A stretch of DNA of 64,000 nucleotides, from NCBI GenBank assembly GCA_026770705.1, contig JANJGN010000008.1, positions 159,836,001 through 159,900,000 of the forward strand, given 5' to 3'. Position 1 is the stretch's first letter. Each line of letters opens with the position of its first letter. This DNA is from Isurus oxyrinchus (Eukaryota). A program made the translations under genes and the position numbers. Positions 1 through 64,000 of the stretch are shown piece by piece. The notes beneath the pieces were generated by a model. It ran no database searches, was not told where the DNA came from, and saw only the letters and a list, made by a program, of their open reading frames with translations.

Positions 1-849
1 GAATTAAATTTCACCAGCAATGCTTCCTCTTTAACAGAGGTACCTCTTGTTTGATTTCACAAAGACAGAAATAGTCAGTTTCCCCTCCCCTCCCTTGCAT
101 ATCCCTCATTCTGTTTTGATGCCTTGTTTGGTCAAGTGGGCAGTGCTGTAGTCTGGATCTTTGCTGGTGCCATTATACCCAGGAGCTGGGTGGTGGTGCA
201 AGAGTGAGATCTGAGCAAGTCTAGGGCTTGCTTGTTTCTCCTGGATTACCCTTTCTCTACATGCTGAAATAAAACCTATCAAACAGACCAGCAATTCACT
301 CACCAAGCTACATCCATGTCCATGTCAGCAATGGTGAAATGTTCAAAATTTTTCACAGGTTCTGTAAGTTGAATTGAAGGTTTTACAGTGATGGTGTCAC
401 TTGACTGATGCTCGGACCTGGCTTAGAAAACAGGAGAAAAAAATCCATTACTGCGGATAGAAAATGCTTAGTCTATCTTATGAAGTTCCTTTCAATGCTC
501 TTCGCTTTAGTAACATTTGTGAGAGAAAAAAATCGAGTTGCAAATAGCAATATTATTTCAGAGGCTTTTGCTGGGTAGGTGATTTGTAAAGACCTGCTGT
601 ACTTTGCTCAACATTAAGACAATCAACTTCTCATTTTTTTTCATCATTGCAGTGATCCGATCAGTCAGTAACCAGACTTGAAGGCTCTGACTGTCAAAGT
701 TGACCACTGTTGGTACAGTATCATGAGCAGGAGTACGAGAGGTGAACTGTAACCAATGAATTATGCTTAGTACTGTACCAAGCCTCCACCCTTGCAATGA
801 ATCCTACAGTCAGTGGCCCTATGCCCTCCCCGAGTGCTTGACCAACTAT

Positions 850-1205
850 TTTTTTCTTCATTCTTTCATGAGACATGGGTGTCACTGGCATCGCCAGCAT
901 TTGTTACCCATCCCTAATTGCCCTTGAACTGTATGGCTCGCTAGGCCATTTGAGGGAGCAGTTAAGAGTCAACCACACTGCTGTGGGTCTGGAGTCACGT
1001 GTTGGCCAGACCACATTGTTGAAAACCAGGTGCATTTTTATGACAATCTATGATGGTTGTCATGAGACTAGCTTTGTAATTCCAGATTTTATTAACTGAA
1101 TTTAAATTCCACCAGCTGCCATGGTGGGATTTGAACCCACGTTCCCCAGGACACTAATCTGGGCCTCTGGATTACTAGTCCAGTGACATTACCACTAAGT
1201 CGTCA
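850..1205 (-). mobile_element. tRNA-derived SINE with LINE-derived tail
   Basis: Minus-strand head TAGTGGTAATG..GGTTCAAATCCC (A/B boxes); related copies at about 28915-29205 (minus) and 30575-30895 (plus). Confidence 0.7.
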
Positions 1206-2668
1206 TTTCCCCCCCAATTCTGACATTAGAAAAATCTGACGTGACAATCCTGATATGAATGTTGCCTGCACAATGTGATTTACATAACCATTCGAAGTTC
1301 TACAGTATTACATTAACATTGTACATTTGTAAGCAAACACAGTGTGTGATTACCCTTCTCTTGTAATGAAACATGTACTCTTCATTATGCAGTCAGTATT
1401 CTTTTCTGTATTATCCAGCTATGCAAAAACAATTGGCAATAAATTCTTGGGTTAAGTTGTTGTTCTGTGCTGTTGTTAACCTTTCTCATTTTTGACTACT
1501 TTTCTATATTGTATTTTAATAATTTTCAGAGCAATACGAATTCTCAATTGTTGTTAAGAGGCATTTTGATGAAAAATGGCACGCAAAGGGAAGCTTTAAC
1601 CCCCCACTCCTCCCCCCCCCCCCCCCAACACAATCATAAGCGATGCATTAGCTTGTCTGGGTATCTGGAAAGTTAGCTCTCAACTATTGTCAGTGTGAGA
1701 ACAAGAGGATAGACATTTTAGCCAATCAGCAGGTCAGAGGTCTTGGTTTATAGGTACACCCCGCATTTGAGCCAAAAGCTCTGCATTTAAGTCCCATTCC
1801 AGGACTTGATACCCTGCCAGATGATCTTTCCAACACTTGCCCACCACTCCCCAAAGGGAAAGGTGTGTGTGTGTGTGTGTTTGTGAAGGTGCCAATTTTG
1901 AGGTAACATTTTTCCCTTCCTCTCTTACAAGGCTTTCCAGCTGCAGGGATCTTGCCGTCAGAAACCAACCTTGTTAATCTCTGTTTATGTTATAATGCAG
2001 TTTGGTGTAGAAAATGCTTTTTTTTTTAAAAAAAAGTTATGTAACCATTCTGCCGCCACTTCGATTAAAACCTGAGACTTGTGTCATTTTTCACAATCCC
2101 GTTAAGGAAAATACTGCCCAGCTACTGATTTCTTTTGCGTTCTGCCAACTCAAAGCAACTATAGTCTCGAATACCTTCAAGACTCCGCCAGTTTGAAAAC
2201 GACAGCATACTGACTTTATTTGAGCCAAGCCGAACCAGTTACGGATTGCAAAATGAGCTCCGTTGGGGGGTGGGTGGGAGGGGGGTGGGGTGGGAGAGCT
2301 ATCTTTTGACACTGGAACAACAGTTTACAACACTGGGATGAATCACGGAAACCTGGCGGAGGGCTTCGTTCTTCTTGTGGTACTCAAAAGCTTTGTGTGT
2401 TCATGCGAGGAACTTGACGTTTTGTCGATACTGTTTCCATGATGACGCATATGAGTAAGTGTGGAGTTGGTGAATTTGCCATTGGTCCTGGGTCATCACC
2501 TCGTTGCTCAATTTTTTCTAAAAATCAGAAAGTAAACACAGAGGGGGGCAATCCATTTCTCGAATTTCAACACTACTCTGGTGAGGAAATTTGGACATAT
2601 TAAACGGGTACCAACATTTCCAGAGTTCAGCTGAAATGGATAAAGTATCCAAACTAGAAATTAAGCAA

Positions 2669-3076
2669 TGAAAGCAAAGAACTGCGGATGCTGGAAACCA
2701 AAAACAAAAACAGAAATACCTGGAAAAACTCAGCAGGTCTGGCAGCATCTGCGGAGAGGAACACAGTTAACGTTTCAAGTCCTCATGACCCTTCAACAGA
2801 ACTAAGTAAAGATAGGAAAGGGGTGAAATATAAGCTGGTATAAGCTATCCCCTTTCCTATTTTTACTTAGTTCTGTTGAAGGGTCATGAGGACTTGAAAC
2901 GTTAAGTAAAAATAGGAAAGGGGATAGCTTATACCAGCTTATATTTCACCCCTTTCCTATCTTTACTTAGTTCTGTTGAAGGGTCATAAGGACTTGAATC
3001 GTCAACTGTGCTCTTCTCCAATGATGCTGCCAGACCTGTTGAGTTTTTCCAGGTATTTCTGTTTCTGTTGTTGTTT
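2669..3076. mobile_element. Short PLE palindromic insertion with nested fold-back
   Basis: TSD TAGA(A/T)ATTAAGCAA at 2655-2668 and 3077-3090; arms match the PLE 3' end at 43180-43317. Confidence 0.9.
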
Positions 3077-3904
3077 TAGATATTAAGCAAGTGACTTTGA
3101 CAGCTGGAAGAGGTTTGGATAATAAGTGTAAAGAAGCCCAGATTCACTCAATGGACCCACCATTCCTGCTATAATTACTGACATTATATCCTCCCACATC
3201 AGTCCACATGCCTTAAGGCTCCCTATTGTTAACTGAAGACAGAGTCGTCGTACTATCTGTCATGGTTTCAGGACCTATTGATCAGGTTTCTCTTAGCTAA
3301 TTAAGAAAACTCATTCGGTTTAAAAGATAAGAGCTTTCGACACTATGTGAGTGCTTATGTCAACAAGCATTAGAAAAGACAATTTGGTATATTTATCCAG
3401 CTTTGTCTCACAGATTGAGAACTGGCAGTGCTACCTGGGTTGAATTTTACAAGGGTATTAGAGTGGATTGATCAAGCTTTTTTTAAATATAATTTCAGGA
3501 AAGCACTTAGGGGAAACACTTTTAAATATCACATTTGCAGATACATACTTCTATTTCTTCCTATTTGTGCTCTGCTATGCACTCGCTGACTGTGAGTGTT
3601 GGCAGGTGAGTTGTTTCTAGGCCTCTCCCAATGCCCATTTGACATTAGTTGCCAGGGAAATGTGCGTGAATATTGAATAGCAGAATAGCCTATTCCTGTT
3701 CCTCTAAATAGATGCTGGCAAACCTACTGTGTATTAGCATTTGCTGACGTGGGTGGGTAATAAATAATGAGCACTCATAGTGCAGACATGATACATGTTA
3801 ATCTGAAAGAACTCTGATTCCTCATGCGCCTCATCCGAGAAATGCCTCTCCCACCTCAGGCTGGAGAAAATGCTGCTCCTATTTGCCAGATATTAAGAAT
3901 CTAA

Positions 3905-4696
3905 AACAAAAACAGAATTACCTGGAAAAACTCAGCAGGTCTGGCAACATCGGCGGAGAAGAAAAGAGTTGACGTTTTGAGTCCTCATGACCCTTCAGCA
4001 GAACTGATTTTTCTTTACAAGGAGAGGGGTGAAATATAAGCTGGTTTAAGGTGGGGGGTGGTGTGGTTGTAGGGACAAGCAAGCAGTGATAGGAGCAGAT
4101 CATCAAAAGATGTCACAGACAAAAGAACACAGAGGTGTTGAAGTTGGTGATATTATCTAAACGAATGTGCTAATTAAGAATGGATGGTCGGGCACTCAAG
4201 GTATAGCTCTAGTGGGGGTGGGGGGGGCATAAAAGATTTAAAAATAAAGGAAATAGGTGGGAAAAGAACAATCTATATAAATTAATGGAAAAAAACAAAA
4301 GGAAGGGGGAAGAAACAGAAAGGGGGTGGGGATGGAGGAGGGAGTTCAAGATCTAAAGTTGTTGAATTCAATATTCAGTCCGGAATATCACCAACTTCAA
4401 CACCTCTGTGTTCTTTTGTCTGTGACATCTTTTGATGATATGCTCCTATCACTGCTTGCTTGTCCCTACAACCGCACCACCCCACCCCTCCCCGCCCCCC
4501 CCACCACCCCACCTTAAACCAGCTTATATTTCACCCCTCTCCCTGTAAAGAAAAATCAGTTCTGTGGAAGGGTCATGAGGACTCGAAACGTCAACTCTTT
4601 TCTTCTCCGCCGATGCTGCCAGACCTGCTGAGTTTTTCCAGGTAATTCTGTTGTTGTATTGGACTTCCAGCATCCGCAGTTTTTTGTTTTTATATC
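3905..4696. mobile_element. PLE two-armed insertion (3' UTR arms)
   Basis: TSD TATTAAGAATCTAA at 3891-3904 and 4697-4710. Confidence 0.92.
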
Positions 4697-4829
4697 TATT
4701 AAGAATCTAACTCTGCTTTTCTCTCTGCTTCAACTGGGTATCCTGTTCCAGCTCTCAGTTTGCCCTCCTGCTGCGCTCCCTGAACACAGGTTGAAAAACA
4801 CAAGGGGCACATGGTAGTCACTGAGGCTC

Positions 4830-5140
4830 ACCCTGCTTGGGAAATCTAGAACATGGGGGTACAGCCTCAGATTATAAGAGTTTGGTCATTTAGGACTGAG
4901 TTAGGAGAAACTTCCTCACTCCCAATGGGTTGTGAATCTTTGGAATCCTCTTGCCAGAGGGCTGTGGATACTCCGTTGTTGAATATATTTAAGGCTGAGA
5001 TAGGCATTTTTGGTCTCCCTAGGAATCAAGGGATATGGGGAACAGGTGGGAAAGTGCAGTTGGGGCAGCCGTTATCTTATTGAATGACGAACTAGGCATG
5101 AGGCGCTGTATGGTTTACTCCTAGCCCTATTTCTTATGCT
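4830..5140 (+). mobile_element. CR1 LINE 3' end
   Basis: FRTE..RN.FTQ.VV.LW.SLP.RAV..FKAEI-like remnant and CR1 3' UTR. Confidence 0.7.
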
Positions 5141-6268
5141 CCCGCTCCATGGGTTAATATACACGTGTGTGTGTTTATATATTACCTTGCATTTAAGGTG
5201 TCGTATTTTGTTACATTTTCAAAAATCTGTGTTGCACTTTTTAAAAAAAATCCGGTCATTTCGTGGTGGTTTCAAAGAAACTTCCCAAACAACAGAAAAT
5301 ACCTTTTTTAATTGAACAGATGAGGCCAGTTACACATAAATCTATTACAGAACAATAAAACATAGTGTATAACATCGCACAGTAGCTCGTCCTTGCATAT
5401 CACTATCACCTCAATAGCAATGTGCAAGGCCACAGGAAGCTGGATAAATTCATTTAAAAACTCATGATTAATAAGCTGATATCAAAACAATCTTTCTGGA
5501 AGAAAAAGCTAACAATAAAAGACTCCAGTGTTCTCACTCAGTTATGAAAGTCGTAATTAGGCTGCAAAATATTTTTTTATTACTTCTGAACTTCTGGAAG
5601 CTGTTCATCCACTCTTTGCCTCTTTATAAAAAACATTTTAAAGATAGTTCTAAGATTTCTGTATTAAAAATGAAAATCATGACAAGGTTACCATTAATCC
5701 AAGATGTTTAATTATTTTATACATCTTTAACTGTAATTCTGTTCAGTCACTAATATGATGGAAAAGTCTTTTAAGTATAAAACATATTTATCCATTTTAC
5801 TGCTTCTCAAATCTTTTCATTCACATTTGTGACCAGAGGAAATATCATTACTCATCATTACAATATTCAGCAATGAAATTTTGGTTACATTTACACACCC
5901 ACTTTCATTTATATTTGAAGTCTGAAAATATCTTAATTTTTGAAGGCCAGACAAATCTTTGGCTTATCTTTTAGACTGGATACCAAGAATTTTGGAAGGG
6001 AGGAAAAAGTCAATATATGTATTATGAACATTGGGGAAAGAGCAGGGTTTCAGTACTATGCTTCTGGATTCTATTTCTTTCAAGTAAATGACAGGGTTGT
6101 TTGCTGCATTGGGCAGTATAAAAGCATCCTTTCCTCTGAAGAGTATTCACTATTATGTGTTGTGGCTGCTTTTTTAACAAGTCAAGCTGTTCGTTTATAC
6201 ACCAATTTTTTAAAACATCAACGGTAATGGACATTGAACTCTAGATACTTCCTTAAACAATGAGTAAA

Positions 6269-6371
6269 TCATTCTTCTGACACAGTTTCTTCTATCCATT
6301 TCAAGTATAATGGGTTGCCTTGGTCAACTGAGAGGCTTATAACCTCAGGAATTTCAAATGGATGAACTGAT
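6269..6371 (-). CDS. CUTAL: CutA-like protein, last coding exon ([34 protein letters not shown])
   Basis: CAG acceptor after a pyrimidine tract; HP(Y/F)ExPE and GNxxYLxW motifs; TGA at 6271-6269. The six exons total 459 nt, i.e. 152 aa plus stop. Confidence 0.95.
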
Positions 6372-7120
6372 CTGGGGGAGGGGGAGAAAAAGAAAACAAA
6401 TTTTAGGGCATAGATTTTTACCGGCTTTTTGGCAAAATTGATTTCAGAATTTTGTATGTTTATTTCAATCTCCGCAATGACCCAGTATAATTCAGAACAA
6501 ATAAATGAAACCAAAGTATAAAGACTCATTAATCATCTTGACCACAATAATTACCCCATGTAGGGTCTTTGATCTCATTCTTGCCCGCCATAAGGGATAA
6601 AGAACAACAACACGTATTTATATAGTACCTTTAGTGTAATAAAGCAACCCAAGGCTTAGAAAGCAAAGCTTGACTTCGAGCCACATATGGCAATATTGGG
6701 GCAGGTGACTAAAAGCTTGGTCAAAGAGGTAGGATTTAAGATGGGTCTTCGTAGAGGAAAGAGGAGTGGAGACACAGAGGTTTAGGGAGGGAATTCCAGA
6801 GTTTTTAGGACAGAGGCAGCTGAAGGCACAACCGCCAATAGCACAGCAGCAAAAATCAGGGATGCTCTGGAAGCCAAAATTAGAAGCGCACTGATCTTGG
6901 GAGGGTTTCGGGCTGGAGGAGATTAGAGATTGCAATGGGAAAGGCCATGGAGGGGTTTGAAAACAAGGATGTGAATTTTAAAATCGAGGTGATGGTTTGA
7001 CCGGGAACCATAGCAGGTCAGCAAGAATGGGTGATGGGTAAAACGGGATTGGACGCAAGTAAGGACATGGGGCAGCAGAGTTTTGGACGACCTGATGATT
7101 AGGGAGGGTAGAATACAGGA

Positions 7121-7447
7121 AATAAAAGCAAAAAACTGCGGATGCTGGAAATCCAAAACAAAAATAAAAATACCTGGAAAAACTCAGCAGGTCTGGCAGC
7201 ATCTGCGGAAAGGGACACAGTTAACATTTCGAGTCCATATGACTCTTCAACAGAACTAAGTAAAACTAGAGAAGAAGTGAAATATAAGCTGGCTAGTCTA
7301 CCCCCCCAAACCAGCTTATATTTCACCTCTTTTCTATTTTTCCTTAGTTCTGTCGAAGAGTCATACGGACTCGAAATGTTAACTGTGTTCCTCTCCGCAG
7401 ATGCTGCCAGACCTGCTGAGTTTTTCCAGGTATTTTTATTTTTGTTT
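7121..7447. mobile_element. Short PLE palindromic insertion inside an L2 element
   Basis: TSD TAGAATACAGGA at 7109-7120 and 7448-7459. Confidence 0.92.
7346..7384 (+). ncRNA. Minimal hammerhead motif (CUGUCGA core, fully Watson-Crick stem II)
   Basis: AGUU-CUGUCGA-A-GAGUC-auacg-GACUC-GAAA-UGUU-AACU. Confidence 0.65.
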
Positions 7448-9566
7448 TAGAATACAGGAGGCTAGTCAGGATGCATTGGAATTGTCCAGTCTAGATGTAA
7501 CAAGGCATGAGCGAGGGTTTCAGCAGCTGATGGGCTGAGACAGGAGCCGAGTTGAGCAATGTTACAAAGGCGGAAATGAATGGTCTCAGTGGTGATGCAG
7601 ATGCCCGATTGGAGAATCACAGTCAAAAAGTGGGGAAGGTTTGGGTCCTGAAGTTCTCTGTAACTGATTGAAGTGATTCAGACAGCCAACCTCTGGTGGG
7701 ATCATTTGCTTCCATATTTTGTTCTATTCGAAGCATGTTAAGCTGGGTAACTCCCCTGACTGAGGCAACTGAGTACAAGCTACAGTAACCCTAAGGCTCC
7801 AGCTCACAGCATGGCTGACAATATAACACAATAGTGCCCATCCCACTGGCATGTTTCTATGGAGGATTCTATGGGTGCATGGAAATCAAATTAGTTGTTT
7901 ATGAACTGCTCCAGAATGGATTCATGAAGCACTTAAAGATTTATGTACATCATGCATAAGATGTAGATGCAGGTTTTTTTTTGGTTTGCATTGAAAGTTG
8001 GCATCTTATAGTTGGAAATGAAGGCGTCTTCTCACCTGCAGCTGAATGTAGTTTCACAATAAAGGTTCACCTCACTTGGTGCATATTCCTAAAGCGTTAA
8101 CAAAACATGTGCCTTTCACAGGGACAAGATACTAAAGATTATGCCAGATCCTTTCTCGCTGTTGCGCACTTTAATGTCCTTAAGTGTCATCTCTTCAAGA
8201 TCAACCTCATGTAAATTATTTTTGAATTGATGGTCTATTATCTAGAAGAAAGCAGTCTGGAGTTCATCTAATGACCAGTGGTTCCTTCAGTGTTTGGATG
8301 TAGCCTACGTGTAGAATCTAGAACCTATATTTACATTTTTTGGTCTTCACCTAAATTCAAATTTTGGTGTTGCAATGATGTTGCTTCTACTTTCCTTATA
8401 ATGCACATTGAAAGTGACAGCAAGATAATGCTTTCATTCCCTTTAATTAGTTAAGTGCCTGTATATAAAAGTTTGGCACCATTCCCTCCTGGCTGGATTG
8501 CATGGAATAAAATGGCCTGATTCTCAGCCAGATTCCTAGTACAGAATGACTTTTGGAGTGAAATTACAACCTTGCGGAATGCAGTATCAGTAAAGCTCCT
8601 TTCACACCCTCAGGACATCCTGAAACACTTCAGGGAAACACAGCTGCTAGTTTGTGTAAATGAAGGCCCCATCAACAGCAATAAGATAACTGACCATATT
8701 GTCTGTTTTAGTGAGGTTGCTTAAGGATAATAGTAATTTGTGATGTGTGATGATCCATGCACACGTAAATTGCAGCTTTGTGCTGTATTTCAGCGGCTGG
8801 ATCAACATTGGTAAACAAAATCTGTTTCCAACTAAATGCTGATCTTATTGCAAAAAGCTGATGGAAATGGGAACAGCAGCAGGGCACAGTCACTGGGAGA
8901 GGAAGGGTGTGGTGGTTGCTGAAAATTGTGCTAATTTCTTTATATGTTCATTTTGATATATGTCCAGGGGAGTGGTACATATTTAAAAGAGACTGAAAAA
9001 GATGAGAAAGAAATATTGTTGAAAGAGGAATTATTTCCCCCTTGAGGAAAAAGAAAATTAATTCACGTCAACTACGGATTCAATATTAAAGTTTCCTTCT
9101 CAATAACTCTTTTTTTCCATCTCTACATGTAACATCCAATTGAGTGAATGACAAACAAATTATAACCGTGACTGTCCACAAGACTGATTCATCATGACAT
9201 TAAAGTATGGACAGGTGGTAAAGTACAGCGTGGCACATGATGGTTCATTTTGCCAACAAGATAATGAAAGCTTCAGCAATGGAAGCACAACCAATTAGAT
9301 TTTAATTAATATTCTGGAGTTCTCGCTTGATTACCTTGGGGGTCAGTTCAAAATTTTGAGTTGTAGTCTCTCAGGATATTAAGTGGGTTAAAGTTCCAGA
9401 TGAGATAGAGAGTACATGGTTTGTAGAAGGAATGAGTTTGAGGGGGGCTGAATGGTTTTTTACATTCTCTTTGAGAGCTTATATTCTTAAAAGATGGGAA
9501 AAAAAGAACCTGTAACTGATGAGGTAAATCGTGCCACTGCCACCCATGGTTAATGAGTTGACTCAC

Positions 9567-9616
9567 CTGATAAATTCTGTCAGTTTGTTCATTTTTGAGC
9601 TTTTTGTTTTTATCAC
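9567..9616 (-). CDS. CUTAL: CutA-like protein, exon 5 (VIKTKSSKMNKLTEFI)
   Basis: 50 nt, TAG acceptor, GTGAGT donor, phase 0/2. IKT motif. Confidence 0.93.
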
Positions 9617-10466
9617 CTACAGAAATATAGAAAATTATCTATTAATCTTCATATGCAACTAATTACATTCTAACCTGGATATCTGTTTCCCTAATCTGGA
9701 ATTCTAAGAGGCCGTCATCAATGCCATTTAATAGTTGTCTAAAAGATTAGTCTGGTGCAGTCATCTTTTGCTTAAAAGGAGTTCTCTTCCCCTAGAGGGG
9801 AAGTCTACGCATAGTACACTCTGCCCTCCGGAAAGGATGCCTTGGGGTGCCAAACCAAGCAACCCTTCCCATAGCAACACGCAGATGCAGCTACACTTAA
9901 TCATCAAAGAGAGTTCCCATGCTTTATTATTCCATTGCATGCCTGCAGCCTCCATCTCCTCTCTCCCCATGTACTTAACCATTCATTGTTTTTTTTTGTC
10001 AGACACACTTTTTTCCCTGTACCGCCTTTCATAAAGGCTGAAAAGGATTTTTAAAATCTTCTAAGTAGCTGTGTCCCATTAATCTTGATGCAATGCCCTT
10101 GAAAAGACTGAGATACACAATTTCCATATCTCTTGGTGAGCTCCTGCCTGCAGGTCCAATCCAGGCCAGAACTGTATACAGAGGTGATGAGGACTAAAAC
10201 CTGAAGGTCTGCTGGGGACCACTTTCCTAAGTAGGGTAAGTGAAAAGCCCCTAGTGTTGCAGTCCAAATGCCTGAGCACCAAGGTCAGAAGATAAATCCC
10301 CCACCACCTGAAGCACAGGTGGTACAATATCTGTCAGTCAGTCACATGGCCATTCCAAGACAAGAAACATCACAGGCAACATGGATAACCAGGGAGTGAA
10401 ACGAAGGCCAGCATTCCGAAAATTCTTTTCATATTTTGAACAATCCTCAGCCATGCAGTAACTCAC

Positions 10467-10512
10467 CAACAGAACTTCGGTGGTTTCTGTTATTTCACCG
10501 TCCCAGTTGTAC
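10467..10512 (-). CDS. CUTAL: CutA-like protein, exon 4 (M-YNWDGEITETTEVLL)
   Basis: 46 nt, CAG acceptor, GTGAGT donor, phase 2/0. CutA YxWxGxIxxxxE motif. Confidence 0.95.
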
Positions 10513-10899
10513 CTGGATATAAAATGGAAAGAAACACAGTGGTCAGAGTTATGCTGCAATTCTGGAGTTGCTCCATCTGTTAGTTTCGTATAGGGTGTAA
10601 AGGCTAAGCTTAAAAACTGCACTTATGGCTTTCAAGTGCGATTGAGTTTGGTTGTTCCACTATTGTAAATGCTCAGTGCAATTGTAACAGCCACTCCCTA
10701 TATCATTCACACATTACATGTCGATTAAATTTAATGCAAGCAGCTTGCTCTCTCCTTACTGATTTTGGGTGTTGAAAATATTTTGAAGGGTTACGTGTTT
10801 TGTCCAACAGACATAGTTATATAACATATTCGTTACATACGAGGGCAATTCTTCTTTATCAGATTGCTCACTTGTGTGTGGAGCCTTCCCCACTGGGAT

Positions 10900-11940
10900 T
10901 TCCAAAAGGAAAAGTCCTGGAGCTCTTAAGACCAAGCAGAAAATTGCAGGGGTTGGGTGACTAAACGCCAGACTATAGAGAAAGGTTTTAGGAGACTTTA
11001 GTAAGCAGAAGGAGCCAGTAGAATTGAATGTTTAGAATTTCAGAAGACAGTGGCATGGTGACTGATAGATCAACCTCTAAAGTGGAAGGATTGGGAAGTA
11101 AACAGTAATCCAGTGTGACAGAAGCATAGGATGCTTCCAGAAGGTCGAGGATGAGGCTATTGGTCAACTCACTGGGACACGGAGTGCCAGTGGAACTTGG
11201 CAAGGATAGTTTATGAGACAGGAAGGCATGCAGGTTGTGCAGCTTTAAATTTCAAGTTTGTGAAGGTCCAAAGGCGATGAATGTGTGGATTAAGGTTCCT
11301 GCAGCAGTGACAATGCTCAGCGGGTAAAAGTGGTCTTGCCAATTGATTGGATATGGAACAAGAATTTCATGTTGAACAAAATGCTGAGGTTGCAGACCTC
11401 CGGATTTAGCACGTGAGGGCCACTGGATAGGTTGAAGAGTTAAGGCTAGAGACGTGAAGACATTTGCAGTGACAAAAAAAGATGGCATTTAGTTTGTTGT
11501 TGTTGAGCGAAGGATATTTCGACTCTTCTTGGGCGTTATATTGTGTAAGGCGGTTGGCAAATCCAGCAATAATTATAGAGTTGATGAAGAAACAATATAA
11601 ATACAGGTAATTGCCAGTTTTCATTGAGAAATAAACTCTGTCTGCAGGTGTTGCTGTTGGGTAATTTATTAATAGGAAAGGGCCAAAGTGTCATCAAAAA
11701 TATTGTGCTTACTGGAAACCACCACCGCTCCTTCAGCAAAGGCGCTACAGGCAGAAAGAGGACCACAATGGGCCTCCATCATAGTCACATTGATGACTTT
11801 CTCCAGAGTTCTACCAGCAGGGTGGGAAACTGGACTGAAGGAACAAACAGGGAGTGGAGGGAGCCAAGTCTGTCAATGAATGGTTATGACATGCTCAAGG
11901 GCTTTGGAATGGAAAAGCTAAATGAGAGATTGAACAGTAC
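10900..11940 (-). mobile_element. Highly decayed L2-like RT fragment
   Basis: LILDLLEAS.A..TLDY remnant resembling the L2 LLDLSAAFDTVDH motif. Confidence 0.45.
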
Positions 11941-12650
11941 TTGCAGAAAATAGGGCGGTGGGGGGGGGGGGGGGCGTAAAAGGTTGGTTCATATAATTTC
12001 TTTCTTCTTTCTGACATATTCAACTTGAGCTAAAAATGGGACTACACCTGAATCTCGGTGTATGAATTCAGTCTATAGCTATAGCTATTTAAAACACAAT
12101 CCAAAAATGTAGTTTCACAAATTTCTCCCAGTCAACTATTCCCCTTAGATATGCTAAAAGTTGTCCCGATCTATTGCTACTAAATTTGTATTAAGTACTC
12201 TTTATGAAGCCAGAATTCTACAGTATACAGCATGCAAAAATCTTAGCAAGATTAAAAGCAGCATGGAAGCAAATTTAGTGACAAAATTATTTAAGTCATT
12301 GATTCATAAGAAGGTCACTCATACCATTGGGCCCGTTCATTTTGTTAGCCATGTTAGTTCTAATTTTTAATCCCAATTCCAAGCCCCTTCCTCCATATTC
12401 CTTTATACTCTTGCTTTCTAACTAACTATTTATCTCCCTTTTACACATCTCACTTGGTTCTGTAATTAATGCCCCTCAGCAGGACACATTCTCACAAACC
12501 TTTGTGTGAGAGTTTCTCTATGCCTTTACATGGCTGAATTTTAAGATGACACCCCTTGTTCTGGAACCAAGCACAGGTGTGAATTTTTGTGAATGGTTTG
12601 CTGACAGACTAAACCGTGAGAGAAAGTTTTTTTTAAAATCGTTAACTTAC

Positions 12651-12710
12651 ATGGAAAACACCTTTGGTAAAATATTCACACAAGCAGCCAGCTTCTTCTC
12701 AATAATGGTC
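12651..12710 (-). CDS. CUTAL: CutA-like protein, exon 3 (R-TIIEKKLAACVNILPKVFS)
   Basis: 60 nt, CAG acceptor, GTAAGT donor, phase 2/2. Contains the CutA signature EKKLAACVNI. Confidence 0.95.
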
Positions 12711-13271
12711 CTGAGGAGGGAAATCAAAAAAAAAGTTCATTAGCAAACCAACTGAACCCACGCCTCTGTTTTAAGGTTTGAGATTGATTCTTAAACATCA
12801 TTTTATTATTCTTGTAGTTGTCCTTTCTCATCTTGAATGTGTCCCCAGAATCAAATATGTGCAATTCATCATGTTACTGTGGCAACTCGGATAGAGATAG
12901 TGACTCAAAACTCTACTTGCTATTCTCACACAATTTAACTATTACAATAGCAGTTTACCTGCATTATTTTTAAAAGTCTGCTCAACCTGAAGATTCTATC
13001 CCACCCTGGAGCATCAGCCAATTCATATATTTCAGCAATTTAGAGTGAAAAGGAACCAAACATGCCGAACTATTTTACATCCTGACTGGTACAGAGAGAA
13101 AAGAGATTGCCTGGAGGGACGACTGAGAGAAAGGCGTCGCTGATATCACCACACAATCTCTGCGTCTGTGAGGTTGCACTGTAGTTTCCATTTCAAGGTG
13201 AAGAGGATAGATCTTGAAATTTACTGGTGGAATTCCTTCCAGGGCTGCAGCCAGAACACAAGTCTGCCAGT

Positions 13272-13440
13272 ATGGCTGCATCTTGCAGCCTGGTCAAGGG
13301 AAGCCTCCGTGTACCCACATTACCCAAAGGATCACCAAACCCCCTGAACTCAGAGAGCAAACTGACACACGAAAGTTTGGAACCGAGGAATCTGGATGTG
13401 GTGGAGTCAAGACGTCTCAATAAAGGGACGATTCTTGCTG
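13272..13440 (+). CDS. Candidate antisense exon inside CUTAL intron 2 (MAASCSLVKG...KGTILA)
   Basis: agtATGG Kozak context, 56 open codons plus 1 nt, G|GTAATT donor. Protein not recognised. Confidence 0.25.
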
Positions 13441-13689
13441 GTAATTTATTCAAAGGAAAATATTGACACACATAACAGAAATGAAATTATAGAATAAATA
13501 TTTTGCAGATAGAACCCTCCTAATATTGGAACTCGGTAATAATATTTCTCTGTAATGGTAACATATTAAAATAATAATATTTAATAAAGCATGTAGTTTA
13601 AGGGGGAATAATTTAATTTAGCCTCTGCAATTTTTACTTCTTCCCAAGTCATGGGAATGAGAAAAATGCTGCATATCATAAATTAACAA

Positions 13690-14350
13690 TGTTTCCTCAC
13701 ATGCTTCCCCTTAAATGTATCAGTACTATTTGCTTTAACCATTCCCTGTAGTGGTGGGTTCCACATTCTTGCCACTCTTCAGGTAAAGAGGTTTTCCTGA
13801 ATTCCCTGTTTGATTTCTTGATTATCTTACAGTGATGGCCTCTAGTTATGCCCTTCCCCACCGTCACCTCCCCACCCCCACCCCACAAGAGGAAACATTC
13901 TCTTCATATTCACCCTATCAAAACCCTTCATAATTTTAAATACCTCTATTAGGTCACTCCTCAGCCTTCTTTTCTCATGAGAAAAGAGACCCAGTCCGTC
14001 AACCCTTTCTGGATTTGCGTACCCACAAATTCTGGTATCATCCTTGCAAATCTCTGCACCCCCCTCCAGTGCATCCTTATCCGTTTTATAATATGGTGAT
14101 CAGAACTGCACACAGTACTCTAACTTGTGAGCTAACCAAGATTCGATACAGGTTTAACACAACTTCCCTAAATTTCAATTCTATTGCTCTAGAAATAAAG
14201 CTTCGTGCTTGGCTTACTTTTTTATGGTTTCGCTAACCTGTGGCATAACTTTTAGTGATTAGTATTTGCACTCCGAGACTCCTTTTTTTCTCTATCCCAC
14301 CTAGACTTGCACCTTCCAAATATTAAGTGACCTCTCTATTCTTCCTTCCA
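13690..14350 (-). mobile_element. CR1 LINE fragment
   Basis: TRGH and RE.RK..F remnants on the minus strand. Confidence 0.65.
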
Positions 14351-15344
14351 AAAGATGTGATTAAGAGGGAGAGAAAAAAGACAAAGAAAAGGTTATAAAA
14401 TATTGATTTTTCTCAAGTCTACAACAACAATTAAAAGCTGAAGGATTGATAGTCCAAACTTAGTAAAAGTTAATTTTCAGTATCAGAGATTGTTTAGCAG
14501 TAATTAAGACTTATCACACCATTAGCAAGTGTACTTAATACTGAAATGGATATGCCTTAGCTATCAGTGATGAGTTTGTCCCTGGCTACAAGTTAAGTGC
14601 AAGAACTGCACACTGTTCAGTACATTTCAATGATGAATTAGACAGCAAGATGCTGTTCTGTGCAGTTTATGGAGGAAGGATGCACCTTGGACAGCGACTT
14701 CTGGATTTTCACCTTTAACTGCATGTATGAGCTCACCTGAAGTTGTCGTCCAATTTGTGCATAAAAATCTCTGAGCGTCATTAGGCTCGCTGTTATTTGA
14801 TAGTAAATTCTGGTCATTCATTATTTAAAAGCTACATGAAACTAACATGGGTGTAATTCTAGTAACTCATTCAAAAACAAAACAAAGTGATCAGTGAACC
14901 AGCTGTACATGTAACTGATTTCTTTGGGTCAGTGGAGTCTTAAAAAGTGATCAAGATATTTAAAACTAGGGAGTGTTCACTTTCAAAGGGAAGAATTATT
15001 ATTCAGCTATTAATTCTAGCTAACTATGGAGTCAACAGATTTTTCAGAATAACCTTACCCATCATCTGCTTAGGGTATGTCTTTATAATGTGTGTGTGGT
15101 CCAAAATGATCATCTTTTTGTTGCCAACTCATAAATAAAATATCTGCTTCTTCACTCCTGACTTTAACAGACAGAATGGGAACACCACCGCCAGCAAGTT
15201 CACCTCCAAGCGACACACCATCCTGATTTGGAACTATATCACTGTTCCTTCTCTATCGCTGGGTCAAAATCATGGAACCCCCTTCCTAATAGCACTGTGG
15301 GTGTATGTACACCACATAAACTGCAGCGGTTCAAGAAGTTGTGC

Positions 15345-16258
15345 AGGGCACAATTTCAAAATTTGCGGATGACAAAAAATTTGGAAGTATTGTGAGCTGG
15401 GAGGAGGATAGTGATAGACCAGAAAGATAAAGCAGGCTGGTGGAATGGGCAGACACATGGAAGATGACATTTAATGTAGAGAAGTACATACAAAGTGAGA
15501 CATTTTAGTAGGAAGAATGAAGACAGGCGATGTTATATTAAAATAAAGGATACAATTCTAAAGAGAATGCAGGAGCAGAGGATCTGGGGTATATACGCAA
15601 AAGTTGTTGAAGGTGGCAGGGCAGGTTGAGAAAATGGTTAGTAAGGCATTAGGGCTCCTGTGCTCTTTAATTGGGGCATGAAAGGACAAAAGCAAGAGAG
15701 TTATGGTGACTTCATAAAACACTGGTTCAGCCAATTCTGGGCACCGCACTTTAGGAAGGTTATGAAGGCATTAGAAGGGGTGCAGGAAAGGTTTACTGGG
15801 AGGATTCTAAGGATGAGGGACTTCAGTTTTGTGGATAGATTGGATAAGCTGGGGCTGTTCTCCTTAGAGAAGAGGAGGTTTGACAGAAGTATTCAAAATC
15901 ATCAGGGGTCTGCACAGAGAAAATAGGGAGGAAGTGTTTCCATTAACAGAAGGGGCAAGAACCAAGTGTATCCTGATTTAAGGTGAGTAGCAAAAGAACA
16001 ATGGCAACATGAGGAAAAACCTTTTTATGCAGCCAGTGGTTAGAATCTGAAAAGCACTGCCTCAAAGTATGGTGGAGGCAGATTTAATCATAGCGTTCTC
16101 ATAGGAATTGGATAATTATCTGCATAGAAAACATTGGAAGAGTAAAGGTGAAAAGACAGGGGAGTAGGACAAGCTGAGTTACCCTTACAGAGAGCCAGCA
16201 TAGACATGACAGGCCGAATGGTATCCTTTTGTGCTGTGATTATTCTATGATTCTATGA
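15345..16258 (+). mobile_element. CR1 LINE 3' fragment
   Basis: KFADD.K, QFWAPHFRK..ALEGVQERFT..LGLFSLEKRR; (ATTCTATG)n tail. Confidence 0.85.
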
Positions 16259-16459
16259 CCATGGCTACAGAACCCTGGGCAGGTAAAGCACATACTTATA
16301 CACAACTCCTCACTAAAGTCTTCATGTGACCTCTGTTGCCTGCGTATTCTATGTTTAGTTGTGTTTATTTTATACCTGATCATGAATTAGATTTTTTCAG
16401 TTTATTTAATTCACCAGTTACTTCCCTCACTAAAACTGTTTGGTACAGATGGAGACCTA

Positions 16460-17117
16460 GGGTGCAACTGTCCTAGATCTGCACTAAGTGCAGTAGCGGT
16501 GGGTAAAATGACATTTTACTCACTGGCCACGACGGTAGGTTTTCACACCGTATCATCCTAAACCCACCACATTAATTATACATTGCTGGGAAACACACCG
16601 TTTCGATGGCGGATGGCCTCTCATTCACCCACCATGCATCACCTTACTGCTTCATCACGCCAGGCACATGCCAGTGCTTCCAGCCCAGGACTGCAGCAAG
16701 GAAGACATGGTACCAAAAGGCAAGATGACTGCAGCCCTCAAGCGCCTTTTGAAAGCCCTGGAGACTCACTGTGATGTCCTCTGCCCCCGCGCTCTGGCCA
16801 CAGGAGGGGTAGCAACATTACCACTCCAGCTTGGTAAGTGATGGCAGTGGTGATCAGTGCCAATGCTGCACAGAAGAGGTGGGCCAATCCAATGCAGATA
16901 GAGGACGAGTGATCTCATCCACGCAGCCAGGGTAAGGCAACCATCTTATCACTCAAAACTCACACACTCAAGCCCATCACACTTCCACTGGCATCTCACT
17001 CACTGCCAGCTCAAAGGACACTACCCATTCTCTCACATGTCCATCTGGCCTCATCTCTGGAGACTGCCTCCTCAGCCCTCACTATCCTGAGGCCACTTGC
17101 ACAGATCAACATGTGCC

Positions 17118-17152
<35 letters not shown>

Positions 17153-17720
17153 GGGATACCCTCCTTCCCATTGCAGCTCTCGTCCTGCAGCCTCTTCCCT
17201 TGCTTGAGGCCATTTCTCCCCCTTCCTCAAGCAAGATCTTGCCCTGCAGCCATTGAAAAGCCACCTACATATGGCTGATCTGGTAGGTAGAGACCTACCT
17301 GTGAACCCCCCTAGAAGTGATGTGGTGCTGTCTGTGAAGCCTGGCACTGATGACTGTGAGTGCTGTCTGAAGCAAGGTAGGCAAACACACCTTGAAGTCC
17401 TGAGCAAAGTGCAGCCCACCAGGTGCACATCGCTTATGTGCTGTTGTGAAACACGTCGGCATGTTTTCCTGCCATGGGCAGACGATCCAGTCGGTTTGGG
17501 GGGGGGGGGGGGGCAGTAGGGAATGAGTCTGGCAGGCTGGCCTCACAATGAAACACTGATGTATTACAATCAGGTTCCCAGCATCCAATGGCGGGGTCAA
17601 CATCCACCCATTGGTGGGCTGAGTGGACGATTGCAAACTGGTTTCACTCCACCGTGAAAGCGATCGCACATATTGTCCACTTACGTCACCGAACACGCCT
17701 GACACCGGAAAATCCTAACC
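16460..17720 (+). mobile_element. Harbinger deletion derivative
   Basis: 16460-17060 is homologous to 49945-50590 (left end, Myb exon 1 remnant, intron); ends in GGAAAATCCTAACCC, a TIR-like sequence. Confidence 0.75.
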
Positions 17721-18971
17721 CTAGAGTCAACTTTAGAGTTCGATTGGCTGTGTGAAGATTGTGATTGGACTAACGATGAAAACTAAACACCTTCTCCCAT
17801 TGGAAAAAGGCAGTTGCGTAATTAATAAGGCTCAAGTCACAAAAGGTAAACTAGATCAGTTCAGCCATAGCATGATTTACAGGCTTATCCTCAAACACTG
17901 TGAGGCAGGGTGCAGCCAGTAAGATGACTTGCTTCAGCAGCGCTCACTCTGCTGAACGCGCTGACACGGCCTTTTGTTGAACGATTACAGCACATTGTGT
18001 TCCCTCAGTAAAAAAAGTCAGAGCTTGATGTAGCCACTTCAAGAATGTGACAGGCTTGTTGTTTGAGATGTAATTAGGTCACTCTTCTCTTGGGTGCTGC
18101 ATGTGCTGGAGCATCAGGTGAGGGCGGAATGAGTGAGGCTTGGTTGTCAAGAAGCCTGTCAATACTCATTGTTGAGACTTCCCGGAATGGTTACCAGCGT
18201 GAGTGAGGTAGGGAGCACATGGTGTCACAGTCCAACATCACCGACTTACAGGAATGGGCAGCAAAGTTAAGAAAACGTGAATGTTTTTTTTTAAACCTAT
18301 TGCAACTCCAGAAAAAGCAAATTCAGAGAGTTTAAAATAGCTTTGCTCTATTCCAAGAATCATTCTGAACATTTATATGGCGGGTCAACATTAGAAATTC
18401 CAATCCTTTTCCACTCCAACCAAACCCTTGGAAACACTGCTGCAGAACATAACTAAAACTTTAAGATCATTGAATCTAGAAAATGATTTTAAAGCATTAT
18501 TTCCTGTTTAGCTTCCCTTAGCTTATTTATCTGTGGGAAAATGTTTGTTAAATAACATAAGCTGCTAGTGTTCCAGGTTTATTATAAAATACCTCAGGAA
18601 GACTACAAAAATAAAGCTGTATGCAATAAGGTTTTAAAACCATAATTCCGAAATGATTGTATTACAGTGTGATTCATGTGGCATATTTTGGGGTAATGGA
18701 AAACCATGGTTTTACCAGAATTGATTGAAACAGGACGGAAATTATACAAAGGATAACAGAAAGGCATTTTGGATGTTGTAGGGTTCCTAACCAATATGTT
18801 AATCATTCTTTTCTATTTATTCTTACTGGCAGGCTTGTGTATTTCCAGAATAGATTGCTGTTAATCTGGTAGTTTCACTTTGGTGAGTAATACACTTTAA
18901 TGGTCCACTTGAAGTCAATTCAGGTATTGAATTGGAACACGATGCTAATAACCAAATGACTTCTCTTATAC

Positions 18972-19120
18972 CTTGCGATGACTTTGCCAACTTGTTCATT
19001 GGGGCAGCTGACGAAAACTACAGAGTGGGTTCCAGAAATATAGCTCCCTGTAACTGCCGAGTGCAAATACACAGCAATGTTCTTCAGCCCTGGATATAGT
19101 AACAAGGCCATGATCAGAGC
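18972..19120 (-). CDS. CUTAL: CutA-like protein, exon 2 (ALIMALLLYPGLKNIAVYLHSAVTGSYISGTHSVVFVSCPNEQVGKVIA)
   Basis: Polypyrimidine tract plus TAG acceptor, GTATAA donor, 149 nt. FVxCPNE motif typical of the CutA N-terminal strand. Confidence 0.93.
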
Positions 19121-20951
19121 CTAGGGGCCAAGGAAAGCAGAAAAGCAATAGTTAGTTAATTGTCTATGCTTCAAGCAGTTATGAGAGTGATACTGTCAGG
19201 TTAACAGGCAGCACTGAAGACTTTCGATCTCGCCCTGCAATAAAAGACAAGCTCAAACAATGTATTCCAAGTCTGTCGACCATCCACCAGTTTTTTTTTT
19301 GTTGTCTCTTCCCCCAACCTAAAGTTGCTGCTAACCTCACAATCATAGGGAAAGCCCCGAGAATGAATTCTAGATTAACAGGTCAGTTGGTTCAACGGGT
19401 AATGGAAGTAGGTTCTGACCTGAAATTACGTTCTGATTTTGGTAAACTAACTAGTGACAGAGCCAGCGGCACCTTTATAATTAGTTAAAACTTCAAAACA
19501 ATAGTGTCCCATGATTGTCTCTTGGTAAAAATGTTTTTTAAAAAAATGTAACGAGAAACGATCACCCCCCTGAGCCTGTCGCTTTCCATAGCTTTTGTTT
19601 CAAATGTTGTCTTTGGCACTGCCAAATGCTTTAAATATCAACATTCAGCCAAGTTTCTCCCTTCCTTCCCCCATGAGTAAAGCAAGCAAAACTCCAGGAT
19701 GTCTATTTAATGTTATGCTTTACATCATTCGTTATTAGTACAGATGATTTGGCATAGTTTGATGTCTACTTGCTGTGTACAGTACAATTTATCACCCACA
19801 TTTGAACAAGTTCCAGGGGCAGTGAAACGATCAAGTCAGAATTTGCAGGTGTAATAACAGGAAGGCTGTCGGTACTCACTGTTATTACTGACAGCAACAC
19901 TGGCATCTGCATATACACATTTCAATGCAGATTTCTGGAAGTTACTGTCATTATTTGAATGGTGAATGGTGAACAACATTCCTTTGCCACTGACTGCAAA
20001 ACTCAGCCTGATGTTCCTGAGCGGATTTGAATGATGAGAAATCAATTGCCAACAATGTAACACCGACCTTACTCCATAATCAGGAACCATCATGTTTTAA
20101 GCAGCACTTGATCACTTACATCTATACTTTTAATTCAGTCCAATTCTGAGACAAATATTCATTCTGTCGTGTTTTTCTTTATTGATTGATTGTGTTTTTT
20201 TGCCCTTAAGTTCCAAATATCAATATAACTGTGGCAGAAATAAAATTTCTTCCAACCTCAGCTCAATTGATGCTTAATAATCATCGACTTATGCAGTTCA
20301 GATCTTGCAGTATAAATTAAATAGCCTGCTTTGATCTGCGTTACCTATTCCTCTGATTGTGTAAAGCAACAGCAGATATCTGTCTGAGCCTGAGTTACTG
20401 GTGATTATAAAGCCAGAACTTGAGGGCCCAAAAGAGAGACCTTACTGTGATTTCTTGGTTGCAGTGCTATTGATCTTGGTTCTGCTGCATAAATATGCGT
20501 AGTTTTAAGCTAATGAGTGACAGGCATAGCTTTTGTCAGTGATTTAAATATCTTTACTTCCTCTTCACTTGAAGGAAAGGAGATTAATCACATGATGTAT
20601 GTGGGCCACTGTCAGCTTAAATGAATAAACAGATGACACAGAAGTGAGAGTCAACACTAAGCTACACTGGAGTTTCCGACTTACCGATGCTGCATGAAAC
20701 AGTCTTTTATTTTAGTTACTGAGAATAAGAATGGGTTATAATATGTTCACAAGGCGTAACAATATTAACAAACTTCGATCATACATGGGCAATTTTAACA
20801 AAGGTTTGCCACTTTGTTTCTAAAGAGTTCACAACAAAGTGCTCAAGTTGAGGCAGGTAAGTAAATAATTCAAAGTACAGAGATTGCCAGGAAAAGCACA
20901 GCATGTACTATGGTAAGCATTTAATTTAAATACAGTACTAACGTACATTGA

Positions 20952-21159
20952 CAAAAACAGAAACAGAAATACCTGGAAAAACTCAGCAGGTCTGGCAGCA
21001 TCGGCATAGGAGAGCACAGTTGATGTTTCGAGTCCTCATGACCCTTCAACAGAACAATTCTCCTCCGCCAATGCTGCCAGACCTGCTGAGTTTTTCCAGG
21101 TATTTCTGTTTCTGTTTTTGTTTTGGATTTCCAGCATCCGCAGTTTTTTGCTTTTATCT
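20952..21159. mobile_element. Short PLE palindromic insertion
   Basis: Degenerate TSD CTAACGTACATTGA / CTAATGTACCTTGA at 20938-20951 and 21160-21173. Confidence 0.88.
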
Positions 21160-21949
21160 CTAATGTACCTTGATCTGTTCACAGAGGTATGTGAATCTAG
21201 CTCATTGACATGCGTTTGATGTTGCAGGTGAAGATGTGTATCTTCTGTATCCATTGTTCCACCAGTGGAGGCCGTGCCTTCCAGCTGTTCAGGCCCTAAA
21301 CTCTGGAATTCTCTAACCAAACCTCTCTACTTTCCTCACCTTCATCAAGATATCCCTTAAAATCCATCACTTTGACCAGGCTTTCGATCATATGTTCTGG
21401 TATCTCGATGTAGCTCAGTATCAAATTCCATCGGATAGAAGTGAAGTGCCTTGGAACATTTTGCTGCTTTAAAGGCACTATATAAATGCAAGTTGAGATG
21501 GTGATGTTAAGTTGGGGCACTTTTATTTTGCTGCTATGCACTGACTTCGACTACACTGCTATTGTGCAATCTACAGCATTCCCTGGCGTAAGCTGCCTGA
21601 CCTGCAGCGTTCTGGAGGCAGTGAAGAGAAATGTTGTTTGTGTTTGGAAGTCAGGCAAGGGTTGATAAGTTTAAGTAACATTCATGCCATGCAAGTGCCA
21701 GGCAATGACCATCCGCAACAAGAGAGAGTCTAACCACATTCCCTTGACATTCAATGGTATTGCCAATTCCAAATCTCCCAACATCAACAACCTGGGAGTT
21801 AACATTGAAACTCAAACGGGCCAGCCACATGAATGCTTTGGCTACTAGAGCAGGTGAGATGATGGGTATTCTAGAGTATGACCCCACATCCTGTCTCACT
21901 AAAGCCTTTCCATCAGCTAAAAGGCAAGTGAGGAGTGCAATGGAATACT

Positions 21950-23970
21950 AAGATAAAAGCAAAATACTACGGATGCTGGAAATCTAGAACAAAAACGCCT
22001 GGAAAAACTCTGCAGGTCTGACAGAATCTGCAGAGATGGATGCACTTGACATTTTGAGTCTGTATGACCCATCATCAGAACTAAAAAATATAGAAATGAG
22101 ATGAAATATAAGCTGGTAGAGGGGGATGGGACAGGTAGAGCTCGATAGGGGGGCAGTGATAGGTGGAGGCCAAGAAGAGATTGCCAAAGATGTCAAAGAC
22201 AAAACGACAAAGGGATGTTGACAGTGGTGATATTATCTAAAGGATGTGCTAATGGGGACATTAAGGGTAGCAAGCAGGACAAGCTAGTGGCAGATGGCCC
22301 TAGTGGGGGTGGGGGGGAAGGGATCGAAATGGGCTCAAAGGTGGAGATGAAACAGTAGATCAAAATAAAATTAAAAATAGGTGGGAAAAGAAAAATATAT
22401 TTGTTAAAAAATTATAAATTATTGAAAAAGGGGGGACCAGAAAGGGGGTGGGGATGGAGGAGAGAGTTCATGATCTGAAATTGTTGAACTGAATATTAAG
22501 TCGGGAAGAGTGTATAGTGCCTAGCCGGAAGATGAAGTGCTGTTCCTCCAGTTGGCGTTGAGCTTCACTGGAACATTGCAGCAGGCCAAGGACAGACATG
22601 TGGGCATGAGAGCAGGGTGGGGTGTTGAAATGGCAAGCAACAGGGAGGTCTGGGTCATGCTTGCGGACAGACCGAAGGTGTTCCGCAAAGTGGTCACCCA
22701 GTCTGTGTTTGGTCTCTCCAATGTAGAGGAGACCACATTGGGAGCAACGAATGCAGTAGACTAAGTTGAGGGAAGTGCAAGTGAAATGCTGCTTCACTTG
22801 AAAGGAGTGTTTGGGCCCTTGGACGGTGAGGAGTGGGGTTGGGGGGGTGGGGGGGGGGGGGAGTAAAGGGACAGATTTTGCACCTTCTGCGATTGCATGA
22901 GTGGGTGCCATGGGAGGGGGTTGAGGTGTAGGGGGTGATGTAGGAGTGGACCAGGGTGTCCCGGAGGGAACGATCCCTGCGGAAAGCCGCTGTTTGGAGG
23001 GGGGGGGGTGAAGGGAAGATGTTGTTTGGTGGTAGCATCATGCTGGAGTTGGCGGAAATGGCGGAGGATGATCCTTTGATCGCGGAGTGATAAGTGAGGA
23101 CAAGGGGGACCCTATCATGGTTCTGGGAGGGAGAGGAAGGTGTGAGGGCGGATGCGCAGGAGATGGGCCGGACAAGGTTGAGGGCCCTGTCAACGACCGT
23201 GGGTGGAAAACCTTGATCAAGGAAGAAGGAGGACATGTCAGAGGAACTGTTTTGGAAAGCGGCATCATCGGAACAGATGCGACGGAGGCGAAGGAACTGA
23301 GAGAATGGGATGGAGTCCTTACAGGAAGCGGGGTGTGAGGAGCTGTAGTCGAGGTAGCTGTGGGAGTCGGTAGGTTTGTAATGGATATTGGTGGACAGTC
23401 TATCACCAGAAATTCAGACTGAGAGGTCAAGGAAGGGAAGGGAAGTGTATTAATTTTGCTTCCAATTTCCACCCCTCCCATCATTGTCACGTGGTCCATC
23501 ACTGACACTTTCCACCTCCTTTCCGATCCCCCTTTTTCTAATAATTTATAATTTTTTTACAAATATATTTTTCTTTTCCCGCCTATTTTTAAATTTATTT
23601 CGCTCCACCTTTTAGCCCATTTTGATCCCTTCCCCCCACCCCACCCCAACTAGGGCCATCTGCCACTAGCTTGCTAGCCTTAATGTCCCCATTAGCACAT
23701 CCTTTAGATATTTTAACCACCGTCAACACCCCTTTGTCCTTTTGTCTGTGACATCTTTGGCAGTCTCTTCTTGGCTTCCACCTATCACTGGCCCCCTATC
23801 GAACTCTACCTATCCCACCCCCCCCTCCCCCCACCCCACCAGCTTATATTTCATCTCATTTCTTTATTTTTTATTTCTGATGATGGGTCATACAGACTCG
23901 AAATGTCAACTGGATCCCTCTCCGCAGATGCTGTCAGACCTGCAGAGGTTTTCCAGGTATTTTTATTTTT
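21950..23970. mobile_element. PLE two-armed insertion; the long minus arm carries a GIY-YIG remnant (22468-23447)
   Basis: Perfect 15-bp TSD GTGCAATGGAATACT at 21935-21949 and 23971-23985; YCIRCSQCGLLYIGET on the minus strand; interrupts a CR1-like element. Confidence 0.95.
23873..23911 (+). ncRNA. Minimal hammerhead ribozyme motif with canonical CUGAUGA core
   Basis: CUGAUGA-U-GGGUC-auaca-GACUC-GAAA-UGUC-AACU. Confidence 0.75.
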
Positions 23971-24720
23971 GTGCAATGGAATACTCTCCACTTATGTGGG
24001 TGGGTGCAGCTCCAACAACTCAAGAAGCTTGATCCCATCCAGAATAAAGCAATTCACTTGATCAGCACCATATCCACTGACTTAAACATCTACTCCCTCC
24101 ACCTCGTACTTTATGGCTACTGTACACTACAAGATGCACTACAGCAATTCACCAAGCCTCCTTCAATAGCACCACCTATCACCTGGCAGGACAAGCACAG
24201 CAGGTGCAAGAACACTACCGCTTCCAAACTTCCCTTCGCACTCCACAATGATTTGGAAATATATTGCCTTTCCTTCATTGCCACTGAGTTCAAAGACCTG
24301 AAACTCTCAACCTGAAAGGTTATTGGGGGTGGGCAGGAATGTGGGTTTGAGGTTACATTCAGATCAGCCACGATCTTATTGAATGGCAGAGCAGGCTTGA
24401 GGGGCCGAGGGGCCTACTCCTGTTCCTAATTCGTATGTTTGTACGTTACTTAGACGTTGTGTGGGGGAAACCTTCACTTCATAGACAGCAGTGTTTCAAG
24501 AATGCCCACCTCAAGGGCAACTTGGGATGGACAATAAAGGCCAGGAGCACATTTTAGAAAAGGAAAGTATCCCAGTGACTTGAAGCAATATGCCTGTAGG
24601 CTGCAAGTCAATCACTCCACAACTATTTCTGGACGGGTCTCTGTCTGCCAGCTCTCTTTATACTATCCAAATTAGTTCTGAGTTTACTTTCCCACGGCAG
24701 CCTCAGTCTTTCCTTTCAAA

Positions 24721-24792
24721 CATAAAAACAAAAAACTGCGGATGCCGGAAAGACCTGCTGAGTTTTTCCAGGTATTTCTGTTTTTGTTTTGG
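24721..24792. mobile_element. Minimal 72-bp two-armed PLE insertion
   Basis: TSD CTTTCCTTTCAAA at 24708-24720 and 24793-24805; about 30 bp antisense tail joined to about 42 bp sense short end. Confidence 0.85.
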
Positions 24793-25524
24793 CTTTCCTT
24801 TCAAATCCTTGACATGGTGTCACTCCATCACTTAGCGCACAGCACCTCACTCAGTGGTGGGCAACCTAGGCTAGTGAGTGGGCCACATAAGTGGCCGCCA
24901 CTCCCCCCCCCCGCACTTCACCTCAGTGGGCTGCAAGATTGAAATTGGATGTGCGCCTTAACCATGACCCCATGAATAAGAATTTGCAGGTTGTGCCGGT
25001 TGATCTGTAGCAGTGCTTTGATTGGACTCAGAGGGAGCGCACTGCTCTCAGTCACTGTTGTGCGCAGACAGCACAGACCTCGCTTCACATGCCTTTGCCT
25101 TGCGTGCGTTTCACTTTAGTAATACTGGTAGGAAAAAAACTACGTAGACAGAAACCAGTGGAATCTGGCAGTCCAGTGTGTGGGCAAGGGTCAACAAAAT
25201 GTCTCTTGGGCCGCACTCAGAACCTTGACTGCCCACCACTGACCCTAGCCTGGCTTTTCCACCCCCACCATTCCTTTCAACTTTGGTGTTGTCCTGCACC
25301 ATGGGGCTTGCCTGGGTTTTTTTTTCCCCATTTAGAGCAGAGGTAAAGTCTTTATTAAGCGTTAAAAGGATTTTCAAAGCCACTGCTAAAATTTTCTTGC
25401 AGCAGGCAATTCCAAAGCTATTTTGCTTTCTTCAATTTTGTTTCAGATGAGTTATGTTAGACAGGGTCAAAAATAGCAACCGCATAAATGTTACTAGCCG
25501 CTTATGTCGACAGCTGCAACTCAC

Positions 25525-25575
25525 CAAGAGGAGTGCGCCGAATCGTGGGCGCAGGGAGCTTTGTAAACGCTGCAT
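25525..25575 (-). CDS. CUTAL: CutA-like protein, coding exon 1 (MQRLQSSLRPRFGALLL)
   Basis: ATG at 25575-25573, 17 codons, GTGAGT donor, phase 0 matching exon 2. Lies in a CpG-rich region. Together with exon 2 it gives a hydrophobic N-terminal segment. Confidence 0.75.
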
Positions 25576-25649
25576 CCACCAGCCCAATAGACACGCTCGC
25601 AGTGGAAAAGGCACCGAATCATTCACCGCTGCTGTTGTGGGACATAATG

Positions 25650-26120
25650 GTTTTGGTAACAGAGCGAGGGAGCCAGACAGCCCCAGTCAGTGCCACACTC
25701 TTAATATCTGCTATGTGGCTCCTCTTCTTTCTCTCTCTGTCTGTCTGTCTGTCCCCTCACTCAAGTCCCTCTTGTCTTCTGTCTCCTTCACTCCAGCTCC
25801 TGCCTTCAAACTCCAGTCACTCTGTTCTCTACCTGCTCACTCTTGTCCTCTCGATTTGCATCAGTGTTTAGCCCCGCTTCAGTTCAGTTCCGGTTCTCTT
25901 GTTTTCGTTTGGTGTTCTCTCTCTCTCCTTTTCTGACAGTGACCTGCGATAAGATTATCCTTATCTCGCTGCCAATCGCAAGGCAGCCTCCGCTACTCAG
26001 CGTTTCATACGCTCAGTGATTGGTCTGGTTAATATGGTACTTTCTGTGACTTGAGGTAGTCACGTTGAACTTTTACACTACAGACCGAGCGAGTAACGAA
26101 GTAGGACCCATTCTGGTTCA
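25650..26120. promoter_or_regulatory. Putative CUTAL promoter/5' region
   Basis: Locally CpG-rich. Near-palindromic GATA cluster GATAAGATTATCCTTATC at 25948-25965; CCAAT at about 25972 and ATTGG at about 26020; directly upstream of exon 1. Confidence 0.5.
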
Positions 26121-26327
26121 ATCGCCATATTATAATGTTGCTTTACCACGGTGGAAGTTCACATCGCTTCATATTTTGCATGGCTTGTCATTAGTCTCAT
26201 TATTTTATGCACACAGCCAACTCCCAACATGCCCTTAAAAATGGCAGACCTGACAGTAATTTAACTGGTAAAGTATGTCTCATGATGTGTTAGGAATAAA
26301 ATCCATTCCCTTCGAAAGATCTGGGAG

Positions 26328-27152
26328 AGCAGACTGTAATTCATTAACAACAACGTTCATTTATATAGCGCTTTTAATACAGCAAAATGTGCCAGGGCAC
26401 TTCACAGTGGTTTGTGTGAGGAAAATGGATGTGGAGAGATTTGAACTAAGCAATACAAATAACCTAACAAATTGGGAATGCAGTATAAAAAATAATGTTC
26501 CAGTTATTTGAATTAAGTAACTTTGTACGAGGAGTAAACTGCTGTAAATAAAAATATAAAATTATTACAAGTTCAATGTTCATATACCTGTAGTATGTTT
26601 TTGTCTCAGGGTGAGCAGTATTATGTCAGTCGTTAGCATTGTTCTGAATTAGATGATTATGGGGATGAAATTGATCTTGACCAGTAGCACCGAATGGACA
26701 ATGGTTTGGACTTTTACATCTCGCCCAATTGTTCTTCATTGGGCTGTCCAAAACTTATTTCTCCCCTTTTGTAGGTTAAAATCCCGAGTACTTATGCTCA
26801 TTATGCTCTGAACTGATGGTGGTGGGAATGGATTCAATGATAGCCTTCAACAGGTACTAGGATAAATACTACAGAAGGAGAAAAATAATGCAGAGATGTG
26901 AGGAAAGAGCAGGGAGTGGGACTAACTGGAAGGTGACCATTGAATCTATTTCCACAAAGTTACTTAACTCAAATAACTGGAACATTATTTTTTATACTGA
27001 ATTCCCAATTTGTTAGGTTATTTGTGTTGCTTAGTTCGAATCTCTCCACATCCATTTTCCTCACACAAATCACTGTGAAGTGCCCTAGTACATTTTGCTG
27101 TATTAAAGGCGCTATATAAATACACGTTGTTGTTAATGAATTACAGTCTGCT
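26328..27152. repeat. About 200-bp local inverted duplication (26328-26526 / 26954-27152)
   Basis: Reverse-complement match with scattered substitutions, about 425 bp spacer. Confidence 0.9.
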
Positions 27153-27299
27153 TTGAAAGAGCCAGTGCAGACTCGATGGATTAAATGGCCTCCTTCTGTG
27201 CTGTGCTATTTAATGATTTCATTATACACTAACAGTACAGAAGCGCTACTTTATCAGAGGTGTTGTTTTTTCAGAAAAAATGCTAAAATAAGACCTCTT

Positions 27300-28730
27300 A
27301 ATTCATTCACAGAATGTGGGCTTCACTGGCTGGGCCAGCATGTATTGCCCATCCCTAATTGCCCTTGAGAAGGTGGTGCCTTCTTGAACTGCTGCAGACC
27401 ATGTGGTGTAGGTACACCCACACTGCTGTTTGGAAGGGAGTTCCAGGATTTTGACCCAGTGACAGTGAAGGAATGGTGATATATTCCCAAGTCAGGATGG
27501 TGAGTGACTTGGAGAAGAACTTCCAGGTAATGGCATTCCCATCTATTTGCTGCCCTTGTCCTTCTAGATGATAGTGGTTGTGGGTTTGGAAGGTGCTGTT
27601 GAAGGAGCCTTGGTGAATTCCTGCAGTGCACCTTGTAGATGGTACACACTCCTGCTACTGTGTGTTGGAGGTGGTGGGAGTGAATGTTTGTGGATGTGGT
27701 GCCAATCAAGTGGACTGCTTTGTCCTGGATGGTGTCGAGCTGCTTGAGTGTTGTGGGAGCTGCACTCATCCAGGCAAGTGGAGAGTATCACTCCTGACTT
27801 GTGCCTTGTAGATGGTGGGCAGGCTTTGGGGAGTCAGGAGATGAGTTACTCATCACAGGATTCCTAGCCTTTGACCTGCTCTTGTAGCCGCAGTATTTAT
27901 ATGGCTAGTCCAGTTCAGTTTTGGTCAATGGTAGCCCCCAGGATGTTAATAGTGGGGGATTCAGTGATGGTAATGCCATTGAACATCAAGGGGCGATGGT
28001 TGGATTCTCTCTTGTTGGAGATGGTCATTGCCTGACACTTGTGTGGCATGAATATGTTATTTGCCACTTGTCAGCCCAAGCCTGGATATTGTCCAGGTCT
28101 TGCTGCATTTGGACAAAAGACTGCTTCAGTATCTGAGGAGTCGCGAATGATGCTGAACATTGTGCAATCATCAGCGAACATCCCCACTTCTTATGGAAGG
28201 AAAGTCATTGATAAAGCAGCTGAAGATGGTTAGGCCTAGGACACTACCCTGAGGAACTCCTGCAGTGATGTCCTGGAGCTGAGATGACTGACCTCCAACA
28301 ACCACAACCATCTTCCTTTGTGCTAGATATGACTCCAATCAGTGGAGAGCTTTCTCCCTGATTCCCATTGACTCCAGTTTTGCTAAAGTCCTTGATGCCA
28401 CACTCAGTCAAATGCGGCCTTGATATCAAGGGCAGTCACTCTCACCTCACCTCTGGAGTTCAGCTCTTTTGTCCATGTTTGGACCAAGGCTGTAATGTGG
28501 TCAGGAGCTGAGTGGCCCTGGCGGAACCCAAACTGAGCATTAGCAAGCAGGTTATTGTTAAGCAAGTGCCGCTTGATAGCACTGTTGATGACCCCTTCCA
28601 TTACCTTACAGATGATCGTGAGTAGACTGATGGGACGTTGATTGGCTGGGTTGGATTTGTCCCGCTTTTTGTGTACAGGCCACACCTGGATGATTTTCCA
28701 CATTGCCGGGTAGATGCCAGTGTTGTAGGA
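27300..28730 (-). mobile_element. CR1-group LINE RT fragment
   Basis: PVHKK.DKSNPAN.RPISLL, QFGFRQGHS, ALDIKAAFD and LDTIQDKA motifs. Confidence 0.9.
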
Positions 28731-29459
28731 TAATGTCTGGAACTTTATCCGTAAGGTATGATTCCGTGAGGATGACTATGTCGCTTGACTAGCTCTCCCA
28801 CTTTTGGCACTAGCCTCCAGATGTTAGTAAGGAGGATTTTGCAGGGTTGACAGGGCTGAGTTTGCCATTGTCGTTTCCAGTGCCTAGGTCAATGCCGGGT
28901 GGTCGGTTTGTTACAACTGAGTGACTTGCTAGGCCATTGAAGAGACAACCACATTACTGTGGGTCTGGAGTCACACGTAGGCCAGACCAGGGAAGGATGG
29001 CAGATTTCCTTCCCTAAAGGGCATTAGTGAACCAGATGGGTTTTTACAACAATTGACAATGGTTCCATGGTCATCACTAGATTTTTAATTCCAGATTTTT
29101 ATTGAATTCATATTCCTCTACCTGCCATGGTGGGATTCAAACCCAGGAGCATTACCCTCGTTCTCTGGATTACTAGTCCAGCGACAATATCACTATGCCA
29201 ATGCCTCTCTGTCCAACCGTTGCAGTAATTCAGTTGGAAAGTGGTATTCCCAGTGCCCTGTTTAAGATTTCTCCTTCATCCAATACCATTTAAAGCAAAT
29301 TATAACACACTGTTCAGTTCCTACTGTATGCAAAATGGCTCCCTGCACAACATCACTTTGCAAATTCCTTGTGAGTTGTTTTGCTACCTTGCTGAGGGAT
29401 GGTGACACCATCCAAAAAAATACAAGTTTTATTTATTATGTTACACTCAATTGGTAGTC

Positions 29460-29915
29460 CAAGCTTGACACCATCCAGGACAAAGCAGCCCATTTGACTG
29501 GCACCACATCCACCACCTTCAACATCCACTCCCTCCACACAGTAGCAGCAGTGTGTACCATCTACAAGATACACTGCAAGAAATCACCAAGGCTCCTTAG
29601 ACAGCACCTTCCAAACCCATAACCACTACCATCTAGAAGGGCAAGGGCAGCAGATAGATGGGAACACCACCATCTGGAAGTTTCCCTCCAAGCCACTCAC
29701 CACCCTGACTTGGAAATATATCGCCGTTCCTTCACTGTTACAAGGTCAAAATCCTGGAGTTCCCTCCCTAACAGCACAATGAGCGTACCAAACCACATGG
29801 ACTACAGTGGTTGAAAAAGGCAGTTCACCATCACCTTCTCAAGGGCAATTAGGGATGGGCAATAAAAAAATGCTAACCTAGCTAGTGATGCCCACATCCC
29901 ATGAATGTATGAAAA
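29460..29915 (+). mobile_element. CR1-group LINE 3' end
   Basis: Inverted homolog of 27320-27740. Confidence 0.8.
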
Positions 29916-30154
29916 AAATTAACTGCAGTTATGAGGTCTGCATGTTTGCAAATGGAAATTTCAGTAACTTCCCTAAAAATGTTCTGTTTATTTGCAAGCT
30001 ACTAAAATATTTTTAAAAAGTAACGCAATCCACAACCAGATTCTGTGCAAATATTAATATTTATGTATGCCATTTACGTGGCCATTTAACCCTTGCATTT
30101 ACAAATAGTTTCAACTCTCCCTGATAAAACTCTGAAACAATTTAAAGTAAATCA

Positions 30155-30310
30155 AAAATAAAAACAGAAAATGTTGGAAAAAAAATCTCAGCAGTTTAGT
30201 ACTTAATGTTTCAGGCCTCTGACCTTGTTTCTCTTTCTACACAGATACTGCCTAACAAGTATTTTCTGTTTTTATTTCAGATTTTCAGCATCTGCAGTAA
30301 TCTACTTTTC
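30155..30310. mobile_element. Old degenerate PLE palindromic remnant
   Basis: Diverged AAAACAGAAAATG-TGGAAA left end and TTTCAGCATCTGCAG tail on the right. Confidence 0.55.
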
Positions 30311-31200
30311 GATTAAATTAAACCAAGTTTGAAAATGTATTAATTTTAGAATAACTTGAAAAATAGAGAAATAAACACGAAAAATTTTGGCTGTAAGCAA
30401 TGCTTAGTTTAAACTGATCAGAATTTAGCAGAGTGGGAGTGGTGGAGGGAGGGGGAGTGGAGTAAGCCTTATATATCATAATTTTTAACGCATCTTGAAA
30501 CATCTTAAGAAATTCTAATTTAAGATCAGTTGCTTGTCTGCATGGTTGTGTACAAGAAGGATACAGTCATGAGGGAGACAGTAGTAGATACCAGTAATCT
30601 AGAGACCTAGACTAATTCTCTAGAGATGTGAGTTCAGATCTCAACATAGTGGCTAGCGGAGTTTAAATTCAATTAATTAAAAGATCTGGAAGAACCAACT
30701 GGTTCACTAATGTCCTTCAGAGAAGGAAATCTGCCATTCTTCTAGGCCACCTGGCCTATAGGTACTCCAGGCACACTGCCCTCCAAAATGGCCTAGTAAG
30801 CCACTCAGCTCACCGCTGCATGCTCCAGGGCAATTACAGATGGGTGACAATGCTGGCCTTGCCACTGACACTCACATCCTATGATAGAATTTGGAAAAAT
30901 GTGTTTGGTGCTTCAAGCTCGCTGCTTATCCATATGCAGCAGTTAAAGTGGGTAGAAGGAAGCAGCGGGTGTGCAGAAGGTTGAGATGGCTGCCTGAAGA
31001 CAGAAATGGCTAGAATCCACAGCCATTCCCAGTCACAGGCCAATGTTTAACGTCCCTTGTTTTTCAAAGGCGAAGGGAGACAGAAAACCTATCAAATCCG
31101 TGGTCAGGGCAGCAAATCGGACTTTGTCTTTGATTCTGTCAGAGCTGGGTCAAACCATTTTATAGTTGAGAAGTTAATTGAGCTTAGTGCTCTAGTTAGC

Positions 31201-31444
31201 TGCAGAGATAAAACCAAAAAACTGCAGATGCTGGAAATCCAAAACAAAAAACAGAATTACCTGGAAAAACTCAGCAGGTCTGGCAGCATCGGTGGAGAAG
31301 AAAAGAGTTGACGTTTCGAGTCCTCATGACCCTGTTCTGTTCTGTTCTGTTGAAGGGTCATGAGGACTCGAAATGTCAACTCTTTTCTTCTCCGCCGATG
31401 CTGCCGGACCTGCTGAGTTTTTCCAGGCAATTCTATTTTTGTTT
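31201..31444. mobile_element. Short PLE palindromic insertion
   Basis: TSD TGCTCTAGTTAGC at 31188-31200 and 31445-31457; (GTTCT)n slippage at the centre. Confidence 0.92.
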
Positions 31445-32294
31445 TGCTCTAGTTAGCCATTCGATTCAATAGAATTAACTTGAAAATCCAATTGTACTTT
31501 GTCACATCGTGTGGTGAAATTAGCTGTATGAGCAATGAATAGCAATAACCTGATCTGAAATAGGACACTTCAAACTAATTTTTGAATACCCACAGTTTTT
31601 CCAATTTGTGTTGATCCAAGTGGATTAGTTTCTTGTGACAGGGCACAGTAACAGGATGGCCCATTTTCCTTTCTAACTTTTTTTGAAGTGTTTACTCATT
31701 TGATATACCCTTCCCCAACAAAAGCTTTTCAGCCTTTCAGCCTGCTCCTATATGTAAAATATGGGCACAGTGAGTCGGCCCAATTAAAACCCACCACTTG
31801 AACATAATTATCCCTCAATTGATATATACAATTTACATAGAGAATGTGCCTCCTTGTAGCTAAGAGTAAAATAGCACTCGGAGGAAAAGCAAAAGAAGGA
31901 ATTGTCTCCAGAAGTTTTGAGAATACTTTTCCTGTTAAGTTTGTTGTACTGCTGAAGTATTTTCTGAAATAAAATAAGTAGCACTACATGAATTCTCATG
32001 ATTAGATCATTAGTGCATGCAGGAACAGGATTGTTCTAAAAACGTTGATGTTAAGTATTCCGATACTTCATAAAATCCCCATTAGTCGGAAGTCTTAGCT
32101 TCTTTCGCAGTGAAAAAAAATTATTCTCATTACAGAAACAGCCCAGGTCTTGATGAAATTTAAGCAAAAAAGCTTGTAGGACGAGTATACTTCATTTTTG
32201 TGATAAAGGCATTGGAATAGAGTCCATTAAAATGAACTGCATGAAGAGAATCCAGGTTTGAATGTCAGCTGAAATCCAAATTACAAAGTGGTTT

Positions 32295-33020
32295 CTTACT
32301 CAAATCCCTCCATGCCCCTGACCCTCCCATCTCTGTAACTTCCTTCAGCCCCACAATGCTCCAAGATATCTGTGCTCCTCTAATTGGGGCCTCTTGTTCA
32401 TTCCCAATTTTGATTGTTCCACCCTTGATTGTCCCACCCAGGCCCCAAGAACTGGAACATCCTCCCCTATACTCTCCCCTCTCTACCTTGCTTTTCTCCT
32501 TTAAGACATTCCTTAAAACAGGGCTAGGGAACGTATGGCCCATGGGCTGGGTCCGGCTCAATTTCATCCGGCCCGCAGCAAGATTTCTAAAAATACAGCC
32601 CTATGACAGCAATGCCTTCAAAATAGCATTTATCACCATCATCGTTACAAATTTGCTTTGGATAAAAGCGTCAGCTAAATTACTATATCAATATTTAACA
32701 ATATAATATTCAAATTCAACCATCACATTAAAACAGCGGGTGAGTTGAACATTTCTATATTCGCTCTAAAAGAAACTAAATTAAGTTGATTTTTATGATT
32801 TTTATGTGTGTGGCCCGTGACTGATTTTGTCTGTGTGTGAATGGCCTGTGATAAGAAAAAGATTTCCCATCCCTGCCTTAAAAACCTCCCTCTTTGACCA
32901 ATCAAAGCTTTTGATCAGCTGGCCTAATCTCTCCTTATGTACCTCGGAGTCATGCTTTGTTTTATAAATCTTCTGTGAAGCGTTTCATTATGGTACAGGT
33001 GCTATTTGCATACAAATCGT
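32295..33020 (+). mobile_element. L2-like LINE 3' end split by the hAT MITE
   Basis: FKTFLK|T.LFDQ reads across the MITE TSD. Confidence 0.65.
32519..32875. mobile_element. hAT MITE, same family as 55725-60752
   Basis: CAGGG...CCCTG termini, perfect 8-bp TSD CCTTAAAA, shared subterminal sequence GTGGCCCGTGACTGATTTTGTCTGTGTG. Confidence 0.88.
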
Positions 33021-33546
33021 TGTTGTTGTGTTTGTTCTCTGAATGAGATATCTGACATTGAAATACTAGAGGCTTTTGTGGCCGCTTCTGTCATGAACAC
33101 ATTTCAACCTGTGCAGAAAGTTATAACATGAGGAGTACGCATCAATTTATTATCTTCTTTCTCCCTCTGTAAGGCTGAATGCTGCTTTTTTCTCTATGTT
33201 TGTTGAAGCATTCCATTATGTGTCAATGTAGCAACATATTTTTTTTGCAAATGTAATTAATCACTTTGACAAGTTGCATTGAAAATTATGAGGTGATAAA
33301 TTGTGCTTTTCGGCAGTATTGTTTATGTCACCCTGAAGCAATGTAAGGCATGGTGCTCGACACAAAGGAACATTGTTTCTCTGAATTACTCGATTACAAA
33401 GTGAATAGATCTTGATAGAACCATCATGATTGTGTTTCAGGAAAAGAGCCATCTCAGGATCGAAAAATTTGATAATGTAACCAGGTTGGTTGCAATGAGA
33501 TGCATCACTGGAGCTCTGAAGTTGACCCCAACACCCTGACTACTCA

Positions 33547-33777
33547 GATAAAATCAAAGAAAACTGCGGATGCTGGAAATCCAAAACAAAAACAGAATTA
33601 CCTGGAAAAACTCAGCAGGTCTGGCAGCATCGGCGGAGAAGAAGAGAGTTGACGTTTCGAGTCTTCATGACCCTTCGACAAGTTCTGTCGAAGGGTCATG
33701 AAGACTCGAAACGTCAACTCTCTTCTTCTCCGCCGATGCTGCCAGACCTGCTGAGTTTTTCCAGGTAATTCTGTTTT
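33547..33777. mobile_element. Near-perfect PLE palindromic insertion inside a Vingi-like LINE
   Basis: TSD CCCTGACTACTCA at 33534-33546 and 33778-33790; arms appear identical by eye, so the insertion is probably young. Confidence 0.93.
33681..33719 (+). ncRNA. Minimal hammerhead motif (CUGUCGA core)
   Basis: AGUU-CUGUCGA-A-GGGUC-augaa-GACUC-GAAA-CGUC-AACU; mirror copy on the minus strand immediately to the left. Confidence 0.7.
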
Positions 33778-34469
33778 CCCTGACTACTCATGCTGGGCAC
33801 ACGGACCCCCCCCCTCCCCCACCCCACCCCAATCTATCACATTGCATTGACCATCTGTGAAGCTCAGCAAATCAAGGAAAATAAACACTTCCCTATCCAT
33901 CAGAACCTCACCAATGTCCCTGGCCTCTGCTTGAAGTCACATAAGCCCTTTTGGACACATGCACACGACTTCAGGCAATACGATTTCAAACCTGTAGAAG
34001 CTTGGGAAAATGAATGGTCTTCACAAGAAGTTACAAACAAAACACTTCATGAAAGGCCTGACACAGAAGGTCCTGGTTTCGACCTCCCATAAAGCTCATG
34101 GGCATCCCAAAACCACATGCGCACAAACCATGGCTGATGTGGATATTTGATGCACAAATGGAAAATTAAAAACTCTCCTGTGTGCGACTGTGATCACCCA
34201 GAACAGATCATGGAACACATAACAACTCAGTCCCCGACACAGATACAAAGGAGGTATTACAGCGATACACACCCCCACTCCTGACATAATATCCTGGTTT
34301 GACCACCTTGATATAAAATTACAGTTGTTGCTCTGTACCCAGCCATACAAATGAAGAAGACCAGGTTGGTCAATTTCACAGAATTATAGAATTTTACGAT
34401 ACAGAAACAGGCCATTTGGCCCATCACTGGCGCTTTTCTTTCACAGGAATCACTTGGTCAAATCCCATT

Positions 34470-34700
34470 ACAGAAGCAAAATACTGCAGGTGCTGGAAAT
34501 CTGAAAGAAAAACAGAAAATTTTGGAAATGCTCAGCATGTCAGACAGGCTGTGTGGAGAGAGAAACAGTTTTCAGGTCAACAACTTTTCATCAGACCAGT
34601 TCTCATGAAGGATCATGGAACTGAAATTTTAATTTTGTTCCTCTTTGCACAGATAAGCCTGACCTACCAAGTATTCCCAACATTTTCTGTTATTATATTA
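34470..34700. mobile_element. Old degenerate PLE palindromic remnant
   Basis: Tailed left end (ACTGCAGGTGCTGGAAATC), short right end, decayed hammerhead-like cores at the centre. Confidence 0.6.
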
Positions 34701-35169
34701 GGCTAATTCCATTGCCCTCTTGGATTCCCATAACATTTAATATTCCTCTTTTTTAATCAACTATGTAATTCCCTTTTAAACAAATGTATGGACCCTGCTT
34801 CCCCAGTGGTCTGCAGCCAAGAATTTTAACTTCTATGCATCCTTTTGTGTAAAGAATGCTTTTCTATTATTAATTCAAAATGTATTGCTTCACATCTTTC
34901 TATATTGATCTATATATGTGCATTTTTCTAACTGGTCTGTTTCATAATGCAGTGTGGGTTTAAAAAGCAAATTCTTTCTAACTGAGATGTTATGGGAGAT
35001 CTTGGAATGTCAGAGCCTCACATGCAATAAGTGAAGTTCAGCACTACTCTCAACTTCTAAATCTCAGTCCACTTAAACTCCAACAATCTGACATTAATGT
35101 CTAGCTCCTCAAATGGTTTAACTGATTAAGCGAGTGAGTAACTCAACAATGATGGACAATATTTTTTTC

Positions 35170-35720
35170 CACAGAATTGTTATAGCGCAGAAGGAGGCCA
35201 TTTGGCCCATTATGTCTGAACAGGCACTCAGAATGAACATTTTACTTACTGCCAATCTCCCAACTTCTCCCCATAACCATGCACATTGTTTCCTTTCAAA
35301 TAACAGTCCAGTTCAGTTTCGAATACCTCAATTGAGCCTGCCTCCTTCACTCTCAAGCAGTGCATTCACACTTTAACCACTTGCTGTGTGAAAAAGTATT
35401 TTCTCATATCAATTTTGCTTCTTTTGCAAATTACTTTAAATCTGTGCCCTCTCATTCTCCATCCACTCACAAGCGGGAACAGTTTTTCTCAATCTGCTAT
35501 GTCCAGACCACTCATGATTTTGAATACCTCTATCAGATCTCCTCTCAGCCGCCTTTTCCTCAAGGAAAAATAGTCCTAACTTCTCCAGTCTATCTTCATA
35601 ACTGAAGTTCCTCATCCCTGGAACCATCCCTGTGAATCTTCTCTGCATTCTCTCTGTTCTAAAATGCAGCACCCAGAATTAGATGCAATACAGCAGCTGA
35701 GGCAAACTAGTGTCTAATAT
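35170..35720 (-). mobile_element. CR1 LINE 3' fragment
   Basis: QRRFTGMVPGMRNFSYEDRLEKLGLF. Confidence 0.85.
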
Positions 35721-36199
35721 AAAGGAAAGGTATTATAGAAAGGTCTTAGCTTCCTTCTGCAGTTTATGCTGAATTAGTTGGCCTCAGTTAGACTGATGTA
35801 TCGATGCTATAATTGACCTAATGTTCTTGGGCTGAGAGGAAAATGATTCATGGTTGCTGGTTTTTTATTACTATCCAAGAATCTTTAGCTTGTGGACATT
35901 GGATAAAGGCCTGATCGGATTCATCTACAATATGTCCATAGTAGATTAACCTGATGAAGCCCATTATCTAGGCTTTTCTATGCAAAATAGACTTTTGGGT
36001 GTAGAAATTGCAACTAATTGGAGCATAGTCCAGCAAGACGGAGATATATTCTAGAGGAGTGTGAGGAGAAAAATAGGGATTATAAAAAATGTAGTTTATG
36101 TATTTTCTTGTTTGTGTGAACTCTTTGGTGATCAAGGGCTAGGATTGGTACAAACAACATCACTATGCTTGAGTCAATACCTTCTTGATAAATAGTCGT

Positions 36200-36385
36200 T
36201 TGATAATACAGAACTTGAGTATTGCTGAAAAGAGACACATGTTGTTGAAGTTTTTCATCTTGCACTCATCAAGGCAATTCACAAGAAGACCAAATGTAAA
36301 GGGAACAACAATTTATACTGCATGAGAAGAGTGGGCTGATTGGTTGGCACGTGGACTCTGATTGGTAGAGGTATTGCCATGGAGA
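36200..36385 (-). mobile_element. 3' end of a second PLE family with a decayed hammerhead
   Basis: Minus strand reads (U)UGAUGA-GUGCAAGAU-GAAA-AACUUC near 36247-36272, with an unrelated flanking UTR. Confidence 0.4.
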
Positions 36386-37444
36386 ACCCCTGAACCACTT
36401 TTACACCCTGTCAAAAGCTCTGAGACTGAGATCCTTCACTGGCACATCAAACTGTCAAATGTGGTCCCAACCATTTTTTTACAATAATATAAACCAATGC
36501 CACATGTTCAGATTTTTTGAGGTTTTGCAATGTCAACCCAGTCACTTTTCACTTTGGCATGTGCATTCTGCTTGCCAGCAACACCTTGTCAGATTTTGGA
36601 CTTGCAATGCATTTATAGATCACCTATGGCGTCATTACAAAATGGAACCACCTTTCAATACCAAATAAGATGTTGTATGACCAGGGCCATTGGAAATCAC
36701 ATTGACTGCCAGACCCAACTGCCCAACTCCAGCATTTGGTAGTTTCAGATCCAAATTATGAATCTCAGACCACATTTATTATCCCTCCTAAGGATGAAGT
36801 TTGAAGTAATTTTAAAGTTTAAAAGAACTCAACTGTTTTGAGCACTATGTGTCCTGTTATCACGATGAAGCCACCCAAGGAATTCTCATGAGCTCATATT
36901 AGGTTTTGGAGGTGCCTGTGTGAATCAGACCCAAACCTGACTGACCTTGAGAGCAGTTTGCTGCAGGTTGTTATCAATGGTGTACAAATGAATTATCTTG
37001 TTGCAGTCTCCAGTAAACACATTTTTTTTATTGTCTATGTCTTCAAAGTAATTATTTTCAATTTGGAACTAATTAAGTTGCTCATTAACATGTCTATTAC
37101 CCTTCCTGCATTAGCCTTCATCGTTTTAACTTGCAATCTATTTGTGAGTGCAGAGAACATGATCAATTCACATTAAATTGTCGTGAACCACTTTTCTGTT
37201 GTAAGGGATTGGCTGAAGCAGAGTAATGTGTAATGAAAATGAAAAATAGGGTAAATGATCATTATAACTCATCTTCATTGAGAGAATGATTTCAATTTTC
37301 ATCATTATCAACTTTAGTTCAGCCGACATATGCTGATATGTACAAAAACATGAGCCCCCCTAACCCCTTGCTTAATTTCTGTTCACATTTTTTATACCTA
37401 GCTATAAGACCACAACAGTTGGATAAATGTGCAAAAATTGTCAA

Positions 37445-38140
37445 AAGAACTTAAGAAATAGGAACAGGAGTAGACCATTCGGCCCCTTGAGCCTGCTCCG
37501 TCATTCAATAAGATAATGGCTGAGTTTGGTATTTTGATAATGGCATTTTGATTTCCACATTCCCATCTAACCCCCATAACCTTTGATTCCCTTGCCTAAC
37601 AAGAATCTATCTACCTCTGCCTTAAAAATATTTAATGACCCCGCCTCCACCATCTTCTGAGGCAGAGAATTCCAAATTCACGCAACCCTCAGAGAAAAAA
37701 ATTCTCATCTCTGCTCTAAAAGGGCGACCCCTAATTTTAAAACGGTGCCCCCTAGTTCTGGACTCACCCACAAGAGGAAACATCCTTCTGACATCCACCT
37801 TGTCCAAGGCCACTCAGGATCTTGTATACTTGAATCAAATCACCCCTCACTCTTCTAAACTCCAGTGGAAACAAGCCCAGTCGGTCCAACCTTTCCTCAT
37901 AAGACAACCCACTGATTCCAGGTCTCAATCTATTAAACCTCCTTTGGACTGCTTCCAATGCATTTACATCCTTCCTTAAATAAGGATACTAAAACTGCAC
38001 ACAGTATTCGAGGTGCAGTCTCACCAATGGCCTGTATAACTGAAGCATAACACCCTTACTTTTATGTTTAATCCCTCCCATAATAAAGGATAGCATTCCA
38101 TTAGCCTTCTTAATTACTCGCTGGACCTGCATACTAACTT
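37445..38140 (-). mobile_element. CR1 LINE 3' fragment
   Basis: VQRRFNRL.PG..GLSYEERLDRLGLFPLEFRRVRGDLI and SRTRGH. Confidence 0.9.
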
Positions 38141-38794
38141 TGGGTCTCTGGGTGGCAGTATAAAACCGTCGGATTGGATTTTGACTCAGAAGAAATAATG
38201 CATGTCACAAAATGGACTAGGCATAGGCTTTCTCTGTCACAAGGGCTTGGAAATTCTGCATGGAAGAAAGGGTGAATGGCTTATTTACGCATATTAATCT
38301 GTGTTTGTGTGTATATAAATACTTATGTTTCTGGGAGAGAAGAAAAGGAGAAACAAGATTAACCCCAAATAAGTTTTATCGCTTGTAGATTTTTTTTGAC
38401 CATTGTTTTTGTTTTGGTGTCTGAGAATAAGGCAAAGAATATTGAAGAGCTTTATTGTGTCGTGTAAATGTAGTGCACTTTCATTTTGGAAATAAATGAC
38501 AATCCCCAGCCAGAGAGTGGGATGTTTGAGCCCATTGCTTTTCTCTTCCAGGCTTCTTCACTGTGAACAGATGATTGGTCTCCAGCACCTTCTTCTCCTG
38601 TGTCCCTGTTCTTGGAACATTCAAACATCGAATAATGGGCAAATTATGGAGGAGCTAGCAGAACTCCATCTTCAAAGAAATGGAAGTGAATTACAGCCAA
38701 AATACCTTTTCAAAACTTCATTCATTTTACTTTCCCAATGCAGGTCACTGCGTGCTCTCACCGTTATGGTAACTTTCAGGAGCAGTAAATGGGT

Positions 38795-39500
38795 GTTTTT
38801 TTTAATTATTTCATGGGATGTGGGCTTCACTGGCAAGGGCAGTATTTTTTGCCCATCCCTAATTGCCCTTGAGAAGGTGGTGGTGTACTGCCTTCTTGAA
38901 CTGCTGTAGGTGTGGAGAGAGTTCCAGGATTTTGACCCAGTGACAGTGAAGGAACGGCGATTTAGTTCCAAGTCAGGATGGTGAGTGGCTTGGAGGGGAA
39001 CTTGCAGGTGGTGGTATTCCCATGCATCTGCTGCCCTTGTCCTTCGAGGTGGTAGAGGTTGCTGATTTGGAAGGCACTTAGAGAGTTGCTGTAGTGCATC
39101 TTAAATATGTTCACACTGCTGCCACTGTGTCCTGGTGGTGGAGGGAATGTATATTTAGGGGTGCTGATCAAGCATGCAGCTTTGTCCTGTACGGTATGTC
39201 GATCTTCTTGAATGTTGGAGCTACCCAGGCAAGTGGGGAGTATTCTATCACACTCATGACTTGTGCCTTATAAATGGTGGACAGGCTTTGGGGAGTCAGG
39301 AGGTGAGTTACTTGCTACAGAATTCCCAGCCTCTGACCTGGTCTTGTAGCCACAATGTTTATATGGTCCAGTTTAGTTTCTGGTAAATAGTATCCCCATT
39401 ATGTTGATAGTGGGGGATTCATCAATGGTAAGGCTGTCGAAAGTCAAGGGGAGATGGTTAGATTGTCTTTCATTGGGGGTAGTCATTGTCTGCCACTTAT
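38795..39500 (-). mobile_element. CR1-group LINE 3' fragment
   Basis: Homologous to 27300-28040. Confidence 0.8.
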
Positions 39501-40358
39501 CAGGACGTAGCGTTGTGGAAATAAAGGGGGATCTTGGCCATGTCCTTGCTTCATTTAATTACATAAGGAGTGCTAATGATGGCCAGGCACAGCAGGTCAC
39601 AGAGGCAGCACAGGAGTTTGAAATATTTATGAGTAAGGATGAAGTCAAACACACTGTAATATCACCATATCACCCAGCGTTGAATGGTGCTGCAGAAAGA
39701 AGTCTACAGATTGTGAAGAGGTCTTTGCAGAAGTACTTGCCAGGTGATAAGGTAGGCAGTAACTTCCACGTTTCTCTTTGACACAGGCTGGGCAAATTTC
39801 TCTTCTCTTACAGTCTACAATAGGTTGCTCACTTATTGTTTAAATATGATCCTAGGACAGAGTTTAGCTTGCTTAAAAACAAAAAACTGCGGATGCTGGA
39901 AATCCAAAACAAAAACAGAATTACCTGGAAAAACTCAGCAGGTCTGACAGCATCGGCGGAGAAGAAAAGAGTTGATGTTTCTAGTCCTCATGACCCTTCA
40001 ACAGAACTGAGCGAATATAAGGAGAGGGGTGAAATATAAGGTGGGGGGGGCAGAGAAGTGGGGGGTGGGGGTGGTTGTAGGGACAAGCAAGCAGTGATAG
40101 GAGCAGATAATCAAAAGATGTCACAGACAAAAGAACACAGAGGCATTGAAGGTGGTGATATTATCTAAACGAATGTGCTAATTAAGAATGGATGGTAGGG
40201 CACTCAAGGTACAGCTCTAGTGGGGGTGGGGTGGAAAGGCTAGCAGGGCATAAAAGATTTAAAAATAATGGAAATAGGTGGGAAAAGAAAAATCTATATA
40301 AATTATTGGAAAAAACAAAAGGAAGGGGGAAGAAACGGAAAGGGGGTGGGGATGGAGT

Positions 40359-41136
40359 TCAAGACCTAAAGTTGTTGAATTCAATATTCAGACCGGAAGG
40401 CTGTAAAGTGCCTAGTCGGAAGATGAGGTGCTGTTCCTCCAGTTTGTGTTGGGCTTCACTGGAACAATGCAGCAAGCCAAGGACAGACATGTGGGCAAGA
40501 GAGCAGGGTGGAGTGTTAAAATGGCAAGCGACAGGGAGGTTTGGGTCATTCTTGCGGACAGACTGCAGGTGTTCTGCAAAGCGGTCGCCCAGTTTACGTT
40601 TGGTTTCTTCAATGTAGAGGAGACCACATTGTGAGCAACGAATGTAGTAGACTAAGTTGGGGGAAATGCAAGTGAAATGCTGCTTCACTTGAAAGGAGTG
40701 TTTGGGCCCTTGGACGGTGAGGAGAGAGGAAGTGAAGGGGCAGGTGTTACATCTTTTGCGTGGGCATGGAGAGGTGCCATAGGTGGGGGTTGAGGAGTAG
40801 GGGGTGATGGAGGAGTGGACCAGGGTGTCCCAGAGGGAACAATCCCTACGGAATGCCACCAGGGGGGCTGAAGGGAAGATGTTGTTTGGTGGTGGCATCA
40901 TGCTGGAGTTGGCAGAAATGGCGGAGGATGATCCTTTGAATGCAGAGGCTGGTGGGGTGATAAGTGAGGACAAGAGGGACCCTATCATGTTTCTGGGAGG
41001 GAGGAGAAGGTGTGAGGGCGGATGCGCGGGAGATGGGCCGGACACGGTTGAGGGCCCTGTCAATGACCGTGGGTGGAAAACCTCAGTTAAGAAAGAAGGA
41101 GGACATGTCAGAGGAACTGTTTTTGAGGGTAGCATC
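40359..41136 (-). pseudogene. Inverted PLE RT C-terminus/GIY-YIG fragment, frameshifted
   Basis: Reverse-complement copy of about 42069-42845 with a +1 indel near 40885. Confidence 0.9.
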
Positions 41137-41318
41137 CCAGCTTCCTGTAAGGACTCCATCTAGAACATCAAACCATTGTTTCCAGGACTGTCACTGACCT
41201 CATCTCCTCTGGTGATCTTCCTCCCACAGCTTCCAACCTGATAGTTGCCCAACCTCAGACAGCCCGCTTCTACCTCCTACCCAAAATCCACAAACAGAAC
41301 TGTCCCGGCAGACCGATC

Positions 41319-42845
41319 GTGTCAGCTTTCTCCTGCCCCATGGAACTCATTTCTCGTTATCTTGACTCCCTTCTCTCTCCCCTTGTCCAGTCCCTTCCCA
41401 CCTACATCCGTGATTCCTCTGATACCTTACGTCACATCAACAATTTCCAGTTCCCTGGCCCCAACCGCTTCCTCTTCACCATGGACGTCCAATCCCTCTA
41501 CACCTCCATTCCCCACCAGGATGGTCTGAGGGCCCTTAGCTTCTTCCTCGAACAGAGGCCTGAACAATCCCCATCCACCACTACTCTCCTCCGTCTGGTT
41601 GAACTTATTCTCACACTGAACAATTTCTCCTTCAACTCCTCTCACTTCCTCCAAATAAAAGGTGTGGCTATGGGTACCCACATGGGCCACAGCTATGCCT
41701 GTCTCTTTATGGGGTATGTGGAACATTCCTTGTTCCAATCCTACTTCGGCCCCCTTCCACAACTTTTTCTCCGGTACATCGATGATTACTTCGGTGCTGC
41801 TTCATGCTCTCGTCGGGACTTGGAAAAATTTATTAATTTTGCTTCCAATCTCCACCCCTCCATCATTTTCACATGGTCCATCTCTGACACTTCCCTTCCC
41901 TTCCTTGACATCTCTGTCTCAATCTCTGGTGATAGACTGTCCACCAATATCCATTACAAGCCTACTGACTCCCACAGCTACCTCGACTACAGCTCCTCAC
42001 ACCCTGTTTCCTGTAAGGACTCCATCCCATTCTCTCAGTTCCTTCGTCTCCGTCGCATCTGTTCTAATGATGCTACCTTCAAAAACAGTTCCTTTCACAT
42101 GTCCTCCTTCTTCCTTAACCGAGGTTTTCCACCCACAGTGGTTGACAGGGCCCTCAACCGTGTCCGGCCCATCTCCCACGCATCCGCCCTCACACCTTCT
42201 CCTCCCTCCCAGAAACATGATAAGGTCCCCCTTGTCCTCACTTATCACCCCACCAGCCTCCACATTCAAAGGATCATCCTCCGCCATTTCTGCCAACTCC
42301 AGCATGATGCCACCACCAAACACACCTTCCCTTCAGCCCCCCTGGCGGCATTCCATAGGGATAGTTCCCTCTGGGACACTCTGGTCCACTCCTCCATCAC
42401 CCCCTACTCCTCAACCCCCACCTATGGCACCTCTCCATGCCCACGCAAAAAATGCAACACCTGCCCCTTCACTTCCTCTCTCCTCACCGTCCAAGGGCTC
42501 AAACACTCCTTTCAAGTGAAGCAGCATTTCACTTGCATTTCCCCCAACTTAGTCTACTGCATTCGTTGCTCACAATGTGGTCTCCTCTACATTGGAGAGA
42601 CCAAACGTAAACTGGGCAACTGCTTTGCAGAACACCTGCAGTCTGTCCGCAAGAATGACCCAAACCTCCCTGTCGCTTGCCATTTTAACACTCCACCCTG
42701 CTCCCTTTCCCACATGCCTGTCCTTGGCTTGCTGCATTGTTCCAGTGAAGCCCAACGCAAACTGGAGGAACCGCACCTCATCTTCCGACTAGGCACTTTA
42801 CAGCCTTCCGGACTGAATATTGAATTCAACAACTTTAGATCTTGA
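41319..42845 (+). CDS. PLE reverse transcriptase + GIY-YIG endonuclease, 5'-truncated, 508 aa open
   Basis: RT motifs MDVQSLYTSIP, GVAMG, RYIDD; C-terminal LVYCIRCSQCGLLYIGET (GIY-YIG with CxxC), EH and GLN motifs. Confidence 0.93.
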   Translation: MSAFSCPMELISRYLDSLLSPLVQSLPTYIRDSSDTLRHINNFQFPGPNRFLFTMDVQSLYTSIPHQDGLRALSFFLEQRPEQSPSTTTLLRLVELILTLNNFSFNSSHFLQIKGVAMGTHMGHSYACLFMGYVEHSLFQSYFGPLPQLFLRYIDDYFGAASCSRRDLEKFINFASNLHPSIIFTWSISDTSLPFLDISVSISGDRLSTNIHYKPTDSHSYLDYSSSHPVSCKDSIPFSQFLRLRRICSNDATFKNSSFHMSSFFLNRGFPPTVVDRALNRVRPISHASALTPSPPSQKHDKVPLVLTYHPTSLHIQRIILRHFCQLQHDATTKHTFPSAPLAAFHRDSSLWDTLVHSSITPYSSTPTYGTSPCPRKKCNTCPFTSSLLTVQGLKHSFQVKQHFTCISPNLVYCIRCSQCGLLYIGETKRKLGNCFAEHLQSVRKNDPNLPVACHFNTPPCSLSHMPVLGLLHCSSEAQRKLEEPHLIFRLGTLQPSGLNIEFNNFRS

Positions 42846-43217
42846 ACTCCCTCCTCCATCCCCACCCCCTTTCTGTTTCTTCCCCCTTCCTTTTGTTTTT
42901 TCCAATAATTTATATAGATTTTTCTTTTCCCACCTATTTCCATTATTTTTAAATCTTTTATGCCCTGCTAGCCTTTCCACCCCACCCCCACTAGAGCTAT
43001 ACCTTGAGTGCCCTACCATCCATTCTTAATTAGCACATTTGTTTAGATAATATCACCACCTTCAACACCTCTGTGTTCTTTTGTTCCTTTGTCTGTGACA
43101 TCTTTTGATTATCTGCTCCTATCACTGCTTGCTTGTCCCTACAACCACACCACCCCCACTTCCCCCCCCCCCCACCTTAAACCAGCTTATATTTCACCCC
43201 TATCCTTAGATTCACTC

Positions 43218-43256
43218 AGTTCTGTTGAAGGGTCATGAGGACTCGAAACGTCAACT
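43218..43256 (+). ncRNA. Minimal type I hammerhead ribozyme motif (A6U core variant) in the PLE pLTR
   Basis: AGUU-CUGUUGA-A-GGGUC-augag-GACUC-GAAA-CGUC-AACU: stem I AGUU/AACU, stem II GGGUC/GACUC, palindromic ACGU helix III, predicted cut after 43252. Confidence 0.75.
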
Positions 43257-46200
43257 CTTTTCTTCTCAGCCGATGCTGCCACATCTGCTGAGTTTTTCCA
43301 GGTAATTCTGTTTTTGTTTTAGCTTGCTTAAGCATGAGATCAATAATTAAGTAGAAAAGCAAGATCTGAAACTTAAATCAGATATGAAACTTAGGAGAGT
43401 TCAGTACTGATCAGAAGGTCATCGTGCAAAACCACCAAAGTGATGAGGAGAAATGTGTGATTGGGGTTGTTATAGAGGATTATGTCTCAATATATTCTGA
43501 ACCTCAGATTAATTTATATATTGTTTAAATTCTGACCAGAACAGACAACAAAATGATGGGCACCCGAGGATCATCTGACTTCTCTTGTGGTTTGAGGGAA
43601 CAAAATGAACCTTCCAGACTCAATGCCTTTACCTAAAACTAATTCAAAGGGGTAATTTCAAATTGAATGGTCATTCAGATACAAGGAAACAGACTGTGTC
43701 AAACTGTCAAGGTGTGAAAGCTACAACAAAGGATGTATAATCAATCTAACCAGCCACCTTATTTGGAAAAGGTCTTTGACCTTGAAGAAAGGTCACATGA
43801 TGAGACAGCCATACATTCTGTTTGCTTTAAAAAGGAACAGAAGCTGTTCTGTGGACAGAGTTGCATCAGAAAGCCATTGAATCAGCTGCAAGTCATCTAA
43901 GCAACCGAAGTATTAAATAGCAATACCTTAAAAGTGGAAGATGGACTCCCCCTAGTCTGTTGAGTTCACCTGAGAATTTGCCTCCTGGAAATTCGACTAC
44001 AAGAAGTTCTGCAGATTACGGAGAATCCTTGGCTTTGCAAAACCTCTACTTCAACTAAGAAACTACAAATATGCCACAAAAGAGACTGAGACAACCACAA
44101 ATTATAATTGTATTGTTTTACCATCATCTGTATCTAGTACTTGTGTGTGTGATAGTGTGTGTGACTCAAATGAGTGAAATATCATGTTTTAAACATCTGG
44201 GGCAAGTGTGTGATAATAAAGAACATTCATTTTATTTAAAACTTACAAAAAGCTTGCTGCTGGGATTATTTAGATTGGTACAATCACCCTCAGGGTAAAA
44301 AATGCACACCTTTTACATACAAACATATTGATCTCAGGCAATATAAAGGAACACATAAATTCTGTCCATGGCAAAATTGGGTGCTGCAACCTGGGATAAA
44401 ATCTATTGCAAACATGTCAAATCTGACTTTAAAGGAATTGGAAGTAGAAGGGGAAAAGTAACATAGCCAAAATTGATGAAATAAGAAACAAAATGGATTA
44501 TAGCAGAAGGCTTTGTGAATGCTAGCAATGGAAAATAAGATGACTACTTTCAATGTTTTAGCATTTATGCAAGAGGAGGATTTATCTTGGCAAAAATTAG
44601 CATCCCTAAACATAGAACAGTTAAAAGCCATAGTTAAGCAGGCAGAACTTAATGCACATAAGAAAGCATGGAGACCTGAGGTACTAAAGAAACTGGCTGA
44701 GAACCTTGGCCTCACTCCAGATTCGGAATAGGCAGAAGATACAGAATTTGAAACAGGCCAGATAATCTTAGTCAAAGTTTGCCTAGAAGAACAGAGGCTA
44801 GAGCTAGATTTTCAGGCAAGGAAGGAAAGGGAGGAAATGGAATTCCAAGAGAGGCAGGAGGAGCGTGTTCTCTAGCTTGAAAAAGTTGAGAAAGAGTTAC
44901 AGGCACAGAAAGATCAGGAACAGGAACAAATTGCAGCAGCTAGAGAGAACCTGACTTTACCTAATGGTGTTTAAATACCCTTAGACCAGAGACAAATTTT
45001 GGTTTCCTAAAGTATTCCCGATTTATCCCCAAGTTTGAAGAGGAGAATGTGGAAACTTCCTTCACAGCTTTTGAGGAACTGACAGTTCAATTACAATGGC
45101 TAGCAGAGTTTTGGGCACTCCTGATACAAGGTCAGCTGGTCAGAAAAGCCCATGAGATTTATTCCATGCTGCCTGCTGGGATTTCTCTGTCCGTCATGAT
45201 CACATAAAGGCTGCTATTCTCAGTGCCTGTGAACCCAGACTGGAGGCATACTACCAACAATCCTGGAAATCCTGTAAAATGCCCACACAGACTGCAATGG
45301 AATTTGAGAGAACGAAATAGTTAGCATTTTACCGATGGATCCGAGCTCTAAAAATTGAACCCGATGAAGGGTTAGAGAGATAGTACTGCTAGAGGAGATT
45401 GAAAACTGCCTCCCATACAGCTTCTAAACTCATATAGAGGAACAAAGGGTTTCGAACGTCAGAGACACAACTATCATGACTGATGGCTATGATTTAACCT
45501 GTAAACCAAAATAAATTTGGATCTAGTAACTCTTTCCAGCAAGGGAGAGATAAGAAGGAGGTAAATGAAATAGTAATCAACTCCAGAGGAAAGGAGAGTA
45601 GGAAACACAGGGCAGATCAATCCGCATCTTTAAAAAGAAAGAATCTGTAAAGTAAATCAGCGTGGACACTGATACCCCCGGTGCAGCAAGCCTGGACACA
45701 AAAGAGAACTGTTGGTTCACAAAGAAACCAATAGGGGGAGCTGCACTCAGAACCATGTCAATTGCTTTGAAAGCACCGAGCTCAGACCCAAATGGGTTGG
45801 GGCGGGGTAGGACAAGATACCTAGCAAGGCTTCTTGTAAAAAGAAAAAAAAATTACTCCTTTTGAATCACAAGCTTCAAGAAAATAAATAACCATTTTTA
45901 GAGATACAGGGGGTTTTTGAACACTATTTGTAGTGAAGGCTGCTGAGCTGCTGTCTGGAAACAGGACAAACAGCACAGTGCTAGTCAAAGGGCTCACTGG
46001 CACATGTTTAAAGGTTCCCCTAGTAAAAGATCACCTGTAGAACAGTGGGTCATCTGTGTAGTGAGAGTTAGGATTATTCTGAGCTTGCCCATAGGGGGGA
46101 GTGAACCTATTGTTGGGAAATGACTTGGTGGGGTACCAGGTACTATGCCCATAAGGTCAAATACAATCCACAGAGACCGGAGAAACAGAAGGGAATCTCA

Positions 46201-47044
46201 AAAATTCTGTTCAGCTACAGAGAGCTGAAGGAGCCCCTAACATCCTGCAGGGGGTGGTACAGCCAATAAAGATTAAGGAAATCGAGGGCAAGCCAGAGAA
46301 CTTTCCGGAGGCCAGCAGATGGCCTACCAAAGTAAAAAGGGTCAAGACAGAACCCATAAAAGCTAAAAAGACCAAAACCAGACCAGTAGAATTTAAAGAG
46401 GCCAAGGCAGCGTTCCTGGGATTGAAAAAAAGAATGAAGGGCCTGAACCAGAGTTCTGGTTAGCAGACACTTTGTTTCAGGATTTAAATAGAGACAGAGA
46501 AAGTTCACAAACCAGCAGTCAGACAGTGAGGAAGATGCCTCACCCAGTTGAAGTGCCACAGGGCAGTGGAACCAAAGCTGTCCATCCACCTGTGGGCAAT
46601 AGTGTCCCAAAGGACATGGGGCAGATTGGGGACCAACCCATCCCAAAGGAAGTAGAAACAGGGAAGTCAATACGCCTTAAGACAAACTGCATTTGTGAAA
46701 GCCAAAAGGGAAGTCTAAGTTCAGCTAACATATAATTAACCACAAAACTTTCACAGGATTAGGTTCAAAACTTAAATCCACCTGAACCCAGCAGTTCAGT
46801 TTCCAAGGCAACTGACGATAAGGTGCCAGGGGTGAACACAGACACCCTCACAGGGGTATGAAAACAATACACCTCACACTATCACCCTCGAAATAAGAAT
46901 CAACAATGAACCAGGACCTAAATTATCAGACTCATTGGTTGTGGAAGCAGCCATAAAAGGGTAAAGAACTTTACAGGCAACCCAACAAAATAATCAGCAA
47001 TTTACATATCACAAACTTCGAAACAGACTCCAACCTTGTGAAAC

Positions 47045-47721
47045 AAAAACAAAAATACCTGGAAAAACTCAGCAGGTCTGGCAGCATCTGCGGAGAGGCT
47101 TATATTTCACCTCTCTTCTAGTTTTATTTAGTTCTGTTGAAGGGTCATTCGGACTCGAAATGTTAACTGTGTTCCTCTCTGCAGATGCTGCCAGATCTGC
47201 TGAGATTTTCCAGGTATTTTTATTTTTGTTTTGGATTTCCAGCATCCGCAGTTTTTTGCTTTTACCTTATTGTTTAATTGACTGCCACTTCTCTTCAAGG
47301 AATGCCTTCCTTGAAGAAGTATTGCTCTTCTCTCCATCAGGATTTTCATATCTCTCTTTTGCCTTGTTCACCTTCATTGCTTTCCATTTCTCTCCTGGTG
47401 TTTGACAAGGTGTTTACTAAAACCTGCTTTACATCTTTTGGTTATCTCCACCTATCACTGGCCCTCTATCCAGCTCTACTTGTTGTCCGCCCCCTCACCC
47501 CCACCCCCCCCCCCCCCCCCCCCCCACCCCCCACCGCCCCCCCGCCTTAAACCAGCTTATATTTCACCTCTCTTCTATTTTTACTTAGTTCTGTTGAAGG
47601 GTCATTCAGACTCGAAACATTAACTGTGTTCCTCTCTGCAGATGCTGCTAGACCTGCTGAGATTTTCCAGGTATTTTTGTTTTTGTTTTGGATTTCCAGC
47701 ATCCGCAGTTTTTTGCTTTTA
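47045..47721. mobile_element. PLE insertion: short inverted arm plus tandem pLTR mini-element
   Basis: TSD TCCAACCTTGTGAAAC at 47029-47044 and 47722-47737; direct repeats at about 47098-47265 and 47555-47721. Confidence 0.9.
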
Positions 47722-47902
47722 TCCAACCTTGTGAAACCTGACTCCTCCCTAGGAGCCAGCATGGAGTTCGAATTTCCATCAACAGCTAACTGCATTGAGA
47801 ATCATATGTCCATTAGAGTTACTTGAGTAGCGATATTAATTAAGCCACCGGATAACACGTAACTGCATGGGGGTTGTAAGAAAAAGGAATGTGACAGAGA
47901 AA

Positions 47903-48013
47903 TAAAAACATGAAAATGCTGGAAAAACTTAGCAGGTCTGACAGCATCTGTGGTGAGAGAAACAGAATTAACGTTTCGAGTCCGTATGACTCTACTTCAG
48001 AGCTGGACAGAGA
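47903..48013 (-). mobile_element. Single-arm PLE 3'-end fragment
   Basis: Flanked by AATGTGACAG(A/G)GAAA direct repeats; degenerate hammerhead motif on the minus strand. Confidence 0.7.
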
Positions 48014-48876
48014 AATGTGACAGGGAAACTGTAGCAATACCAGATTATTGTGTGTCTGAAAGTCTCAGTGTTTGAAGAAGTACATTTTTTCTTTTGCTTC
48101 GCAAAGAATCCAAGTAAAAAAAAAATGTCATCAAGATTCCATTGTTTTTCAGTGCAGTGGAGGTGTGTCACATCCCAGTATATTCTGAACTTCAGATAAA
48201 TTTTTATATTTTTAAAAAACTGACCACAAAAGGCTACAAAAGGATGGGTGCCTGAGGGTCACCTGACTTATCACCTGGACTTATCCAATCCAAAGGCCTC
48301 TAGCTGTCAATCACCCATGATTAGAGACAAATTATGCATATTATCGAATAGTTAATGGTCAGGTCCACCACATGGTTCCAAGCAGCCGTTCAATTCACAC
48401 CTACAACCAAGCCCCTGTAGCAGGATTTGTTTTCAGGTCAATCAATAGGATAACTCAGCTCCTGATTTTCATTTTGAAGTCTTTCAAGGAAAGGTAGCTC
48501 CAATTTTCAATCTAATTATTTCAAAATTTTAAAAAATAGAATATTGAAACCTTCCTACTTTATCACAAATAGGTTTACATTATTGCTTCCCTGATGATCA
48601 ATTTTCAAGCTTTTATATTAAAGTAAATTCTATTAATATTTTGCCAGTGGTGGTTTGTATAATTAAATTTCTGTTGTGGTATGTTTTAGTGCAATTTGAG
48701 AAATCTTATTGGTTGTTTTTATTAACTATCTCCTTCAGTTACCAAATGATGGTTAGTTACTCCTGAGTTCTCATGTTCCACAAAAAATAATCATGAAGAG
48801 AATTCTCGAGCGATAAAAGATGATCACAGAAGGGCTTCCTGAGAACATGTGATATTCATGTTTGTCAAGATAGAGC

Positions 48877-48898
48877 ATGGATATACAAGGGGAGGATG
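48877..48898 (+). CDS. Candidate first coding exon of an unidentified gene (MDIQGED)
   Basis: Kozak-like agcATGG and strong donor G|GTGAGT. Phase 1 matches the exon at 49701. Confidence 0.3.
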
Positions 48899-49700
48899 GT
48901 GAGTGAGGATCTAAAAATGGGAGAAAAATCTTTAAAGTGTATTTTGCTAATACAGGTCCAGTCCCATTAATTGAGTTGTTTGATGGAACGTACATGATTA
49001 CTTCTCTCTAGGCTATTTTCAGTTGTGTTGAACGTTTGTACATAATGTTGTCCTTTGAGATGTTGTTATGTCAGTTAGATTCCTAGCCTAAATGTAGAAC
49101 TCATTGAGCATTGCTACTATTAAAGCAATAGGGGATGCATTGCACGGATATAAATTAAGTTTCCTATAATATTTCTCATCCCTGCTGTGCTCCACAGTGT
49201 TAAGATTCATCAGAGGAACAGCTTGATAAATTATATATAATAAGCAGATTTTGCTCTATCTAAAGTTGAATTATTTTACTGAACTTTACGTCTACAAACT
49301 GAGCAACATAAATGTTAGGGATTTGATTTCCCATGGGATTTGTAAGCAATTTTCTTGTGACGATTGGCTTTAAGCCATCTGTATCTGTTACTGTTTTATT
49401 TCGACAAAATTTAGCATCGGATGAGGACTACCAAGTGTTTCAACATCATTGTTTAGTGTGCAATTTATAAACCTAGATGATTGGGAGCAAATCATAGACT
49501 GGATCGGAGTTAAACATGGTTCATGCACACATTTATATTTTAAATCCAAATCTGTAATTTACTCTCCTTTTTTTTGTTTTTGTCAGTTTAAATGACAATT
49601 TCCATTAAATGTATTTAAAGACTTCCCATAATCGCATTTGCATCATTTCAGTTTCAATCATTACATGCAGCACTCATTTTCATAAAGAGTTTTGTTACAG

Positions 49701-49784
49701 CTGTTTCCTCAATTGCTAATATATTTGCGCTACAACAGCATTTTAAGGAGGTTGCTACCAAACTGAAAGCTGTTGTACCCGTTG
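49701..49784 (+). CDS. Candidate internal exon of an unidentified gene (VSSIANIFALQQHFKEVATKLKAVVPV)
   Basis: Acceptor gttttgttacag, donor G|GTAAGC, 84 nt open in phase 1/1, unique non-repeat sequence. Confidence 0.4.
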
Positions 49785-50223
49785 GTAAGCAAGAGCTGTA
49801 ATTGCACGTGACAACAACAGCAATGAATGTCTTGTGTCTCAAATGTAAAATGAAAGAAAAATCATTCAATATGGCTGTGCGAGAAACAGATAGGAAGGAA
49901 AGTGAAGGATAGAGGAAGTGGGGTGGTCTTTTTGTACTTACACAAGGGGTGGAATCGTCCCAGATTTGCCCTAAATGCTTTAGCGGGCGGATAAAACGAT
50001 GTTTTACCCCCCAGCTGCAATGACAGGTTTTCACACTGTATCGTCCTAAACCCGCCACATTATTTAGGGACTCCTGGGAAACACATTCTTTCCATGGTGA
50101 GTCAGCTTTCATTCGCCCGCCTGCCCATCACCTCACCGCTTCATCACGCCAGGTGCCATGTTTAAAGTCAAGCTGCAAGCACACATCTCACTACTTCCAG
50201 ACCACCACTGCTGCATGGAAGAC

Positions 50224-51890
50224 ATGGTCCTGAAACTGAAGAAGATTGCAGCCTCCAGGTTCAGCAACGCATCCTTTTGGATGCCATGGAGGCCCATTGG
50301 GGTGTCCTCGACCCCCCCCCGGCTCTGGCCGCAGGATGGGCAGCAACAGCACTAACCCGGCTTGGGAGGCAGTGGCAGCCGTGGTCAGTGCCAATGCCCT
50401 TCAAAAGAGGACAGCCACCCAGTGCCGCAAGAGGATGAATGATCTCCTCCATTCCGCCAGCGTAAGTCACTCTTCTCATCACTCTCAACTCACACACTCA
50501 CAAACCCATCACACACCCACAGGGCCCTCACTCACTGCCAGTTCAAGGGACATCACCATTCAGTCTCTCACACACATCTGTCCTCATCCCGTCCATGGGA
50601 CTACTCACCACCCACGTACGCCAGGCATACTTATCATCTGGCCTAGCAGGCGTCCTGCTTACACTCTCACTCCATCTCTATTGATGCAGGACAAGCTGGC
50701 ATACAACAAGAGGGAGAGGTCGCAGGCGATGGAAGAATGCCTGAAATCAAGGTCCTCATGGACTTTGAAAACAGAGCCATCCAGCCGGTCCTGTTCTGAC
50801 GGTGAGGTCAGCGCTGCTCTACCAAGTGACGATCCAGCAGTGCAACATCCATCAGACAACCATGCTGTGAGTGATGTGTCCTGTTTCACAGGCCACTACT
50901 ATGCACTAATTATCTCTCCTTGCTTTTGCAGGCACATCTGGGAAGCAGCCAAGAGAGTCCATGACCCAGGGCCTCCAGTCAAGCCCTGAAGAAACCTCTG
51001 AAGAGTAATCTGAAGGCACCCTGCTTGAAGTCCCATCACAGCGCTCACCTACACCTTACACCAGCCTAGAGACGCACCCTCAGTGGGATCTAGCTTTAGA
51101 ATAGCCTCGGGATCACAATCTGGTGAGCACATCGCACTGTCTGATCCACAGCAGGCAGAGGCAGGGACTTCCCAGGTCCCCGGCACTCAGAGGATTGCTG
51201 GAGGCCAGAATGTTGCTGAGTCCGAGTCAGGTGATGAACCTCCAGACTTGGTCATGTCACAGTTGCTGGAGCTGTAAAGGCCAGATCAGGAACATCAGGA
51301 AGGGGTGTCTGCTGCACTCCTCAGATTGCAAGGCACGATGGAGGAATCTGCCTTCTTGCCAGCATGCCAACGCACTGAAGTCAACACTGGTATGATGGTG
51401 GCTACCATGGAGACCTTGGTCCAGGACTTTGCTCCTTCACTGCTGCACGGGCTCAACTCCATCGCTGAGGCCATAGTTGGCCTCCAGCAGTGTATATGTG
51501 AGAGGGGTGCTGGGAAGCTCAATCTCACTCCAGCCACCCCTTCTCCTCAAGGAGTTAGCCTGGGCCCTTGGATGTCCAAAGGGAGGAGGATCAGCAAGTG
51601 CACACTTCGGAGCCATCCACTCAAGTGATTCCAAGAGTGACCGGCCCCTCTGAATCCCCTGTTCCTGTGATCTCAGCAGCTCCAGCTTCACAGGCTGAGG
51701 AGGGTGTCACTGCCACACAGCAGGACCCTGAAAGCAGACCAGGGCCTCCATGTCTCAGCCCTCCAGAGGACACCCGCCAAGGTCATTACAGACAGGGTGT
51801 CGCAGTCAGCAGGCTGCCTCCACCTCTGCTGTGGATGTCCTGGGAGTACCAAGGTGTAGTGGCAGGGTTAGGAAAGTTAAGGAGAATTAG
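50224..51890 (+). pseudogene. Harbinger Myb/SANT-like DNA-binding protein, spliced and decayed
   Basis: AWEAVAAVVSA..RTATQCRKRMNDL motif; introns 50462-50689 and 50867-50931 with GT-AG; AATAAA at 51945; stops and frameshifts. Confidence 0.8.
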
Positions 51891-52659
51891 TTGCACAGCC
51901 TGAGCACGGGTGTTAATCACTGGTACACACTGTTCACTATTGTCAATAAACTCCTAAGAATGTCTCCTTGCCTGTGGCTCCCTGTTCTGATGAGCAGCGT
52001 TCTTATTATTCAGATGTGAAACCTTTCTGCACATGATAAAGGCAGATGTCTCAGTCCAGGCCTCTTCCCTGTGCAGCCTTCAGACCAAAGTGATGGTCCA
52101 GCCTCACACGCCCTGGAAACACTACTGATGCCTGCACCTCAGCAGTGCTGGTCATTGCTGCCAGACTGTAGTGGGCAGGCACCACAGAGTTCTCTCATTC
52201 TCTCGATGTGCTCTCAGCACCTTTAAGGAGGGGCTGTCCCCCATCTCTTCAACATCTGTGACCACCCGGAGGTGGGGGGGAATGGTGGGGGCACCAAGAT
52301 GCAGCACTCGAAAACTTAAGTTTAAGGCACCATGAGCACAAGAGGAACTGTGTATGGGTGATCTTCTGTTCTGCCATGTTTTGTTTATATGTCTACTGCT
52401 GTGGGCATTAACACCAGATATAATAATGTTCATTTGTTTTGACTGTCAAAATTATATAAATTTTGCTTTCGTCTTAATGGCCTGAGTATGCTTCACCTCT
52501 TTTTTTTGATGCAGGGTACGCCAGTAACTAATGCTGGATGTGAGTGGCTCTAAACTTTATTGCACAGGCACTGAGTGGACTTTGGGTGTAAATGAAAGGG
52601 TCACTTCGGGCATCTGAGATGGAGGCAGCAGCCCTGGCATGAGGTGGTAGGAGATCTAT

Positions 52660-53950
52660 GGCAGCCTGGCTGAAGGAGCCCTGGATCAAGGCATCCCTGG
52701 TGTCCCTGCCTCCCTGGAGGTTACTGAGGTCTGCCTCCACACCCTCAGTGTTCTCCTCACTGTTCTCCCTTTCTGACTCACTACTGGATTCATCATTTGT
52801 GACCTATGGAGCTGCCTCTTCCTCCAATGAGACCCCGGTTGCCAGTGTCAGATTGTGGAGAGCGCAGTATTCAACCACTATCAGTGACACCCACTCTGGG
52901 GAGTATTGTGATGCTCCCCCTGCATGGTCCAGGCATTGGAAGTGCATCTACAGAAAATCTATGGTCCTCTCTTTCACTGCCTTTGTGGAGGCATGACTCC
53001 TATTATAACGCTGCTCCTGCCTCAGTTCTTGGGTGGCAGAGAAGCATCATTAGCCACATTTTCAACGGATAACCCTTGTCACCCAGCAGCCATCCATCCA
53101 GTCAGGATGGAGCACTGAATAACCTCGGCACCTGGGAGTGTCTGAAGATATAAGCATCATGGGAGCTGCCAGGGAAACTTGCACAGACTTGCAGAATCTG
53201 GGTCTTGTGGTCACAAACTATCTGGGCGTCCATGGAGTGGAATCCCTTCCTGTTGACGAAGGCACCCGGCTGACCCGCTTGATGGCCACATGTGTGCAGT
53301 CGATTGCACCCTGGTTGCGGGGGAACCCAGTAATTGCTGCAAACCCTCTGGCTCGCTCAGCCTGGCTGGCCTCGTCCATTCGGAAATGAATAAATGTCAT
53401 TACCCACCTGAACAGAGCTTCCGTCACCAGCTTGACACAACTGTGGACAGCTGATTGGGAGACATCACACAGATCCCCGACTGACTCCTGGAAAGAGCCG
53501 GAGGCATAGAAGTTGAGGGCCACTGTGACCTTCTGAGCCACTGACATGGGGTATCCACCCACACAGTTGGAGCTAATCTCAGGCCCAATCATCTGACAAA
53601 TGGAGGTCACTGTCTCCCTTGAGAGGTGGAGCCTCTTTTGGCATTGCATCTCAGACATATTGAGGTAGATGCATCGCCGCCTGTAAACCCTGGCAGCAGG
53701 ATAGTGGCATCTTCTGTGGCCTCTTATGTCTTAGACTACCGGCTGGCCTGCAGCCCTTGTGCCTGCGCCTCTCCTCCCTAAGGTCGCTCCCCTGGAAGCT
53801 ACATTGGAACACATGGCCTCCTCTTCCTTCTGCCCCTCTCTTCCTCCAGTGGAGAGCGTAATCCCCATTACAAGGGTTACAGAAGGCTGTCTGATACCTG
53901 GAAGGGTTCACATGGTCAAAATTCTCCGGGGGCCTTGGGGACACCAATGA
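52660..53950 (-). pseudogene. Harbinger (HARBI1-type) DDE transposase, decayed
   Basis: VALNFYASGSFQ, GAIDCTHVAIK, FPGSSHDA, GDKGYPL motifs; AATAAA on the minus strand at 52556-52561. Confidence 0.9.
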
Positions 53951-56000
53951 GTCCTGAAATGAAGCCTGGAAATGCTAAGAATCTCAGAACAGAGATGAAG
54001 CTGTCAAGTTCAAATAAGCAACCAGCAGCAAAGTATCTCCTAAACCCCTCACTACTCACGCAGGCAATGCTGCTGACCCTTTTTGTCCTGACCTTGGATG
54101 AAGTTTTGCAAAAAGTAGGCTGCCCACCTGCCTGCTTTGCTCCTGCGATGAGCGCAAAATCACATGGGCAACATAAAATCACGAACAATTGCCTTTGTAA
54201 TGGCCTTAAGTGACCTTTTAATTGATGGTGGGTGTGGCTCTGACACCAGCGCGTACCTGCTGACCTCACGCCCGATCGGTCGGGCGCATGCTGGTCCACA
54301 AGGCGCCTGTGAGGAAGCAGAGAAAGGTAAGAGAGACTTTTTCTCAGCTGGATTAGTTTCCACATATTATTTAAATTTTTGTGACTGCACACATTTCTTA
54401 TTTACAAATCTCACCTCTTTTTTCACAAATTTTTGAATAATGTTATTTCTGGCAACAGCTGAAATCGCTATGTAAACATGGAGAACCTGTAAAAAGTATG
54501 TCAATATTCTCGATAACGGGTACAATATCTGCCCGTTATACTAGTTGCAAGTCTTTCACCCTTGTTGATGCTGCGGCTCAAGTCACCGAGATCTCCACGC
54601 CATTTTGCTTGAAAGAATAATGGCGGTAATTTTTGTGAAAGATATTTGTGGAACCAGATTGTATGAATGGGGACTCACCTCATTTCCTGCTCCCACTCCC
54701 AACCTGTGCCTACCCTAGAATTGACTAACTTATTTTATGTAACTGAAACCTGGCTATTGAAAATAGGCTGGGCATCTTGTTGAGGGCATCAGTGGGTGGC
54801 ACAATTCTCTGCCCACTGAAGTTGACTGAGAATTGAAATTAGCTCTGATGTGTCTATTTATCTTTTTATAGTTTCTCTGAAAGTTGCAAAACGCTTACAT
54901 TTTTAGATTTTGCCTCATTATCTTTTGTCATGGCTTCCCTTCTTCCATGACTTACCCCTCCGATACCTGGCCATAGCCTTGCAGTCTGCCTCCAACAACC
55001 GTTCTGTCCCCACTCACGTATCATCCTGCATTCTCATTCACCCTTGAGTCAGCAAACGGCTGATTCTAGTGTGTCCCCTTTCATCAAGTAGGGTGAACTT
55101 GGTGGCTAGTAGCTTGCAGTCCAAACCAATTTAATCATTCAGACCGCATTACCACAGTAATTCAGAGCAGTTCACTAATCTGGGCAAGGGATATGATCAC
55201 TCTGAGGAACTGAACCTGTTCAGGTTAAGAGAGGCAACCCTAGGGCGGGTGACTTTGGAGGGGTTGGGCATTGTGGGGGTGCGGGTTAGATTTTTGTGGA
55301 AACAGAAGGAGCATTGATATGTCATAAAAGTTACTAATATGTAACCTGCCCATTCTGGAATGGTCTCTAGTGGTCCCTAGAAAGTTGACTGGTCCCTTCA
55401 TTGGTATTTGAAATTTGCATTTGGGGCCTATTTGCATCATAGGACCCCAGCTTAGATTCTGTAATGTGGCTCCTTGGCTCTGGCGCCTGTCTGTAGGCCC
55501 CAATTAAAATGGCGGTGGGGACAGCACAATTGAGAATGGCGTGCTGAGTTCTGAACTTTGCTTTTGAGTGTGAAACTGTCCCATTTCAGGTAGAAAATGG
55601 GGTTGAAAATTGGGGCATGTTCCAATGTTACAGTTGGGAATATGTCAACCTTGGCTTGTGGTGGCACTGCAACCTCCTGAGGTCAGAAAATTCCACTTCA
55701 GAGACTTGAACCCATCGTCTAGGCCATGGGTGGGGAACCCCCGTCCCGGTGTCCGGGTCTGGCCTGTTGCACGTTTTCATCTGGCCCGCGGTGAGATTTC
55801 AAAAAACTATCTCGTGCGTATGATACATATGTCTCTGCCATTTTAGGCCTCACACTTCCCAGCCCATTTCCCGAGAGCTGTCGAAATCTGGCCCTGTCCC
55901 CGACATGCTGCACTCAGGGCCTGGCGGCACCATGTTCTGACATCTCAGCCTCGGCCACAGTCACCAAAGGCCCAGGCTGCGGGGAGAGAGCGAGGCCCGA

Positions 56001-59000
56001 TGTAATAGATTTGATGTATCGGACAGGTTTCTCACTTGAAACAGATAACTTTATTACAGAGCTCGTTTAGAAGCTACGCACTTGAACCAAGTCCATAACT
56101 AGAAAGCTCCGCCCCTAAGATTACCCCCGTTTAGGGCTCATTCGTCAGTACAATCAGGTGACCCCTAAAGGCAGTAGGAAAGGTTATCCTTACAATCACT
56201 ACATTTCCTCCCCCTTTAGTTTTTTTAAACATTTCCTATTAACTAAGAATATTGTAATCCACAATGTATACATTTATACACAGGTCATGTGATTAAAGAT
56301 TAATTCTCTGAGGTGGTTTTCTAATTTGGTTAGAGTGGAGTAGCTCTACCACGAGAGATTCTCCCACTGGGTCGACATGATCAGGAACAGCAGCATCAGG
56401 GACATCCTTAGACAGTGGCAGTTAAGGATTTCAACAGAGACATCAGGCATGTCTATTCTAGGTCAATCTGTCACCTCAGGGATTAAAGGTTTGACATCAA
56501 TTACAGGTGGAACAGCCGGTTGTTGGATTGTCTCTCTATTCCTCAGATGATCCACATGTTTTCAAACAATCCGGTCTTCCACTTCCATCTGGAATGACAA
56601 AGGTCCAGTTTCAGAGACAATTATACAGGAACCCAGAAAAGTCAGTTTCCAAACTTGCGCACAGAAACTGTACCTCCCACAGTAAATCTTTGAGCTTTGC
56701 AATGAATATTTCTGACTACTCTGGTTCTTCACTACCTTCCCCTCTAAGTTTGGAAACACCAGACCTAACCTTGTACGAAGACAGCGTTTCATCAGTAATT
56801 CAGGTGGAGTGGAACCTGTGATTGCACAAGGGGTTGTACGGTAATTGAGAAGAAAGTGTGAAAGTTGAGTTTCTAAGGTACCTTTGGATAACTTTTTCAT
56901 TCTGGATTTGAAAGTTTGCACTGCTCTTTCTGCTAACCCATTGATGAGGGATGATATGGTGCTGTTTTAATAAGTTTAATTCCATTTGAACTCATGAATC
57001 TCCGAAATTCTGCACTAGTGAAGCCAGTTCCATGATCTGATACAGTGATTTCTGGCAGGCCATGTATACTAAAACATTGGTGCAGATTTTCAAGTTGCAC
57101 ACAATGTTGGTGATCTAAATCCATACACATCCCTTCACTTAGAATGCGCATTGATGCTCAATAAAAATATGGTACCTAAAAATGGTCCTACATAATCGAT
57201 ATGTAGTCTAATCCAGGGTCCACCAGGCCACTCCCACGGATGCAGTGGAGCTGAAACGGGCAACTTCTGTTGTTGCTGACAGTGGAGACAGTGCTTGATC
57301 ATGCTTCCAATGTCACTGTCCATGCCTGGCCACCAGACATGGCTTCACACAAGGATCTTCATCTTCAAAATGCCTGGATGTGCACTGTGAAGCTCTGTCA
57401 AGAGTGTTTCTCTCCTTTGCGAAAGGACGATGACTCTTAATCCTCACAGCAAGATTCCATCTTGACAACTTAACTCTGTTTTATAGGAATAGAATGGTCT
57501 TATCTCTTCAGGCACTAGGACATTTGACGATCCTTGCAATACCTGGTCTCGGACTTTTGCCAAAATTGGATCCCTGTTTGTCCAATTCCTTATTTGCTTC
57601 ACGCAGACCAGTGAAGAGTCCAAGGAATTCAAAACAAGCACAACTTCTTGTGGCACTGGAGCATGTACAATGCTACCTGCTAATGGGAGATGACTGAGTG
57701 CGTCCGCATTTGCAATATGCACACCAGGTCGGTGTATCAAGGTATACTCATACACCGATAAAACCAAAGCCCAACGCTGAATTCTTGCTGAGGCTATTGG
57801 TGGAATGGTTTTATCCTCAGTAAATAAATGCATTAGTGGTTTATGGCCCAACACTATGATGAAATATCATCCACGCAGATACTGATGGAATTTCTTCACT
57901 CTAAATATAACTTATAGACCTTCCTTTTCAAGTTGTGAATAACCCTTCTCGGCTGCAGGGAGGGTTCTGGAGTCGTAGTCTATTGGCCTTTTGGATTTGA
58001 TTTCTGTCTTTTCTCCTTCTGTTTGCCGCAGAGTTTTGTCTCATCCTTCATGTTGATTTCACAGTCGGCCAAATTTCTCTGGTGAAATCTTTGGGTGGTT
58101 CAGTTCAGTGATTGAGATACCCATGCTACCCAAGGCTTCGTTACCCACTCACGTCTTGGAAAGTTCTGTGACTTTTCCTTCCAATGCCTCTTGTTTCAAT
58201 CAGCTGATTCTTCAGCTCTTCTGTCTCCTTCTTGTATTGCTTGGCTACCTCCTGGAACATTGAACACTGTTGAGTCTTCTCTGCCAACTGTTTCTTCAGT
58301 TTGTTCAGAGTGGCACTGTGGTTGTTTTGTTTTCATGATTTTCCTGTGGTACTAACTCTGATCTGAGGGATCCTTGCATCCTGTAAAGGTCCTTCAATTC
58401 TCCTAGCTCATTCCAAAATGTACTGTTATATTCCCTTATCAACTCAGGAACTGTCCCTGTTCTCACTTGAAAGATTTCTGACCATTTGAGCTTAACTTAC
58501 TGTAACCAATCGTGGCCCAGACACTAGGTCCTTCACCTGTCACTATGCTCACTGGAAGCTGGGCTGTCTGTTGCTTATAGGACACAGGTACTGTGGTGAT
58601 GCCCTTTACCTGTATTGACTCTCCAGTGTATGTCTTCAGTTGAGCCATGGTTTGTTCCAGATTCAGTGGCCGGGCATCTTCATTTAGGTATTTAAATGTG
58701 TGTTCTCCCACCACTGTGCTGGAGGCTCCCATGTCTACCTCCATGACTAGAGGCTTCCCATTCACTTGAAGGGTGATGGTTATTGGTTCAGTTTTTACCA
58801 CTTTGACATTGTATAGGGAATAGATATCAGTATCAGCAGCTTCTGGTTCTGTTATACTGTGCACTTCAATCACCTTGGTTTGCTGTCTGATGGGCCGTCT
58901 CGATTGCTTTATTGTATGCATTTTTTTGTGGCAGTAATGGCAATCTGCCTCCTTAAATCTGCAGGTTTCTGGTACATGGTTACCCCCACATCTGTAGCAG

Positions 59001-59928
59001 ATTAATTTCTGAATCGCTGCTGTAATGCTTCCATTAAGCCTTTTCGTTTTTCGAGCAGCAGAGTCTATCTCCCGCTTTGTGGCTGTCTCTCTCTGGTTTT
59101 CACCCCACGCCCGGCAGTAAGTTCCCACCCCAGCTGAAGAGTGGCGCCATGTTGCACACTCTGTAAAGCCTGCGAGTCCCTCTCAGCGCTCTCCATTGCT
59201 AGCGCTATTTCCACGGCACGCTTCAAAGCAATGTTAACTTCTGTAAGTAAACAGCGCTGAACGGCATCATCATGAACGTCACAAACCAACCGGTCCCGCA
59301 ACATGTCATTGAGTGAATCTCCGAAGTTGCAATGCTCGGTCAACTGCTTCAACTTCGGTATATAAGTTGCGATGGACTCTTCTGGGGCCCTTACCCTGGA
59401 GTTAAACTTAAATCTCTGTATAATTACCGATGGCTTCGTCTGAAAATGCGTCTTCACAAGGTCTACCCACTCGTTAAAAGATTTAGAATTGGGCGCATTC
59501 GGGACCACCAGACAAACACTTCAAAGAATTGCTTTCTGATTCTCTTCCACTATCATTTCATTCGCCACAAAATAAAAACCTAGATGCTCTATGCACTGGC
59601 TCCAGTTTTCCATGGACGAGTCATAAAGGTCGACTCTGCCAAAGAGTAGCATAGCATTCTTTCTTTCTTTCCTGAAGAATTGATGTACTCACATTCACAA
59701 GGTGACGTGCAGCGTTGGAGCTATTTATCCATTATCGCTAAATGTAATAAACTTGATGTACTTGAAACAGATAACTTTATTGCAGATCTTGTTTAGAAGC
59801 TCTTGCTTGAATCAGGCTCACGACTAGAAAGCTCCACCCCTAAGATTACCAGTCCTTGGGGCTTATTCGTCAGTACAATCACGTGACTCCTACAGGCAGT
59901 AGGAAAGGTTATACCTACAATCACTACG
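56001..59928 (-). mobile_element. Gypsy/Ty3 LTR retrotransposon, defective (RT missing)
   Basis: LTRs 56001-56203 (TG..CA) and 59743-59928; 5-bp TSD CCCGA/CTCGA; PPT AAAGGGGGAGGAAA; gag with zinc knuckle CYRCGGNH, protease VD(M)GA, RNase H-like RPIxYxSRTL and IQRWALVL, integrase HIDYVGP, SDHGTGF and APYHPSS. Confidence 0.95.
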
Positions 59929-60234
59929 CTCGAGATCCAGGAGCAGGAGTGCAGGGCAGAGGTGGGAAGCTGTCCAGCTGCCAATCAGGTGGTGAAGTGT
60001 GGGTAACCCGGGCTGGGGAGAAAAGGAGTGGGGCACCCGTCTCCATCGGTGGCTCCCCACCCCCCCCCACCCCTTTCAGCTCCATTGGTGTCCCAAGACA
60101 GGGTCACAGCCTCTGCAGACTGAGGAAGAGGCCCAGGCTCCAGGCCTTGGAGCTGCAGCCTTGGATTGGGAGTTGGCCAGAGACTTGAGTTGTTGAGTCA
60201 TGCCCTGGGCTGGTTTGTAGGTAAGGCAAAGTGG

Positions 60235-60535
60235 GAAAGAAGAGGGAGAGAGAGAGAGAGAGACAGAATGGGAAAAGAGAGAGAGAGACAGACAGAAAGA
60301 GTGGGATAGGAAAGAGAGACAGACAGACATAGTGGGAAAGGAGAGAGAGACAGACAGACAGAGTGGGAAAGGAAAGAGAAAGAGAGAGACAGAGTGGGAA
60401 TCGGAGAGAGTGAGAGAGAGACAGACAGAAAGAGCAGGAAAGGAGAGAAAGAGACAGATAATCAGAGTGAGAAAGGAAAGAGAAAAAGAGACACAGACCA
60501 AGTGGAAAAGGAGAGAGAGAGACAGACAGAGAGAA
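60235..60535. repeat. GA-rich low-complexity tract inside the hAT element
   Basis: (GA)n / GAGACAGA / GTGGGAAAG units. Confidence 0.9.
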
Positions 60536-63500
60536 AAGTCAGTTGTGTGTAGCAACATCATAAGTGCCGGCAGACATAAAAGGCTCATTAAGGAAAAGCA
60601 GACTTAGCCAATACATTAAAGCATTGGGTGAGTTGAACAATTCTGTATTCTTACTAAAAAAATTAATTAAGTTGTTTTTTATGTGTGTGTGGCCTGCGAC
60701 TGATTTTGTCTGTGTGAATGGCCCTTGATAAGATAAAGGTTCCCTACCCCTGTTCTAGGCTGACACTGCAGTGGAATACTAAGAGAATGCTGTGCTGTCT
60801 AAGGTGCTGCCTTTTGGATGAGACATTGGATATAAAACATCCCATGGCACTATTTTCAGAGGAGGAGGGGAGTTTGCTTGATGTCCTGGCTAACATAATC
60901 AGTGTCACTAAAACATATTACTCGGTTATTTATCTCATTGCTGTTTGTGGGATTTTGCTGTGTGCAAATTGGCTGCCACGTTTCCCGATGTTACCACAGT
61001 GACTATACTTCAAAAGAGCTTAATTAGCTGTGAAGAACATTGGGATGTGCTAAGAATGTGAAAGGTGCTATAACAATTGCAAGTTACATTCATATCTATA
61101 GTTGTACACTATCATGCTCCTGTGTGCATGTTTAGAGGATCTGACTCTGCTGCAGATCCCACATCATGTTAGGATGGCTCAGTCTTTTTTGACAGCAGAA
61201 GGAATTCTATTCCTGAATGGGTAGTCTCCACACGGAGCAGCATTGACCAAGTGATGTGATGCATCTCTTCGGATGTCTAAGGTGGCATGAATTATTTATG
61301 GCAGCTTGTCTAAGCTCTTCTCCACTTTGGGTGTATTAGGATATTTTTTAACTGTGTGTGACAAAGCACAAAGCACTTCCACCCACTGAGTAGTAGAGAA
61401 TGAAAGTCTCCACGTAAACCTAAAAGGATAACTGGAATAAGAGAATAACAAGAAAAGTGCTTGTGATAATATTGAGCTACAAGCTTACCTGATCACTATA
61501 TTTAGATTAATGTATTATGTTCTATTTGTTGTTAAAATAATTATTCAGAATTGTAGTTAATTTCGGCACATTTTTGCATGATATGTACACCTGTGAAGTT
61601 GCTCCCTATATACAGATCCAAAGGGCTCCATGTAGTTCCTCAGCCAAGAACTGATCAAACTCATCCAAATAAGTTGAGCAAATCCATCTGACAGTTATAG
61701 CTAGCCTCAGGGCTTCAATACAGGTCCTTCAGCTAGGCATCAAATCCTTAGTTGCTTGAGTTTCTGGACTGTGGAAGGATTGTTTGTTCATTAATCATTT
61801 TTTCAACTCTTTTGAAATTATTATTGAAAATATTTTTCATAGTATCTCAATTATTTTGTGACAACAATCAAAATCCCTTTACAAGAGCAACATTTTTCAT
61901 AATTATGCCAAATGATTTTCAGAATAAGGTTTGCAGCACAAGGTGGAATGACTAATTATTATATGAAAACATTCCCAAAACCTAGCCTTAGGTCAGCAAT
62001 CTGTCCTATTTCAATTATTTTTCTTTATTTCTATAAAACCCCCAATGCTTTCCAAGAGAATCAAAAAAAAATCAGGCCAGAGGGAAACAGGAGGAACAAA
62101 ATGTTCCACCCATATATTAGACATTGAGATATCCCACCTGAAACTAATAACCCTTATTAGGTATAGCTGTCAGGTTCTATTCTGTCATCAAGACTAAAAC
62201 CTGTTACTATAGCAATGTGAATCAAATAATCTTGATGTTGCTGTGACGGTCTGTTCAAAGTCTAGACTCTGACTTTTATAGCATCACAATCTTCTGCCCC
62301 TATGGTTTAATGTAAGACTGCCTCTTGAAGTTTATTTTTCCCTGAAAGGAATATTGATCTATTCCAATGCATTTCACATCAAGGGAAAAATAAATAATTT
62401 GTCAAACTGGATACACCCTTCAGAACTGAAAATGTTCTGACATAAAAGGAACTTTCTGCAGGTGTGAAATATATAGATCCTGGATGTCCATGAGTGAATT
62501 ATAATGCAATAATATAATTGAATGGGTCATAAGTCTGAGCTGATTGTGTACCGTGTCTTGGCCCTGAGATGGATTATGATCTTTACCCTTCAAATATCCT
62601 AACATTGAGCAATGAAAATGTTTCTTACAGCTCCCTGAAGATAGTTTATTCATATTTCTCACAAGTCCAATGCATCTTTAACCTCTGACTTTATCTATAG
62701 TTCTTCATCTATTGATGTTTTTAAATGCACTGCAGTAGGTTTTCAACTTGTCACCCAGGCATAAAACTGATGTTGTAAGACAGCCACCCATAATAGAAGC
62801 TGCTGGATTTTCAGTTCCATTGATGCCAATGGAACCATTGTTCCTCTGAACATCTTTCTTTTCTTCCTGCCATGCTCTATATCATTATCCAGCATGGCTT
62901 CCCTGCATCATCAGTGTGTTTAAGATCAAGATCCGTCACACTGCTTAATACTCTATCTCTTTTTCTGCAGATTCAGAAAACTATGGAAAATTTTCAGCTT
63001 TTCTTCCATTCTACCTAACTTTGCATCTTCTGATTTACCTCATTTTCCCTTCTCAGCTTTAATGATGTTCAGAATATTATGACACAGCCGATGGTCAAGG
63101 CCGAGTTGTTCAAATCCCAGAGGGAAACTTGAAACAACTGTCATAACCCATTTTTGCAATTTGTATGTTTCAAGATGCAAGCGTTGAATTCAGTAGTAAT
63201 AAGACCACTGAGTCTCAAGAGGTTTTTTACAAAAATTAAATTAAACATTCATTAATACCAGAAAAATTGTAAGCACATACATATTTCTACAAAATTACTA
63301 CAAAAATTCCCTAATTAACCTGGCTCTCAGTTACATCCCCGTTAAGGCAACAGTAAAACACACAGATTTAAACAGGCCCCTGGCAAAGCACACCCTGGAC
63401 AGTCGCATTCAAAATGAGTTTCTTTCTGCTCTGGATCCTTGCAGACAGACTTGAGGCTTACAGGCTGGAGGCTTTAGATCTTAGAATCCCTCTTTTTATC

Positions 63501-63561
63501 AACGGCTTTCTCTTCCTTTATACATATTTTCCTCTTTGAATGCAAATTCTCATTGTCACTA

Positions 63562-64000
63562 GGGGCGGAATTTTCCCAATGGCGTGCGGGGGTGGGACCC
63601 ACACACTGATGCGTAAAATGATGCGCGGTGATGTCGGGCGTGTGTCCTGACATCACTGCGCATCATTTAGATTTTCAATTCAGCGGGCGCACAGTGCCCA
63701 CCCACTGAACTGTCAAAGGTCTATTAAGGCCATTTAAAAAGCCAATAAAGCAATTAACTGAGCTGTCTGTCCAACCTTAATGTTGGCGGGCAGGCAAAGA
63801 GCCCAGGGCGGCCTGCACATTTTTCATGGAACCTCATCCACAGGCGGGACGAGGTTTCATAAACGTTTTTAAAGTGTTTGAAAATTTTTTAATGCAATTA
63901 ATGAACATGTCCCAGCTCATGTGACGGTTTCACATGAAGGGACATGTCCTTAAAATTTTTTAACCTTTATTCAATGTTTTATAAGTGAAAGTAATATCCC
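63562..64000. mobile_element. Harbinger-type element terminus running off the window
   Basis: GGGGCGGAATTTTCC TIR-like start and CpG-rich subterminal inverted repeats. Confidence 0.65.

Follow-up and report, generated by a model that had tools for sequence, protein, structure and literature searches.

Penelope-like retrotransposons (PLEs) are known to carry a tail at one end only and to leave inverted pLTRs (PMC8557442, PMC3846280), and a 34-bp repeat has been described in D. virilis (PMC2377424). These accounts are qualitative and invoke endonuclease resolution or antisense self-priming; the origin of the tandem or inverted ends and of the tails was called undefined in PMC8557442. The closest biochemical system is PAc, a Poseidon element from Anolis carolinensis with an RT, a C-terminal GIY-YIG endonuclease and a pLTR hammerhead (PMC11167929). 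Both strands were nicked and extended in vitro, reverse transcription began at two internal sites bounding the tail, and the protein was predicted to be a dimer. In that work no difference in start site between the strands was seen, both ends of one molecule were not read, and the two sites were not paired within one insertion; the main text gives neither a stagger length nor an account of inverted arms, and steps beyond first-strand synthesis were called unvalidated. Another likeness is LINE-1 twin priming. According to a preprint (bioRxiv 10.1101/2024.08.27.596794), both nicks prime on one RNA, microhomology joins the cDNAs and arm lengths correlate (R 0.76); the position of the second priming event is random, and there is little overlap between the pieces (median duplication 22 bp). 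The parts considered here, i.e. one-sided tails, inverted pLTRs, two RT start sites and L1 twin priming, are largely published. No paper with a pairing rule for the ends or a programmed twin-priming model was found in the literature searches.

Judged by their sequence, the elements in the window (the whole stretch of 64,000 nt analysed) are Neptune/Nematis-type PLEs with a GIY-YIG endonuclease. They show the traits of endonuclease-bearing PLEs: one ORF encoding an RT and, C-terminally, a GIY-YIG endonuclease that bears a CCHH motif, tandem or inverted pLTRs, 5' truncation, an optional tail and, within the pLTR, a predicted minimal hammerhead recognised by eye from the description in PMC4209133. 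The unit bounded by pLTRs measures 3,344 nt. An intact copy at locus L322 has an ORF of 918 aa with Pfam matches to RVT_1 (E 3e-6) and GIY-YIG (E 0.002), neither of which reaches Pfam's curated cut-offs. The GIY-YIG region carries two cysteines inside VYC..LYIG and a DKG motif. The linker between RT and endonuclease reads CPRKKCNTC in protein P0001, thus the CX2-5CxxC form by which the Neptune and Nematis clades are defined (PMC8557442). Assignment to the Penelope/Poseidon clade was rejected, as the linker zinc finger, present here, should be absent from it. Poseidon lacks this linker, and the start sites of PAc lie inside the ORF, whereas those of the window's element lie in a U-rich, intron-like leader ahead of the ATG.

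Ten insertions were found at the starts given in the preliminary description, each made of PLE 3' arms joined head-to-head within a target-site duplication (TSD) of 12-16 bp (Table 1). As described, all ten pair an end bearing the 35-base tail (L) with an end lacking it (S), the tailed end lying left in seven and right in three. A script called TSDs of 12-16 bp in 9/10, one with 1 mismatch; random left/right pairings reached a score of at least 9 in 10/400 and of at least 11 in 1/400.

Table 1. Insertions and predicted features in the window (L, tailed end; S, untailed end)
Feature	Positions	Strand	Ends (left/right)	Remarks
Insertion 1	2669..3076		L/S	TSD 14 bp (1 mismatch); small additional piece at centre
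Insertion 2	3905..4696		S/L	TSD 14 bp
Insertion 3	7121..7447		L/S	TSD 12 bp
Insertion 4	20953..21158		S/L	Degenerate 16-bp TSD (20937-20952, 21159-21174), read by eye
Insertion 5	21950..23970		L/S	Older subfamily; TSD 15 bp; 3' part of ORF in L arm, minus strand
Insertion 6	24721..24792		L/S	L arm (+52 to +22) consists of tail only; S arm, joined to it, spans -21 to +20; TSD 13 bp
Insertion 7	31201..31444		L/S	TSD 13 bp; outer junctions found in both organisms compared
Insertion 8	33547..33777		L/S	TSD 13 bp; 92-nt stretch identical between arms; site empty in organism A
Insertion 9	39877..43317		L/S	3.4 kb; ORF sequence in both arms; TSD 14 bp
5'-truncated ORF, 564 aa	41151..42845	+		RT with YIDD, CX4CxxC linker, GIY-YIG-type endonuclease
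TATA-like box	43188..43191	+		30 nt ahead of predicted start; putative function
Minimal hammerhead ribozyme (predicted)	43218..43256	+		Read against min-HHR description (PMC4209133)
Insertion 10	47045..47721		S/L	Partial tandem of internally deleted unit; TSD 16 bp
Predicted 7-bp helix	47184..47246	+		GATGCTG (47184-47190) / CAGCATC (47240-47246); 49-nt loop, ends at S site
Intron-like GT..AG stretch in internal pLTR	47214..47299	+		Contains S (~+15) and L (~+52) sites

A wider sample covered 1.86 Mb of loci from the same genome, a large animal genome probably belonging to a cartilaginous fish, and came mostly from contig C1 and younger subfamilies. It yielded 356 unique element blocks, from which 36 clipped by a locus end were dropped to leave 320; six types were corrected by eye. 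Among 114 two-armed insertions with a TSD, 99 were L/S. The deviants were 12 insertions combining L with an end upstream of S, one combining S with an upstream end, one S/S (locus L153) and one L/L (locus L263), the last coming solely from a second, anchor-based search. Where both ends were canonical and a TSD was present, 99/101 insertions were L/S, a count in favour of programmed twin priming. Loci chosen independently of the tail gave 66 L/S against one S/S (p 9e-19 against 0.5), and those chosen by the tail 32 L/S against one L/L. Two-armed insertions lacking a TSD comprised 12 L/S, nine with an upstream end and one L/L-like case (locus L188); this was the fifth of five L/L calls made by the block script and checked by eye, the other four being miscalls. 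Overall, the one-long, one-short rule put forward as strict is strong rather than strict, with 15/114 deviating. The end positions scatter by about +/-5 nt.

Single-armed copies of either end are about as common as two-armed ones: there were 150 such blocks, 86 of type L (including both halves of locus L263) and 64 of type S. Because a blind 600 kb held 14 single-armed against 8 two-armed copies, the latter are enriched in the window. The same end asymmetry, with a tail of ~55 nt, was seen in three metagenome relatives, at loci L337, L368 and L385 (TSDs of 14, 13 and 12), the only three of 80 metagenome loci to give a TSD-flanked inverted PLE. Loci L329 and L380 hold an inverted PLE without TSD, and the rest were truncated or unrelated repeats.

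The target site bears the same signature at both nicks. TSD lengths have a mode of 14 bp (44/99; 13-15 bp in 78/99). In the 44 sites of exactly 14 bp, a pyrimidine stands at +3 after the nick in 85/88 strands, and the L-side and S-side profiles correlate (r 0.78), so that the preference is a mirror image at the two nicks. The match between primer and template at 14-bp TSDs was 1.47 nt at the L end against 0.60 permuted, and 1.11 nt at the S end against 0.78 permuted (p 0.003 each). The 14-bp mode, the shared base preference and the microhomology at both ends are new in this analysis. An identity of the cut site with the element's own motif at -85 was considered and dropped, the registers being mismatched.

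Arm lengths had been described as varying independently; they are instead correlated, with a Spearman coefficient of 0.72 (n=106), or 0.64 in 76 widely sampled insertions. In 68 of these 76 either both arms or neither extend beyond -100 (Fisher 1e-12), and where both do so rho is 0.53 (n=30). Overlap between arms has a median of 104 nt and reaches kilobases, being 25 nt or less in only 2/106; the arms of insertion 6 do not overlap. Compared with LINE-1 as set out in the preprint, the S site is fixed (99/114) and the same stretch of RNA is present in both arms, up to >2 kb, which gives palindromes. The S arm extends further 5' than the L arm in 63/96 unequal pairs, in some by >1 kb; this bias is missing in the tail-anchored stratum (14 against 16), which counts against programmed twin priming. 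Tail-only L arms were found twice, in insertion 6 and in the C10 block. The median divergence was 2.4% from arm to arm and 5.5% between insertions (n=91), and the nearest arm was the own partner in 14/20 long insertions and another arm in 6/20.

The 5' reaches of the arms peak at -84 to -89, and a TATA stands 29-32 nt ahead of an A at -85. The transcription start is predicted at 43218 (element position -85) and the ribozyme cut after 43252. That both arms share source variants and that many arms end at the predicted TATA/Inr start are further new observations. The main 5' stop does not lie at the ribozyme cut (-50). The putative hammerhead has the core CTG(A/T)NGA..GAAA, an extra base after position 9 and a palindromic ACGT; an Rfam scan gave no hammerhead match at gathering score. 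In 6/8 metagenome copies a TATA is placed at -65 to -67 relative to the ribozyme cut. The intron-like stretch is 86-88 nt long, with a branch-like TTGAC, ahead of an ATG at 47302. Start site, intron and hairpin are all predictions. In the case of the tail hairpin, which had been suggested to position the priming sites, local GATGCTG/CAGCATC pairing is high (p about 0.8; shuffle p 0.008-0.02) and the whole leader shows no excess stability over shuffles (z +1.2); the suggestion is plausible and unproven. No compensatory change in the helix was found among this genome's subfamilies. In a metagenome family another helix occupies this position, full-length in only 3/8 copies (p about 0.1 each).

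We consider programmed twin priming the probable explanation, i.e. that one unspliced RNA offers two fixed sites ~35 nt apart and both nicks prime on it. Nicks in the two strands, 14 bp apart, would be made by a predicted protein dimer, and each target DNA end would start reverse transcription of the same unspliced RNA at its own site. A first primer at S, forming an RNA:DNA hybrid with no RNase H, would leave only the downstream L site single-stranded. The L polymerase may then halt at S, giving a tail-only arm, or alternatively displace the S cDNA and trail it, so that the same RNA would be copied twice. The cDNA 3' ends would be joined via short microhomology; capture of just one would give a single-armed copy, and stray priming by microhomology would account for ends that lie upstream of S. 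If primed in the 5' leader, where the sites are about 100 and 137 nt away from the TATA/Inr start (-85), synthesis would run to the end of the RNA and yield the commonest class, palindromes of ~230 bp; if primed in a downstream pLTR, it would yield kilobase arms.

The L1-type trait, by which both target 3' ends prime and the arms lie inverted within one TSD, is present as a genomic signature. The proposal that both nicks are primed from two fixed RNA positions, already made in the preliminary description, gains support from the L/S pairing, the mirror-image target preference, the microhomology above the null at both ends, the tail-only L arms adjoining the S site and the in vitro data on the anole PLE (PMC11167929); earlier work had already described both sites and a tail on one side only. 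Compared with the earlier PLE accounts, pairing is now counted, arms reach kilobases and priming signatures are present at both ends.

If a single RNA serves both arms, overlaps of up to kilobases demand extensive strand displacement, and no report of this for a PLE RT was found in the literature searched. Two RNAs on an asymmetric dimer, possibly paired via the palindromic ribozyme stem, with one subunit at L and the other at S, would give long overlap without it. Shared variants and coupled lengths would fit one RNA or two RNAs from one source, and minimal PLE hammerheads have been proposed to act as dimers (PMC4209133). Discordant arms in one insertion point the same way: those of locus L186 are 6.5% apart, while its L arm has a neighbour at 2.3%. 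We nevertheless regard two RNAs as unlikely, as an additional asymmetry would be required to prevent L/L and S/S, and neither tail-only arms ending at S nor the joint choice of leader or downstream pLTR in 68/76 is predicted by this reading itself. Arm lengths could also have become correlated if inserted palindromes later lost sequence from their centres.

A single start site for both arms, with the tail gained or lost afterwards when an endonuclease resolves an intermediate, was given as most likely in PMC8557442. The D. virilis endonuclease is reported to require the tail to recognise its own DNA (PMC11167929), and the S-side microhomology excess is modest. We find it improbable here, in that RT starts at both sites in vitro (PMC11167929), intact TSDs adjoin S ends with the same target signature as at L, and 23/64 single-armed S copies have TSDs. 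Slightly less probable again is that one arm is a fold-back copy, made by cDNA or antisense RNA priming itself at the centre (antisense self-priming: PMC3846280). This would account for correlated arm lengths, for the 9/46 long pairs with ends within 25 nt of one another against 2.4 expected, and for centres that in some insertions are short palindromes. A fold-back from an L-started strand demands, however, that L reach at least as far as S, against the 63/96 pairs and the two tail-only arms, and from an S-started strand there is no source for the tail. Fold-back is thus contradicted as a general route and could survive only for the near-perfect-centre subset. A reading of the palindromes as artefacts of assembly, or as two independent insertions side by side, is barely credible: no short-read contig bridging any palindrome centre was found, but TSDs embracing both arms far exceed chance, private mutations between arms were 63 one-arm against 5 both-arm, outer junctions recur in independent contigs, and insertion 8 is empty in three studies of the related organism A.

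Rather more tentatively, with somewhat less than an even chance of being right, programmed twin priming may be the normal integration route of endonuclease-bearing PLEs, in which a symmetric dimer would cut a bipartite target with a 14-bp stagger. Two sites defined by structure would each start a copy of one RNA, and the polymerase behind would displace the cDNA ahead of it. If this is true, the tail, the inverted pLTRs and the strong-stop-like palindromes of ~230 bp copied from the element's own 5' leader would all follow from a single reaction, in animals whose tail sequences differ. Sharp predictions for the existing in vitro system come from the pairing rule, from the symmetric cut at 14 bp and from the coupling of the arms, and the intact L322 copy is usable for reconstitution. 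Tens of thousands of palindromes in one genome are implied by the blind 600 kb, with its 8 two-armed copies, and by a single 31-mer that has 121,866 exact matches in 4.98 Gb. For this retroelement the use of both nicks would then be part of the design, whereas in L1 it is accidental.

The ten two-armed insertions of the preliminary description are all present in the window (C8:159836001-159900000). In each, two 3' arms of a single retroelement, one on either strand (minus, then plus), have their 3' ends facing out and are enclosed by a TSD of 12-16 bp; the degenerate TSD at insertion 4 (20953-21158) was identified by eye. With random pairings, a TSD score of at least 9 arose by chance in 10 of 400 trials. 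With element positions numbered from where the shared core (..TTTTTCCAGG) ends, short untailed (S) ends fall at about +10 to +20 and long tailed (L) ends at about +47 to +60.

The pairing of ends was tallied in 265 sequences (1.86 Mb including overlaps). These were the window itself, three 200-kb blocks taken blind, and loci picked by core, tail or continuation; the sample is biased toward contig C1 and young subfamilies. From 356 unique blocks, 36 truncated at the locus end were excluded, leaving 320, six of which were retyped by eye. Two-armed insertions with a TSD came to 114: 99 L/S, 12 L with an end upstream of S, one S with an upstream end, one S/S and, from a second, anchor-based search for exceptions, one true L/L (L263, TSD 14 bp). 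That search gave 107 L/S, one L/L and one S/S among 109 TSD pairs. The left end of L263 has an S-like start and then continues as L, which may be a slip. The prediction that the two end positions are nearly always paired long with short was borne out in this sample; the rule of one long and one short end applies to 99 of 101 canonical pairs, and its strict form is broken by the L/L, the S/S and the 13 pairs with an upstream end. One site is almost never used by both arms of an insertion. Two-armed copies without TSD were 12 L/S, nine with an upstream end and one L/L-like. Because single-armed copies of both kinds occur (86 L, 30 with TSD; 64 S, 23 with TSD), each site works alone; 35 more fragments had no recognisable end.

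Arm lengths, previously described as varying independently, are coupled. The 5' reaches of L and S arms correlate at 0.72 (n = 106 simple insertions, two complex ones having been set aside from 108 L/S), and among widely sampled insertions -100 was passed by both arms or neither in 68 of 76, with a rho of 0.53 for arms past -100. Reaches peak at -84 to -89, 29-32 nt behind the TATA motif; in the metagenome family, a PLE relative, TATA lies at the matching distance from the ribozyme cut in 6/8 copies. Using the general TATA-to-start spacing, we read this peak as run-off at the RNA 5' end; a pause at the ribozyme would leave a similar pattern.

Our preferred reading, which we consider fairly probable, is that both nicks prime on one RNA, at L and at S. 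A symmetric cut with nicks 14 bp apart, from which we infer a dimer, would leave two 3' overhangs, and both would prime. On a single RNA the S-primed hybrid would leave L as the sole free site, hence the exclusion of L/L and S/S; the L polymerase would then halt at S or displace the S cDNA. PLE RT is not known to have an RNase H. Two RNAs on an asymmetric dimer are a rather unlikely alternative. The two arms of an insertion are also coupled in sequence. Arms differ by 2.4% versus 5.5% between insertions, and subfamily marks are common to both (e.g. 17/17 at -46); private pLTR changes rarely are (5 versus 63). Among 20 long insertions the partner arm was nearest in 14, and insertion-specific variants were shared 51 versus 145; at locus L186 the arms are discordant.

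Later endonuclease trimming as the source of the end difference appears improbable, and L and S ends both look primed in their target sequences. TSD length was 14 in 44/99, and at these 44 sites both nicks share the primer-strand pattern W|NNY..T, 85/88 strands having a pyrimidine at +3. L-side and S-side target profiles correlate (r 0.78), positions -1 and +1 being partly set by boundary calling. The target end matches the RNA just past the start by 1.47 versus 0.60 nt at L and 1.11 versus 0.78 at S, and several upstream ends show a template match of at least 3-4 nt at the stray start.

A tail hairpin had been proposed to position the priming sites. The pairing itself was recovered (GATGCTG with tail CAGCATC, p about 0.8 in the predicted fold), S lying where its 49-nt loop ends and L in a loop closed by a second, weaker helix, but shuffled sequences fold just as well as the whole region. 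In the metagenome family another helix (CGGTGG/CCACCG) occurs with almost the same spacing, full in 3/8 copies and of 5 bp in two. A role at the two sites is suggestive only.

Fold-back origin of one arm is still harder to accept: the S arm reaches further than L in 63/96, a bias absent from the tail-anchored stratum (14 versus 16), and there are two tail-only L arms, both contradicting it.

That the palindromes are artefacts is scarcely credible: over 30700-34300, three organism A runs, each from its own study and differing from the window by about 1-2%, gave one contig apiece joining 33546 to 33838 across insertion 8 (33547-33777) with 45 letters between (an empty site with one TSD predicts 47), a run of organism B, possibly the source and without differences from the window, crossed its left junction, both organisms carried the outer junctions of insertion 7 (31201-31444), and 3/80 metagenome loci of relatives are inverted insertions with TSDs of 14, 13 and 12 bp, in which a shared ~55-nt tail occurs at just one of the two ends. 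No contig of the organism A and B runs bridged a palindrome centre.

The element unit is 3,344 nt in a natural full-length copy (contig C10). Another copy, L322, has an open 918-aa frame with RT and GIY-YIG matches, each under Pfam curated cut-offs; the closest named proteins are from shark and ray (58-65% identity), which points to a cartilaginous fish. The 4.98-Gb assembly holds 121,866 exact matches to a core 31-mer, 103,448 to a 33-mer shared by both end types, 39,002 to a tailed 42-mer and 3,798 to a 31-mer past the tail. On contig C1, same-strand matches ~3,325 nt apart (12159811-12166491 and 69034825-69038184) suggest full-length tandem arrays. At L325 (C9:52027500-52034500) both tandem units carry an identical ~130-nt internal deletion (714 and 3896), consistent with an RNA template that was multimeric or circular. 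One arm at L323 (217-3799, TSD 14 bp) covers the full unit nearly exactly once, starting at -20 and coming round to about -3.

Features of the pLTR (element positions) and other features of the window
Feature	Position	Remark
TATA-like box	about -117	pLTR
Inr-like A	-85	pLTR
Minimal hammerhead	-85 to -46	pLTR; predicted cut -50
GT..AG stretch, 86-88 nt		pLTR; contains both S and L sites; ATG after it
Internally deleted, non-autonomous unit, ~457 nt	47098-47721	partial tandem; similar deleted forms at L203, L204, L209, L173
Older, diverged single-armed or decayed family copies	30256-30309, 34474-34649, 47906-48004	15-bp TSD at 47906-48004
Large inverted pair, different element	26328-27152	199 nt at 95%
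Large inverted pair, different element	27411-29789	264 nt at 85%; overlaps LINE-like frames
Frame resembling a Harbinger-type transposase	53218-53730	by eye
Frame resembling a Gypsy-like gag/protease fragment	58463-59520	by eye
tRNA-like match at Rfam gathering score	1121-1206 (-)	probably a SINE head

The protein carries a CX4CxxC linker, which by the definition in PMC8557442 marks Neptune/Nematis and excludes Penelope/Poseidon, and would thus place the element in the former. PMC11167929 describes two start sites bounding the tail, with both strands extended and a dimer predicted; inverted pLTRs, often with the tail on one end only, are reported in PMC8557442 and PMC3846280, which explain them otherwise; PMC2377424, PMC4209133 and PMC11722881 cover promoter, intron and hammerheads, and bioRxiv 10.1101/2024.08.27.596794 and 10.1101/2024.12.14.628481 L1 twin priming. 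Our literature search found neither the pairing rule nor PLE twin priming, and Fig. S2 of PMC11167929 may bear on end pairing. Twin priming from L and S would account, in a form that can be tested, for a step of the PLE cycle that has lacked an explanation.
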